From positions 13,826,001 to 13,890,000 of the forward strand of contig OY740821.1 in assembly GCA_963514005.1 (NCBI GenBank): a DNA stretch of 64,000 nt, read 5' to 3'. Every line of letters starts with the position of its first letter. Positions within the stretch are counted from its first letter, which is position 1. Both the position numbers and the translations under genes were made by a program. Shown one piece after another: positions 1-64,000 of this stretch. Source of the DNA: Raja brachyura (taxonomy: Eukaryota). The notes below the pieces were generated by a model. That model was not told the DNA's origin. It ran no database searches and saw nothing but the letters and a program-made list of their open reading frames with translations.

Positions 1-150
1 CCTGAGTTCGTGGTCCACCTGCAGACCGGGGGGGTGGTGGAAGCGGCAGTGATGAGAATATGCCCCCATGTCCCGGGATGAAACGGTTAAATGCGATGAC
101 AAACTCGCCAGGTCCCTCCCCCAGATAATGTTGTCAGATTCAGAGTCCCC

Positions 151-158
151 TATAAATA
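151..158 (+). promoter_or_regulatory. TATA box of the aquaporin-0 gene
   Basis: TATAAATA about 130 bp upstream of the ATG at 280. Confidence 0.65.
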
Positions 159-279
159 CTTCATTCGGTGCAATTAAAATTGGGGAGAACGTTTGAGGAG
201 CCGGGAGACAATTTCATCCTTTGTTTTTTCAGTTTCTGTTATTTTGTACTAGTCTGCTTTTTGACGAAGACCGGGAAAC

Positions 280-639
280 ATGTGGGAGTTGAAATCCATC
301 GCGTTCTGGAGGGCAGTGTTTGCAGAGTTTTTTGCCACCATGCTCTTCGTGTTTTTTGGACTGGGCTTTACGATGCGATGGTCTCCGGGCCCCGTGAACG
401 TGCTGCTGGTGTCTCTGGGGTTTGGCTTTCTCCTCGCTGCCCTGGTGCAGGCGGTGGGACATGTCAGCGGGGCGCACCTCAACCCGGCTGTCACCTTCGC
501 TTACCTGCTGGGGGCGCAGCTGAGCATGTTCCGCTGCGTGATGTACATAGCAGCTCAGCTCCTGGGAGCGGTGGCCGGGGCAGCTGTGTTGTATGGGGTC
601 ACCCCTCCCACTGTCCGGGGCAACCTAGGGCTCAACACG
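280..639 (+). CDS. MIP: Aquaporin-0 (lens major intrinsic protein), coding exon 1 (aa 1-120)
   Basis: [29 protein letters not shown]...[15 protein letters not shown] with the first NPA motif; 360 nt followed by donor GTAAAT at 640, matching the MIP/AQP2 exon-1 size. Confidence 0.93.
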
Positions 640-2412
640 GTAAATATACTCACTGTTGGCAAATAGCAAGCTGTAAGAAGAGTTAAAGTGTGAACTGGTA
701 CAAGTTTTGAAAAAAAAACCCACAATATTAAAGTTTCAAGCAAAATTGTAAATGACCTGGAAAATCAAAAAAAATAGTGCAAAAATAGTAACAACGGCAA
801 TTAATTGTTAAATGCATCGAGTTTCACACTCGAGCAGAGAGTCCGAAAATGGAACTTAAAAACGTTTGTGATATAAAATATATTTGAGATGGGTTGAAGT
901 AACATTAACACATTTTAAAAAGTGATGATTCGGAAATGATTTAAGACTGTTCCAAATTCTAACGCCGTCTAAACTCTAGGATTTAAACATTCACCCACAG
1001 TTAAGAATCCGAATTGAATAATATTATTTTCGCTGGGAATTAAATGGGTTAAAATAAAAGCGGGTGTTTAAAGAATATACATCATTTTCAAATTTAAGTT
1101 TCCCGTATCACGAAATCTTAGTTTAAAAATGGTCTGTCCAAAAACTACAGTTCGGTTGGAAGTATTCTTAAAATAATTTTCAATGGTTTATTCCACGAGC
1201 CGTATATTTTGAAACATCAGGATAGAGAGTTCGTAGAATTGAAATTGTGGATATAACAAGGTGAACTGTGGGGTTGATGAGAGTCTGTTAGGTTTTTTAT
1301 CTCGTTTAGTGTTTCGCGTGTCTTTTCGGGGGGAAAGGGGCGTCATACTTCTGCAAACTGCTTTTCAAAAACTTTCCGAGGCCGCCTCAAAGGTTCGAGA
1401 TTGCTCGAGAATGGTGCAAAATGCCAACCTTTCTCTCCAGCCCAACGCGAGGAAGGTAGGAACACCGTTTTCACGCGGGTAGCTCGCACGACGCTCGCTT
1501 TGGCGAAGCAGCGAGGGCAGGCGTTTGTTTGTATCAATTGTTTTGTAATGCAAGATCTGGCGAATTCCGAAAGGTTTTGTTGATTTCGTTTGATTCGTTC
1601 TGAGCTGAATATTTACCGGGATAATCCAAAACGGCAGATTTCCCACCTAACCCGTTCAAAGGACACGAACATCATAGGATTTCAAGCGTAAAGGGAAGGT
1701 AATTAATTTATATTTTAATGCATGTCCACTATTAACAAGTGGCGTGGTTTTATTTGGGTTATTACTCTTATCCTGAGCGTTGTTATGTGATTCGAGAGTT
1801 CTGTGGGCTAAATCTATAAAATGTTTTAATCTATAAAATCTATCATAGAAGTTTCGCCGAGCTAAAGAAAAAGCAAAGCTGACTCTGCTGTGGGTTCTCG
1901 TTCGTTCAGCGGACAGGGGTGGCTGGGTTGACAAGTTCTTTGAGTTAAATCATCTTTGAGACTTGGGTAAACATGTCGAGAAGACGGAAACCTCTCTTTC
2001 CCTAAGGTGACAGGTTAATCCTGGAGGTGTGTGGAAATTCACTTTCCATGTGGGAATTGACAGCCCGGGAGTAAATCTAGACATGGTTTTATGCGGGGAT
2101 TATTCATCTTTCTGTTGCCCGCTTTGGACAACACACGTTGTGTGCTTCGCTCACCTTGAAGCTGCTATCATCATTGGAGCAGCTTGAGAAAGCGCCAAGG
2201 ACTCATTCTCAGGAACATTTCCTAGTTGGAAGTAAGCAACTAGCCGGCAGCTGTGGACAGGGAGCAGTGAACGTGCTGAACGACTCTGGGTCATGTCCGT
2301 GTCGCGGTACAGCGGCCACATTCCGGAAAATAAAACTGGCAACAAAAAAATCAACTCCACTTGCAAGCAGCGCTCTGTTGTTAGCGCGTCTCCGTCTCGC
2401 TGTCAATTGTGC

Positions 2413-2631
2413 CCAGCGCTAATCCCAGTGTAATCTGTAATCTATACTCTGGGGCCAGCGCTAATCCCAGTGTAATCTATACTCTGGGGCCAGCGCTAAT
2501 CCCAGTGTAATCTATACTCTGGGGCCAGCGCTAATCCCAGTGTAATCTATACTCTGGGGCCAGCGCTAATCCCAGTGTAATCTATACTCTGGGGCCAGCG
2601 CTAATCCCAGTGTAATCTATACTCTGGGGCC
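2413..2631. repeat. Minisatellite, 6 x 35 bp (CCAGCGCTAATCCCAGTGTAATCTATACTCTGGGG)
   Basis: Five identical units plus a first unit with a 7-bp internal duplication; lies in MIP intron 1. Confidence 0.95.
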
Positions 2632-2744
2632 ACTTTCTCAGCAACGTGAGCGGGAGCACTGATCCGGCTACTCTTTAGACAATATCGCTACCTGCAAGCT
2701 AACCAAGCGGGCCAAGCGGCCACTGGCACCGTTATTTGTGGGGT

Positions 2745-3660
2745 CTCGCTGCGCGCAAAACACCATGAGAAGCAAACTGGGTCATCGATCCTGCAAGTTC
2801 TGTGCGCAAAGCATCAACAACGGACCGAGGCGCAGGACAGCGCAATGTTGCCCCTACTGTGCGCAAACACTCCGCCAAACATATCCTACATAGATTGGAC
2901 AGGTTTGGAGGGATATGGGCCAAATGCTGGCAGGTGGGATGAGTGTAGGTGGGACATGTTGGGCCGAAGGTCCTGTTTCCACACTGTATCATTCTATGAC
3001 TCCAGGTGCCCTCTGCTTAAAGCAGTTGTTGGATCTTGCTGTGCGCAAATGACCACCAAGGCAGACTAGGCAATCACTGATGCTTGTGACAGCTTGCTGT
3101 GCGCATAACATCGCCAGAGCAGACTAGATGGCCGTGATTGGACTCTTATTGTGATCTTGCGGTGCGCAAACACCACCAAAGCAGACTAAATGGTGCAAAT
3201 TACATGTTAACTGGGTCCTGCTGTGCGCAAAACATCACCAAGCTGGACTAGGTGTCCACTAATTGCATTTTCTCGTGACATTTTGCTGTGCGCAAAACAT
3301 CTCCAGAGCAAGCTAGCTGGCCCGAATTATATTTTATCTGGGATCTTGCTGTGTGCAAAGCATCGCCGAGATGGACTAAGTGTCCATTCAATGTCTGCTA
3401 TTTTCCTGGCATCTTGCTGAGCGCTAAATCACTGCCAAAAGGCTTGTTGCTGACCAGACGTGGGATCTTGCGCTGTGCGTAAACATACCCAAGCAGAATA
3501 GCCTGTCGTTGGCTGAACGCCCACTGCACAAAACACTGCCCAAACACATGATCCCACGTGGAGAATGTGCGCTGCTTGTCACTGTCTGCAAATCACAGTC
3601 AGAGAATCATCTGCTCACTGGGTTATTGGTAATTTTGGGATATTTCTGTGCGCGCAAAAC
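2745..3660. repeat. Degenerate array with ~60-bp period and conserved (GATCT)TGCTGTGCGCAAA core
   Basis: Cores near 2750, 2801, 2858, 3040, 3098, 3161, 3222, 3287, 3350, 3418, 3474 and ~3650, with divergent intervening sequence. Confidence 0.8.
2895..3002 (+). mobile_element. CR1-type LINE/SINE 3' tail fragment interrupting the array
   Basis: GAGGGATATGGGCCAAATGCTGGCAGGTGGGA...GGGCCGAAGG..CCTGTTTCC..CTGTAT..TTCTATGA resembles the CR1 3' ends elsewhere in the window. Confidence 0.55.
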
Positions 3661-6106
3661 TAAAACCAATCAAGAGATAATTGTGTGGGAAGGAGCTGCA
3701 GATGCTGGCTTCCACCGAAAATCGGCACAAAATACTCGAGTAACTCATAATTGATGTCATGCGGGATTCAACACTGCCTTGAAACAAGCCGGGCATTGTT
3801 CTCCCTGCTTTATGCAAGAACTCTGCTGTGCACAATATATTGGCAAAGAACGTTGCTTGTTCGTTGACCTTTCTGTTCTTTGTGGAAACGCGATGTTACA
3901 TTTATCTAACGTTGATTGAATTCGGAATGCCTTGCTGTATCTTAAGCATTTTGAGATTCGTTGAAAGGCATGATAATGTAGACACACGGAACTGCGGATG
4001 CTGGTTTATATATTTAAAACAAACACAAAGTGCATGATAAGATGGGGTACATGCAAGTAGCGCTTTAAAAGAAAGCAGTTCACTCATAACAAGCGCTATG
4101 TCGATGAACCTTTGCCATGATCTAATGTTTCTACCAAAGCTTTGCATATGTAGATTTTGAAACAGTGAATCTTTTCTGGCTACTAGGAACAATGGATGAA
4201 GTTCTCCCCCTTCTCTACTCCCAAGGATACTCCCTAAATGCAAACATTAACATTTCTTTGAATGACTACCTCAACTTCAGATAATGGTGACATGCCACAA
4301 CTAGTCCTCCAAGAACTAAGTATATGTATAATGCCCTACTAGTCTGTGAATAACCAGGACTGCACTTTATAAACTAGCATGTACCTTCCTGGGATTAAAT
4401 ATACATTTAGCCACAAGCCCACCATTGACTAGATGCAAAATTCAGTATTTGCTTGACAAGGTTAAGTTGTATATTTTACTGTATTGTACTTTACTATATA
4501 CTACGTCGGACCTACATACAACCGATTGACATTGCTTTGGACACTTTCCAAAATATCACGGAAAATTAATTGAAATGCATTTTCTACCAAAGAGCAAATA
4601 CACACAGTTCAGCGCAAATTAGATGCAATGGGCAATCTTCCCAAAACTACTACTAATCTCATAAGCAAAAATTAAATAATGGTGACACATTAAGAATACT
4701 GTTGGTTTAGTTTTAGGCATAAGCTGCAGACTGAGGTGATACATAAGAAATATATTTTGCCTTTCTAAGCAGATGCATCAATTGCTGAGTTGGAACATAG
4801 GACGTTACACTTTGCTTTTGGCTGTGTGGCATCATGATGCATATTGTTTGAGTTAGGTATTTTAGAAGATTTCCTACTATACCTGAACCGTCCCACATGC
4901 TCAAGCAAGGCCCGTCCACCTGTTCAGGTATTACAAGTGAACTTTGTAGCTCCCGTGAGATCCTACATTCTACAAAACTTTCTCAGACAAGTTAATCACA
5001 AGCAGATTAACGAGTCATTCAACGCGTTGGTGTTTGTGGGATTTTGGCGTATACAGTTTCTGACAAGATAACTGCACATTTCAAAAATAAATCACCCAGC
5101 TTGATATTATTTGAGCAATATAATGAACTAGTCTTACTTTCATATTCGTTTGAATCATTTTGCATTTCCAATTCAACCTGGCATTGATTTATTCCACTGC
5201 AAACATTGTGAATCATAGAGACTCATTTGTTTGGGTAAACTGTTTTAATGATAGGGAGTAAAATGTTTTGCACATCAGCTGTGAACACCAGGCAATAAAA
5301 AAAGCCTGCGCAAGTCAAACGCCTCTGGCTTAGAGCAGCATAAAGTGGCTGCATGATGCATGCACACTATGGATAAGAGCTTATGCCAGACACAAGTGTT
5401 AATGTTGATAGACTGTGCAATAGTGTGTATGTGGAATGGGAGAACCACATATTTGAATGATTGATTTTTTAGACTATCTTTTTTTCTCCCAAGCAATAAA
5501 TAGTGATTTTTTTCTGTCTCAGTTGTAAAAACGTCACATCGTAAAATGCACAAAAATGAAGAATTAGATTCGCAAGGACATTTATATGTTGTTCAATGTG
5601 CAATATTTTTTATATATGTGCAGAAAACAAGTATACTTCCTCGTGTTTTGGAAAATGCATAGGCAGTCGTGACTGGGATTTCATGAAGGATGGATACTTA
5701 AAAATAGTAAAAGTAATAGTTGTCAAATTTAGCTAAACTCCATCATTGACATAATTTAATTATAGGATGTTAAAAGTTTCCTCCTACATGCTGAACAAAG
5801 CTGTAGTTTCTCATGTAATACATTAATCCAATATTGAGTTCACAGGCGTAGATATTGACAGTTGTGGAGGGAAGTCATAATTCAACTCTTTTACCAGTGG
5901 GAGGTAGGTTAAAACAATATTTATAAAATATTTACCTTTGTTCTAAATGTAGCTTTCTAAAATCATGACTCATTGCAGATTTTTGGCTCTCCTGCTTGAA
6001 GCACAGTGAACACTCTCAATCTAATTCCACATGAATATAGCTTCATGTCTCTGAACTACACTTATGCAGGAATGAACTGCAGGTGCTAGTTTACACCAAA
6101 GAAAGT

Positions 6107-6262
6107 CACAAAAATCTAGAGTAACTCAATGGGACAGGCAGCATCTCCGGAGAGAAGGAATGGGTGACGTTTCGGGTCGAGACCCTTCCCGAAACGTCAC
6201 CCATTCCTTCTCTCCAGAGATGCTGCCTGTCCCGCTGAGCTACTCCAGCATTTTGTGTCTAT
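6107..6262. mobile_element. Penelope-like terminal repeat, inverted pair (hairpin)
   Basis: GAGTAACTCAATGGGACAGGCAGCATCTCCGGAGAGAAGGAATGGGTGACGTTTCGGG followed by its near reverse complement. Confidence 0.75.
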
Positions 6263-6916
6263 CTACACTTAATTAAGAATTAGTTGTTATTCTCAAAAGA
6301 CAATGCAACACCATTGTATGGAAAATTGAAGCACTTGAACGTTAAGGCCTACTGTTGGGCAAAGTAGAGATAGCTTTGGTTTACTCCAATATTTTATAGT
6401 TTCAAAACTGGAGCAACCCCATTCTCCATGAAGCAAAGAAATCACAAAACTGATGAACACTAAAACGCAAAGGAAATCTTTCAGCCTTTATGCTCATTGC
6501 TTGCTCCTACCTATTGGGTATTTGATTCACAAAGGAAGGGTGGAAACGAGATTTAACGGAGATTAACGGGGAAAAAGTAGTGACTTTTACTCCTCTGATC
6601 AGGTTGAGGTCTTTCAATTAATTGATTGCCAAGTTCCTGAAGGAATGACACAATATTGGTCCCTCACTAAGCAAGTGTGCACTGTTTTAAGCCATGTAGC
6701 ATTCTGTGAACATTAAGAATCCATGGTCTAAGATGGCATTCAAACATAAGTATGAACTCAGACCCAGAGGAGTGTACAATCTCAGAGTAATGTCATTTGT
6801 TGATTGTTGATAGCAGGCAAATATATCCCGTGAAACGCCCGTAAAGACACCATTTTACATTCATTTCTGGTCTGATTTTGCCATTTCTAATAGTGATGTT
6901 TTGTTTCATTCTTTAG

Positions 6917-7081
6917 CTGCATGCTGGAGTGGGTATTGGCCAGGGCACGGCTGTAGAGATATTCCTTACTCTTCAGTTTGTCCTCTGTATTTTTGCCACA
7001 ACAGACATTCGCAGAAATGGATTCATGGGCTCAGCAGCCGTGATCATTGGCTTTTCACTCACTGTGGGTCACTTCTTTGGG
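6917..7081 (+). CDS. MIP: Aquaporin-0 coding exon 2 (aa 121-175)
   Basis: Acceptor ttctttag|, [55 protein letters not shown], 165 nt, donor GTAAGT at 7082. [21 protein letters not shown] is MIP-typical. Confidence 0.93.
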
Positions 7082-7544
7082 GTAAGTCAGCAAATGTCTA
7101 TCTCGTTTGCCAAAGCGTTAGATGTGGAACATATCCTCAGCTCTGGACGCAAAGGTAAAAAGCACTGTGCCAACAGATAAGTTGCATAATGCAACTCTCT
7201 GTGGTGCTGCCCCATCCAGGCTAAGAAAATCTCCAGTGTATCAGCTTCCTTTAGCTAAGATACAACTGAAGTTCTAAAATAGGCCATGGCCCCCAGAAGA
7301 CGAAGGGGATTAGATTAGATTAGATTAATCTCGTACTCTTGATCATCATCCTGTTGCTAAATTACTGAACAGGAACCTTTAGCAATTCTGCTAAATTGCT
7401 CATTCAATCCAAATGATAATTACCCTTGGAAGAGTCCATGCCATTGTGAAAAGCATGAGGGTTGATTTTCAGTCAGTTGAATTGGCATTCATGGGATCTT
7501 TGCCACCTTGTTATGAATCCAACTCCACACCTTGTGTGGACCAA

Positions 7545-7830
7545 CAACTGAACCAAGCAACTGAACCATCCTACCCATCAACTAGAGAGCACTCCTGGGC
7601 TACCATCTACCTCATTAGAGACCCTTGGACTATCTTAAATTGGACTTTACCTTGCACTAAATGTTATTCCCTTTATCTTGTATTATAACACCAAAATTGC
7701 TTCAATTATCACACACAAACCGAATCCTTCAAGTAACCATGGGCTTGTAGGCATGTATTGTCTTTCTGCTGACTGGATAGCACGCAACAAAAAAGCTTTC
7801 CACTGCACACGTGAAAATAAACTAAACTAG
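7545..7830 (+). mobile_element. Non-LTR retroelement (Rex1/Babar-type) 3' UTR fragment
   Basis: ...CTACCTCATTAGAGACCCTTGGACTATC...GACTGGATAGCACGCAACAAAAAAGCTTT...AATAAACTAAACTA tail; family assigned from memory of elasmobranch repeats. Confidence 0.5.
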
Positions 7831-8491
7831 GAACTGAGATAAACAAATTTGTGACTCATTCTGTTTTTGAGAGCTGCACACCATGTCTAAAGCACTTACC
7901 CCTTCAGGCAAATCAGCCCCTTAGAGATCCTCAAATATAATTAGGATCCAAATTGCAAGTTTGGGTGCTGACTGCTTGGCATAAATGGAGGGCAAGATTA
8001 AACCAGTTCCATGGGTGATGGAAGAGAAGAGGCTATGCTAAGGTAAGGTCTGAATTATTTTTGAGGGCTTCTGGGGCCCACAACAATAATCTGGGCTACT
8101 GATGCCCACCGAGCCCAGTCCACCCTCCGTGATTGCTGCCCTGTAGCTGGCTCAACTGCTGCCAGGTGTGGGTAGTTTTGCTTTTAAATCTGGTGAGCTG
8201 CTGGGATGGCTAGTTGGGGTTTTTTTTTTTGCAGCTCTCCTGGTGAATATATTTGATGCCCGAGTCTCAGAAACACAATCAGAAAAGTCATTTGTTATCC
8301 TGTGCGATGAATTAGCAAATGTTTTTATGTTCTTTCATATTTTCTTGCATAGTATTGATTACTGACAGGAGTTTAAACTCAAGGCTCTTAATACTCAAGT
8401 AGTGATGAATGGCAATTAGTACCTTTCCATCTTATGAACTGACCATTGAAACTTTTTTGACATATAATTATCTCTCCACTGTTTTCTCCAG

Positions 8492-8572
8492 CTTTATTAC
8501 ACGGGGTGTGGAATGAATCCAGCCAGGTCCTTTGCACCAGCGGTACTCACTAGGAATTTCAGAAATCACTGG
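8492..8572 (+). CDS. MIP: Aquaporin-0 coding exon 3 (aa 176-202)
   Basis: Acceptor ttttctccag|, [27 protein letters not shown] with the second NPA, 81 nt, donor GTAAGC at 8573. Too short to appear in the ORF track. Confidence 0.93.
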
Positions 8573-9129
8573 GTAAGCACAAACTGATTTTGACTAAAAC
8601 AGTGAGCAACTGAACAAACTGTTTAATTTTTTTTAAATATTAAAGATCTTGTAATATAACACCAAAAATTGCTTCAATCACCACACATAAACACAATCCT
8701 TCAAGTAACCCTGGGCATTTTCGTATGCCAAGGATTTTGTATAATTAGTTACTGGCTGATCGAAGGATTCTTCAAATACAGCTAAACAAATTCAACTACA
8801 CTGGGAACAACATATGCACTTCATGAGGTTTCGTCCGATCATATATTCGGTTTAATTTGAAGCACTTTCAAAAGGTTAAAAATTGTCTGTAATTTTTGAA
8901 GAGGATCTGTCCAATCAGAACACCGCAGTTGCACCGCCTGCATGATGTAAACAAAATTCTGACGTTCTGTTAAGCTTGTATATTGTAATTAGGAGTAAGA
9001 TTTTCCTGTTTTAAATATAACATGTGTTTTATGCACCCCCTTGATTGTGAGTAATCTGAATAATAAAAGTAACTTAAGCAGGAAAAGGTAAATGAGAATA
9101 TACAAAAAGTTCCGATTTATGACATCAAG

Positions 9130-9480
9130 TTCTAAAGCACTTTACATCCAACAAAGTAGTTTTGAAGAGTATTTATGCTTATATGATAGGAAATTAAGTA
9201 GGCCATTACACGCTGCAAGCTCCCATAAATGTCAAAGCCATAAGGACAAGACATTATAGTGACATTGAAACTGGCCTGGCCAAATGGGATAAAACTACTG
9301 CCCTTTCTGTGTTTAAACATTATGTGACCATTCACACCTACCTTGGAGAGCAGATGTGGCTTCATCTGTTCTCTCAGCTGGATGTCTCACCCCAAAGACA
9401 CCTTCAACAGTGCAGCACTTCCTCATGTACTGCACTGGAGCACCATCTAAGAATCGAGAGTGGGACCTAACCCACAATTA
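9130..9480 (+). mobile_element. Ancient Deu-domain SINE (SacSINE1/AmnSINE1-like) remnant
   Basis: ACAGTGCAGCACTTCCTCATGTACTGCACTGGAG resembles the conserved Deu-domain core. Confidence 0.5.
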
Positions 9481-9933
9481 TTTTGTTCAGCGGCAAGGCT
9501 GCTACTAACGGAGACCCTATTAAGAGCTGGTAAAAATAGATGCTTTGATAACCTCAGGATCTGGCTCATTTGTGATGCTGCCCTGATGAAATTGCCAGAT
9601 TGTCCAGATTCATGCTTCGGGTGAAGCTCAGATGGGATGTTAGGACCATAGGTACCATGCCCTGGCTCAGTCACAAGGCTTAGGAAAGTAAAACAATTCA
9701 GGGGATTGTATCCACCTGTATCCACCTATCACTCGCCAGGTTTTGTCTTGTCCCCTTCCAGCTATCTCCCTCACACCGCAATCAGACTGAAGAAGGAAAC
9801 ATCGCCTCTCCACAGATGCTGCTTGACCCGCTGATTTCCTCCAGCACTTAGTGTCTTCATTTGTGGGAATGCTCATTTCTAATTAGTTATCGCTATTTTG
9901 TATCTGAATTACTTTATTTCTGTATCTTTGCAG

Positions 9934-10119
9934 GTATACTGGGTGGGCCCTCTGATAGGAGGTGCTATTGCAGCTCTGGTGTACGATTTCATCCTGTTCC
10001 CCAGGATGAGAAGCATGTCGGAGAGATTGGCTATTCTTAAAGGAGCTCATCCCCCAGAAGCGGAGGGGCAGCAGGAACCTCGGAGTGATCCCATTGAACT
10101 CAAAACTCAAGCCTTATAA
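9934..10119 (+). CDS. MIP: Aquaporin-0 coding exon 4 (aa 203-263 plus stop)
   Basis: Acceptor tctttgcag|, [10 protein letters not shown]...[21 protein letters not shown]...PIELKTQAL*. This C-terminus is diagnostic of MIP/AQP0, and the total of 263 aa equals mammalian MIP. Confidence 0.93.
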
Positions 10120-13100
10120 GAGTAGTTGTCTTTTTAAAGAAAGGGGTTTACAACACAAGAACTATCCTATCATCACGAAGTGACATTGTGAAATTTACTG
10201 TGTTGTTACTGAAGGTGTGCTTGAAAGAATATGAATGCTGTTAATGTCCCTGAGCAGGGAATTATAGAACAGAGGGTATATCTAAATTACTGTACAGACA
10301 GGAAGCTATCAGTAAAAAAGGCAAATGGAGATAAATTACTTGGCTTTTTTCAATATTCTTCAAATTCAGGGTTTGAATGTTAGAATTCACTCATTAATTA
10401 GGACAAAAATCCCCATGAGCTCATTTAATTATTAATCATATTTTACAACAGTTACATAAAACTTATAACCTGCTTTTTTTTTTAAATGCTTGCTAATTGC
10501 AAATGCTTTAAGAATAATATAATGGGCTGTTTTGATGGGACAAAAATGTGTTTGTTTTTTTAAAGTTCTTTAAGTTCATGAAAAGCATAAGCAAGTTTAC
10601 ATTTTACAGCAGTGAATTTCTAATCTAGCTGGTTAAATCTACCTTTTCTGAAGTAGGATGGATTTTTGTAGTTCTTAAAACTTTTTTTTTTTAAACTGCT
10701 CCCCATAGCATCACCCACCCTACACTCTCACTACACAACTCCCCAAAATAAATTGGAAGTTTACACTGAAAAATTGTGAAATAAGAAAGTGCCGTCAAGG
10801 GGAACTTTACTGGAAAACTTATTTTGTAGCCAATAGATCTTATCACACAGCTCGTGTTTGGTCACACAGCAAAATTTAAAACCCTACCCTGCCATTCCAA
10901 ATAGTATATAATATTTCCATAAACTTTGTCATCTTTTTCACATTATCCCAAACCAGCAACATAATGGCACTTTCAAAATATGTATACATAGATTAAATTG
11001 TCTTTCAAGACAATTTAACTCTTTTAAGATGACTATATCAATGAGCAAATTGATTTTGTCACAAAGGACAATCATCAGCAGAATGAAAATTTGTACACAC
11101 AACTGATCATTATCATCCTTTTATTTTGCAAAATAAATACTAGAATATTCAGCAATTTAATTTTTTAATTAGTTTGGATTCATTTCATATTTTTGCCTTG
11201 CCCACAAACAAGCTGATTTTGGGTACATGCCCTTCTTTACGATTGTTGCATCGCATTTTAGATTTGCAAGTATCTGAAATTTCAATAGTATTTTTTATAA
11301 AGACGTCGAATAACATTTTATGGTACAGGTGCTAGCGTTTTTTTCCCACAAAACATGTTGCAGAACTTGCCTGAAAAGGTTGTCCAATAAACCAGTGTGG
11401 AAAATGCAACACTGGTCCTTAATTTTCACATATCTAAAACTCTCTTGCAAGTCTCAGTACTCTTCATTTAATTAGCGAGGAACAAAGACGCAGCAGGAAA
11501 GAATATAATTTTGAAGATTTATCAGTTGGCATAATAAGTAGCATTTTGAGAATTTGATAGGCTTAAGCCACATCTTTGATGGTTTTTGATGCCACATCAA
11601 ACTCTACAAACCAGAATTTCACAAGAATAAGTTCTGAATGTTCACGAGAAGATATTTGTGTTTTTGCCATATAATCTTTTGAAACCATCATATTTTAAAC
11701 TAAGTTCAGGAAATCTGCCAACAATCCTTTATTATTCATTTCTAGGGTTGTCTGAGTCTTCCACTCAGTGTACATAAAAACAGTGGCAACAGTAACAATC
11801 ATTCTTCGAGATTTTTCTACTTTGCTGCATAAAACACTTAAGTCGGCAAACAATTTTGGTGGGAAGAAAAGCAGAGTTCCGTTTCTTAATTTATTTTCTG
11901 TTGACCCTTTTTATTGTAATCTCTAAACTAAAACTCAACTTGCTTAGAAAATCCAATGGTCCCAATGCTGATATTGTGAGGAATAGTGGCGCAATGGGCT
12001 CACAAACATGGGAGGTGCAACTCAAAATCCACACTAGCATACAAATACAGCACTGGGTAAATTCTGTCCATTTCCTGTCGAAGCTGCTAGAAAAGATTAT
12101 TAGATTATTCAAATATTAGCTTCTTGAAAGATGAAGGGATGTATGAATATTTCTACCTCACAAAGTTAATCACTAGGACATCCACTGGTAGCACCCACAA
12201 AATGAGCACAGGCCTTGTCGATCACATGGCTGCAGTAAAAACAGCATGAGGCAAAAGGAAGAGGAAAAGGTACAAAAAAGTAAAATAGCTATGATTTAAT
12301 AACAATAAATGAACTGAAAGAATAATGCCCGTTTTGCACTCAGCATTATGCTAAGCCTAATATTATAAATTCCACTGATTTGACAATTTATTCCTTATTG
12401 TGAATTCCTTCGGCTGCAGTGAATGGTAACTTGAACACAAAATAATTAGGGGAATATTCCAATAGCATTTAGTTAATGAAGATTACTGTAAATGATTTCC
12501 CTGTAACAAACCTCTGGATTTGCACACGTGGATTTTTTTTTTTTACAAGGTGTGTGGGATTTATGCTTTGTGGTGAAGTTTTTGGAAATTGATTTTAGAA
12601 GGAAGAATACTGCCCTTATTCGTTTTGGAATGGAAGTTCCCCCGCCCACCTCCCTCTCCCCGTCACCCAAAATAAAATGTTCATTTAACATTGCCACCAG
12701 TACTAGGATCAGTTCTTGTATTCAAGGGCAAACAGTTTGGACTTTTTTGCCCCGTTAAAAGCAACTTCTTGTGTGTAATCACTTTGGTCTTTTCAAGCAC
12801 ATTTTTTTTTTGAATTGGGAGTGATGCTACAGTTGTTAAAGTAGTGCATCTTTTTTAGTATTGTTCAGGCATTATATTTTGAATAAAATACATTTTGAAA
12901 AGTGACACAGCATTATTTCAGTGAAAGTTTAAATGGGTTGTCATTGCATTTGATATAATTCATGGCACATCAAATGGAAGTAGACTTAAAATGGCAAAAC
13001 TCTGTTCATTCTTAAAATATTTAAATGTAATTAAGAATGCAGGATGCAGATTGCCTCCTTACCTCAAACTTTGCACAGAATTGACATTAGTGCAAGTCAG

Positions 13101-14107
13101 TCATTTGAATTCTCTGAATTGTTCAGTGCTTACATTTCCCCTTCTATAATCTTTGTACCACTATAATTATTTTTGTGCCTTCTCAAGCAAGATGCCAAAG
13201 GAGACAGAAGCCTCTGGGAAACAGACTTGCTGAAATTTTCATGGGTGACATACTAAAGGTGGTGAATGGGATGCTGCTGTGATACTTTCACATCCAACCC
13301 ATCACTCGGGAAATAAAAAAAATTGGCAGTTAATTCAATTGTGTTGTTTTTTTGAATTTGAAACTTTATTAAATTTAAGGCCAAGTTACATTTACCATAT
13401 GAGATTTTTGAGTTTTTTTTTTAAATTTGTTAATTGTCTGCTTTAAAATAAAATGTGCTCAGACACACGGCACATGATTGCTAGAGCACTTTGTGACCAA
13501 AATGAATTCACTTCTACAGTTACGGATACACAATACCAACTCTCTATCAGCACACACAAGTATGTACGTGCTAGACTTTACAATATATACTTTATGTACT
13601 CTTTGGTTGTTATAATAGGTTAATGTAAAGGTTCAATTTACCTTCATGTTTACCAGTGTTTGTAACTTGGCGAGATCAACAAAGACAATGGAAAAATAAT
13701 AAATCCTACACAAATTGAATTGTGACAAGTTTCCTCTCATGCCAAATGGACAAGTGACGTGATATGTATTTGATCCGCTGCAGGTAGTAACCCACAATAA
13801 AAATCTACAATGGTTTTAACCAAAACCTAAAAGGATATTTATACGCACTAAACCGATTCTTTAATCCCTCATTTGGTCCTATGTTCTCCACAGCCTACAA
13901 TTTCACTAATCATAACTATTGCTGCTAATATTACTCTGTAATGACATACCCGTTGTGATGTCCTTTGGTTTTTGTCTTTCCTGAGCGATTCTTCAAGACA
14001 ATACCATCAAGAAATAAGAATCAGTCCCCCTACCATGCACCAAAAGCATCCATAGCTCCAACACCTTGCTGAAGTAAAAAATTCACATGGCACTCATTTA
14101 AAATTGT

Positions 14108-14288
14108 TTAAGAAGGAACTGCAGATGCTGGAAAATCGAAGATAGACAAAAGTGCTGGAGAAACACAGCGGGTGCAGCAGCATCTATGGAGCAAAGGAAA
14201 TAGGCAACGTTTCGTCCCGAAACGTTGCCTATTTCCTTCGCTCCATAGATGCTGCTGCACCCGCTGTGTTTCTCCAGCACTTTTGTCT
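14108..14288. mobile_element. Penelope-like terminal repeat forming a near-perfect palindrome
   Basis: 14144-14288: ~71-bp arms with one mismatch around a 3-nt TCC loop; explains the mirror-image ORFs on both strands. Confidence 0.8.
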
Positions 14289-15734
14289 GCACTCATTTAC
14301 AACATTGCTCTGCTTAGCTCTGGTACCTCAATTTGAGTCAACATTAAAGGGATTCATATATATTTGTCAGTTTTGAGATGTAGTGGTGGGATCTTAAGTG
14401 AAACAAAGCTGACCAAGCTCAACCTAGTTTTCAGTCGGCACTTTCTTGACACACCTTCTAGATTGTGGAAAGGTCTGGGGAGCCACTTGCTGTGAGATTC
14501 ACAGTGCCTGACCCACTCTAGTGCTCACTGTAATTTGGCGTAACAGGCCCATTTAAGTTTGTGGTCAGTGAACCGTAGGATGAAAATAGGGATCACTATC
14601 GGCCACAAATATAAATGGGCCTGCCACCTCAAGATACTGTGGGCATTAGTGTAGGTCAGGCATTGTCGACCTCAAGGTCACTAGAGTGGGTTAGATACTG
14701 AATTATATGGCAAATTACTTCCCAACTTTGTTGGGGAGAGCCATTGCCTGATTGTGCGGTGGGAACAAAAAATTGCCACTTATTAATGCATATCTGAACT
14801 CTGTCTAGATCATGCTTTATCATAGGGTTTGTAAATGGAATTAAACATTGGTGTCATTCAAATATCCCCACGTCCAACCTTGCAATGGACAGAAGCTGAA
14901 GATCGTTGGGCTGAGAAAACTACACAGCAGCGACAAGCCGAAATAATTCACTGCCAACAACAAGAACCATCTTCCTTCGTTGGGATGATTCAAACTAGTG
15001 GAGAATATCCCCCTCAATTCTAGTACTATGTCAGAATTAAATGTTCAGAAACATTACCCATAGTCAACAGATCCTTCAACAAAGCAGTGATGCTTCTTAA
15101 ATTCTCAAAGGTGCGAATTTTAAAACATTTTACCCACCAATTATTTTAATGTGGAATTGAAAATAAATGAGAGGTCAATAGATGATGCAAGCTAAAATTA
15201 AAATTTCCTTTATTGTTCTTCATTTGACAGCAATTCATACAAATAAGTGCAAATACTTTTATTTCCTTTTAAAAATGCATTTACTTGGACGGTATTAAGA
15301 TCTACCGTGCTGGAACCCAGCATCAATTGAAACATTAACCTACTGTTTAGAAGAATTTTCTAAAGGTAAATACATGTTTTAAAAACCTGTCAAACACAAC
15401 ATAGCGTACAATATGTACATAATATTAATCTTATCAATTTATAAGATGATGCTGTTTGCAGCACTGGTTGTTCATTTTAATATCCTTAAATAGAGTGAAG
15501 TGTAAGAACATCAACATCGTCGGTGGTTTGGTTCTTACATTCACAAATAAGCTCTATGGAAGTGGTAGGAAAATAATTGCCAATGAACATTTTGAGTTTT
15601 GGACATTAGAATTAGAAAGGGTGTATGCTTTGGAATAATGTTAATGTGATGACTTGTGTCCAGGAGGAGGTACCTAGTTTCAGCAGTGGAACCTCCTGAG
15701 AATTGCCCAAATGACAGCAGGAACTTGAACTAAA

Positions 15735-17500
15735 AACAAAAAATGTTGGAAACACTCAGCAGGTCAGGCAGCATCTGTGGAGAAAGGGAGGTAGGGTTAA
15801 TGTTTTAGATCTCTGACCTTTCATCAGAATCTAAAATACATTACAGAACAAAAGCTCCTGAAGAGGAACAGAGCCAGGGAATAGGAAATGGGGTGGAAAG
15901 GAAATGTCCCTGCACACAAGGAAGATAACTTGCACACTGATGCGATGGAGACCAAGAGTAAATTAAAGGGCAAAAGAAAACTCACTGTGTGAGATAAGAG
16001 GAAACAACAAAAAATAGAGAAACAAGAGAGGACAAAGCGCTGGAGTAACTCAGTGGGTCAGGCAGCATCTCTGGAGAACATGGATAGGTGATATTTCGGA
16101 TCAGGGCCCTTCTTCAGACTCTATCCACGTTCTCCAGAGACGCTGCCTACCCTGCTGAGTTTTTTTGTAATCCAGCATCTGCAGTTCCTCATTTCTACAG
16201 AAAAACAATAGACCCAGATATGTGTGAAAGATAAAAGCAGAGTTGTGGAGAGGGAGAGATAAATAGAAGAGGGCCCACACGGAAGACAAAGGCAGCTAGA
16301 CACCAAGGTTAAGGCGGTTCTGTATGTATAGGTGGATTCTCCTTTCAAGCACTTGTTATCAGAAATATCAGTGCACCTATTCCGAATTACCTCTACTATC
16401 TTGGGAGTAATTCAAAGCGGTCTTATGTTTTGAAGTTAAAAGACAAGCGTTAACCCAATAGGGCTGAAAAGCATGAAGTAGAAAGATGAGATGCTGTTTC
16501 ATGAACTTCCACTGGAGCAACACAAGAGGCCAAGTGAATAGAGATTGAAGTAGGAATAATATGGAGGTTTCAAGAGCAAAAATAACTGGAACCCGTAGCA
16601 CCAGACATAAAGGAAGCACTTAATAAAGAGATCACCCAAATCAAGACTTCCAAATGCAGACCCCCATCCATTGTGGAAGCGAAAAGAGTATAATACGAAC
16701 TGTCTTACCTGAAAACCGTTTATCTGTTTGGAACTGTGTACAATAGAATGGAAATATTCATAGACTTGAATGTAAAGATGAACAAGGTTTATGGATGGAA
16801 GAGCTGTGGTTTAAGGTGTCACAAGGGAATTGTCCCTTCAAAATTGTGACAGCAAGGGGTGGAAAATAATTTTTGGTGTTGGGGGGGGATAGGAGGCATG
16901 TCATGTTGGAAGTGGCAGAGATTGTTCTGTCAAATGGTGATGGGGTGCAAGGTGAATTTTGAGATATATAAGTGGAGTAAGTGCAGGAAGTAGGGTGGAT
17001 TTGGTTTACAAGATTATGTATATAACAACAGAATGCAGTCTCTGGAAGAGAAAACCAGGTAGATATTTCAGAAGCTCTGGCATCATCAGGGTGGAGATAA
17101 CTGAAAAAGAAAGAAGCACTAGGATGAAGTATAAAATTGAGGTAGCTTTGGGAGTCACTGGGCTTACAGTAATCAAATGACAATCATTCACCAGATTTGA
17201 GATACAGATGCATCAAGGATGAAGTGTATTAAAGTAAGCAGCATGTGAAGGTGAAAAGCAAATTTATTGATTGATTCATTTCTGTAATATAGGTAGGAAC
17301 AGGAAAAATAAATAAAGAAAGATCAGAGAAGAGTATAAATGGAAGAACATTAATTGCCGTGATAATAAAAAATCCGGCACAATGAGAATCCATGTGGACT
17401 CTCCTGGTAACTTCTACTATTTGGGAGAAAGCGGAAAATTCAGCCAGAAAAGGAAAGTGGGGGTGGAAGAAGATTGCAATCACTGACCAAGGAAGTGAAT
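15735..17500 (-). mobile_element. Degenerate Penelope-like retroelement (terminal repeats plus decayed ORF)
   Basis: Terminal-repeat sequence at 15740-15830 and 16030-16185; 16480-16540 resembles the PLE C-terminal segment seen at 45050-45200. Boundaries are approximate. Confidence 0.45.
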
Positions 17501-18665
17501 CGATTACCAAAAAGCCATCCAGGTCTTCTTTTCAAACATTGGGGATCACAATAGTGAGGTGATCTTTTGAGACTAAGTTATCGGATGAAGGACTGCAGGT
17601 ACCAACACTAGAGCACTGTTCACCAAGGCTGCAGTATATCACACCTTCTGCAGAAATTTATAAAGCAAATCTTGTGAAAAAAGCAATGACATTAATTTGA
17701 AAATCTCAAGAGAATTTTTACTGTAATTTGTTCTGTAATATTAAACACTTTTGCCTTGGCTCAGGTGCTTAAGTACAGCAATTAGAAGCTTTTGTTATAA
17801 ATATTGTTATTATTAAGGGAGTAAAGTTGAGTATTTCATGAGGCAAAGCATTAATATAATTACATTAAGTGTATGTGATGCATGGTAGATTTTGAAAGAC
17901 ATTCTTTCATCTGACTGCTATTTCTTTTCCACATTACCATGAGAGCTGCGGTTTTCGTTGCCATGCAAGGTTATTTTGCTTCAAATTGTATATCAATTAC
18001 TCAGAAATATTTATGTCGTTGGTCTTTTTATTCCAGCGCTGTCTAGGTCAGGAAATGGTTGGTTCATAATGACCATTTAGAAAAATAATTATTTAATTTT
18101 ACACACAGGAATAAATAAATCCTTCGAGCAACCAAGTAAATAGTTTTAACAGCAAATTAGCTGAATAGGCAATGCTGTTTTTTTAAAATGTGATAAATCT
18201 CATTTTTATTCAGTGCATCAACCTTTGCCAAATTATCAGTGAACCTCATGTAAAGGTAAGTTTCAATAATTATACAATTATCAGCCGTTATTAAGTCTTG
18301 TCCCAAGCAGGCATTTATGAAGGACAAAACAAAGTTGTCACCATTGGAGACAAAAAATATTTTATAAAAATGTAGCTCAATTGTTTTTCATGGCCAGAAT
18401 ATTAAATAAAACAAATAATTAGAGAAAAAAAAAATTGGACAGAATTCAACCTGCCAGGAATCAAAAAATCAAATTTACAAATATAATAAAAAAACTCTTA
18501 ATCTAAGCAAATGATTTTAAATTTCAGTTTTTCCTGACTGTACAATTTTCTGACAATTTGTCAGAACTGGTGTAGCGATTCCTGTTTTATGCAAATATGT
18601 CATATTCAATCTCATTATATCCAACAGACTTCCACGGTACATTGAATATTTTTGCAGCTCTATGA

Positions 18666-19125
18666 ATGGCCACATGTGGAATAAGGCGTGCAGTTCCGGT
18701 GCCCCATTACAGGAAGGATGTGGAGGCTTTGGAAAGGGTGCAGAAGAGGTTTACCAGGATTTTACCTGAATTAGAGGACATTAGCTGTAAGGAGAGGTTG
18801 GACAAAATGGGATTATTTTCTCTAGAACGTCGGAGGCTGAGGGGAGATCTGATAATATATAAAATTAGGAGACACATAGAGAGGGTAAACCGTCAGAACC
18901 CTTTCTCCCTCCAGGGTGAAAATGTCAAATACTGGGGACTTAGCTACAAGGTCAGAGGGGGAAAGTTTAAAGGAGATGTGTGGGGTGCACTGCCAGGGGT
19001 GTTAGTGGAAGCAGAAACAATAGTGGCTTTTTAAATGGGTTTTGCTGAGAATGGAGGAAGGATGAGTTTAATTTGGCACACACAACGTGGTCCAAGGGCC
19101 TTTTGCTGTTCTGTCTATGTTCTAA
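18666..19125 (+). mobile_element. CR1 LINE 3' fragment (RT C-terminus plus tail)
   Basis: KDVEALERVQKRFTRILP...LFSLERRRLRGDLI is the classic CR1 ORF2 C-terminal motif; ends in a TTCTATGTTCTA-like tail. Confidence 0.85.
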
Positions 19126-20585
19126 TACTTTTATTTCCTCATATATGTCAATCATATATTTGAATCCACAGACTAGTTTGAAAATCCCTTAAAAATAGTG
19201 CATCATCTAGCATTTGCACTATTTTAACCATTACTTGGTGATATTATTAGTTTACAGTAAATTCCACCTTATGCTTAAATGAAACAGCCTCTTGGTTTTG
19301 AATGTTTTGCAACTATATAGACAATATTGTACTTGAGCTCATTTCAGTCAAGGGAATCCTGGAGGTTTGCAATGGCATAGGGAAATGTTGTGGAAGGTTG
19401 CCCAGAGATTCCCTCCACGCCACCACTCCCTTCATTGCCTTAATGTAAATTGTTGCACAGCAGCTGAAGAGCTATTACAAATATCTAGTAGCATAACACT
19501 GCAAATAACACATTTGATCATTTAAGCGTCTTTCAATTGTGCAAGATTAGTTCATTGGTTCTAATTTCCAGACCTCAAGAACCTGACAAGCAACATTTGA
19601 AAAGACTAAACAGTTACTATATACAAGTTGGAGACAAGGTTAACGGAAAAGCAATAATTTAGGATAAATCCCGCCAATAATTAGCTGATGAAACAACTAT
19701 GTAACTAACCTTTGAGTTCAATGTCACAGCTACTCCTTGAAAAATAAGCACCTGGACCACTGAAATTGAACTGCTGCAGTCATATCAGGAGTGTTAACAG
19801 TGAATAACTAAAAGCCATATACACTGTTAACTAATTGGTAGGTCATTTTGGCACGGTTCAGGAAAATGAATCATCTGGTCACGTGGGTCAGAACATTGAA
19901 TGCAAAGTCCCAATAGATTCTATCTTAATCTATGGATTTCCAGCAGTTAATCAAAGTTGACGAAAAAAAGATAAACTGTGTTCAAAATGGCTTTAAGGTT
20001 CTTATCTGGTTTGAAGCCAAACTAGCCAGGAAAGGCTAGTGCTGCTCTCAGTGGAGCTGGTTACAAGCTTGCTTTAGAAAAGGAGAAAGGATTTTCAATG
20101 TGAATGTGCATGTACCCTACCTTTAACAGCTTGGCTCAGCAAATGTCAAAGATAATGTGCAAACACTTCCATTCTCGTCCCAAATGGGACAACATCTAAA
20201 GCTGTTTTAGATTAAAATGTTCCACACAGTTTAACAGGCAATTGATAAAATTCTTGAACTTGCATACAAATTACAGTATTTTGTTGAAATAGAATGTTCA
20301 TTTTCACACAAGGGTCTGAAAAAAGTTTGCATTTCTTGCATTGCTGACTCAAGCTGCATGCAGAGGAACCGTTTTGGTTTTTTTACCGACTTTACTCAAC
20401 TACCTTTATCCAATTCAATCCTCATTTCCCTTATTGCCTTTTCTGTCACCATCAAGTACACATGAAGAAATGTGCTTTGCTGAAGCTGGGGTGAATTCAC
20501 AGCTCAAGAGAAGGGACACCATGGCATCAAACAGCTGCAGGCTAGATGCAGAGTCACATTCCATCTGTGTTTTCTTGACCAAAGA

Positions 20586-20748
20586 TAGACACAAAATGCA
20601 GTATTTTGTGTCTCAGGAGTATCTCAGCATGGCAGGCCGCATCTCTGGAGAGAAGGAATGGCCCCTTCTCTCCAGAGATGCTGTCTATCCTGCTGAGCTA
20701 CTCCAGCATTTTGTGTCTATCTTTGGTTTAAACCAGCATCTGCAGTTT
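20586..20748. mobile_element. Penelope-like terminal repeat, inverted pair
   Basis: GCATCTCTGGAGAGAAGG...CCTTCTCTCCAGAGATGC arms, followed by AAACCAGCATCTGCAGTT. Confidence 0.65.
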
Positions 20749-21743
20749 CTTCATACGCATTATGTTTGCTTGACCTCATGCACAGAAGGGCATCCTTCCT
20801 GAATGTGGGTGTCCCCCATCAACTTCTATTAAACTGAGTCCAGTAAGAATGCCAACCTGTGGACTTTTGTGTTGGACACTGCTATCCATCAGTAAAAAGA
20901 GTTCAAATGTCTTTACCTCATATCATTCCTGTAGATGGCAAAGAGTCCATTGTTGTGGATTTGAACAGATTCTTTCATACACTGAGCATCCAGTGCGACA
21001 AGAATTACAAAGCTGAAAGTACACTTTGGGTTCAGTCAGAAATAAAATCTTTGCAATGGATTCCAAGTTAGACACTTTGATAATGTAATGTATTTGTATC
21101 ATGTTGTGAGGATTAAATTGTAATATCTGGATATTAAAGTTTTAAAAAGCATTTGTATTCGTCAAGGGCCATCTCATCTTCAAAACGTTTCACACAAAGA
21201 ATCACTTTCCGAAGTGCAATGGCTACTAGCTGGGAGAACACAGAAATTCATTCAGCGCCAGCAACATCCACAAAAATGTTTCATAGTAATCCTTTTTTGC
21301 TCGTTGTTGCTAGAGATATTTACAATTTCATGTGCTACTAAATGTCAGCTTTGCGTCAAGAAAGCAAACGGTCGAGTGTGGGAGACAAAGGAGAAAGGTA
21401 GATCGGAATATTTGCGCAGCATCGCAGCCCAGTGATTTGTTTATTCCAACACATAAACCTTCATACATAAAAAAGCTTTTGTGTCATTTGCACTCATTTT
21501 AAGTTAAATTAGACAAGGAATTAACAAGAGTTGATGAGCTAAGCATAAAAATAGGAGGGGATAAAACAAATGGTCAGAATATACAATGAATTGGAGAGGA
21601 ATCGTTCATAGACACAAAAAGAACTAAAGGCTGGGTCAGAATCCTATTTGGCTTTGGCGTGCATATTTATATAACACACGTCTGCGGAAGCAACATGGGA
21701 ACGTTGAATTTCTTCTCTTTATATTTCTTTCTATCAATACTTT

Positions 21744-22940
21744 TCAGTGAGGAATTGCCGTTATTCTCATACTCTGTGACGCAATTGGATATGTAACCAT
21801 TGGAGTGGTGGCATGGCTTATGGTGATTCCTGGCAGTGCTTGTGCAATTGATACTGCCACTGGTGCAACAGAAACAGCCACGGGGGCCATGGATACTGGG
21901 GGTGCCATTCCCTGGGCGATGGTCTGGGCCAGTGCAGCAGGGAGGGAGGCAATTTCAGGGTTAAGATGTTGTGCTGTTTGTGCAGCATTGCTAGGCGGTG
22001 CAGCAGAAGCAGTTGCCACTAGATCTTGCTGGATGACTGGTCGTGGTTGAAGTGCTTGGCTGCTCAACGTGGTGTGAGTCTGTGCTATACCATGGTTGTA
22101 GTTGCTTAGCGTAGCCACAGCTGGTGCTGCCAGTATTTGCTCTGTCGCTGTGGGAGTGGAAGTCAGTGTCACCACCTTGGTTTGGTTGCGGAAATGTGCA
22201 TTTTGCTCCAAGAGCACCTCGTTAGTTGCCATCAAATTCGAGATCTGCTTTTTCAGTTCCTCAACTCGCTTTCGGAGCATCAGATTCTCCTCTTCTAGAA
22301 ATCGATAGTCCACAGGACGCGAGTTTGAGAGACTAAAATCATAACTTTCAAATCGTAAGCCATCCACTCTTCTCCTCTTTAGAATATGGTCATAGTCAAT
22401 ATAGCGATCAGTCTCATAGAGGTCATCAAATGGGTCGTAGCGTCGCACGACAGGAGAGAGCACTGGGTCTCGTGCCAATCTCTCCAAAGTTCTATTTTCA
22501 TACTCGTATTCATCACGTTTTAAGTGCCGAAATTTACATTTAGATCCTCGTTGACAGTCCCCTTTCAGGTAATCTCGGCAGATTGGAACCTCGCCTTTTT
22601 TAAAAGAAAGGTCAGAAGGTGAAAGGCCAAGACCCATGGCCACCGTAAGGCGTAGACGCTGGGGAAGCTCTCCTGATTTTTTGTAATGTTCCTCATCTTC
22701 CTTTGTCCCATGAATAAACTTGCAGTTGATACGAGTGCACTCCTTGTTCTGATAATCATGGCAAAAGACAAACTCATTTTTTTTAACACCCAAGTCGGAC
22801 ACCTCATTAATGTCGGGGTGGTAGAACTTGCAGCGCTTGCCACGTTTGCAGACATTGCGCAGGAAGTCACGGCAAATATCATCTGAGCTGTGGCCAGCCT
22901 CGTCATTACCTCTGTTAAATAAATTATCTTTATCCGGCAT
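21744..22940 (-). CDS. ZC3H10: Zinc finger CCCH domain-containing protein 10, canonical copy (copy 1), single coding exon, 398 aa
   Basis: MPDKDN...ICRDFLRNVCKRGKRCKFYHPD, FCHDYQNKECTRINCKFIH, ICRDYLKGDCQRGSKCKFRH (three CCCH fingers); KRRR NLS; coiled coil LEEENLMLRKRVEELKKQISNLMATNEVLLEQNA; tail MVTYPIASQSMRITAIPH. The ATG is at 22940 (the ORF track starts at an upstream GTG). Minus-strand acceptor ttttctttttcag| puts the exon start at 22987. Confidence 0.95.
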   Translation of the reverse strand: MPDKDNLFNRGNDEAGHSSDDICRDFLRNVCKRGKRCKFYHPDINEVSDLGVKKNEFVFCHDYQNKECTRINCKFIHGTKEDEEHYKKSGELPQRLRLTVAMGLGLSPSDLSFKKGEVPICRDYLKGDCQRGSKCKFRHLKRDEYEYENRTLERLARDPVLSPVVRRYDPFDDLYETDRYIDYDHILKRRRVDGLRFESYDFSLSNSRPVDYRFLEEENLMLRKRVEELKKQISNLMATNEVLLEQNAHFRNQTKVVTLTSTPTATEQILAAPAVATLSNYNHGIAQTHTTLSSQALQPRPVIQQDLVATASAAPPSNAAQTAQHLNPEIASLPAALAQTIAQGMAPPVSMAPVAVSVAPVAVSIAQALPGITISHATTPMVTYPIASQSMRITAIPH

Positions 22941-24651
22941 CTTCACAGACTATTATTGTGCTTCTCAGCAACTGTATAGAAAAACATCTGAAAAAGAAAA
23001 TCAAGGTACGTCTTTACAGAGAAGGAGGAAGTCACCCACAAAGCAAGTGTCACTTGAACCACTGCATTTTGGCCTCAGCAAGCTGAACGACCTTTGCGTG
23101 GGAAAAATAAAGGCTTCTAATTGTGTCTGTCTGGTGTCAGCATCAAATATTATTACAAAATTAGTTGTAGAAGTTAAATACGCTCCCCTTCGATTTGTCT
23201 ACTCTAGAACTTCGGGTAAACAAGTCCCATTGTAGCAGTGACACAATTTACTTCCCCAATAATTGGTTCATTTATTTTAGTAAATTATAGATTTTATTTT
23301 TGCAGCTACATATGCCCATTAAGATTTTGTTTAAAGTTTGCCACACTTGTTTCATTTTGAACAACACAACTAAAAAAAGGTGTATGTGTGTGTGCGCGCT
23401 TGCTTGCACCCGCCTGTGCGTCCCATTTCCCCCCCCCCCCCGAAGGTGCCCGTGTCTCCAACGCTCCCACATACTGCCTTGATAGAGTTTCACGAGAAAA
23501 TGTTTGCATCTTCAGCCAGCAAATATTTCCTGCCGTTATCGTCGCAGGGCTAAATATGATGCTAAGCTTACATATTTGATTAAAGATGAGGCCAACTTGT
23601 ACTGATTTTCATTGTAGTTGTCCTTAGCCCAAAGTAAAGGGGGAATATAGCCGGAGTTCCCCTTTCTGATTCCAACTCAGTTATTTCTGCTGGGAAATAC
23701 ACAACTGTACACTGAAACTACTTTCCAGTACATTATTTCTAATTTAATACTTGAAATTTCACATGACTCCAGAAGCCAATCAAAAACAAAACAGCCAATA
23801 GAGTGCAGACCAAGCTTGCTTAAATCGCAATTTGATAATGACCGGTTACTCTATTATAGCAAGACAGGTTAATTGATAAATATTAACTACAATTGCTAGG
23901 AATTACAATGCCTGACAATAGATAACACAACTTGGAAGAGGACTTTGGCACCCAACCAACAGGCACGTGGAAGCATTATCGGGACGTTCCCTCTTTCTCT
24001 TTTCTGGGAGCTCTTTCCATCCAGTCGACTCCAACACAGCAAGATGTGGAGTACAGCATCATTAGATGTCAACATTAGGCCTTTACTACCACGCCTCAAG
24101 ATCACTGCAGTCTGTCAAGACAGCAAGAGATGCAGGCAGCAAGCAGTCTGACTGCTTTCCAATATTGTTTAAGGGTCCCTATCTAAAGTAATCTGTGGTC
24201 TCTGATTTACCAACAGATCTTGGCAGAAAAATTCACATCATAATCATGCCCTGTGTAAAATTAGATTTCATGATCGTTTATTTATGCTCTGATTGTCATG
24301 TCGCTGAGCTTAATCGTAATCCCCATGATGCTGAAGACCTCCAAGGTTGTCCTTTGTCCTTCTATATTCCATCAGAAGGCTATCTTCCCAAGTCTCCTTT
24401 TTTATTTAAAGAAGATAGACAAATTGATAAAAAGGACTTATTTCAGAAAGTATTTGCACAATTATCAAGGGTTGGGAGAATTATGTCTATGTAAGAGATC
24501 GATCTCTTAGCTAGGCATAATTCTCCGTGCCTTTCATCTGCAGCGCTTGTAACACGGGAAGCTCTGTGCAGCCCACGTGCCGTCAGCGCTGCCTGAAGCC
24601 GTCAATTTAAAGCGGGGTTGAAGGCGGCTGAAATTCTGCCTTTGCTGTACA

Positions 24652-24683
24652 GCGCATGCGCAGCAGCCTACTGCGCATGCGCA
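24652..24683. promoter_or_regulatory. Two NRF1-type GCGCATGCGC sites in a CpG-rich patch; candidate promoter region for copy 1
   Basis: GCGCATGCGC at 24652-24661 and TGCGCATGCGCA at 24672-24683, about 1.7 kb upstream of the copy-1 coding exon. May instead be transposon-derived. Confidence 0.35.
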
Positions 24684-24733
24684 GCGCTAGTTTCTTGGCG
24701 GATTTTTCAAATATGGATTGGCATTATTTTAAG

Positions 24734-24767
24734 CAAAGATTATAGAGGAGCTCCTCTATAATCTTTG
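24734..24767. repeat. Perfect 34-bp palindrome
   Basis: CAAAGATTATAGAGGAG|CTCCTCTATAATCTTTG. Confidence 0.9.
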
Positions 24768-24895
24768 ATTTTAAGTGTATCTTAGGAAACGGGGAGAGAA
24801 GAATGGAGCTTGTGTACCAACAACATGGTAAATACATTTCTTGGTGATGTTTTTAAATACCGTATTTCCCGGGTTGTGGGGGTGTACGGAGAGCT

Positions 24896-25532
24896 CCTTT
24901 CACAGCGTTTGGGGAGTCTGGCCCGGGGCAAAGTTGCGGGGAGAGCACAAATGTTGTGAAGGAGGGGATCGGGATAATGCCACTTGCGACGCTCCTTGCA
25001 CGGAGGCGTGCAATGTCACTGCATTGAGGCCGGGGGGGGGGGGGGGGGGGGAGAAGTAGCTCGGGTGGCAGAGCGGCCGCCGGGCCGGACAGCGGAACCA
25101 GCCGCCACCTTAGCTCCTTCTGCCGGTCCCTACTCACCTCTGGCAACTCTCCGTCTAAAAACCTCTCTCCTGCCGCTCGCTGGCCTCACTCATGTCCTTA
25201 AATTCCGATAGCGCGATTGAGGTTACTCGGCTGTGGGAATTTAAGGATTTGCAGGAAGCCGCTGACATGAGCGAAGTCGGCGAGCGGCAGGTGAGAGGTG
25301 TTCCGACGGAAGAGCACTGCCAGAGGTGAGCGGGCCGGCAGAAGGTGCTGAAGTGGCGACCGCTCGCAGCTCCCCGAGCTGCTTCTATCGCCGGCTACAG
25401 TGCGGTGGCTTCGCGCCCAGAGAGCTGCGGCAGTGGTGCGTTACTGGCATTATCCCGACCCCCTCCTTCTCAACACTCCTGCTCTCCCCACAACTTTACC
25501 CCTGGCACAGACTCTCCACACGCTGTGAAAGG
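24896..25532. mobile_element. GC-rich foldback (MITE-like) element, long imperfect inverted repeat
   Basis: Outer arms CCTTTCACAGCGTTTGGGGAGTCTG and CAGACTCTCCACACGCTGTGAAAGG; inner arms TCCTTAAATTCC and GGAATTTAAGGA around ~25220. Confidence 0.75.
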
Positions 25533-26512
25533 AACTGTCCCCCCCCAATTGGTCCCTTGAACAAGTGTTGTCATTCAATTAGATGACAACTGATTCAACT
25601 TGTCCCTATACTCCCATTTTTCCCACCATCTCTCCACTTGCCATCACCCTTCATCCCCCACCCATTCAGTAATTCAGAATAAAGGAGACTAGGAAGCCTT
25701 GGGCAAATTGAATTGTTACTGTCTTTATTTTTATTTTTTATTTTTACGGAGAGAACAATCTGGGCATGCGCGGTTTAATTTTTTTTTAAAGCCGACTGAG
25801 TGCCTACCCTGAGTAATTACTCACGGTACGTGCCTGGTTGAAACCCTTGTGTTCACTCAAGAGGGGGCGAGATGTTCTGAAGCTGCTGTAAGTGTGGATT
25901 TCTATAAAACGTTGAGCAACATCTACCTCCCTTATCTGTACTTCTGTCCAAACGAATTGCAAGGAGCCTCCCAGAAGTCACATGTATTCCAGCCTTTGCT
26001 GCTGTTCCCTTTCTGATGAACAAGCCTGCTACATCGGATCCGGACACAGACCAGTCATTAAGACTTACATTATTTTCAGAAATAATTGAGAAGTTGCTGC
26101 AGAACTCTGCATTCCCTTCTGTACAAATAAACAGTCCAAGAGCATACAAGATCAAAAACAATGGCAATTAAAAGCAGTTGCTTGAAAAGCACAACTTGTC
26201 AGTGACAAACTGCCTGTGCACACTGCTGACTTCTATGACAAGTTTAAACTTACCACTTCTGGATTTGCCACTGGCATCTTGTCACTACTGGCAAGACAAA
26301 CATTTACTACCCACCCTTAATAGACCTCAACAAGTCATCTTCTTAACTTGCACAGTCCTTCCAGTGGATACAAGCCCACAATATTTAGGGTAGAGAGTTC
26401 CAAGGTTTAGACCCAATTACTTTGAAGGAACAGCAATATGTTACCAAGTCAGGATGGCGGACGACTGGAAGCAACCTGCAAACTATGATGTTCTCATAGG
26501 TCTGCTGTCCTT

Positions 26513-26945
26513 TTGCAGGGAGCGTTGCAGAGAGTGGTCAAATCTGCCCAAAAAAAAATCACAAATAACTGCCTCCCTGCCATTGAGGACATTTACATCA
26601 GCAGGTGCAAGAGCAGAGCCTCAAACATCATGAAGGACCCCACCCACCCGGCTAATGGACTCTTTGCCCCGCTCCTCTCAGGGAGAAGGCTGCGCAGCAT
26701 AAAGGCCAGGCTTAAAGCCAGCTTCTTCCCCGAGGCAGTGAGACTTTTAAACTCCCTACCTCACTGACTGAACCCTCACTACCTCAGTGAACTGTCTGCT
26801 GCTACTGCTGTGGGCATTATCATGCTGCTGTCTTTTAACCATGCTGCTTTTTACCTTTTACTATTTATTCATAGGCGTTGCGTTCATGATTTATGTGGAA
26901 GCATGTTTTTATCGATTGACAATAAATAAATCTTAAATCTTAAAA
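26513..26945 (+). mobile_element. Rex1/Babar-type LINE 3' fragment
   Basis: LQRVVKSAQK...RCKSRASNIMKDPTHPANGLF..L.SGRRLRSIKA..LKASFFPEAVRLLN; 3' tail AATAAATAAATCTTAAATCTTAAA. Confidence 0.8.
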
Positions 26946-29009
26946 CCTTTTCCATTTTGGTCAGATAGGTCATGGGTTTATAAGGTGTTGTCCAAAACTC
27001 CAAAATGGTGAGGCCCTTGGCAGCAGGACAGTGCACTAGGTAATGGTGTCATGATGGCAATATGGGCTGATCTGCCTTCCTTGCTTGTTCTATTGTCTAA
27101 ATGCTGTACATTCCAGGAAGCCTTTGCACACAATACAAATAAGCACTCTTCTAGAATTTGGAGCCATTGATCAATGAAGAAAGGCAGCAGCTGGCTAAAC
27201 CAAACATCCAAGCTTAGCTGACTGTCAAATCTGCAAGAACCAAAATCTCTTGAATGTCACTAACATTCAGAAACATTCAAGAGCTAGAAAAATAAATGAA
27301 ACCATATTTGAATATCAAAACACTTAACAAACTTGATTCATTTTTTAAAAAAAATACACGTTAGCTTTTACTGCCTCGGTCTCTCACAGCCCCATGCTGG
27401 AGAATTAATTAATCAACATTATTACAACAATTTTGGGCTCTGCTACTGGATTTCACAAAGAGTTCAACATTGGAGTGCAATCGCTGAAGAGAGACCAACA
27501 TATTCAGGCCTCCAATTCTGCGCCCTCATTCCCCCATTGCGAGACTCATTGTAGCAGAAATAGAGGGTGTCAGCTTTCAATTTGATGAACTGCAATCCCC
27601 ATAAATTTAAAAACTTTTGTAGTGTGTTAAAGACAAGTTGTATTGATAACACTTGCTTGAGACTGGGAACCAACTTGATATCGTGCACTTATCTGCTCTA
27701 AAGTGTTAATACATGCATATTTGGGAGGAGCGAAGCGAGAAAGAAAATCCAAATTAATATTTGATGTCTTGTGTTAAATCAGGTGTGACCTTATCATCAT
27801 CCTTATGGTTCACAATCAGCAAAAGATCCAAAAGAAGTCTTTAAAATTAAGCTTTCCCCATGAACAAATAAAATGCACAAACCTGACAATAACTGTCCTA
27901 AAGTTTGCACTTCAGAGAACAAAACCTCCTTAATCAGGTTCAACTACATCCCATCAAAAGTGATTTCTAAAAAGTGCATATCATTAATTAAGACATCACC
28001 CACCATAAACATGACCTGAGCAAACCAGCCTCTCTGCCCAAGGTAGGGTAGTGAATTTGCAAAATTTGTCTAGTATCCAAACTTCCACATGGTTATTACA
28101 ATAAAATATCATAATTCCAAAATATGGAATAACACCATCCTAAGTAACTATTTATCAAATGACTTACTATATTCTGAATTGCCACATAACAAAATATACA
28201 TTTCTAGCAAGAAAACTGGTCTGGAATTCTGGATAAACAGGAGGGGTCTGAAGACAAAGGGCTCCTCCAATGGGTTTGAATCCATTGATTAAGTGAGCCA
28301 TATGGGCCCCATCAAGACTCGGGATTGATCCCCAGTCTGTGCCAAGTTATTTGTACACGTCCAGGGAAACGGCAACTGTAGTATGATTGGCCTCAGAAAA
28401 CCTGGTGAAATCAATTACTGATTGACACAGAGTACTAACATGTAGAACTACTGAATGTAGATTCACTCCAGCAAATGCTCCATAAGTCAAATTTCTGATC
28501 TCTTACCAAGCAAAAACCAGGGTCTTCTCAGATTGGAGAGGTGAGCAAAAGAAAACAGAAAATAAACCACTAGCACATTCCTCCTGGCAATGGTTGCATC
28601 ATAGGATCCACCAAGGTTTGGTTGTTTATAGTATTTTTGAATACAAGTATCTAATTTAACATACACTTTGAATATGCAATTCCACTGCTGATCTCTACAT
28701 GTTTCCATAAGATTCCTCACAAAGATCAAGCCACCATTTTAGTAGCAAGGAACAAAGGACAGGAATGAGCAGAGCATTTCACACAGGAACTGCAGCTTTC
28801 CCCAAACTGAATTTTAGTTGCCAACTTTAAGCAAACAGGAAAATGTATCTCACTATAAGATATAAGACACAGACAGTAATGTTGCAGGTTTAAAGTCTAA
28901 TACTATAATGGTTAGTAGCGTCTCCAGAATGGAGGCATTATACATCCACCTTCCTATCCCTGAATATTACTTGGCTGGACTGCTAGAAATGTGCAGGTTT
29001 GACTATAAT

Positions 29010-29530
29010 ATAGAAACATAGAAACATAGAAAATAGGTGCAGGAGTAGGCCATTCGGCCCTTCGAGCCTGCACCGCCATTCAATGTGATCATGGCTGATC
29101 ATCCAACTCAGTATCCCGTACCTGCCTTCTCTCCATACCCCCTGATCCCTTTAGCCACAAGTGCCACATCTAACGCCCTCTTAAATATAGCCAATGAACT
29201 GGCCTCAACTACCTTCTGTGGCAGAGAATTCCAGAGACTCACGACTCTCTGTGTAAAGAATGTTTTCCTCATTTCGGTCCTAAAGGAATTCCCCCTTATC
29301 CTTAGACTGTGACCCCTTGTTCTGGACTCCCCCAACATCGGGAACAATCTTCCAGCATCTAGCTTGTCCAACCCCTTAAGAATTTTGTAGGTTTCTATAA
29401 GATCCCCCCTCAATCTTCTAAATTCCATCGAGTACAAACCGAGTCTATCCAATCTTTCCTCATATGAAAGTCCTGACATCCCAGGAATCAGTCTGGTGAA
29501 TCTTCTCTGTACCCCCTCTATGGCAAGGAT
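29010..29530 (-). mobile_element. CR1 LINE 3' fragment, young and open
   Basis: LAIEGVQRRFTRLIPGMSGLSYEERLDRLGLYSMEFRRLRGDLIETYKIL...RTRGHSLRIRG; (TGTTTCTA)n tail. Confidence 0.9.
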
Positions 29531-30633
29531 ATTGTTCACAGACAAAAACCCTAATGCTATGAACTGCTCAACTCACCCATGAAGAAAGTCTCCTTTAGTG
29601 GGACACTGAAGTTTCCCGCACCTATGGAACAGTACATCCAGATAAGTTACTGTTGTCAGGATAGGGTTGACATAAAAGGATAGTTATGGGAAGAGATTGT
29701 CAAGGATGGGATTAACTTCTTTGGACAGAGGGAGCGTCAAGATGTATAACCAGCAATGCCCAGACAGGAAGGACCAATTTTCTTTGCAAGAATAATAACC
29801 AGGTGACATAGATTCAAGATAATGTGCAGAAGGATTAGAAGGGAATGGAGTATTTTTCTGCATTCAAAAATTGCTGACAGTCTATAACACACTATCTGAA
29901 AGGGTGACAGAGGCAGAAAGCCTCATGTTTAAAATGTACATGGAAGAGCACACAAAGTGCCACCGTCTACAAGGGACACAAACTGAAATCAGATTAAATT
30001 ATAGTGCGTGCGCATGGTTACTGGCAAGGAGAGGATAAGCTACATCACCTCTATCAATGCCACCATCTTCTACAATTCCATATGGAGTGGGGGGGGGGGG
30101 GGGGGGGGGGAGGGGGGAAATAAGTGGTTAAAAACATTACAAATATGTATCATGGTTATATTATTCCATTATTAATTTCACGATGTAAATTAAGGATTCA
30201 TCTCTTTTTTCACAAGCATCTAATCTGCTCTAGAGCTATTCTATCAAGGTGATGCACACAGATTATGAATTATTTTATGCAACAGAGAAATTATATGGAT
30301 TTGTTCATCTCAAATGCCTAAAATAAAATGGTTATTACCTGCCTCACTGACAAAATTTCTCAAAGTCCAAAATAAAAACAGAAAATGCTACAATGCTTTG
30401 TCGGCTATGAAGTGTCTACAACTTGAAACATTAATTTCATTTCTCCTTCCACAGCCAATAACTGACTGGCTGAGTGGCTCCAGCATATTTCCAACATCTG
30501 CAGGTTTTTTCTCTTAATTTTACCTTTTGCTTTCATACATTCTGCTCCTTTGAACTTAGCATACTTTTACATCACAGATACTTTTCACATAGCCCATCCC
30601 AATGGTGAAACCCATAACTATAAATACCCATGT

Positions 30634-31196
30634 TGGTAGAGGCAGATATGATAGTGGCATTTAAGAGGTTTTTGGATGGGAAAATGTATATGCTGGGAAT
30701 GGAGGGATCTGGATCTTTTGCAAGCAGATGAGAGCTGTTCTTGGCATCATGTTTGGTATGGACACTGTGGGCTAAAAGACCAATTTCTGTGCTGTATTGT
30801 TCTATGTTTGATCAAAGAATGGAGCGACTGGGCTTGTATTCACTGGAATTTAGAAGGATGAGAGATTGGACAGACTAGATGCAGGAAACATGTTCCCGAT
30901 GTTGGGGGAGTCCAGAACCAGAGGCCACAGTTTAAGAATACGGGGTAGGCCATTTAGAACTGAGATGAGGAAAAAGATTTTCACACAGAGTTGTGAATTT
31001 CTGGAATTCTCTGGCTCAGAGAATCACTGAATACATTCAAAAGAGTTACATAGAGCTCTTAGGGCAAGCAGAATCAAGGGGTATGGGGAGAACAGGGTAT
31101 TAATTGTGGACGATCAGCCAGGATCACATTGAATGGTGGTGCTGGCTCGAAGGGCCGAATGGCCTACTCCTGCACCTATTGTCTATGTATCTATGT
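30634..31196 (+). mobile_element. Two adjacent CR1 3' fragments
   Basis: 30811-31196 matches the 29010-29530 family (GGGGAGTCCAGAACCAGAGGCCACAG...GGCCGAATGGCCTACTCCTGCACCTA); an older tail lies at 30634-30810. Confidence 0.8.
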
Positions 31197-31979
31197 TTGT
31201 AGATTCTATTCTGAAATCGATTTCACCTTACTACCTCTTCTCCCAGTTCCAAAAACTCTCAAAACTTGGCTTCAAATCACTTTGAGACACCTCATTTAAC
31301 TCTCTCCGAGAGTCCAGTCTTCTCTCTATAGACTAGTCTGATGAAAGGTCTCGACCCAAAACATCACCTTTTCCTACTCTCCAGAGATACTGCGTGACCC
31401 GCTGAGCATTTTGTGTCTATCTCCTCTCTATAAAGTTTATTGGGACATTTTATTATATTAAAAAGGTTTGACATAAATACGAATTAATGTACTAACAAAA
31501 AAGAAAGCATTTTAACCGCAGTCTTACTCCAACTATTAATAACAAATATCGAATATTTTGTGACTCAGGGGCAATCCAAGAATTCTTTAAACAATGTTTA
31601 TTAAGTTTGTTACTGTGAATCAAACCACATAGAGTAACAAACTTGCTAAGGTTTCGAAGGCTGTTATGGGATTTCTAGGCCTCGGCATTCTGTTGGATGG
31701 AGCAACTCCATACGCAAATAGAACTAAATCCTGACTAAAAATATTTAAATTATAGGCGTAATTAACAGAGTGGATTGGAACAATTACAAAATTGACAGAA
31801 AACAGGGACATATTTACAAACACGGTTAAGCTCCTTTTACTCACTCCTCCAAACACAACGAGTACCACACAGGTCCTCCCAGACAAGAGCGACTTAGAGT
31901 CAAATAGCTGCACTTGGCTGGAATGCTTAATTTCTCACAATGGGATGATGTATTTCAAGTTAAAGTTGTTAAATTGAAT

Positions 31980-32900
31980 ATCCACAAGATATTTTTTTCA
32001 ACGTAAATGCCTGAGCATATTGTACTGGAATACAGTCCCACCGCACATAGACGTTGCCGGCTGCTGAACAGATGCCTGCAGCGACACTCCCTGCAGCGTC
32101 TTCTGCCGTCGCTCTTGCCTCGGAGGACCAGAATGGAAACTCGTCGTGTTTGGAGGACCAAGTGAGGGGAGAGGGGGGGGGGAAGGCTAAATAGTGTAAG
32201 TGAATGCGTTGTCTTTTCTCCATTTGTTATTGGTCGAGTTTATTCCAATATTGGTAAACTGTAATTATTAATATCCATCTTTGAGAAATAGAACAATGTT
32301 TAGTTCGCATCTGTGCGCTGGAATTGATATCGGTCCGTGTGAATCACTTGAGGCCTAGGAGCGCAGTTGAAGCCTCGCGCCAAGTTCGAGAACTTTCCGT
32401 CGCAACCCCCACCAAAACTGTCAACATCCAGGTTTCCTCATGGCGGTAGCCTAAGAACAAGGATTGTTTAAGGCAGAGAAGTCACGTGTAGTGGTTGGGT
32501 TAAAACCTATGGCCGTCTTGGAAAAAAATGGATTAGTGGAATCCGGACACAGAATGAAAGTCCAATGAATGAACCATACAAAGTGTCCAAGATGAGTGTA
32601 GTTTACCAATCACGGGATTCCCACATAATTTATAAATCCGTATTAAAATATGTCCGTTTTAAAATTAATTGAAGCCGTTTGCTCCAGGCGCCGACCGATG
32701 GTGCAGCCCATCTTCAACCGAGTGGTTGTGCAGCATTTGGTGCCCCGGTTGAGAATGTCGCTGAGTTTGGGGCAAAAGAAGATCACCGCTGTTCAGTCAG
32801 GTGCAAAATGCGTTGTTAAAATGAAAGTGGATATTTTGCCGCCTGCCATGGTGTAATTCAGCAGTGTTTGGCGAGTGAAGTTGAACCCTTCCCATTCCAT
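31980..32900. promoter_or_regulatory. CpG-enriched putative promoter and first non-coding exon of ZC3H10 copy 2
   Basis: Local CpG enrichment; TCTGCCGTC and CTCTTGCCTCGGAGGACCAG...GGAGGACC motifs shared with the 48 kb and 62 kb modules; candidate donor AA|GTGAGG at 32162. Confidence 0.45.
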
Positions 32901-35900
32901 GTCGTGCAGTACTTTCTCCGGTTGTGTTTAACCACTTAATCAATGGGACTCAAACTATGTTCTGTACATGTGATTGAACAATAAATGTTTAACCAGTTGA
33001 CTTTTTAAAAAGAACATTGGCTACTGGATTTTAAAAACTCATTTCCCAATGATCGCCACTTTGACATTATTTACCATCTTCCTCCTTAGGTCACTGCATC
33101 TTCTGTTTCTCAAGAGGAAAGCAAGGTTCACTTGGCCACTTGAAGGTATGAGGGATGGAAAATGATCAGATTTTCTTTTCTCTTCGCTATTCTTTGAGGC
33201 AATCACAGATTTGTATTTTGTTACCATTTCCACTTAGCGATTAACATTGGCATTTCACGATGTGAACACTTTTACAATTCTATTCTTCCTCCCTCTTTGT
33301 CCTGCTTGGCTCCTTAAAACTCTCCTAAATGTGATGAATTGTGAGGTATAGCCATTCACATAGGAGTTACCCAAGCAATCATGTTAAACTAGGTGCACAT
33401 ATTGATTGCTAGAGAGGCGCACAGCCAGGGTTAATCCTCCCTTTGCCCGGTGCCCATATGTGAGACAGTCTTTTGCCTGAGCAGATGAGATATTATACCT
33501 TGATGGTCAGTACCTCATTATGCATTGCTTGGTGCGACACAGGAACCCACTAAAGTCTGAATATCTCTGCGACACTTGCTGTAGGTGCAGGTAGTGCGCT
33601 GAGAAGATGCAAATTTGCTCATCTCTGCTTTCTCTGACCTCATAACTAACTGGACTTGCTGCTTGGGGTTGAGAGGAAAAAATAGATCAGCCATGATCGA
33701 ATGGCCTAATTCTGCTCATATGTCTATGGTCTTATGTTGCTCTTTGCTTCTTCCATTGCCCTTTTCAACAGTTGACCTCTTGAGATCATGCCCACCATCT
33801 TCATATTGTATTTGCAATTGTCCTTGTTGTGGTGATATGGATATCCAACTGGTTGTGACCCCATGGACAATTCGCCATACAAAAATGTTGTTGAGAATAT
33901 AGCTATCATCCATCTCACAAAGATAATTGCTCTGTTGCAGATGTAGTTAGTTTAGTAACAAATGTTTGTGGATGAACTTGGACTATTCCGGGCCCTTTGA
34001 GTACCGTTGTCCTGCCAGAACATGCCAAGAATACATCTGTATAAACGTGGCTTTTGTGCTTTTGATCAGGCTGTATTGCTACACTATTGTAAAAACAAGT
34101 CACAGGCAAGTACAGTAGTACAACATACTGTGCCATCTGTATTTATAAGGTGAGAAAATGATCCTCCCTTGCCTGCTGCGAGTTCAGAATCACAAATTGC
34201 ATTAGAAATTAGTTAGGATTATTGACCCAAATACTGAAAATTTAAAACTCGCAAAAGCACAACACAAAATAAAATTGCACCATCCAATATGTCAATGTTA
34301 ATTTGGAAAAAAAAGCTATGTATACTGTTCTTGGAAGGTTGAGTGATACTTGAAATAGTTTGTCAGATAATTATTATGTTCTATCCATCTTTGAGAAAAT
34401 AGACCAATAATTTATATATTTTATTTCAGTCAAATCGGCTTTCATGCTTTATCATTCAGACAGTAACAGACCTCTTAGAAGGATGTAGAGTCGTGTATTC
34501 CTCTCAGATATGGTGTTATCAGACTCGACCTCCTGAATACAAATAGAACTAGTGCAAGATAATCAGAGGAAAGAATAGGTCGAGACCCTTCTTCAGGAAA
34601 GAATAGGTCTTATTAGAGACCAATATCAGGTGAAGTTATTGGAAATTTGCATATGTTTGCATTTAGAGAGGCACCAAGTTAACCACAGACACTTTGCATG
34701 GAAGACATATGACTTGCGAACTTAGTTGCTTTTCTTTTCTTTTTTTTTTATTGAATAATTTTAGTTGCTTTTCTTGAGGAGATTGTTAAGAGCAATTGAT
34801 GCACTACAAATGGATTTTGGATGGCGTTTGATAAAGTCTCACAAGAAATTTTATCAAGTTGAGCAAGAAACTATATGCTGACACGGTCCAAAGAAAAGAA
34901 GCAATTGAAGTATTAATCTTATGAGAGACCTAGAAAGAGCGAGAGTAAACACAAAAAAAGAATGTGACTGGAGAATATCCATTGGAGACCAATAACTTGA
35001 GGCATAGATTTACGTTGATCGGTGAAAGGATAGACGGAAATTAAGAAAAAAATCATTTAATCAGTGGTGATCTGGAGCTCATGGTCGTCGTCCCCCCTTC
35101 CCCCCCCCCCCCCTCCATCTGTCTCCTTACAACCCTTGTTTCACGTATTGATTAAAAATCCATCTCTCAGCTTTCAACAATTCGGCCTCAATGGCTTTTT
35201 TAGGTTAAAAATTCCCAATCTTTTGGGAGAAGAGATTCTTCCTCATCTCTATCTTAAATGGGCAGTCCTTTATCTGAGACTCTGTCTGCTGGTCCTAGAC
35301 CCTGCCATGAGGGGGGTGTCTTCACAGCATTTAGTCCATCAAGCCTCCCAAGAACCTTGGATATTTCAATGAGATTGTCTCTTGTTCTTCAAAACCCCAA
35401 TGACTTGACCCAACCTATTCCTGCACATCAATCCCTTTGAATGCGATAGGATCAGAGAAGGTGAAGTAATTTCTTTGATTTTGAGGTCCTGAGATAAAAT
35501 TACAGTAAGAAGCAGCACAATCTGTTTTGATTTCTCCAAGTGAGGATGCATGAGTCTTGGAGGAACAAGAAAAAAAATTCACAAGACTACTGACTATATC
35601 AATGTAAATTTAGCTTTTATTAAAAGAAAATTAGTGGTTAAGAGAATTGACAAACAGCAAACTTTTTCTCGCATCATATCTGGAAAGCTGCAAGGAGAAC
35701 CAACTACTACCTTCCTTTTGAAATAGGATCTGCACTAAAAAGTTGTTTGATACACATGATCTTAATAAAGAGCTAAGAGCTAATAATGAGGGAAGAGGGG
35801 TGCAATGTTTTACAAATAGCCTTGCTATTTGTGCGGGGTGGTAGGCATAGTTTAAGATCAGGTAATATGGAAGATTTAAAAAAAATTAAGAATAGGGAGC

Positions 35901-36547
35901 TATCATTGATAAAGGAGGGAGTAATATGGGTCTGACATTGCAATAGAAAAGGAACGTGGATTACATCATGAGAACCCGTGGCCTTTAGTCCTGAAAACGA
36001 TGCAGCTTGCAATGAAGCTGACAATATATGTTGAAGAGAGCTTTTTGTTGTTGACTGTTTTATGAATCATTATTCAAGATTGCTACTTTAAACTTATCTT
36101 GACATTGTTTATATTAAAAGTGTATATTTTGCTTAAATTGGCTTTTACAAATAAAAATGTTAACCTTTTTCAGGGTCTTCACTTCAATAATGCTCCTTTG
36201 TGCATGTATATTTCAGCAGTATGTCTTGATTTGCCTGTAACATGCTAATTTGTACATTTAAAGATATTAATTTACTGTTCAAAACATCCCTGCCATTTTT
36301 AATTTGTTAAAGTCGATATTTACCTTAGCATCTCTGACATTGTACTTGCACACAGATGGCGGATCAAAATTTGTGTTTGAAGTAGAATTTAAACGACCAA
36401 TTCTGAATGGATTATTTTTTTTAATTCTGCTGCATTGCAGAAATTTTCCATTGTAGTTACCGTAATTACATCTGTTGTGGAATTCTATGTGAAAACAAAG
36501 ATCAGCTTTTCAAGTGGCTATGGCTATTGTATCTTTTAAACGTGATG

Positions 36548-36750
36548 GACATAAAAAGCTGCAGTAACTCAGCGAGTCAGACAGCATCTCTGGAGAAAAG
36601 GAATAGGTGACATTCCTAAGGATCTTCTGAAGAAGGGTCTCGACCCGAAACGTCACCTATTCCTTTTCTCCAGAGATCTGTCTGAGCCACTGAGTTACTC
36701 CAGGTTTTTGTGTCAACGATTTAAACCAGCATCTGCAGTTCCTTCCTACG
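36548..36750. mobile_element. Penelope-like terminal repeat, inverted pair containing a hammerhead core
   Basis: GCAGCATCTCTGGAGAAAAGGAATAGGTGAC...GTCACCTATTCCTTTTCTCCAGAGAT arms. Confidence 0.75.
36624..36657 (+). ncRNA. Minimal type I hammerhead ribozyme motif (Penelope-associated)
   Basis: CUGAAGA-A-[GGGUC-UC-GACCC]-GAAA-C-GUC: intact CUGANGA and GAAA core, stem II, and a palindromic ACGU stem III with a GUC cleavage triplet. Stem I pairing is weak. Confidence 0.55.
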
Positions 36751-37273
36751 CTTTTAATGAGATCGGCTGACTCTGGTGAGTTAAATCAGCACTACTTCTT
36801 CATAATCTTCTTTAACATGTTGCTTCAGGAATTTGTTTCCAGTACTGATTCTAACATCCTGCATTCACAAATTACTATAAAAATCACTTGTAGTATGAAT
36901 TTAATTTTTTCCATGCGTGTACTATCTGGAGTGCAATAATCGAGAAGACATGTTTACTTTGTTATGCCGGTGTCTTTTTCAGAAAAACTCAAAGCATTGG
37001 TATTTGCGATATTAAAAGTAAAACTGCCGACTTAATACTGCTTATCTCTCTTTAAATTTTAATATAAACCTTGATGTTCCACTGGTAACTTGCTGTAGGT
37101 ATTTTCTATTGAATTAACGATGTAGGAGCAGCTACAATATTTTGTGAGAAAGGGATTAAGCTAAATTACTTTGTAGATGAATCTCTTATTTATTGTAAAA
37201 GACCTGGCTTCTTTTTCTTTTACAGTTGTTTATTGAGAGCCTTGGCTGAGTAGCGCAGAAATATTCTGGAAGC

Positions 37274-38821
37274 ATGTCCGAGAACGACACTGATAATTTA
37301 GTCAACAGCGGCAAATATGAGCCTGGCAAGAGCAAACGGAATGTTTGCCGAGACTTTCTGCGCAATGTCTGCACTCGTGGTAAGAATTGCAGGTACTTCC
37401 ACCCTGACAATGTTGAGGCCTCCGACCTTGCCGACATAAGGAACGACACTGATAATTTAGTCATCATTGCTAATGACGAAGCTGGCAAAAACAAATCGAA
37501 CATTTGCCGAGACTTTCTGCGCAATACCTGCAACCGTGGTAAGAATTGCAGGTATTTCCATCCAGATGATATTGAGCCGTCTGTCCTCGCTGACGTAAGG
37601 AACGACATTGATAATTTAGTCAACTTTGGCAATGATGAGGCTGACAAAAACAATCTGAATATTTGCCGAGACTTTCTGCGCAATCTCTGCAATCGTGGTA
37701 AGAATTGCAGATATTTTCACCCAGATGATATTGAGGTCTCCAACCATGCTGACATAAGTGATGACGCTGATAATTTCGTGAATAATAGCAAATTTGATGC
37801 GAGCAAGAGCAAACGGAATGTTTGTCGTGACTTTCTGCGCAATGTCTGCACCCGTGGTAAGAATTGCAGGTACTTCCACCCGGACAATATTGAAGCCTAT
37901 GATGTAGGTGATATGCGGCATGAGTCTATCTTTTGTCAGTACTTTCAAAATAGCAAATGTACCCGTGAGAACTGCACGTTCATTCACGGGACAAAGGGTG
38001 AAGAGAATTATTACAATAAAACAGGAAAGCTTCCTGCCCACTTACAAAAGACAGTGGCTGTGACATTCGGGCTCTCGCCCTCTAATTTGCCTCTTATTAC
38101 AAAGGAAGTCCCATTCTGCCGTGACTTTCTAAAAGGCAAATGTCGAAGAGGATCCAAATGTAAATTCCAACACTTGAAACGTGATGACAATGATAAGACG
38201 AGTGTAGAAAATGTGTCACAAAATAAAGAAGTTTCTCCTGAGATCTGTAGATATGACCGTTTGGATGACCTGTATGAGACAGAGAAATGTGATGTTGACC
38301 AAACTCCAAAAAGGAAAAGAACGGAAGGTCTACGGTTTGAAGTATTTGATTACAGCATCCCCAGTCTGCGTCCAGTTGAAATGAATTTTTTGGAGGAGGA
38401 AAACCATATGCTCAGAATGCGCAATGAGGAGCTTAAGAAGCAGGTGTCAAGCCTAATGATTACAAATGAGGTACTTCTGGAGCAAAATGCTGATTTACGC
38501 AAGCAAGTGAAACTGGGGATCCTGACCACAGGGACTGACCCAACACAATCATCAGCTATGCATGCTGTTACCAATTATAATCATAGTATAGTGGAGACTC
38601 ACACCGCCCTGAGCAACCAGGTTGTGAGATCAGAGTCTATTTCTCATCAAGAATTGATAGCGCAAGCTAGAGCTCATAATGCTTTATGTTCTGAAGCTAC
38701 ATCCCAAAGTCCACCCTGTCTTAGTGCTGCTCTCTCGACTCTCTCGACACCTTATGCCCAAGGGGTGGCTTCACCAGTTTCAATCGCACAATTGCCATCT
38801 CAGTTGCACCATTGGCAGTGA
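37274..38821 (+). CDS. ZC3H10: ZC3H10-like paralog (copy 2) with six CCCH fingers, 515 aa; C-terminus frameshifted (homology continues to 38934)
   Basis: Acceptor ctttttcttttacag| at 37225/37226; 4 x CRDFLRNxCxRGKNCRYFHPD, then CQYFQNSKCTRENCTFIH and CRDFLKGKCRRGSKCKFQH, PKRKR, and coiled coil LEEENHMLRMRNEELKKQVSSLMITNEVLLEQNA. Confidence 0.88.
   Translation: MSENDTDNLVNSGKYEPGKSKRNVCRDFLRNVCTRGKNCRYFHPDNVEASDLADIRNDTDNLVIIANDEAGKNKSNICRDFLRNTCNRGKNCRYFHPDDIEPSVLADVRNDIDNLVNFGNDEADKNNLNICRDFLRNLCNRGKNCRYFHPDDIEVSNHADISDDADNFVNNSKFDASKSKRNVCRDFLRNVCTRGKNCRYFHPDNIEAYDVGDMRHESIFCQYFQNSKCTRENCTFIHGTKGEENYYNKTGKLPAHLQKTVAVTFGLSPSNLPLITKEVPFCRDFLKGKCRRGSKCKFQHLKRDDNDKTSVENVSQNKEVSPEICRYDRLDDLYETEKCDVDQTPKRKRTEGLRFEVFDYSIPSLRPVEMNFLEEENHMLRMRNEELKKQVSSLMITNEVLLEQNADLRKQVKLGILTTGTDPTQSSAMHAVTNYNHSIVETHTALSNQVVRSESISHQELIAQARAHNALCSEATSQSPPCLSAALSTLSTPYAQGVASPVSIAQLPSQLHHWQ
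37283..37918 (+). repeat. Intragenic coding tandem repeat, 4 x 159 bp (53 aa)
   Basis: Unit starts at 37283, 37442, 37601 and 37760, exactly 159 bp apart and all in frame. Confidence 0.92.
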
Positions 38822-41800
38822 CTCAATTGCTCCCAGGACTTGTCATGACTTATACCACCACACAAATGGTCAGTTATCCAAATGCATCACAGAATATGAA
38901 GTTCCTCTGTCGTGCAGAGGATAGTTGTGATTAGAAGGCATTTCTTTTGAAGCTTTACAAGAGATTTCTATTTCTTATTGGTTCCCAGGGCAATTGCATA
39001 AACTGAGTCAAGTATGATTGTTAAAGAGGGAGTCTCACCATCACCAACCCTTTTGCAAAGTCAAAAATGAAATGATGAGAATTTGTGTTTTCTGCCTCAT
39101 TTGTTGCTGTTGAACTCGTCTGGAGAACAGGTTGCGCAGAATTGTCCCTCAGCAGTAGTAGCAAATGGAAGTTGAAATGTGCTTCAATTTGCAACCATAT
39201 ATGTCGCAAATTTCTTTTGGGGGGGGGGGGGGGGTAAGAAAGATTGAACTCAAGTTTTTGAATTCTTTCAAACCTTTTTTTGATTTGCTCATATTGTAAG
39301 CTCTGGTGCAAATGAAAGCAAAGTATTTGGCAGCGCATTGCAATGCCCACACTAACTCAAGCTTTCCGACTGCAGCAGCAGCAGTGGGATACGGTTTTGT
39401 CTGCAAATATGGCTACTTTCTTTTGCTCATATAAAATTGGTTTCAATCAACATCAAAACATCAGCTTTCTAAAAACACTTGTACATGCGCTTAAAGAGCA
39501 TTGTGCCTTTACATTTTTTTTAATCGCTTATTTTTAAAGACAAGAAATTATTATAAAACTACAAAAAAAATTACCCTCATCCTCTCCATCATACCACCCA
39601 ACCAAAAATAAAATCCTCTGCTGCTTTGATTGTGGTCAGAGCAGAAATTAAAGAATGCAAAAAATGACACCATGGCTCCCTTTTCTCCCTCTTGTTGGAG
39701 AACTGTCTTGCAATAAGTATGACAGTTTTACCCACAGATGGAGGGAATGCAAAACTATAACATAATGGCTCTCTTTGTTTAAATGCAGGAATGAACCCGG
39801 GGCTAATTTCCATTGATGGCATTGGAAGTAAGATCCATAAAGCACCTTGGGTTAATAAGTGCAGCTAATGATGATCATCAAGTTCTTTTAAGCTGTCTTG
39901 CGCCAACATTTCTCAAATTAGAGTACTCTAAACTACAAATTGTATTAATAATTTATATCAAGCAAAAAAACCAACTTTATCTTCTACAAGGTATACTGAT
40001 GGCAAGACTTCCTCTACGTCTGTTAAATATAGAAATCTGCAAAAAGAACAATAATGGAGTGATAGGCTGTGTCAAAACAGATAATTCAAAGTGAGTGAAT
40101 AAACTTTCCCATTCATTTTTTGGTTGATTACTGATGTATTTTAAAACATTTTTAAACTGATCCTATGCCACAAATGTCATTTCCCTTTTTAATCTGAAAT
40201 TACACTTGGGATTATTACTGGGAAAAAAATAGTAATATCCCCTACTTTACTAAGTAAAAGTATTCTGATCTTTTCAAACATTTTTGTAACTAGCCCATTT
40301 CTCAGTAAACGTGTGTGGAAACGTTTTTTTAAGAAAGTCATGTGCGTTTAGTGTTTTCCTAATGAAACACTCCCTATGCTTCACAAGTCTTCAACTAACA
40401 TATTATATTTTTTGCAAATAGTTTTTCTCTAATCATTGCATTTGTTACTCGCACTGTGACTATGTATTTCTTTCAAAGCTGTGCAAGTCCTCTGTAGATT
40501 GGGCTACAAAAAGCATTTTTAGAAATAAAATGAGTACATGTTCACCATAAACAGTCACTGAGGCCACCAAGGATATTAAAGTGAAGCAAGAATAATTGGG
40601 GTGCAAGCTTCTAAAGCAGAGTTAAATGTAATATATACAGATTTGGTTTGGTGCCTGGAACGTGGAGACTGGATGTTGGTCAATAAATAAGCATGACCAG
40701 AAAAGCAGCAGAAGATGTGGAGAAACAATTGCTGGTTTCTTATATTTGATGTATTATTGGAAGGTTGATGCTCAGCACTTGTAAATTTCCATGCCGTTTT
40801 CTCATCTAGCTGGGATGCTCCCTGTCAGATGCCTCATTGTACTAGCTCATTGTCAGTCGGGATTCGGGGGGTGTCTGCTGTTCCCTGCGTTCGGTATTGT
40901 AACAATTAAGTTGCAAAACCAATGAGAAAAAATAAATACACATTCATACAAAAACTCACTATATAGATGCTATACAGTATATGTAAACGTGTATGTATGT
41001 GATTTGACTAAAATATATTTTAGTCGTGGACAGTATAAACATGCATCAATGGTTATTATCCGACTATTCCAGTTGAAAATGCTTGTGGATGGTGAGGATA
41101 GAATCTGACTCGGCAAAATATGCTACCTGGGCTCATAAATTTAAATAGTATTGCTACCTTAACCACATTGTGAGCGTACCTTTTGAATGAAAAATATGAT
41201 AGTAGGAAATTGCCAGAGGAAAAAGGGGAAGTCCTGTAGAGAAGCACAGATTAGAAAAGTAGAATGCAGCAAATAACCTGGCATTTACTATAATGTCCTG
41301 ACTGGTTCTCAGTTTAGGTGTTAACTTATGACTGCTTTGCATGAGTAGTGCATAATTGTGCCCATTTAAATTTTCCTTGCTCAAACAAAATATACCAATG
41401 AGTAAGTTGTAAAGAGGAGGTAAGAGTTAGTGATATTCTAATGATTAACCTATTCCTGCATATTACTATCATAATGTTAATTTTGCAATTTTTAAATTAA
41501 AGCTTTTAATCAATATTTTTGACTTGGAAGACAGTAGATTTCTAACTTGCCACAATGTGCATGGGAATTTATATGTGATGGTATTTCTGCCAGTCAGTCA
41601 GTGATGTTGAAAATATACTTTGTGGGGAGGGATTCAAAGGCCAACACCATCAGTGAGATATTTGGCACATGTGCTTCTGTAAACCATGGTTTTAAAATAC
41701 AGCTAACACTTTACTATATTGAAAATCCCTGAGATTTTACAACACAGCAACTAACGTCCAAGATTAGTTAACTGCGGCCAAAAAATCCAAAACTACAGCA

Positions 41801-43057
41801 GTTCAAGATATGTTTTAAAAGCCTAGTAAACCCATTTTGTCTGTTTTTGAACTGATGCATTGCTATTGTAAATACCTATTGTCAATGATGCCTGATATTC
41901 ATGAAAAGCTATGATTTATTGAGAACTTGCAGATGTTTACTGTTGATACCCTGCAATTGGTGAACACTATGTGTAAATACTATAAACTATGTATTAAAGT
42001 GAATGTACAGTGGTGTTGTCAGTTGTATTGTTTGGATTAAAACTGATTCAGGACCAGAAGTGGTGAGTTTACATTATTTTTGAAGGATTCAACTGGACTT
42101 GGAAGACATGTTTTAATTGTGTTTCTCTGTTGGGGTACACATGATGTTATTTTTGAATGAACTTCGAGTACAACTGAAGCTCAGTTTTCTTTTGTATCTT
42201 GATATGTGTAAATTGTAAATGTATTTAAACACATTATGATAACATTTAAAAAGCACTATTTCCATAGAGTATAACAAGTACACATGTTGCCAGTTAATTT
42301 ATTTTTAGTCCTTGACATTGGTAATTATTTCAATTTATGAAGGGTATTTTCGCATGAAGCGTTCAAAAAAAAATCTGGGCGGTTTCGCAAGTACGCTTTG
42401 ATTTTGATCTTGAGAAAACCCGCTAACTGACAGATTCAACTATGGTTCAATGTCCACATGCTATATACAGACACTATCATGGAAGGTATAAATTTGGGGA
42501 GGGGGGGGGGGGATCCAACTAAATCTGTATAGAGAAAGAAACCTGTACATGCAGTCTTGCCCCCCACCCCTCGTATCAGCCATAAAACTGAGAGAAGGAA
42601 CTGGACAGTGATCAAATGCTTCCTCACAGTGAAATTATATGTGAAATTATCAGCGGAAGGATGTGTCTCCAAGATGTTCTGTGTGCCAGCACCAGTTTCA
42701 GCAATGTATAAATAAACGCTGGGTTCAGGACATTCTCTTTTTAATCTATAGATGCTGTAATGCACAAGACCTTTTATAGAAAAATCAGTTTCTTGCTGAA
42801 CAAGTGGAGAAAAAATGTGTACTTCTGTTAGATGCCGGTGTGTGTGTTTCCGTTTGTAATCACACCATGAAATTGATTCAATGGATTTCATAGTATTGTA
42901 AATAATTAATTCCATTTACCAATGTTCTGAGATGCCTTTTTGGTTTTCTACTATGCATATGAAATCCACTTGTTTGTATTAACATATTTATACTGATTCT
43001 TCTGGAATAAACTTGAATCATTGCATAAGACGGGGTCAGGGAGATGACTCAATTAAT

Positions 43058-43250
43058 AGACACAAAAAGCTGGAGTAACTCAGCGGGACAGGCAGCATCT
43101 CTGGAGCAAAGGAATGGGTGACATTTCAAGATGAGACCCAAAACGTCACACATTCCTTTTCTCCAGAGATGCTGCCTGTCCTGCTGAGTTACTCCAGCTT
43201 TTTGTGTCCATCTTCAGTATAAACCAGTATTTGCAGTTCCTCCCTACACA
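43058..43250. mobile_element. Penelope-like terminal repeat, inverted pair
   Basis: GACACAAAAAGCTGGAGTAACTCAGC...GCTGAGTTACTCCAGCTTTTTGTGTC. Confidence 0.75.
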
Positions 43251-43779
43251 TGACTCCATCTATAGTCTGGCCTAAAATGATTGCTGTGTCCCCTTATTGC
43301 TTGATAATGATTTATCTTGTTGCTTGCATTGTGCTTTGAGCTGTAGCCAGATGTACTCCACCGGATAGGAGGATAGCATAATATGGATGTGGTTGTTGTA
43401 GTTTTACCCAACCCTGCTCTTGTTCATAATCTTTGCTTTGTTCTTGAATAGAATTCAAATCAATCCCCACCAAAATCTTTGCAAAAGGCCAGGTGAAAGT
43501 CAAAGCAAATATCAAATGTGTTATTTACTGCAAATTTAATAATACACCACATCAACATCTGTGCAATTAACAACTTCAGTTTAGAATTAAGTAAATCCAC
43601 TACAAAAGGAGCTGGAAGATGTCGAATGATTGGAATTTGCAACATTTTATTCTTTGCTTTTTGTCTTTGCACATTGGAGCATTGTTACCAAGAGCATTGC
43701 TCCAATGTTACCAGGAAAGAGAATGCAAGAGGATGCTGTACAAGTTGCCAGGTGTCCGCTTTTCTGATATGTAGAATAA

Positions 43780-43945
43780 AAGACAAAGTACTCGAGTAAC
43801 TCAGCAGGTCAGGCAGCATCTCTGGAGAACACGGTTTGGTGATGTTTGGAGTCGGGACCCTTCTGAAAAGATGCTGTCTGTTCCACTGAGTTATTCCAAC
43901 ATTTTGTGTCTTTATTTTGTACACCAGTATCTGCAGTTCCTTGTG
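43780..43945. mobile_element. Penelope-like terminal repeat, degenerate inverted pair
   Basis: GAGTAACTCAGCAGGTCAGGCAGCATCT...AGATGCTGTCTGTTCCACTGAGTTATTC. Confidence 0.65.
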
Positions 43946-44994
43946 TTTTACTTCTTGTATGTTGTGTGTACTTCATGTTCATGAATTGGGTAAGAATTAA
44001 AGTTCAACTTTTAAGATTTAAGTGCACAATCTCAGCTGACACTGCAGCCAAACTCTCTGGGGAATAAACCCTGTTGATTCAAATATCCCCGGACCCCAAT
44101 AATCCTACCATTCTTAAACAACAGGCACCTATTGCATCCTGTTACAATGTGTTAACCATCTTGCTGCAGCTCTTCAAATTTTAAATAGATTTGAGGATTA
44201 AAATCAAATAGCAGGGTTAAAGAATATATACAAAAATATTTGATCATTATAGAATTGTGAAAATAACTGAAAGCTTTTATTGCAATTCCCCAAATCCTAG
44301 TATTAGTCATACAATATCATGCAATGAAGATTGAATTTGATTTATTCAGTCACTGTACATACTATGGAATAAGTATTTTTTAAAGAATAAAATCTTGAAC
44401 CCTCAGCCGCACATGCATCCACGCCTATATAATCTATCTATTACATGATCGTGTATGTACCATATTTAAATTAAATGTTATTCCTATAATGCTTAACATA
44501 CAAATAAGTCAAATATGGTACATCAGACAAGCTTCCCATTGTTAATTTGCTCAAATATTGATGTGATTAGACTGACAAAAGCTAGTGCTATTAATCAAGA
44601 ACTGTGAGCTTGCACAAAGAAAATTAGAGCAAAACTAACAATTTGTACTAATAAATGTAATAATTTTTAAATTTTCCTAAAACTCTTACTGGATTTTTTT
44701 TCCTGAAAAAAATAATTAAAAAACTGAAAGATGCCAACAGGTATAGAAATCAAGCTTCGCCCCATTGAGTATATTCTCTCAAATGTTTTGTTTCATTATT
44801 AAGCAAGGATACTGTGACAATTAAGTTAATTTTATTTGCAACTTATATGTACACTCAAATGTCTTCAAACATATTTTAGCAATATCAAGGTTAAAATGGC
44901 TTCTGCAACTGCATGATGTAAAGTTTTTTTTCCCCACTATGCATGAAATGAATTGGGTGCCAAGCAAGCCAGTACTATTGATTACCAATATTGA

Positions 44995-45255
44995 CTGGTG
45001 GGAGAACTGGGAGGGAGGAGGGGATGGAGAGAGGGAGGGCTATTTGAAGTTAGAGACATCCATGATCATACCGCTGGGTACGAACAAGCTACCCAAGTGA
45101 AATATGAGGTGCTGTTCTTCCAATTTACGCTGGGCCTCACTCTGACAATGGAGGAGGCCCAGGACAGAAAGGTCAGATTGGGAATGGGAGGGGGAATTTA
45201 AAGTACTGAGCAATCGGGAGATCAGGTAGGTTAATGCGGACTGAGCAGAGGTGGT
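44995..45255 (-). mobile_element. Penelope-like element ORF C-terminal fragment
   Basis: Minus strand reads SQSDLSVLGLLHCQSEAQRKLEEQHLIFHLG, recognised as the end of a PLE GIY-YIG-containing ORF. Confidence 0.65.
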
Positions 45256-45684
45256 TAAGGCGGACTGAGCGGAGTCCGCTCAGTCTGCCTTCTAAACACT
45301 GGAGTAGGTCCTTTTCCCCCTTTGTCCTTTAAAAAAATAATGCTATTGAAGTATGTGGCATTTATATAATGAAGAGAACTTGCCCAAGTGTTCTATGCAA
45401 CCAGTGAATTTCCAATTTTTGTTTAGGACTTTGGTCACATGCCTTTTCCACAGAGTAAGAGAGAGTGGAAAATAATCAACGGCATTGATTGTACAATGTT
45501 TCGATATACTACTTAATGAAAAGTTTTGATAAATTGGTACATAGCAATCTACATAAGATTCAGAGTCCCAATTTTTAGCAGTGTCTTCCTTACTAGAAAT
45601 GCCCTGCAGATGGCAGTACAGGGGAGGTGCTATCTCACTATTCTATCCAAACAAATGACCCGAGCTGTCATTGTAGGTTGCCTT

Positions 45685-46500
45685 GAGTCAAGAGTGTTTA
45701 ATTGTCATATGTGAGAGAACTAGGAAATTCTTGCTTGCAGCAGCACAATGGGTTTGTAAATGTAGTACTCGATAAATAACGTAATAAATGAAAGATAGTT
45801 AAATAAATGGAAAAAAAGTCACTATAGTGCAAAACAAAGCAAAAGCCCAAAGATCTGAGAGCAACCAAGATAGTTTGTCGTCTTGGTTGCATTACGGACT
45901 TGGTATTTGTAATGTTCATAACCTGATGATTGTTGGGAAAATTTTGTTCCTTAACCTGGACATTAGAGTTTTCAGATTCCTATACCACCTTCCTGATGGC
46001 ATGAGTGAAATGAGAGTGTGGTCAGGGATATGTAGGTCCTTGATGATGCTGGCTGCGAGTCTCTTCAATCTTCCAAGGAAGTAGAGGCATTGATAGGGTT
46101 TCTTTATGATTGCATCAATGTGCTGGGTCCAGATCGGATCTTCAGAGATATGCACGCCCATGAACTTGAGGTTTTCAACTCTCTCCACCACCGACCCGTT
46201 GATGGAGATAGGTTTGTGGATCCTTGGCCTTCCTCCTCTAAGGTCAACAATCAGTTCCTGGGTTTTACTAATGTTGAGAGCAAGGTTGTTGTTCTACAAC
46301 CATTCATTCCGACGATCGATCTCCCTCCTATACTCTGACTCGTTATTACCCGTAATTTGTCTAACATCAGCGAATTTAAAGATGGAGTTGGAAATGGGTC
46401 TGGCTACACAATCATGGGTATAGAGTGAATAGAGCAGGGAACTGACCTCACAGCCTTGAGGTTCCCTTGTACGGGTGGCTATTGAGGAGGAAGTGTTGTT
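45685..46500 (-). mobile_element. Rex1/Babar-type LINE reverse transcriptase fragment with internal deletion
   Basis: PQGCEVSSLLYSLYTHDC...IFKFAD; VERVENLKFMGVHISED..WTQHIDAIIKK..QCLYFL.RLKR; MPSGRWYR...RLRN.IFPT.IRL. Confidence 0.8.
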
Positions 46501-47956
46501 ACAAGGATTGGGGCTCAGCAAGTGGCAGCATTCTCATTGTTAGATTAGTCCTACTCTTCCTTTGGATTAGATACTGAAAGAGCAGCTACTCTGGCTTTTC
46601 ACTGTTTAATCTGGCCCTTGTTTCCTCCACATTTCTTCATGGCTACTTTATCAATCTTGCTGTCTTGAGTCAAGATTCAGTCGGAGGTTTATACAAAAAT
46701 TCAAAGTTGTGGAAACATGCCTTGAGCATTAGTCTGACTAACATTCACTCCAATTCCAAACATGATCATGATTTTTTTTTTTTCCTGAAGCACTTCCAAT
46801 TGTTGGATAGCTGCTACATTATGCCTGCACAGGCCCCTGATACCTTCCCAAAGCTACTACTGCACCACAACTTGCCTGCACTCACTTTTCTTCCTTGATT
46901 ATTTTTATTACTACAAACAGTGCTGTCTGCACTAAATATATATTTTGTTAGGGCTGACCACCATTTGGATCACAGCCACACGCAATCCGATGGCGGAGTT
47001 CCTTGCTGCTGAGATTTATCACCATTTAAACTGAAATCACCTTTAAAATTCTGCAGTTCAGAATCTGGGACACCACTGGAAAAGGGAGGGTGAGTCATTT
47101 TAAAAAAAAATGTTAAGTTTGGTTCAGTAATTTTTATTCAATTATATATCTATTTCAATATTTCATAAAATCAAAGCAACAAGAAACAGGAATAGGCCAA
47201 TTGACGCTTTGACTTTGTTCTATCATTCATCAAGATCTTTGTTAATTTTGCATTTTGTCTCCATTTCCCCGAGTTATTTTCAGTAACATTTTGACAATTC
47301 AGCTTATTCATTGTTTTGATAGTGCTGAACTGGCAGAATTTCCAGACTATTGGATGTCATTGATATTAATTACTTCAACATTCTTTCCATTCACTTTTTA
47401 AATCTTATCCAGTATGATAAACATTCTAGTGAATCAGGTAAAGTGCAAGGGAGTGTGGGAACTGGGGCCCAGGTGAGCATAAGGGGAAAGGGGACCTTAA
47501 TGAGTGGGAGAGACCATGGAATCTGGGGCTTGGGCAAATGAAGACAAGAGCAGGAATCGGGGCCCCAGTGAATGAAAGTGTAGTGTGACAAATATTATTT
47601 GGTGGGCCAGATGCCGAGTCATTGAGATTTCCGAATGGTTGGATCGCAGGTTATTGGTTTTGCTGTAGATATCCATAATTCTCTTATTATCCAGAAATCT
47701 ATTTATCATTTTGAATGAACACGATGACTGAGACCCCAATATCCTCAGAATGGAGTAATTTCTCATCTTGGTACTAAATGACTACCCCTTATTATGAGAG
47801 TTCTATTTCTTATCATGAATACAAGAACAGCTCCTTAACTGTCATGATTTCAAAAGTGCCTTGCATTCCTGTTTTGTGCATCAAAGTTTATATTAGAACA
47901 TAGACCAGTTGGGGAAAAAGGGGGAAGGCACATTCCAATTGGGTTTGTTTTTATTG

Positions 47957-48656
47957 TTTTAACACGGGCAGTCAAAATCGATGTCTAAATAAACTTCAGT
48001 GCTTGCATTTTCCTGTTTAAAATGTGGAAGGATTGGTTATGGTTATATTGCAGAGAATACATCTGCACTCTAGATTTAATCACTGATTTAAAATGTTATT
48101 GGAAGGCCACATAGAAAAGAATGCATTTTTAAATGACCGATCCAAACTTCATTAAGGTTTGATGTTTGTTATCTGTTTGGTATTGCCAGGCAATGCCAGG
48201 CTTCACTGTGTCTGCCGTCAACGGTGTTGGTGTTGCCTTCAGCTGGCGGGCGGCAGGGGACCGGGGTTTCCTCTTGGCTCGGAGGACCAGTCACTTTACA
48301 CTTTACCCTTTACTGGGAGGACCTGCGTAGAGCCTCTTTGTGTCGGAGCTGTGAGGGAAGAAGCCGAGCCGAACTGTATAGGTATCCCAGCCCTGGTTTG
48401 TGAGTTTTCATGCACTTTAATGTACCCGTGGCAATCTCGATTTGAATGTGCAAACGTTGTGCGGAGAGAGTCGGCATTTGTCTGCGGCCGGGAGGCGTTT
48501 TAATTGTAACAGGAAGTCGAGGCCTAAAGGCGCCATTGCGGCCTTAAATCCAAGCAAGGCGATAGTGAGATTCCTGCTGCTTCTCACAGCTACAATCTGG
48601 AGCGACTGAGCCTGTGTTCATCAAAGCACATGCTTAGATCTATAGATCGACGATAA
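47957..48656 (+). repeat. Duplicated module, copy A (putative promoter/5' non-coding exon upstream of ZC3H10 copy 3)
   Basis: 48121-48656 reads identically to 61896-62431 (offset 13775); 47957-48120 aligns with a few substitutions and two indels. Confidence 0.9.
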
Positions 48657-50139
48657 CAATTAAGTGACAATAGCTCCTATTTTGATTGTACTCTTGATAC
48701 TGTAACCCCTTTTTTCGAATGCATTTTATTTAGTGAGAGACCACTTCCAATGTGGTCTCCATTTAATGGGCAAATGGATCTTCGCCGGGAGGGAATACCT
48801 GTTTGGTGATGGAGGGAAGGAAGTATAATTGGATCATCGGAGAATGAACGTAAAGGCTTAATTAACCTGTTGTAATATTTAGAATAGGAACATTTTATTG
48901 GTTTCTATGATTCGCAGGTGATCTCCTCTGGCGTTGCTCATTTAAAGAAAAATTGCAACTGAGTCTGTTTCTTTCCCTGTCTTATCCTCTCCGCCTTCCA
49001 CTCTATTGCCTCCTTTTTCTCTGTGTGTCACATCTTGTTTTGTTTTTGCCTGATAGCGTACAATCCTTTTGTTTGCTGGGATTACAAAGTGTAAGGGGTT
49101 TAATTATTTGTGGTAATGATAAAACACCTTGCACCTTTATTAAGAAATTCCCTCGTCTTCAATTGTTGTTATGACCTTTGCTGTGTAACTATGAATTCAA
49201 CTTCTCTTCCCAGGTTTGAAGTGGAAGTAAATGTTTAAAATATACACGAGTTTCTGTAGCCTTTGCTCTCTATCCTGTCAGTGTATTTGGCCATTTACTA
49301 TGGTTCCACTATTTTATCTCTGGTAACTTTGGTGACTGAGGTAAACAAATTGAAAGACATTTTGTGAGCAAATCCATCACTCGTGCCAAAATTGAGAATG
49401 GATTTCTACACTGCAAATTTAAAATCTGCAATCTTTTATGCTGGTGTAGAAAAATCAGAGTGGGAAAATAGACAAGCCAAATTCAATTAATACCAAAACA
49501 ATTTCCTACCAATTACATCTTTGTGAGTCTTCCCCTAAAATTAAAACTTTTTTGGTGCAATTATATTGTTTAAAGGCTTATTAGACCAATTTTCTAGCAA
49601 ATTTGACCACATTTAAGTATCTATTATTAATGCTGCTTTAGTTCAAAATATCTGTAACATTAAGTAACACTAGTCTTTTCAGAAATTCACTCTTTGCTTG
49701 CCTAATCAGATTTTATAACAGGAAGTAGATTGAAGTGTAAAAACGGAAGCAGTAATTTTTTAGTCTGAAGAAGAGTTCTGACCCTGAACATCACCTGTCC
49801 AAATCCCACAAACAATGCTGCCTGACCCGAGTTCCTCCAGCAGGTAGATTATTGTTTGCCCTCCAGCCAACTTTATTTTTGACTGCATCTATGTCTTGCT
49901 GAATTAAAAAAAAATTGATCAGCTAGCACAAATTGATTTTTCTCCCAGGGGACGATTAAAATTTGTAAAATATGAAACACGGGGATAGCAAAAATGCTAA
50001 TGTCTGGTTGCAATGACAGCATCCTGTGTGCTTATGGGACAGGGGTTTGCAGTGGTATATAGTTTTCAGAGATTTTCTGTCATTTTACAAGAATGGTGAT
50101 AAGGGAGGATCGGGGCTTAGAAACACTGGCTAATCTGAT

Positions 50140-50436
50140 TAGTTCAGTTTAGAGATACAGCACGGAAATAGGCTCTTTGGCCCACCGAGTCTGCGCCAAC
50201 CAGTGATCCCTGCACACTAACACAATCCTACACACACTGGGACAATTTACAAATATACCAAGCCAATTAACCTACAAACCTGTACGTCTGGGATGTGGAA
50301 GGAAATCTGAGATCCTGGAGAAAATCCACGCAGTTCACGGAGGGGACATACAAACTCCGTTGCAGACAAGCACCCGTAGTCAGGCTCGAACCCAGGTCTC
50401 TGGCGCTATGAGGCAGCAACTCTACTGCTGCCTGAC
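50140..50436 (-). mobile_element. tRNA-derived elasmobranch SINE (HE1-like)
   Basis: Minus strand GCAGCAGTAGAGTTGCTGCCTCATAGCGCCAGAGACCTGGGTTCGAGCC gives A/B box-like motifs, then a SINE body and a short-repeat tail. Confidence 0.75.
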
Positions 50437-53400
50437 TGCACTCTAAAAGCAAGTTCCAGCATCTATCGCATAGTAGGAATAGTAGTTTTAATAATATAAT
50501 TGTAGTGCATATTTGAGATGGGTCAAACCATGGGTGATAAGTAAAAGAGCAATGTTGGAAATGCTCTGTCGATCAGGCAGCAACATTTTGGGTTGATATC
50601 TTATCAGTAATTTCTCTCTGAATTAATGTGAAATTAAGTTGGCCTATTCAGACGCATAGAACAAAATGGAAAATATTGAAGGCATTTTGAACATAAACTA
50701 TATAGGAAAGATTAATAACAGTTTTATTTTTAGCATTATGTCCATGATCTGCCAATGCAAAACTTATATAATTTCAATTTAAAAATTGTAATTGCTAATC
50801 TTGGATAGGCTCTCCATCATCTCTATTAACTCCCAGCTTTAGGATTGTAAATTTCCCATCAAATTTGGCAATATGCCAATATTGCACAGCATGAAAAAGT
50901 CCAAATAGTAATTACCAATGTGGCACACTGAAGGGCGTTCCGTCGGTGCGTAGTGGAGGAGAATGGCAAGAAACCAGTGGCAATAACAACAAAACTGAAG
51001 CACCATTAGTTTTTTTCTTTAATGGTATTGCTACTGATGCATTTGATTTGGCTACATACCAGAAAATGTGGGAGCATTCACAGATCCATGACATAAGAAG
51101 CAAAAGGCCACAAGATTTGTTTCTGATTATGTCGATTGAGATGAAGACGCTGTCTGGATACTGGAAGAATTCATAGTTTCTTGATTATAGTAACAGGATA
51201 TTTTATGCTCTCCTGAGACCAGTTAGGTCCTTGGTTTAAGATATCGTCTGAGAGGTTGCAACATTAATTTAAGCACCTTGGTATTGCGCCGAGGTGTCAA
51301 CTAAATTATAAATTCAATTCAAAGATGTAATTGTATGATGATACCTAGTCAATCATCTTTTCTATCTTTCTATTGCCTTCATTATGAAGATTTTACTTCA
51401 GCGCCAAATCCATTCAAAATCTAGATATCTCTGCTACAGATAATTTTGGCTTGGTCTTTATTCCAAGTTCACAGCTCAGGGGATCTTGTCCACTGGACTT
51501 CAAGCTAAATTGCTAGTAATTCAACGAATTGCCCCCTATGCTCATTCTGTTACAACATTATAACAGGCAAACAAAAATAAGTCACGTCATCTCTGGTTGG
51601 GAGAAGTGGGGTGTTTGGGTACGGAGGGTGATGGTATGGAATGAGTTTTAAGAGGCTCTATGCTGTGCTTCCTGCTTTCTTTTCCTTTGTGCCACCTGCT
51701 TCCCTTTTGTGTTGCTTGTAGGGGAACCAATCAAAAATCGCCTCTTAGTTGCTTTAAATGGTTTACTTGTTGGCATTCTTTTCAGTGGAAATAGGAATCG
51801 CTTCCACTCGAATATCCGTTTAAACAAAATTCAGACTGAGCAGCACCATAGGAAATCTGCTGTTTGATAAAAATGAGTCGCTTCCACGCCATGATCTGCA
51901 ATCACTTGTCATGGTTATTTGTATAGGTTGGGCTATGGCTGTTGTGAGTTGCTGTATTGGTTTCTTTCATATATTAGTAACAATGCGACAAAAGATTGTG
52001 GGGTAATTTAGGATGGATAATGGATTGCAAGCATGTTCCCTCCATAATTCGCCTGAATGTGTTTCTGTTGGATGTCACATGCAGGTAGGTGATAACTGCA
52101 TTTCTGAAATGTTTTTTTTCTTTTGTACGATGTCTTGCATTGATACCTACAAAATGAAATACCCTCTAGTTTTCGGCTGTGCAAGATTTTATTATTTGAA
52201 ACAGATTTCTTTTGTCTGTTGAATTGTTTGTAATGGAAATTTAATATTTGATATGAGCAAGATTATGTTTTAATGAAATTTGGCAAAATATGAAGTTGGA
52301 AGTGAAACTACAATGACCATGGTAATCCCAAATTGCTATGCCAACAGGTATGTCGGGTTTGATCACTACTGTATCGGTGCTACTTATTTACAATGACCTT
52401 ATGTTCAATTGACTTTCTTCCATGGTCACTTGAAATTCCTCAAAGCAGCTGACATTTGCCTGTCTATAAATATTTTAAGAATGCGGCAATTTGCAAAATA
52501 TGTTGTATTTCTGCTTATTTCTATCGTCACAATGCATAAAGGCGCATAAAATACTGATCAATTGAACTAAACAAGATTTAGTTTTTGCAACTCATTCAAC
52601 AGGTCCTAAATATGGCAGCCTGCTTTCTGCAAGCACTAACAAAACTGCATAGGTTTCTCCCACTGTTCTTGCCGTTTTTATGCAAATACCACTATTTCCA
52701 GACATGCATACATTTTGTGTTCATTTAAAACTAATTTCAAATGGTTTATTGAGGCTGCTAATATTTAAAGCCTTAAATCTCTTGATTTCCATTCACCCGT
52801 AACAGTGATTCATCGTAATGTTCCTATGTTACAGGGGAAGAACAAGTTGTTCTTGGGTCATTAGATTTTTTTTCCCCCCCCCCTGCTTTATTATCTTTGT
52901 AATAAGGAAGGGGTAGTATTTCATCTTGAGTTTTGTAAACAGGCCCATGATTCAACTGTCTTGTTGTATACTTTATAAATGCAATCTTTGAATTATTACC
53001 CTTTGGAAGGGTTTTACTAGAATTGCTTGGAATGGGTGCTAAAATGGTACATTTTGAGGAGATTTAATGTGATAGGGTACCTATTCTCCCATTTTAATAT
53101 GGAGCATTTATCTGATTGTTGCTATGCTTGTAGGATAGTTCATGGACAGGGTCAATGCTGGTGGTAGTGAGCTGTCGGGCTAACATACTGCAGGTTTTGC
53201 TTTATTGCTCTACTTCAGTGGGCAAGTTGTGATAATTCCCCGGCTCACCTTGCAGTGTGCCATTCACCCTGGTCTACAATTGTTTATGTTAAAATGATCT
53301 TTTATATATATTTTTTGAATTATTGAACCCAGTAACTAGTGAGATTTCAGGTTTAATCCTCAGCTTGCTTTGCTTTATCAAACCTACGCCAGAATATTTG

Positions 53401-54462
53401 TGGGGTAGTTTATAGGGCTGCACAGTGGTTGGCAGCTGCTGCCTCTCAGCTCCAAGCACCTGGGCTCATAGCTGTTTTCAGATTATCTCATATTTTCCCA
53501 TGGTAGACAAAAATGCTGCAGGTGAGGCAGCATCCATGGAGAGATGGAAATAGGTGACTTTTCGGGTCGGGACCCTTCAATTTCTTCTTATTTTACCAAA
53601 GTATTTCTGGCAGGTTAATTAGCTACTCTAAATTATAGAAGAATAAGTAATTATTAAGTAAGTAACCCCCTAATTATAAGTAAGTGGCAAAGAGAATCAA
53701 AGGGAAGTTAATAAGTGAGGAGAAGTTGCTGGGATACGGGGCAAGTAAAGTGGTAGTATGAGACGAGTGACGTTGTCATCCTGGGAGGTATAATTTATAA
53801 GATAAGTATAAAGAAATGGGGAAAATTTTATGATTTAAAAAAAAATAAAATAAAACTTTCCTCCAAATCTGTAAATTGTACGTGGATGGTCTTTTATTTT
53901 TCTCTTGTTTATTAATTAGACATTCCCAGACGACTCAGTTTAAGGTGACCAGTTGTGCTATATAGCCTATAAGTCCCAAGTCTTATCTCTGTTGTTATGA
54001 GTTATCTAATCACAGCTAGCTTGGTGGTATGGAATGTCACGTTGTCTTTCGGCGAGTTCTCCAACAGGGAGTGAAAATTAAATCAGTCTTGTTCCAGATC
54101 ACAATGCAGTGGCCCCTTCTGGCACTGCATGTGTGAGCATGTTTGGCTTTGATGTCCTTGCATGAGAATAGCTTCCTAATAGTTGAAAAACTGGGTGAGG
54201 AACAAGAAAACCCCTAAATCTAATATACCTATGTTGTCTTCATGAGTGGAAAGAAGCAATTTGAGACTGAGTAGATTGTTGAAATTCTATTATTTAATAT
54301 TGTAAGTACGTCTTCCATTAAATTGATGGAAATTTAAGCACTGATACGGGTGAATTGGTACATTTTCAGTTAATTCCCTTTGTCTTTGTTAAGATGTAAC
54401 TTGTTTTTCTTTTGCAGTTCCTTGCTGAGCATCTTGAATGAACAGCGCTGAATTAAACTAAA

Positions 54463-54950
54463 ATGTCAGGTACAGATCATGTAGTCAACACTGGCAACAA
54501 CATGACTGCCAATGGCATTGATATTTGCTGAGAACCCGTGCAACTTCTGCATCTGCGCCAAGCGCTGCAAGTTCTACCACCCAAAGGCAAATAAGGTTTT
54601 TGTGCTTGGCTTTTTTTCTGATGACCTACGTATTAAATTCTGGATACCAGTCTGCACTGACTGACAGAAGGTTGGACTCCAGTGATCAGGTGCAAATTGC
54701 TGATAGAACCATATAGGTACTGTGAAAATTGCAATGTGGAAAGCGTGTACCATTTTCCTGTGCTTTTTCCTTGAGTAGATGTCTATCGAGACATCCGCAA
54801 AATGATCCACATCATCAAGATGGGAATGATGTATCCTCAGATCATATCCAGTCGATTTCTCATACTTTCACAAAAAACGTATGCTGTGAAATTACAATTG
54901 CGAACAACACACGTGTCAAACCTGGAGCAAAATGCACGCATCTGCTAACT
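54463..54950 (+). pseudogene. ZC3H10: ZC3H10 pseudogene (copy 3)
   Basis: Acceptor ttttcttttgcag| at 54417/54418 and a 5' UTR like copies 2 and 4; MSGTDHVVNTGNNMTANGIDIC* with TGA at 54529 replacing the Arg of DICRD; after a frameshift, C..AKRCKFYHP; later CTGGAGCAAAATGCA (LEQNA) at ~54922. The 3' boundary is approximate. Confidence 0.75.
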
Positions 54951-55904
54951 GCCAGTGGGATTGTTTGCCTTCACATTGTAGGAAACAAGTGGAATACACT
55001 TCTCCCAGTGACGGTGGATAATGCTACTCTGAGAATATGATTGAGACCCAGCCTTTTTTATTATACTTTGTTAAATCTAGTAAATAGACCCCAGTTTTAA
55101 TTTTGACCTCAGTATCCCTGTACAATTCATTGTATGGAAGGGTGTTTATGTGAAGCTCATTGTGAATGTAATATGATTTACTACTATACGGTCACTATAA
55201 AATAGCTTTTGTCTGCCAAACTTCAGTTGATTTGTTTAACAACATGAGTGGTAACATATTGGAATATATTGTAAAGCAACTGCTCTAAACTCTGCTCCCT
55301 GCACTAATTGCGCTCCCAGAGAACTGCCAAACACCTTTTTTTAATAGCTTGTAGCTATCAAATTGGCTATCAAATTTATTTTTCTGGTTGCTGTTCTGTA
55401 GGACATGTTTTCATTGAGTTCTGCGTTATCCACTATCGGGTACGAATTATTTACTCGCCATTCGCAGCAATGGATCTGCTTTTCCTGAGACATCCTGTAA
55501 TCTGTTCCCCAAACATATCGTACTTTTCTTCAAATCCCTTTATTTTCTGCCTTGTTTTCTGAACCCAGGAAGCATTATCAATCTTTTTGTGGATTTCCTT
55601 TCTTAAATCATTCTGAAATTTTGGAATCTGTCTGTTGCTTAAATAGGGGCTGTATTATTTTCAGTTATACCTAGAAAGTATATTTAGGGGGGCAAAAACA
55701 TTGCTTGAATATCAATGTGCATATTGCAGCTTTTTAGGAAATGGTTCTTGTAGAGATCAGTTTGGGATGTTACTGTTGCAATCTATCATGTTCCTGCTAA
55801 TGTGAGGCTGAACATATAGATTTAACGTTTATAAACCACCTTGCTACATGGATTTGATAATTATTAATTCTAAATGCAACTGATTTTTTTTCCTTTCCAA
55901 CTCA

Positions 55905-55970
55905 ACCCGGGTCTCCGGCGCTGCAATCGCTGTAAGACAGCAACTCTACCGCTGCGCCACCGTGACCGCC
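55905..55970 (-). mobile_element. tRNA-SINE head fragment
   Basis: Minus strand GGCGGTCACGGTGGCGCAGCGGTAGAGTTGCTG...CCGGAGACCCGGGTT. Confidence 0.65.
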
Positions 55971-56659
55971 ATGTTCAGCAAACTACATGTAGTACAATGA
56001 CGACATAAAAATCATACAGTAATACACAAATAGATGCACCATTTATGAACAAAAACAAATGCGTCCCTTTGCTCAGTGGAAATATATTTGCAAATTATTA
56101 CTATCCATCTTTTGAGGAATCACATCCTGTTAAACCATGCAAAACTCTCAGAATCATGAAATTCCATATTGCTCTGAAACATTGCCTATTTTCATCTACT
56201 CCATAGATGCTGCCTCACCCGCTGAGTTTCTCCAGCATTTTTGTCTACCTTTGTTCTTGTAAGAGTTATCTAAGCTTATTCCATTTTCCTCTATTTACAA
56301 TTCTGGTTAATTCAGCAGCAAATTTGTTTTTTTTGGGGGGTTGTAAACAACTAATTAAACAAACAAAACATACCTATAAATCTCTGCACCTCTTGCATTT
56401 GGGACATAACATTCCTTCAATAGCTATTGCTTTCCCTTTATCAAAACCTACCTCACATCATTCTAATTTCATATTCCTCCTGTGCCTGTTAACTTGCATT
56501 GATTTTGGTCAGGCACCATCTCTGTTTTGAAATTTTCATTGTTTTATTTACATTTTTTTAATTGCCATGCTCTTTCTTAGCTCTAACCTCTTGCAGCCCT
56601 CTCAATTCTCTACATTCCTTCAGTTCTGGTTCTGACCCCTGATTTTCTTTGCTCCACTA

Positions 56660-56916
56660 GAGATGAGAAAGACTTTTTTCACACAGAGTGGTGAATCTCT
56701 GGAACTCTCTGCCACAGAGGGTAGTTGAGGCCAGTTCATTGGCTATATTTAAGAGGGAGTTAGATGTGGCCCTTGTGGCTAAGGGGATCAGAGGGTATGG
56801 AGAGAAGGCAGGTACGGGATACTGAGTTGGATGATCAGCCATGATCATATTGAATGGCGGTGCAGGCTCGACGGGCCGAATGGCCTACTCCTGCACCTAA
56901 TTTCTATGTTTCTATG
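56660..56916 (+). mobile_element. CR1 LINE 3' fragment
   Basis: Near-identical in reverse complement to 29010-29270; TTTCTATGTTTCTATG tail. Confidence 0.88.
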
Positions 56917-56998
56917 TATTCCACAATTTTTCATATTTTTAGTCACATATGGGCCTAATTGACGTGTGACCAAAAATATGAAAAATTGTGGAATACAT
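56914..56998. repeat. AT-rich inverted repeat (~33-bp arms)
   Basis: ATGTATTCCACAATTTTTCATATTTTTAGTCACA...TGTGACCAAAAATATGAAAAATTGTGGAATACAT. Confidence 0.85.
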
Positions 56999-58000
56999 CT
57001 CTTCTAGTTCTGAAAGTATTACAGGTATATTTTGCACTGTATATATGATCCTTTTTTTTGGTTTATCAAGCGAAATTTTTATGTTATGCTGGCGATGTTT
57101 GTTTAGGGTCAGAGGTCAAATATGACTGGTCACGTGTGTGCTCACACGGAAGCATTTTTTTCATTACTCAGTTTTATCTACAAACTGAATTTTAAAAAGC
57201 TAGAATGTTCATATATTTAGCAGACATGCATTATAGTTCTGCAGGTAGGAAAATAGCAATGAATAAGATTAATCTCTTACAATAATTTTTTTATGTATTA
57301 CTTTATGTGATGACGTCTGGTCACGTGTGTGAAATTTGGTTCACTTTCCAAAGAATGGCCCCTTAAATCATAGGGTCATACAGCATGGAGATAGGCCCTT
57401 TGGCCCAACTTGTCCATGTCAAGATGCCCCATCGAAGCTGCTCATATTTGCCTGCTTTTTGGCCATATTGCTATAGAACTTCTAGCTACGTTGTCTCAAA
57501 CTCGACTTCCCACCCTCAACTACTTCGCCTGCATGATTTTAATTCATTCCAAATATCCTTCCAATGGACCTTGGCTGTCACATGTCAACACTCCTGAGAA
57601 GTGTTTTAGGATATTAATATATAATATATTAAAAGCTCCTTGCAATTAAGTGCGTGTTATTTATACACTAGCCAATGTGAAATACACATTGGCTTTGTTA
57701 AACTTATAATTATTTGAAAGTACTTTCCATGAATCTGTTTGAAAAAAAAAACCCTGCGCTGCATCGTCTGATATCAGCACATTTCAAGTGGCATATATGG
57801 GTGATTTAATAATATTCACGCCTTAGTTTTGACCACATCACTTCCTTTGATTTCAGTGGAATATGACCTTTGAAAATGGACCTTTCTATAATCCATCAAA
57901 TAGCAATTAAACTGAGAAAAATTCTCAATTTGATTTAAATTCTCAAATATATTAAGTCACTGTCCATCAGATGCTTGGCCAACTATTTAAAAAGTATATA

Positions 58001-58400
58001 GACACAAAATACTGGAGTAACTCAGCAGATCAGGCAGCATCTATGGAGAGAAGGAATGGGTGACGTTTCGGGTTAATAGACAATAGGTGCAGGAGTAGGC
58101 CATTTGGCCCTTCGAGCCAGCACCGCCATTCAATGTGATCACGGCTGATCATCCCCAATCAGTACCCCGTTCCTGCCTTCTCCCCATATCCCCTGACTCC
58201 GCTATTTTTAAGAGAATTACACAGACTCACAACTCTGTGAGAAAACGCGTTTCCTCATTTCCGTTCTAAATGGCTTACCCCTTATTCTTAAAGGATAGAG
58301 ACCCTTCTTCACCTCGGGTCTCGACCCGAAACGTCGGCTATTCCTTCTCTCCATAAATGCTGCCTCACACGCTGAGTTTGTCCAGCATTTTTTGTCTGCC
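58001..58400. mobile_element. Penelope-like inverted pair with a nested CR1 3' fragment (58075-58290, minus)
   Basis: Left arm 58001-58072 ends GACGTTTCGGG and the right part resumes GAGACCCTTCTTCA...CCCGAAACGTC; CR1 tail sequence lies between them. Confidence 0.75.
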
Positions 58401-58714
58401 TTCGTGTTTGCTGAAATAATGCCGTTGTGATTATTTAATTGCTGCATTTTATTAAGTTTGGCTCTGACTCTACTACTTTTGCTTTGCTTTGGTATTCAGT
58501 ATAGTTTTCCTGTAATAGTTCAGTTTCAGAGTTTTATGATATGAATTCGTATACCGAGTTATTTAGAAGGGACGCTCGATCGCGAATGGGGAAAACTGGT
58601 GTGGTCATCTTGTCGTCTCCTTTGAGTCTTTCACGTCCTATTCTTTCCAGCGTCCCACGGTCTAATTCTGTGTTTAATTTAGGGAGGGTAGGGTGGGGGT
58701 GGGGGGGTAACACG

Positions 58715-58805
58715 GGGGCGCCATTTTAAATCCGACTTTTCGAGCCGCATTTTTCTGCGCCATAGTTACAAAATGGCGCCTGAAGGTATTGCGCCTAATC
58801 GGCGG
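58715..58805. promoter_or_regulatory. CpG-rich promoter-like patch with two inverted YY1 motifs
   Basis: GGCGCCATTTT (~58717) and AAAATGGCGCC (~58770) in a CpG-rich stretch (~58570-59090), about 5 kb upstream of the copy-4 coding exon. Confidence 0.5.
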
Positions 58806-59143
58806 ATGAATTTGCCAATTAGCCAAGTCGGTCGCCTTCCTTAAACTATCCCCCCCCCTCCCTCCTCCAAACCTCGATATTGATGTGTTGATTTTATCAA
58901 CTGATTTCAAAGCACGATTAATTTGCGCACGTGGAGGCTGCTTGGAAGTAAGATCCAGAGCCGTTGTCTTTCCCTGGCGCTGTAAATTGTGCACCCTCTA
59001 AACACCGCAGCTTCCAAAAATCGACGGTGCTTCAGCTCTTATCCTCGCCGTGTTACTCCTCCTCGCTTCACGATTTGTGCGCTCCTGGGTGTCACAGACC
59101 TGGGTTTTTTTTAAATTGAGACGAGGTTCAGAATACTTAATTA

Positions 59144-59240
59144 CGGGATACTGAGTTGGATGATCAGCCATGATCATATTGAATGGCGGTGCAGGCTCGA
59201 AGGGCCGAATGGCCTACTCCTGCACCTAATTTCTATGTTT
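59144..59240 (+). mobile_element. CR1 3' tail fragment
   Basis: Matches 56813-56910. Confidence 0.8.
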
Positions 59241-59879
59241 AATGGAGATACAAGCAACTGCAGATGCTGGAATCTTGATTTCATCCTCTATCGCAGAATT
59301 AACGACATGCCCACCCAGAATGGGATATTTAAGTTTTTCCAACGAGTAAGTTGTGTTGGAAAGGAGTTTTAAAGAAAAGCAAGCAGTGTTTATCCCTTCC
59401 TGGTTCCATCGTTCCCTTCCCCATCTGACTTGATCAATCACCTATCAGCCTCTGTCCCATCTGGTGCCACCCGCCCCTCATTCATTCCCAGTCTGGTTCC
59501 ACTTATCACCCACTAGCCTCTATCTCCCCACTCCCCACTATATTGACAATATTTCCTGTTTCCCTCAGTCCTGATGCAAGGTCTCAATCTGAAATGTCGA
59601 TTTAAATCTTTTGCCTCCACAGATGCCGAGTTCTTCCGGCATTCTGTTTGTAACAGCTTTTCCGATGTCCAAATTATCCCTCCCCTTTTCCACTCCTTGT
59701 TAATTAAACAAATAAATCAAAATCTGCAAATGCTGCCAGTCTGAAATACACGTCAAGTAAATGGTTTTGGTTGATGAAAGGTCATCAATAGAAAATCAGT
59801 GGATAATGAGGTCTGGGTATTGTAGCAGACATACCCTTATTATATTTGATTGTAATAAGGTGCGGCATATTGATAGAGA

Positions 59880-60700
59880 GTAGAAACAAGGAACTGCAGA
59901 TGTTGGCTTACGAAAAAGGACACCGCGCTGTAATAACTCAGTGGTTCGGGCAGCATCTCGAGAAAATAGATAGAGATATTGGTGCCAAACACTTCAAATG
60001 GCCATTATGACTATTTCATAATTTGATGTCAACCTGTGAATAATCATGGGTATTCGCTGTGAAATAAAGTACTGGAGTAATTCAATAGATCAGGCAGCAT
60101 CTCTGGAGAACATCGACAGACGTTTCTGGTTGGGACCCTTCCTTTGTCTGAAGAAGGGTCACGAAACATCACCTATCTATGTTCTCCACAGATGCTGCCT
60201 GACCCCCTGAGTTACTTCAACACTTTGTGTTATTTTTTGTGAACCAGCATCTGCATTTCCTTGTTGTAGGAAGGAACTGCAGATGCTGGTTTAAACTGAA
60301 GATAAGACACAAAATGTGGAGTAACTCAGCGGGACAGGCAGCATCTTTGGGTAGAAGGAATGGGTGACATTTCGGGTCGAGACCCTCCTTCAGACTTGCT
60401 CAGTCTGAAATGTCACACACTTGCTTGACCTGAAATGTCACACATTCCTTCTATCCAGAGAATTATATTTTGGATTGCTTCCTGAGATGAAATTGAGATT
60501 GCAGGCTCATGAGACAGTTTATAAGAATTGATGGAAGTAGGCAAAGTTTTGGGTCTAAACCCTTCTTCAAACTGTCTGAAGAAGGGTTTCGGCCTGAAAC
60601 GTTGCCTATTTCCTTCACTCCATAGATGCTGCTGCACCCGCTGAGTTTCTCCAGCACTTTTGTCTACCTTCGATTTTTCAGCATCTGCAGTTCCTTCTTA
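59880..60700. mobile_element. Cluster of Penelope-like terminal repeats with several degenerate hammerhead cores
   Basis: Repeated GGAACTGCAGATG/GAGTAACTCAGC/GGCAGCATCT blocks in both orientations; CTGAAGAAGGG at 60148 and 60576. Confidence 0.75.
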
Positions 60701-61254
60701 AAAACATTATAAGCACTGATGTCAGGCCAACTGGGAGGATATTAAAATAAATACCGTAAAATGTTGTCAGAAGTACAAGTTTGGTGGATTGGAAATTTTG
60801 GGGGACTTCCATAGCATGGAACCTTAGTGATTGAAGATAAGCATGGCTGCATTTGGTTGACCGATTAAATTCTAGGGAAAGCAGGAGACCAAAGTGAGAA
60901 GTGTTCAAAAACCTGAGGGTTTGGGACTGATACTGAGAGAGGGGAAGGGAGTCTTTGGAGGAATTTGAAAACACAAATGATAACTTTATGGTAAAGATGT
61001 TGCTCATCTGGGATCCATTGCTCACAGCGACACTAGGTGGTGCTGATTAGGATGCAGTATGTCATAAAACTTAGAGGGTAGAAAATTGTAAACTTAGATA
61101 AGGTGAATATACATTTAAGACTTAATTCTGTATTTTGAAGATGGTTAAAGGATGGAATGAATACATAGTTGACGTACATTTGGAAAACTGGGGTACCAAA
61201 AGGATTTTGTTTCTGTAGTTCTTAACATTGTAGTGCAGTTTCATAGACAAAGTT

Positions 61255-61690
61255 CAGTGTCTGCCACGGGGTAGAGGTGAATTGTACCCCAGCTTATGGA
61301 AGGACCATCCAGAAGCCTGATAACAGAAGGGTAGAATCTGTTCCCGAGTCTGGTGTTACACATTTTCAAGCTTCTCTATCTTCTGCCCGACGGGAGCAGG
61401 GAGAAGGAATGACCAGGGTGGGACAAATCTTTGATTATGTTGGATCGCTTGTGATGAACTGGGCTACATCCACAAATCCTTGCGGTCGTGGGCAGAGTTG
61501 TTCCCAAACCAAACTGTGATGCAACCTGACAGTATGCATTCTATGGTGCATCTGTAGAAGTTTGTAAGAGACATTGGTGATGTACCAAATTTTCTCGGTC
61601 TCCTGAGGAGGTTGGTGTGGTTTCTTGGCTATTGGCTCATTGTGGTTGGTCCACGATTGATTGTTGGTAATATTGATTCCAATTGAAACA
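61255..61690 (-). mobile_element. Rex1/Babar-type LINE fragment
   Basis: Degenerate similarity to the 45870-46200 LINE segment (GCCTGATAACAG...CTGTTCCCGAGTCTGG...CTTCTGCCCGACGG). Confidence 0.55.
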
Positions 61691-61698
61691 CTCGCCCA

Positions 61699-62431
61699 TT
61701 TTAACTTGGGCTGTTGAAAACGATGTTTAAATAAACTTCAGTGCTTGCATTTTCCTGTTTAAAACGTGGAAGGATTGATTATGGTTATATTGCAGAGAAT
61801 ACATCTGCACTCTAGATTTAATCCAAAGGGGGTTCACTGATTTAAAATGTTATTGGAAGGCCACATAGAAAAGAATGCAGCATTTTTCTCAAACGATGCA
61901 TTTTTAAATGACCGATCCAAACTTCATTAAGGTTTGATGTTTGTTATCTGTTTGGTATTGCCAGGCAATGCCAGGCTTCACTGTGTCTGCCGTCAACGGT
62001 GTTGGTGTTGCCTTCAGCTGGCGGGCGGCAGGGGACCGGGGTTTCCTCTTGGCTCGGAGGACCAGTCACTTTACACTTTACCCTTTACTGGGAGGACCTG
62101 CGTAGAGCCTCTTTGTGTCGGAGCTGTGAGGGAAGAAGCCGAGCCGAACTGTATAGGTATCCCAGCCCTGGTTTGTGAGTTTTCATGCACTTTAATGTAC
62201 CCGTGGCAATCTCGATTTGAATGTGCAAACGTTGTGCGGAGAGAGTCGGCATTTGTCTGCGGCCGGGAGGCGTTTTAATTGTAACAGGAAGTCGAGGCCT
62301 AAAGGCGCCATTGCGGCCTTAAATCCAAGCAAGGCGATAGTGAGATTCCTGCTGCTTCTCACAGCTACAATCTGGAGCGACTGAGCCTGTGTTCATCAAA
62401 GCACATGCTTAGATCTATAGATCGACGATAA
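61699..62431 (+). repeat. Duplicated module, copy B (putative promoter/5' non-coding exon upstream of ZC3H10 copy 4)
   Basis: 61896-62431 reads identically to 48121-48656, and both give the same 114-aa ORF translation. Confidence 0.9.
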
Positions 62432-63872
62432 AAGGTGAAAACCACCATCAAATACTGCCCATTATCTCGTTGCGTGGTATGCATGGTACAACAAGCCGTT
62501 ATGTGGGGGAGGGATAGGGAAAACGTTTTTTTTTAAATGTTTGTACTTAAATAGTTTTCAAAAATGTTTTTGGATGTGTTTAGTCTTGCACGAAGGGCGA
62601 GAATTGCTATTTTTTGTGATCAGTTACTGCAGTTGGAGTGCCAGGAGGGTACGTGGGTCTGGATATTCGTACACGAAGGCGGTGGAGAGTATTCTAAATG
62701 GTTCTGCCTCTTTATTTTGGCCGTTTGACTAGGTCTGATTATTACAGTTTACACTTTCTGAATGAGGACTTGGATTTTGTGTTCACGTGGTTTGAGGTGT
62801 TTCTTGACCAAGAAAGTAGAGGCCTAGTGTTCTGGTAGTGTTGAAAACGTGGTAGTTATTGGATGTGTACAATCCAGGAAGTGTTAAATTTCTATAATTC
62901 TGATGGCAAGTACAGAAGTGGTCACATACTTTGTACAGGTTCAATTTCTTACTTTTGTATTGTTACTAATTAATAATGCCCTGCCTTATGGAAGAAAATA
63001 GTATGCAAATGTAAATGAATGGAAAGCCAAGAGTGCAAAAATGGAAACAAAAGTGGTTTGGCACACTGTAATTTGCTTGGAGCTACCTTGAGTAACTTGC
63101 TTGAGCTTGTCTTCACATTTGAAGTCACAGACATGTTCACACCACCTGCTGATTTCCATGGTATTTCAGGGCAACTCTGTAGTGAGCCCCTGATTAGAGA
63201 GGTTTTGTGCAGATGAAACCTTTCCTTTGTAATTGAAATGAGTACTGGATTAACAAGGCTAGTTGTACAAGATATATTGTTCTGCTATGTAAGTACTTTA
63301 AAGGGAAACAAATGTTGGGAATGGACTTGTTGGTGTTGTTTCCAATAAATTGTCTGCTACCTGTGGAAGTATCGACAAGGGGCTTCAAATTTTGTTTTGG
63401 TCAAGTTGTGTGCTTCCTTGGCTAAAGCGGATAATTTGTGTGGAGCACTGCCATGATGAGTTAGGCTGGCACTGTTTGGAGATCATCATACTGATTTTTT
63501 CCCCATAAATATTGGTGCACATTTTGTGCACATTTTTAAAAGAAGTTCTGATGGCACATCAGGATGTGATCTGTTCTGGAGTTGGAAAACTTTATAAACC
63601 TGAAAATGCAGATAAATTTTGCGCGCACCTCACTTGTGGATTTAACATTCCCCAGTGACTTTTTTTCCTTGTGCAAGCAAAGATATTGCACACACCTCCC
63701 TGCTAACTGCCACTTAATCTTGCTACCCCGGCCACTAATTCCAGTGTTTTATAGAATGCGCAGCAGTTAGTTTGTAAACGATCGCTCTTTCTCTGTAAAG
63801 ACCTGCCTTTTTTTTCTTTTGCAGTTGCTTGCGTAGTGCCTTGGCTAAACAGCGCAGAAATAATCTATAAAA

Positions 63873-64000
63873 ATGCCAGATAACGGCACCGAGGAGGCTG
63901 GCCCCAGTACAGATGATATTTGCCGTGACTTCCTGCGCAACGTCTGCAACCGCGGTAAGCGCTGCAAGTTCCGCCACCCAGACGCTAATGAGATGTCCAC
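63873..64000 (+). CDS. ZC3H10: ZC3H10-like paralog (copy 4), 5' part only; runs off the window
   Basis: Acceptor ttttcttttgcag| at 63824/63825; ATG at 63873; MPDNGTEEAGPSTDDICRDFLRNVCNRGKRCKFRHPDANEMS is open to the window edge. Confidence 0.85.
   Translation, partial: MPDNGTEEAGPSTDDICRDFLRNVCNRGKRCKFRHPDANEMS

Follow-up and report, generated by a model that had tools for sequence, protein, structure and literature searches.

Organization of the ZC3H10 cluster

The stretch of DNA analysed here (the window; 64,000 nucleotides of Raja brachyura) carries four ZC3H10-homologous coding exons, all found where an earlier note on this sequence had placed them, with c1 on the minus strand and c2-c4 on the plus strand. 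Their tblastn E-values ranged from 3e-105 (c2) down to 6e-4 (c3, which was matched at 2e-8 when c4 was the query). As the same note had suspected, the array continues past the window: a fifth copy, c5, lies 20 kb beyond its end. A scan of 223 kb, running from 40 kb ahead of the window to 119 kb past it, turned up no other ZC3H10 copy. The features are as follows.

21744-22940, minus strand: c1 coding exon, acceptor at 22987, 398 aa
31845..32069, minus strand: c1 non-coding first exon, donor GT at 31844
32070..32161, plus strand: inferred c2 non-coding first exon, donor GT at 32162 (predicted splice, 5' boundary approximate)
37226-38821, plus strand: c2 coding exon, CDS 37274-38821, 515 aa
48121..48656, plus strand: first-exon/promoter-like block upstream of c3, predicted donor at 48351
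54418-54830, plus strand: c3, a pseudogene and decayed c4 duplicate, ATG at 54463
61896..62431, plus strand: first-exon/promoter-like block upstream of c4, predicted donor at 62126
63825-64000, plus strand: start of the c4 coding exon, CDS from 63873 to extended coordinate 64571, 232 aa
84000-84848 in extended window coordinates (G000:C42:13910000-13910848), plus strand: c5, 282 aa, outside the window

Four of these genes (c1, c2, c4, and c5) are intact and c3 is decayed. The design of each copy is fixed, with 3, 6, 2, and 3 fingers in c1, c2, c4, and c5, respectively, and with a tail that is present in c1 and c2 and absent from c4 and c5.

Each coding exon in the window is preceded by a pyrimidine-tract/AG acceptor located 47 (c1), 48 (c2), 45 (c3), or 48 nt (c4) before the ATG, in agreement with the spacing of about 45-50 nt given earlier; c1 has a second AG 31 nt ahead of its ATG. 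The 5' UTRs of the plus-strand copies are related, as had also been proposed, and AGCGC is present in all of them. For c1, the splice 31847->22987 is shown by a processed retrocopy on contig C35, a retropseudogene that joins 32045-31847 to 22987, and one contig spans 31842-32069, with 174 of its letters from elsewhere. The copies c2-c4, unlike intronless retrocopies, have kept their acceptors and have first-exon homologues kilobases upstream, which bears out the earlier view that they are DNA-level duplicates. The duplicated unit is thus the first exon, the intron, and the coding exon, copied locally at the DNA level with one copy inverted, and c1 and c2 therefore stand head to head. The inverted copy relative to ESYT1 is c1, the one conserved in sequence.

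The domain order of c1 is ZF1-ZF2-ZF3, a basic/NLS region, a leucine zipper, and a low-complexity tail with a conserved C-terminal motif; three fingers are found in 14 of 14 c1 orthologues. ESYT1 neighbours the cluster (exon 1 at extended 111.6 kb, with later exons also found), and PA2G4 exons lie on the same contig about 0.77 Mb off. Having the fingers, the basic/NLS region, the zipper, the tail, and the linkage to both genes, c1 is the ZC3H10 orthologue. It resembles mammalian ZC3H10, an RNA-binding protein with three CCCH fingers and a bZIP-type transcription factor, in this domain order, in a Ser-Pro site equivalent to S126, in a finger-2 Arg equivalent to R89, and in its ESYT1 and PA2G4 surroundings. 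Unlike the mammalian gene, it is accompanied by intact paralogues, four in all with c1, that differ in finger number, zipper core, and tail, and by a dispersed fifth paralogue on contig C41.

In c2, the amplification noted earlier is a 159-nt unit repeated 3.9 times at 37282-37898, so that ZF1 occurs four times with 34-residue spacers between the copies; downstream follow a recoded ZF2, ZF3, and a zipper with Asn at the core position a2. A 1-nt deletion near 38790 replaces the last ~45 residues, and the conserved C-terminal motif is lost from c2 here and in three Logan proteins. The inferred c2 first exon shares 84% identity over 50 nt with c1 exon 1, inverted, and matches the first-exon profile at E 2e-18 (the profile itself contains that sequence). 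Judging from this arrangement, the inverted first exons of c1 and c2 likely share a bidirectional promoter.

The c4 gene encodes ZF1-ZF3, the basic/NLS region, and the zipper. Its description as intact holds for the reading frame, but the 232-aa product is without finger 2 and without the C-terminal tail. The c3 copy is indeed pseudogenised, with a stop at codon 23, frameshifts, and indels; it has the same ZF2 deletion as c4, matches it at 145 of 214 aligned coding bases, and is a decayed duplicate of that gene. The homology fades after about 54830, the score beyond the finger-3 region being 40 against a shuffle maximum of 37.5, which is not significant. The blocks ahead of c3 and c4 are 100% identical across 536 bp in the assembly. 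The 700-bp repeat here was rejected as a transposon, as it had 2 matches in a genome search that skips very common words.

The c5 gene has three fingers with a recoded ZF2, Asn at a2 of the zipper, no tail, and a kept acceptor. In the search for its first exon, a profile of the three first exons had no match in 64.6-84 kb, a CpG scan gave nothing clear, and the extra N-terminal residues of a c5 isoform from the zebra shark matched nothing convincingly. A CpG-rich patch at 69.5-72 kb was rejected as a candidate, being transposon-like by eye.

The 536-bp identity at two places and the 1-nt deletion in c2 are what duplicated or mis-polished sequence in the assembly would produce. The coding copies, however, are near-saturated at silent sites (between-copy dS 1.7-3.1, dN 0.22-0.39; the resulting dN/dS of about 0.11-0.22 is likewise saturated) and have independent orthologues. 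The deletion also recurs in the three Logan proteins, and a contig (from a run possibly of the same individual) agrees with the assembly over 37242-39203, showing neither a difference nor a gap. An artefactual cluster can practically be dismissed.

Orthologues and age of the copies

The earlier note had seen in one conserved parent with fast-changing daughters the mark of a lineage-specific family under turnover. Orthologues of c2, c4, and c5 are nevertheless found in sharks at 82-93% identity with their order kept, and that of c4 also in the chimaera Callorhinchus. In Chiloscyllium punctatum, GCC33842/43/44/45 correspond to c1/c2/c4/c5 and are consecutive in the same order; identity between the bamboo shark and the window is 94.5% for c1, 85% for c2, and 92% for both c4 and c5. 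All 20 c2 orthologues compared showed 82-97% identity, all 13 of c4 92-99.6% (with 2 of the chimaera cluster at 72-73%), and all 15 of c5 86-99%. Chimaera orthologues were absent among the best 120 of 521 matches of c2 and the best 120 of 486 of c5.

In a tree of 45 rows by 166 columns, genes grouped by paralogue rather than by species, with support of 100/100 for each of the c2, c4, and c5 clades and 94/84 for c2+c5. Stem lengths were 0.42, 0.26, and 0.35 for c2, c4, and c5 and 0.046 for c1, with short crowns. The long stems followed by short crowns point to one early burst of change and then stasis. Monophyly of the cluster gave an AU p of 0.355, and the joining of c4 with the C41 paralogue through one shared finger-2 loss gave AU p values of 0.20 and 0.31, which neither favour nor reject it.

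A rapid, lineage-specific birth and death of fast-evolving daughters could call on the long stems, as an early fast phase, and on what turnover is visible: c3, the C35 retropseudogene, a recent doubling of c1 in Rhinoraja (two near-identical proteins on the same contig), and variation of c2 in finger number (five in Pristis) and in its tail, clipped in some skates. This turnover is real, but minor and residual. The same four genes stand in the same order in the shark, the daughters are still 85-92% identical after a divergence placed at 306 Ma (PMC3692497), c4 is shared with the chimaera (421 Ma), and sequences cluster by paralogue. The rapid reading is consequently very improbable, and what we see is almost certainly an ancient, conserved cluster of four intact genes and one decayed copy, common to sharks and rays for ~300 million years. 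Birth-and-death evolution in its broad, slow sense is compatible with the pseudogenes and copy-number variants present here.

Changes in finger 2 and the zipper core

Inside each of c1, c2, and c5, ZF2 is invariant at 18/18 columns; relative to c1, 7 fixed differences set it apart in c2 and 8 in c5, compared with 1 and 1 in ZF3. With finger 2 recoded or lost, the altered targets envisaged earlier are plausible on sequence grounds. No support emerged for germline, antiviral, or anti-transposon functions of the daughters, which the note had offered as speculation. At zipper position a2, all 20 c2 rows that were parsed (of 21) and 16/16 c5 carry Asn, as opposed to Val or Met in 15/15 c1, Val in 16/16 c4, and Val, Ile, or Leu in 166 of 169 other ZC3H10 sequences parsed. 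The d positions and most a positions of the daughters are compatible with the parent, the charges at g and e gave no clear partner preference, and the basic region and the zipper are intact in the tail-less c4 and c5. An atlas search with the tail returned no usable match. For bZIPs, PMC4599898 describes a discriminating effect of Asn mispairing at a positions.

That the changes concentrate in finger 2 and at a single core position of the zipper suggests two classes of dimer, both comprising one protein with a tail and one without; this symmetry is weaker in the skates whose c2 has lost its C-terminal motif. Strict pairing into c1-c4 and c2-c5 is nonetheless doubtful.

Duplicates commonly partition expression between them, and c1, c2, and c3/c4 have separate first exons, as would suit daughters that do the parent's job, or adjust its dosage, in other tissues or stages, with incidental protein differences. 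Against this, the loss of finger 2 or of the tail and the multiplication of finger 1 were fixed wherever orthologues were examined, and, as reported in PMC13375009, losing any single finger of ZC3H10 in human cells abolished repression of interferon-stimulated genes. In a search of sequencing runs, none of those listed with these sequences was on record as RNA, which says nothing for or against expression. We regard such a partition as improbable.

Proposed zipper pairing and mechanism

The predicted c1-c4 zipper complex scored 0.65, with 0.10 for the best control. The score mark was reached by 51/78 solved versus 2/108 mismatched microbial pairs and by 39/65 versus 2/126 eukaryotic ones. Agreement between runs covered at least 91% of the contacts, the partner had a pLDDT of at least 83, and the model is in register, with residue 226 on 167. 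The score may stem from likeness to solved leucine zippers, and the choice among paralogues is not discriminated by it. In single-chain folds (mean pLDDT 54 for c1, 53 for c4), nothing beyond the zipper helix and the disordered tail could be used.

We consider the best overall explanation, at a probability of roughly 0.6, to be an ancient, early-rebuilt quartet in which the daughters, joined to their partners through the zipper, alter or damp what the parent binds; the zipper-linked modulation taken by itself stands at about even odds. On this view, all four proteins would be imported into the nucleus and form dimers via the zipper they have kept, with c2-c5 pairs favoured by Asn at a2 and c1-c4 pairs by Val. 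Lacking finger 2, c4 could compete with or modulate tailed partners, as could c5, and the four copies of finger 1 may give c2 a gain in avidity. PMC6911170 and PMC13375009 report RNA binding through fingers 1-2 and DNA binding through the zipper region, and tie finger 2 in mammals to RNA binding and repression of interferon-stimulated genes. The word 'dimer' has 0 occurrences in PMC6911170, and neither a demonstration of ZC3H10 dimerisation nor a role of the tail was found in the accessible mammalian ZC3H10 literature.

Alternatively, the daughters could be independent regulators, working as homodimers or monomers on their own targets in their own tissue and never meeting the parent. The finger 1 and finger 2 changes, fixed and invariant, fit this reading, Asn at a2 could hold c2 and c5 apart from c1, and conservation alone does not require interaction. 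Yet the d and most a positions are still parent-compatible, c1 and c2 appear to have a common promoter region, and the modelled c1-c4 zipper passes its controls, with the likeness to solved zippers as a caveat. Independence thus seems unlikely, though it is a serious competitor.

Among truncated bZIP modulators, C/EBP-beta LIP and CREM ICER offer an analogy to the zipper-linked partners we propose: c4 and c5 likewise keep the zipper and basic region and are without the terminal low-complexity region. They differ from those isoforms in being separate genes with altered RNA-binding fingers, and by this analogy inhibition and an activating role of the tail are conjectural. Since the basic region is kept, c4 and c5 are unlike Id and CHOP, which are non-binders, and this counts against the proposal. 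The muscleblind-like (MBNL) tandem CCCH proteins are a further parallel, their solved finger pairs being matched by ZF1-ZF2 at E about 1e-6, and finger multiplication may likewise be a route to avidity; c2, unlike the MBNL pair, repeats a single finger, and MBNL, to our knowledge, is without a zipper.

Among the ATG-adjacent UTRs, the full GCAGCG occurs only in that of c5, and the sites are homologous rather than independent; autoregulation through this 5' UTR motif is a weak sequence lead. A more elaborate scheme, which we hold to be a long shot, would be a combinatorial ZC3H10 network of cartilaginous fishes, lost or never present in bony vertebrates, with two zipper classes (c1/c4 and c2/c5), each pairing a tailed effector with a tail-less brake. 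Recoded or deleted finger 2 would direct them to different RNA/DNA motifs, expression would run from the shared bidirectional promoter and from twin promoters kept identical by gene conversion (c5 possibly being spliced from these as an alternative last exon), and feedback through ZC3H10-type 5' UTR motifs would help tune interferon-stimulated or mitochondrial programmes.

RefSeq and UniRef pipelines name these genes 'ZC3H10-like' only, little skate supplementary tables list Zc3h10-3, -4, and -5 (PMC10115646), and our searches found no published account of the cluster, of how old it is, or of the logic of its domains. The cluster is apparently an undescribed, deeply conserved innovation of cartilaginous fishes in gene regulation, and it sits in genomes usually cited for slow change. 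On the need for the fingers in transcriptional control, PMC6911170 and PMC13375009 disagree; the shark-ray cluster makes the requirement directly testable, as a natural, selection-tested domain series in which finger 2 is missing or recoded, finger 1 is present four times, or the tail is absent.

Five ZC3H10 copies at one locus

All four ZC3H10-homologous exons claimed in the earlier note were found in place. The array, which the note thought might continue past the window, does so: searched against the genome, the window maps to contig G000:C42, and a fifth copy lies 20 kb beyond its end. We examined 223 kb of unbroken sequence that includes the window, and five copies and no further one were found there; the other genome matches were a dispersed paralogue on contig C41 and a fragment on C35. 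The copies and their neighbours are as follows (window numbering, carried past the left end for the second aquaporin).

-23.5 to -20 kb: second aquaporin, upstream of aqp0/MIP
280-8600: aqp0/MIP exons, left of c1
21744-22940, - strand: c1, 398 aa, canonical (three CCCH fingers, basic/NLS region, zipper helix at residues 212-260 of the predicted model, disordered tail)
37274-38821, + strand: c2, with a 53-residue finger 1 unit present four times, hence six fingers in all
54463 (ATG), + strand: c3, decayed
63873 onwards, + strand: c4, 232 aa, finger 1 joined directly to finger 3, ending just past the zipper
G000:C42:13910000-13910848, + strand: c5, 282 aa, three fingers, no tail

The copy previously called pseudogenised, c3, is indeed dead. 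Its alignment to c4 crosses a shared finger-2 deletion, with a stop, indels and 145 of 214 coding bases matching, so that by sequence it is a decayed duplicate of c4. In protein, the finger-1 units of c2 (window 37282-37898) follow an A-B-B-A pattern. In several sharks, units 2 and 3 of one protein are almost the same, a hint that the repeat is homogenised internally.

The second aquaporin is, by its position, probably aqp14. For two shark species, the aqp0 and aqp14 accessions tabulated in PMC13109646 adjoin c1 accessions, in agreement with the position of the aquaporin exons here. ESYT1 lies past c5 on the + strand, and fused bird gene models have ZC3H10 upstream of ESYT1 in the same orientation; thus the ancestral orientation is likely that of the + copies, which would make the conserved c1 the inverted one.

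Orthologues and age of the cluster

The locus had been read as a lineage-specific family under turnover with fast-changing daughters, a view overturned by shark and ray orthologues, their age and the tree. With c2 as query, we recovered 545-557-aa proteins of sharks and rays at 81-86%; genera among the members listed (15 of 19 for the largest cluster) were Chiloscyllium, Scyliorhinus, Heterodontus, Mustelus, Cetorhinus, Stegostoma, Heptranchias, Mobula, Hypanus, Hemitrygon, Pristis, Narcine, and Rhinoraja. A joint c4 and c5 profile retrieved a c5 cluster of 16 members (15 of 16 listed, from sharks and rays), a c4 cluster of 13, and a Callorhinchus c4, whose contig has the length of the one carrying the Callorhinchus parent gene. 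Identity to the copy studied here was 93.5-98.7% for c1 (13 elasmobranch rows; 98.7% for a Leucoraja erinacea protein), 82-97% for c2 (20 rows), 92-99.6% for c4 (13 rows; 72-73% for two rows of a chimaera cluster), and 86-99% for c5 (15 rows). The Leucoraja match marks the host as a skate-like batoid. Accessions GCC33842-45 of Chiloscyllium punctatum run in the order c1, c2, c4, c5, with identities of 94.5%, 85.2%, 92.1% (partial protein), and 91.8%. Neither c2 nor c5 was represented by a chimaera protein among the matches listed. Since the orthologues span splits dated 306 Ma and 421 Ma in PMC3692497, the minimum age is about 300 million years for c2 and c5 and about 420 million years for c4. 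A highly diverged 248-aa protein, P0247, has the c4 design (no finger 2, no tail), and its source would help date c4.

A tree was built from 45 of 67 rows, most of the 22 omitted being near-duplicates, and disregarded finger 2 and the tail. It gave 100/100 support to each of c2, c4, and c5, whose stems measured 0.42, 0.26, and 0.35 versus 0.046 for c1. Between copies, dS was 1.7-3.1, with silent sites near saturation, and dN 0.22-0.39. The locus is a real, ancient paralogue cluster with fixed domain specialisation, shaped by duplication and divergence, not rapid turnover. Some turnover is indicated by the dead c3, a Rhinoraja contig with two near-identical c1 proteins, five fingers in Pristis c2, and a 1-nt deletion in c2 that takes away the conserved C-terminal motif. 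Because three Logan proteins carry this deletion and Rhinoraja does not, it probably reflects a genuine change within some of the skates.

The cluster is apparently undescribed so far, its genes being already annotated by pipelines as ZC3H10-like. Literature on ZC3H10, including sharks, duplication and evolution, held no account of it among the matches listed, and subscription papers, figures or supplements could contain one. The best 30 of 6,590 chondrichthyan matches and the main text of the skate genome paper do not mention the gene, and the available parts of PMC7661038 and PMC7879490 added nothing on ZC3H10 domains.

The dispersed paralogue (L008:709-1650, - strand; C41, about 22.93 Mb) lacks finger 2 and keeps the tail. 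It has a GC3 of 0.85, its own acceptor, an upstream ATG out of frame with the main ORF, and relatives P0243 (96%), P0244, and P0245 (clade 96/98). Two zc3h10-like genes of axolotl (P0191, P0197, P0241, P0183) have neighbouring accessions, and one of them has a short-tailed isoform. Their proteins group with bony vertebrates on long branches and, by eye, have a changed zipper core position a1, suggesting an independent parallel duplication.

Recoded fingers and a shared zipper

Change among the copies is focused. In finger 2, 18/18 columns are invariant within each of c1, c2, and c5, with 7 (c2) and 8 (c5) fixed differences from c1, and c4 lacks the finger; finger 3 has 1, 1, and 3 in c2, c5, and c4. 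These counts exclude the chimaera rows, a partial row and an extended one. The zipper is kept in all copies. Every parsed c2 (20) and c5 (16) has Asn at its core position a2, versus Val or Met in c1 (15) and c4 (16). A Ser-Pro site equivalent to S126 is present in c1 and c2 and lost from c4 and c5; the C-terminal motif occurs in 14/14 c1, 16/20 c2, 0/15 c4, and 0/15 c5.

In mammals, RNA binding is reported for fingers 1-2 and DNA binding for the bZIP region (PMC6911170), and an unmatched Asn at an a position is described as telling bZIP partners apart (PMC4599898). A predicted c1-c4 zipper scored 0.65 versus 0.10 for the best control, with contact agreement of at least 91% and partner pLDDT of at least 83; the mark used was reached by 51/78 solved and 2/108 mismatched pairs. 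We therefore favour a model in which zippers would link the copies as partners that read nucleic acids differently, possibly divided into two classes, given the recoded or lost finger 2, the retained zipper, the a2 difference and the c1-c4 model. The main rival holds that they are independent homodimeric regulators, and the c1-c4 score may reflect only likeness to solved zippers.

In mammals, repression of interferon-stimulated genes is reported to depend on every finger, on Arg89 of finger 2, and on the NLS and coiled coil (PMC13375009). We gave the Arg89 argument little weight because its 'R89A' primers, compared by eye with P0050, match a region past finger 3 and not the finger-2 arginine. 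The RNAcompete motif of ZC3H10 is given as GCAGCG in an excerpt of PMC11612968; 5' UTR AGCGC (background 0.30 per kb) overlaps it, complete GCAGCG occurs only in c5, and the overlap is a weak motif lead.

First exons and hints of transcription

The C35 fragment (L005, about 20.522 Mb) is a processed, 3'-truncated retropseudogene of c1, 86-91% identical and ending at an A-rich stretch. It fuses 32045-31847 straight to 22987, which reveals the first exon and intron of c1 and implies its germline transcription. An inverted homologue of this exon lies about 200 bp off on the + strand (donor at 32162), so an inverted duplication has likely given c1 and c2 a common bidirectional promoter. Further first-exon homologues precede c3 and c4; a search ahead of c5 gave none.

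48121-48656 and 61896-62431: twin 536-bp first-exon blocks, 100% identical, upstream of c3 and c4

The left edge of the block frays, and the genome search gave two matches. Since c3 and c4 coding DNA is only 68% alike despite these identical blocks, recent conversion or re-duplication is likely. The twins flank a long-dead pseudogene, c3, and by eye contain what we take to be ETS-like and YY1-like motifs.

Both the c1 and the c2 exons are covered by contigs from four runs whose library type is not recorded; RNA is a guess, and one run is probably DNA. One contig begins at the c2 acceptor and carries 25 unaligned letters, and contigs bearing c4 letters at 22839-22854, assigned by eye, occur in 4/4 runs. 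These hint at transcription of the copies and are not proof. In the part seen of the PMC10115646 supplementary tables, little skate Zc3h10-3 and Zc3h10-4 are HiChIP loop anchors beside Esyt1, and Zc3h10-5, probably the dispersed paralogue, is expressed and lies among Mpi, Fes, and Lingo1. The c1 intron holds a palindromic multi-copy element (window 24475-25800), with two GCGCATGCGC boxes near 24650-24690.

What the first reader, a model, noticed from the sequence alone, without database searches (positions are those of the whole stretch)
37274..38175. New domain architecture: ZC3H10 paralog with finger 1 amplified fourfold (six CCCH fingers, A-B-B-A pattern)
Seen: four in-frame 159-bp units, each a C-x7-C-x5-C-x3-H finger plus the N-terminal acidic linker. 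Linkers have diverged while all Cys/His ligands and the CRDFLRN and RGKNCRYFHPD blocks are intact. Units 1 and 4 share KSKRNVCRDFLRNVCTRG..HPDN, and units 2 and 3 share NDEA.KN..NICRDFLRN.CNRG..HPDDIE. The basic CKRGKRC of copy 1 becomes CTRGKNC or CNRGKNC. Inference: conserved fingers amid diverging linkers suggest purifying selection on a multivalent RNA reader with changed specificity or avidity. The A-B-B-A order needs unequal crossover or conversion beyond simple serial duplication.
Basis: partly seen in the sequence, partly recalled or inferred. Interest (0 to 1): 0.8.

Follow-up and report, generated by a model that had tools for sequence, protein, structure and literature searches.

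The report
Six-finger ZC3H10 of sharks and rays
Sharks, rays and skates carry an extra copy of the RNA-binding gene ZC3H10 in which the first zinc finger was quadrupled long ago and has been kept ever since, probably to grip clustered RNA sites; it is a real but unstudied variant of a known gene.

Summary
37274-38821 (+) encodes a 515-aa ZC3H10 paralog with four 53-aa finger-1 units plus fingers 2 and 3.

It is not recent or skate-specific. The same six-finger, four-unit layout occurs in named shark proteins (Heptranchias, Chiloscyllium, Pristiophorus), in Narcine and in one unnamed record (81-96% identical). Units cluster largely by position, so the array predates the shark/ray split (about 306 Ma).

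Purifying selection holds for fingers (dN/dS 0.12) and also for linkers (0.28). The A-B-B-A split is significant (9:0:2 sites), but histories by plain serial duplication are not rejected (p-AU 0.12-0.32).

- finger 2 lost a His-Asp pair and a basic residue that are near-invariant in 147 canonical proteins;
- an unamplified sister protein already carries part of that change;
- the gene sits in a four-copy cluster of 3-, 6- and 2-finger genes plus a pseudogene;
- a frameshift shared with the unnamed record replaces the conserved tail.

Best reading (inferred, 0.5): a nuclear, coiled-coil, multivalent RNA reader using several weaker finger-1 pockets for clustered GC steps. New variant of a known kind.

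The parts
32108..32167 (+). Putative non-coding first exon and GT donor (GT at 32162) for copy 2; an inverted homolog 215 bp away points towards copy 1 (putative bidirectional promoter)
   Evidence: 50-bp match at 84% to 31893-31845(-); four-way alignment; GTGAG after each element; CpG o/e 0.85 at 32001-32500. Exon status inferred, no transcript seen
37186..37273 (+). Polypyrimidine tract, AG acceptor (37224-37225) and 48-nt 5' UTR of the single coding exon
   Evidence: Homologous in all four copies; argues for segmental duplication rather than a retrocopy
37274..38821 (+). Copy 2 CDS, 515 aa, six CCCH fingers
37283..37441 (+). Unit 1 (A type); finger at 37346-37402
37442..37600 (+). Unit 2 (B type); finger at 37505-37561; least conserved unit across species
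37601..37759 (+). Unit 3 (B type); finger at 37664-37720
37760..37918 (+). Unit 4 (A type); finger at 37823-37879, joined to finger 2 by the ancestral 18-aa spacer
37934..37987 (+). Remodelled finger 2 (CQYFQNSKCTRENCTFIH): H>Q, D>Y and R/K>T at near-invariant positions; identical in 6 of 6 six-finger proteins
38069..38080 (+). GLSP; Ser268 matches the p38 site S126 of mammalian Zc3h10
   Evidence: PMC6911170 passages
38117..38173 (+). Finger 3
38306..38320 (+). PKRKR, matching the mapped NLS (aa 205-213, PGPKRRRGG in the marmoset protein)
   Evidence: PMC13375009 passages
38387..38512 (+). Coiled coil / bZIP-like helix
   Evidence: AF2 helix aa 367-418, block pLDDT 76-90 over aa 371-410; weak Pfam bZIP_1 E=0.093, below cut-off
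38789..38934 (+). One-base frameshift near 38790; the ancestral C-terminal tail (..MVSYPNASQNMKF..) survives out of frame in the 3' UTR
   Evidence: the same new end SQLHHWQ in unnamed P0001, intact tail in 4 of 4 named orthologs
21744..22940 (-). Copy 1, canonical three-finger ZC3H10 (398 aa)
31839..31893 (-). Homologous putative first exon and GTGAGT donor pointing towards copy 1
54375..54715 (+). Decayed ZC3H10 pseudogene of the two-finger type (frameshift and stops); its putative first exon is at about 48300-48351
   Evidence: tblastn E=5e-9 with P0191; alignments
63873..64000 (+). Start of copy 3, a 226-aa two-finger ZC3H10 lacking finger 2 (runs off the window); its putative first exon is at about 62075-62126

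Best explanation
An ancient, functional, elasmobranch ZC3H10 paralog that works as a multivalent single-stranded RNA reader. History: whole-gene tandem duplication made a ZC3H10 cluster (shown: shared acceptor and upstream element). One copy first remodelled its fingers (inferred from the unamplified sister protein). The 53-codon N-terminus holding finger 1 was then multiplied to four before sharks and rays split, and the number has stayed at four (shown in 6 of 6 proteins). Mechanism (inferred): canonical ZC3H10 binds AGUGCAG/GCAGCG using fingers 1 and 2 together. Here finger 2 has lost conserved pocket-side residues, while four finger-1 copies keep the predicted base pocket (Arg, Asp, Phe after Cys1; Arg after Cys2; aromatic after Cys3) but carry less positive charge (+4 vs +6 each). 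Set on flexible acidic 34-aa spacers, they should bind single GC steps weakly and clustered or repeated GC steps strongly by avidity. The retained NLS and coiled coil should place it in the nucleus as a dimer with up to eight finger-1 modules, acting on pri-miRNA or pre-mRNA processing.
For: Full-length six-finger orthologs at 81-96% identity. Stem branch 0.47-0.59 against short crown branches (end branches 0.01-0.10): burst, then stasis. Finger 2-3 region 89 of 91 residues identical skate vs bamboo shark. dN/dS 0.12 fingers, 0.28 linkers. Position profile against 147 three-finger proteins: pocket positions retained, basic positions 9, 13 and 17 lost; finger 2 H(145/147)>Q, D(147/147)>Y, R/K(147/147)>T. 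P0259 is sister (93/89, unstarred) and shares D>Y and R/K>T with one finger 1. ZF1 and ZF2 are the RNA-binding fingers and each is required (PMC6911170, passages and section 9, reporting Treiber 2017). Motif AGUGCAG/GCAGCG (PMC11612968 passages). The closest solved fingers are MBNL1's (E 4e-8), where each finger may read a GC step by Arg and aromatic stacking (PMC4176163 and PMC9780971 passages). AF2 on unit 4 to finger 3 gives three separate finger folds (block pLDDT 69-82) with low-confidence linkers, pTM 0.31.
Against: No binding or expression data. Finger 2 is identical in all six orthologs and keeps the Arg matching R89, so it is re-specialised rather than dead. One GC step per finger is transferred from MBNL, whose fingers pack as tandems, and Foldseek found no significant structural match (0 at E<=0.001). 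Low pTM may reflect a shallow alignment (79 rows), not real flexibility. The full-length model failed in the repeats (mean pLDDT 39.5). Unit 2 tolerates changes at conserved positions (D>H, F>L/I in single species) and unnamed P0001 has L>Q in unit 3. Mammalian ZC3H10 also acts on DNA (PMC6911170, PMC13375009 passages). Synonymous divergence is lower in fingers than linkers (p=0.031), so conversion or DNA-level constraint may contribute to finger similarity.
Confidence: 0.5

Rival explanations
1. It works mainly on DNA, as a transcription regulator through the bZIP-like coiled coil or by finger binding to single-stranded promoter DNA; the extra fingers add DNA half-site readers or protein-docking surfaces.
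For: Mouse Zc3h10 binds the UCP1 promoter through its bZIP region without fingers (PMC6911170 section 9). Human ZC3H10 represses ISG promoters and needs all three fingers, the NLS and the coiled coil (PMC13375009 passages). Coiled coil, NLS, S126 site and R89-equivalent are all retained.
Against: The finger amplified is one of the two RNA-binding ones. A finger-independent DNA role would not explain selection on four finger copies. The loss of basic residues fits DNA backbone binding less well (inference).
Confidence: 0.2
2. It is a modulator subunit: 2-, 3- and 6-finger paralogs heterodimerise through the shared coiled coil, and copy 2 retargets or dampens copy 1.
For: All cluster members with a full sequence keep the coiled coil while finger content varies. 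Copies 1 and 2 appear to share a head-to-head promoter. Copy 2/copy 1 coiled-coil model: weak support, score 0.59 vs best of 3 controls 0.00, runs agree in at least 80% of contacts, partner pLDDT at least 75. The mark was reached by 51 of 78 solved and 2 of 108 mismatched pairs, but at 0.60 or under by only 5 of 78 solved and by all 4 mismatches that passed (of 180); on eukaryotes by 39 of 65 solved and 2 of 126 unrelated pairs.
Against: Such a pass is more often wrong than right unless likely beforehand; close cousins of a true partner pass (10 of 12), and coiled coils may pass by likeness to solved structures. The homodimer was not modelled. This is compatible with the best explanation rather than exclusive of it.
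Confidence: 0.2
3. Neutral repeat expansion kept alike by gene conversion; the finger number has no function.
For: Synonymous divergence is lower in fingers (dS 0.38) than linkers (0.96). Some residues are shared by units within a species (T in units 1 and 4 of 3 of 3 batoid-clade proteins but 0 of 3 sharks). Neighbouring copies have decayed or lost fingers.
Against: The number is four in 6 of 6 proteins across the shark/ray split. Units group largely by position, not by species. dN/dS is well below 1 in fingers and linkers.
Confidence: 0.07
4. The skate copy is a decaying pseudogene, or the array or frameshift is an assembly error.
For: The frameshift removes a tail motif matched in 127 of 169 proteins screened. 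It sits at a short A run.
Against: An independent record, 96% identical, has the same shifted end and all six fingers. The 515-aa ORF is open. The old frame has lost its own stop, as expected for a real and older shift. The array is shared with sharks.
Confidence: 0.03

Closest known systems
ZC3H10 (vertebrate three-finger CCCH protein)
   Same: Finger 1-2-3 order and spacing, GLSP phospho-site, NLS, coiled coil, single coding exon behind a short 5' UTR; about 48% identity over the shared two-thirds.
   Different: Four finger-1 units instead of one; less basic finger 1; finger 2 His-Asp>Gln-Tyr; in this lineage a frameshifted tail.
NCBI/UniRef 'zinc finger CCCH domain-containing protein 10-like' of Heptranchias perlo, Chiloscyllium plagiosum, Narcine bancroftii, Pristiophorus japonicus
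   Same: Orthologs: 81-86% identity, 98% coverage, six fingers, same unit order.
   Different: They keep the 545-557-aa tail. Their names are automatic and do not note the architecture.
MBNL1/MBNL2 zinc fingers
   Same: Best PDB sequence matches (E 4e-8 to 3e-4); C-x7-C-x4/6-C-x3-H fingers with Arg and aromatic stacking residues in matching places; multi-finger GC-step reading is the working analogy.
   Different: MBNL has two packed tandems with x6/x4 spacing and no coiled coil of this kind (recalled). Here there are x5 fingers on 34-aa spacers and no significant fold match.
Crustacean four-finger ZC3H10-like proteins (Petrolisthes P0124, Oratosquilla P0140)
   Same: An extra finger-1-like finger N-terminal to the 1-2-3 core, a precedent for gaining a finger at this end.
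   Different: One divergent extra finger on a long unrelated linker, not a periodic 53-aa array; an independent origin is inferred, not tested.
Internal tandem domain-repeat expansion in general
   Same: [quoted passage not shown]
   Different: Here the number has been frozen for about 300 My, with no exon boundary at the units.

Membership tests
ZC3H10 family | Finger 1 (x7-x5-x3), finger 2 (x7-x4-x3), finger 3 (x7-x5-x3) core with all Zn ligands | tested here: met
ZC3H10 family | NLS and coiled coil after the fingers | tested here: met
   PKRKR at aa 345; helix aa 367-418
ZC3H10 family | Nests among ZC3H10 proteins in homology searches and trees | tested here: met
Canonical ZC3H10 ortholog | Exactly three fingers | tested here: not met
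   six; 150 of 169 screened relatives have three
Canonical ZC3H10 ortholog | Finger 2 C-H-D-[FYH]-Q-N pocket residues | tested here: not met
   C-Q-Y-F-Q-N; D in 147 of 147 canonical proteins
Canonical ZC3H10 ortholog | C-terminal MV(S/T)YP..SQ motif | tested here: not met
   out of frame in the window and in P0001; present in 4 of 4 named orthologs
Canonical ZC3H10 ortholog | Binds AGUGCAG/GCAGCG RNA; binds UCP1 or ISRE DNA | not testable with these tools
   needs Bind-n-Seq, CLIP or ChIP
Elasmobranch six-finger ZC3H10-like orthogroup | Four positionally orthologous finger-1 units plus remodelled finger 2; monophyly | tested here: met
   100/100 clade; unit trees
Elasmobranch six-finger ZC3H10-like orthogroup | Conserved synteny in other species | not testable with these tools
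   no vertebrate genome collection is on hand; only protein records were seen
MBNL/Muscleblind family | Two tandem pairs of x7-x6-x3 and x7-x4-x3 fingers | tested here: not met
   finger spacing x5 with 34-aa spacers
MBNL/Muscleblind family | Packed antiparallel tandem fold | tested here: inconclusive
   no match at E<=0.001; rmsd over 11 A to MBNL tandems, but model pTM is 0.31
Processed retrocopy | Loss of introns and upstream exon | tested here: not met
   acceptor and putative first exon are retained and homologous across copies

The most novel reading that the evidence does not exclude
Sharks and rays turned ZC3H10 into a dedicated reader of repeated GC-step RNA (CAG/CUG-like or multi-site hairpins), converging on MBNL from another family. 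The clustered 2-, 3- and 6-finger paralogs would combine through a shared coiled coil into dimers of different valency, a finger-number code for RNA target selection kept for about 300 million years.
Probability: 0.15. Interest if true: 0.72.

Novelty: new variant of a known kind. Interest (0 to 1): 0.45.

Why it matters
It is a natural valency series (2, 3 and 6 fingers) of one poorly understood protein whose RNA versus DNA role is disputed in mammals. A probable intermediate survives (remodelled fingers, not yet amplified), and the array has been stable for about 300 My. That makes two questions directly testable: how finger number and spacing set RNA target choice, and whether finger 2 changed before finger 1 was multiplied. 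It is not a new kind of system: domain-repeat expansion is common, and the protein is already in RefSeq under an automatic name.

Tried and rejected
Assembly artefact and recent skate-only expansion: rejected.

Retrocopy: rejected.

Origin as a recent duplicate of elasmobranch copy 1: holding the six-finger proteins with the two elasmobranch copy-1 proteins is rejected modestly (p-AU 0.024). The sister group is unsettled: two-finger tandem copies (91/94, without P0259), P0259 (93/89).

Wholesale concerted evolution: rejected. Units 3 and 4 each form starred clades across species; units 1 and 2 are unresolved.

Proof that A-B-B-A needs conversion or loss: tried four ways, never significant.

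Structure: full-length AF2 failed in the repeats. The core model gave no confident inter-finger packing and no significant Foldseek match.

Other lineages with this array: the whole-library HMMER search gave 1579 hits, 150 listed; only P0003 matched residues 1-304 in one stretch at high identity. The unnamed multi-stretch hits were not opened. The repeat-region search gave the same five clusters, then a drop to 29% identity.

Other content of the window: Rfam found 0 families. Pfam on 115 of 242 other ORFs of 62 aa or more found only two MIP exons.

Literature: no paper on this paralog in the listings of searches for ZC3H10 (40 of 191 listed), ZC3H10+shark (3 of 3), zc3h10+paralog+duplicat (3 of 3) and CCCH/tandem duplication/domain repeat/elasmobranch (15 of 255). 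One search was too loose to count (15 of 5,930, none with ZC3H10). The library lacks most subscription papers and supplements were not searched. PMC7661038 (one passage) did not map the Zc3h10 side of the Dot1l contact.

Left open: the species behind the 26 cluster members (one search returned no data), the organism of P0259, expression, and synteny.

Full report
OBSERVATION. The stretch is the 5' part of a single-exon ORF, 37274-38821 (+), 515 aa. TRF reports period 159, 3.9 copies, 78% matches. Each 53-aa unit holds a C-x7-C-x5-C-x3-H finger, spaced 34 aa His-to-Cys; fingers 2 and 3 of ZC3H10 follow. The unit corresponds to residues 2-54 of three-finger copy 1 at 21744-22940 (-), the whole N-terminus up to finger 2. 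Two-versus-two nucleotide sites are 9 for 14|23, 0 for 12|34 and 2 for 13|24.

WHAT IT IS. The first search scored 8000 candidates, found 521 hits and listed 120. Five clusters match full length: an unnamed record (96%), Heptranchias (86%), Chiloscyllium (85%, 19 members), Narcine (86%) and Pristiophorus (81%); the remaining listed hits cover at most 67%. All five have four finger-1 units and the same finger 2. A search with the repeat region alone returned the same five, then fell to 29% identity. In the whole-library search only P0003 matched 1-304 in one stretch. These genera span both shark superorders and the batoids (taxonomy recalled). The window's protein groups with Narcine (100/99) and copy 1 with Rhinoraja (80/87), so the window is probably a skate (inference). 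The shark/ray split is put at 306 Ma and the holocephalan split at 421 Ma (PMC3692497, abstract). None of the four Callorhinchus proteins retrieved has more than three fingers, which is weak evidence of absence. In unit trees, units 3 and 4 each form starred clades across species, while units 1 and 2 are unresolved but do not group by species. So the array was built once and then frozen.

THE LOCUS. The window holds a MIP-family gene and four ZC3H10 copies: copy 1 (three fingers, minus strand), copy 2 (six), a decayed two-finger-type pseudogene at about 54375-54715, and copy 3 from 63873. Copy 3's 226-aa product lacks finger 2 and has a Callorhinchus ortholog. All four share the acceptor and 5' UTR. 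Each has upstream, on its own strand, a related 50-bp element followed by GTGAG. The elements for copies 1 and 2 face outward from a 215-bp gap near 32.0 kb. I read these as first exons and a bidirectional promoter; no transcript was seen. This indicates whole-gene duplication rather than retroposition.

SELECTION. Between units in the window, pooled NG86 dN/dS is 0.12 in fingers (bootstrap 0-0.54) and 0.28 in linkers (0.11-0.57); the six pairs are not independent. Across six proteins, orthologous fingers are 87-98% and linkers 78-89% identical. The six-finger clade has a stem of 0.47-0.59 changes per site and short crown branches, end branches 0.01-0.10. The finger 2-3 region is 89 of 91 identical between skate and bamboo shark; copy 1 is 247 of 258 over its N-terminal part, and the repeat region of copy 2 is 181 of 212. 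One result complicates this: synonymous divergence is lower in fingers than linkers (p=0.031), and also low between copy 1 and unit 4 in finger 1 (pS 0.36 vs 0.69-0.98 in fingers 2, 3 and the coiled coil). Conversion or a DNA- or RNA-level constraint may act there. Conversion would lower dN and dS together, so the low ratio still indicates selection (inference).

A-B-B-A. The unrooted split is significant. Whether it needs more than serial duplication depends on the root, because (1,((2,3),4)) and ((1,(2,3)),4) are ordinary tandem histories. Maximum likelihood prefers ((1,4),(2,3)), but those two are not rejected: p-AU 0.13-0.26 on DNA with copies 1 and 3, 0.14 adding the pseudogene, 0.12-0.13 on 24 protein units, 0.19-0.32 with P0259. 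At the nine sites, both outgroups back B at three and A at three, and three are split or uninformative. P0259 carries two A-type residues, which weakens the case further. Expansion in the middle of arrays is common (PMC1553488, abstract). Verdict: favoured, not shown.

WHAT CHANGED IN THE FINGERS. Against 147 three-finger proteins (from 169 screened; rows with other finger counts or patterns were dropped), the 24 amplified fingers keep R1, F3, R5, N6, R10, G11, K12 and the aromatic at 16 in all copies, and D2 in all but one. They replace basic positions 9 (K/R 142 of 147), 13 (R 137) and 17 (R/K 139); skate copy 1 already has Tyr at 17. Net charge falls from +6 to +4. By alignment to MBNL1 finger 3 the kept residues match R186, F188, G196 and the stacking F202 named in PMC9780971 (passages); the Arg before G196 (R195, numbering inferred from the alignment) is also kept. 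Finger 2 changed more: H>Q (145 of 147), D>Y (147 of 147), R/K>T (147 of 147), identical in 6 of 6 orthologs. P0259, an unnamed three-finger protein, shares D>Y and R/K>T and has a de-charged finger 1; it is sister to the clade at 93/89. This suggests remodelling came before amplification. NLS, coiled coil, S126 site and R89-equivalent are retained. A frameshift near 38790 replaces the conserved tail in the window and in P0001 but not in the four named orthologs.

HOW IT LIKELY WORKS. Known: ZF1 and ZF2 carry RNA binding and each is needed (PMC6911170, passages and section 9, reporting Treiber 2017, which I did not read). The motif is AGUGCAG/GCAGCG (PMC11612968, passages). In MBNL each finger may read one GC step and flexible linkers allow varied spacing (PMC4176163, passages). 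Inferred: copy 2 trades one two-finger site for several weaker finger-1 contacts on acidic tethers, selecting clustered GC steps by avidity, as a nuclear dimer. AF2 gives separate finger folds with unsure linkers (pTM 0.31), which is consistent but weak; the full-length model failed and Foldseek found nothing significant. Rivals are a DNA-directed role (PMC6911170; PMC13375009, passages), a heterodimeric modulator (weak support only; score and calibration counts are given under rivals), neutral expansion, and decay.

COMPARISON AND NOVELTY. It is a member of the ZC3H10 family, not the canonical ortholog and not an MBNL. Two crustacean ZC3H10-like proteins have one extra N-terminal finger. The orthologs are in NCBI under an automatic name. 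I found no paper describing the architecture in the listings; supplements and subscription papers were not seen. Verdict: real, ancient, selected, a new variant of a known kind; function inferred only. Interest 0.45.

Noticed in passing
window 54375-54715 (+): Decayed fourth ZC3H10 copy of the two-finger type, with acceptor and 5' UTR still recognisable; its N-terminus (MS..D.VVN) resembles copy 2's.
   Followed up: partly
window 63873-64000 (+); P0191, P0192, P0219: Copy 3 lacks finger 2 and most of the tail and has a Callorhinchus ortholog; a further two-finger group (P0132, P0152, P0212) also exists. Finger 2 seems to have been lost more than once in cartilaginous fishes.
   Followed up: partly
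window 31839-31893 (-) and 32108-32167 (+): Inverted pair of homologous exon-like elements with GT donors, a candidate bidirectional promoter for copies 1 and 2.
   Followed up: partly
window 47957-48656 and 61699-62431: A 733-bp non-coding block is 94% identical upstream of the pseudogene and copy 3, although their coding parts are only about 67% alike: recent conversion or a conserved regulatory or non-coding exon.
   Followed up: no
finger-1 codons: window 22818-22874 (-), the four units, 63921-63977: Unusually low synonymous divergence in finger-1 DNA even between old paralogs (pS 0.36 vs 0.69-0.98 in other conserved domains for copy 1 vs copy 2). Unexplained.
   Followed up: partly
window 38789-38934: Frameshift drops a C-terminal motif conserved from acorn worm to mammals; the old frame is still readable and close to Narcine's tail but has lost its stop.
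   Followed up: yes
5' UTRs at about 37250, 54440 and 63850: AGCGC(A/T)G is kept in copies 2, 3 and the pseudogene but not copy 1; it resembles the ZC3H10 RNA motif GCAGCG, a possible cross-regulation site. Not tested against chance.
   Followed up: no
window 24500-25750: CpG island with two GCGCATGCGC palindromes (24652, 24673; NRF1-like, label recalled) and donor-like sites on the minus strand: a probable second promoter of copy 1.
   Followed up: no
window 265-666, 6917-7177, 9883-10116 (+): Exons of a MIP/aquaporin-0-like gene next to the cluster; MIP and ZC3H10 are both on human 12q13 (recalled).
   Followed up: partly
P0005; P0008 and P0009: Pristiophorus has a short extra KYEA repeat before unit 4; Rhinoraja has two near-identical three-finger copies.
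   Followed up: no
PMC13375009, plasmid section: The primers listed for the R89A mutant read as a change in the DLYDIYDLPD segment rather than at residue 89, so I did not lean on R89.
   Followed up: no
window 2436-2632, 3087-3386; repeats near 18666, 29108, 45916 and 6065/36544/43056: 35-bp and 63-bp minisatellites, and LINE-like and SINE-like fragments (labels recalled; no Pfam hit among the ORFs tested).
   Followed up: no
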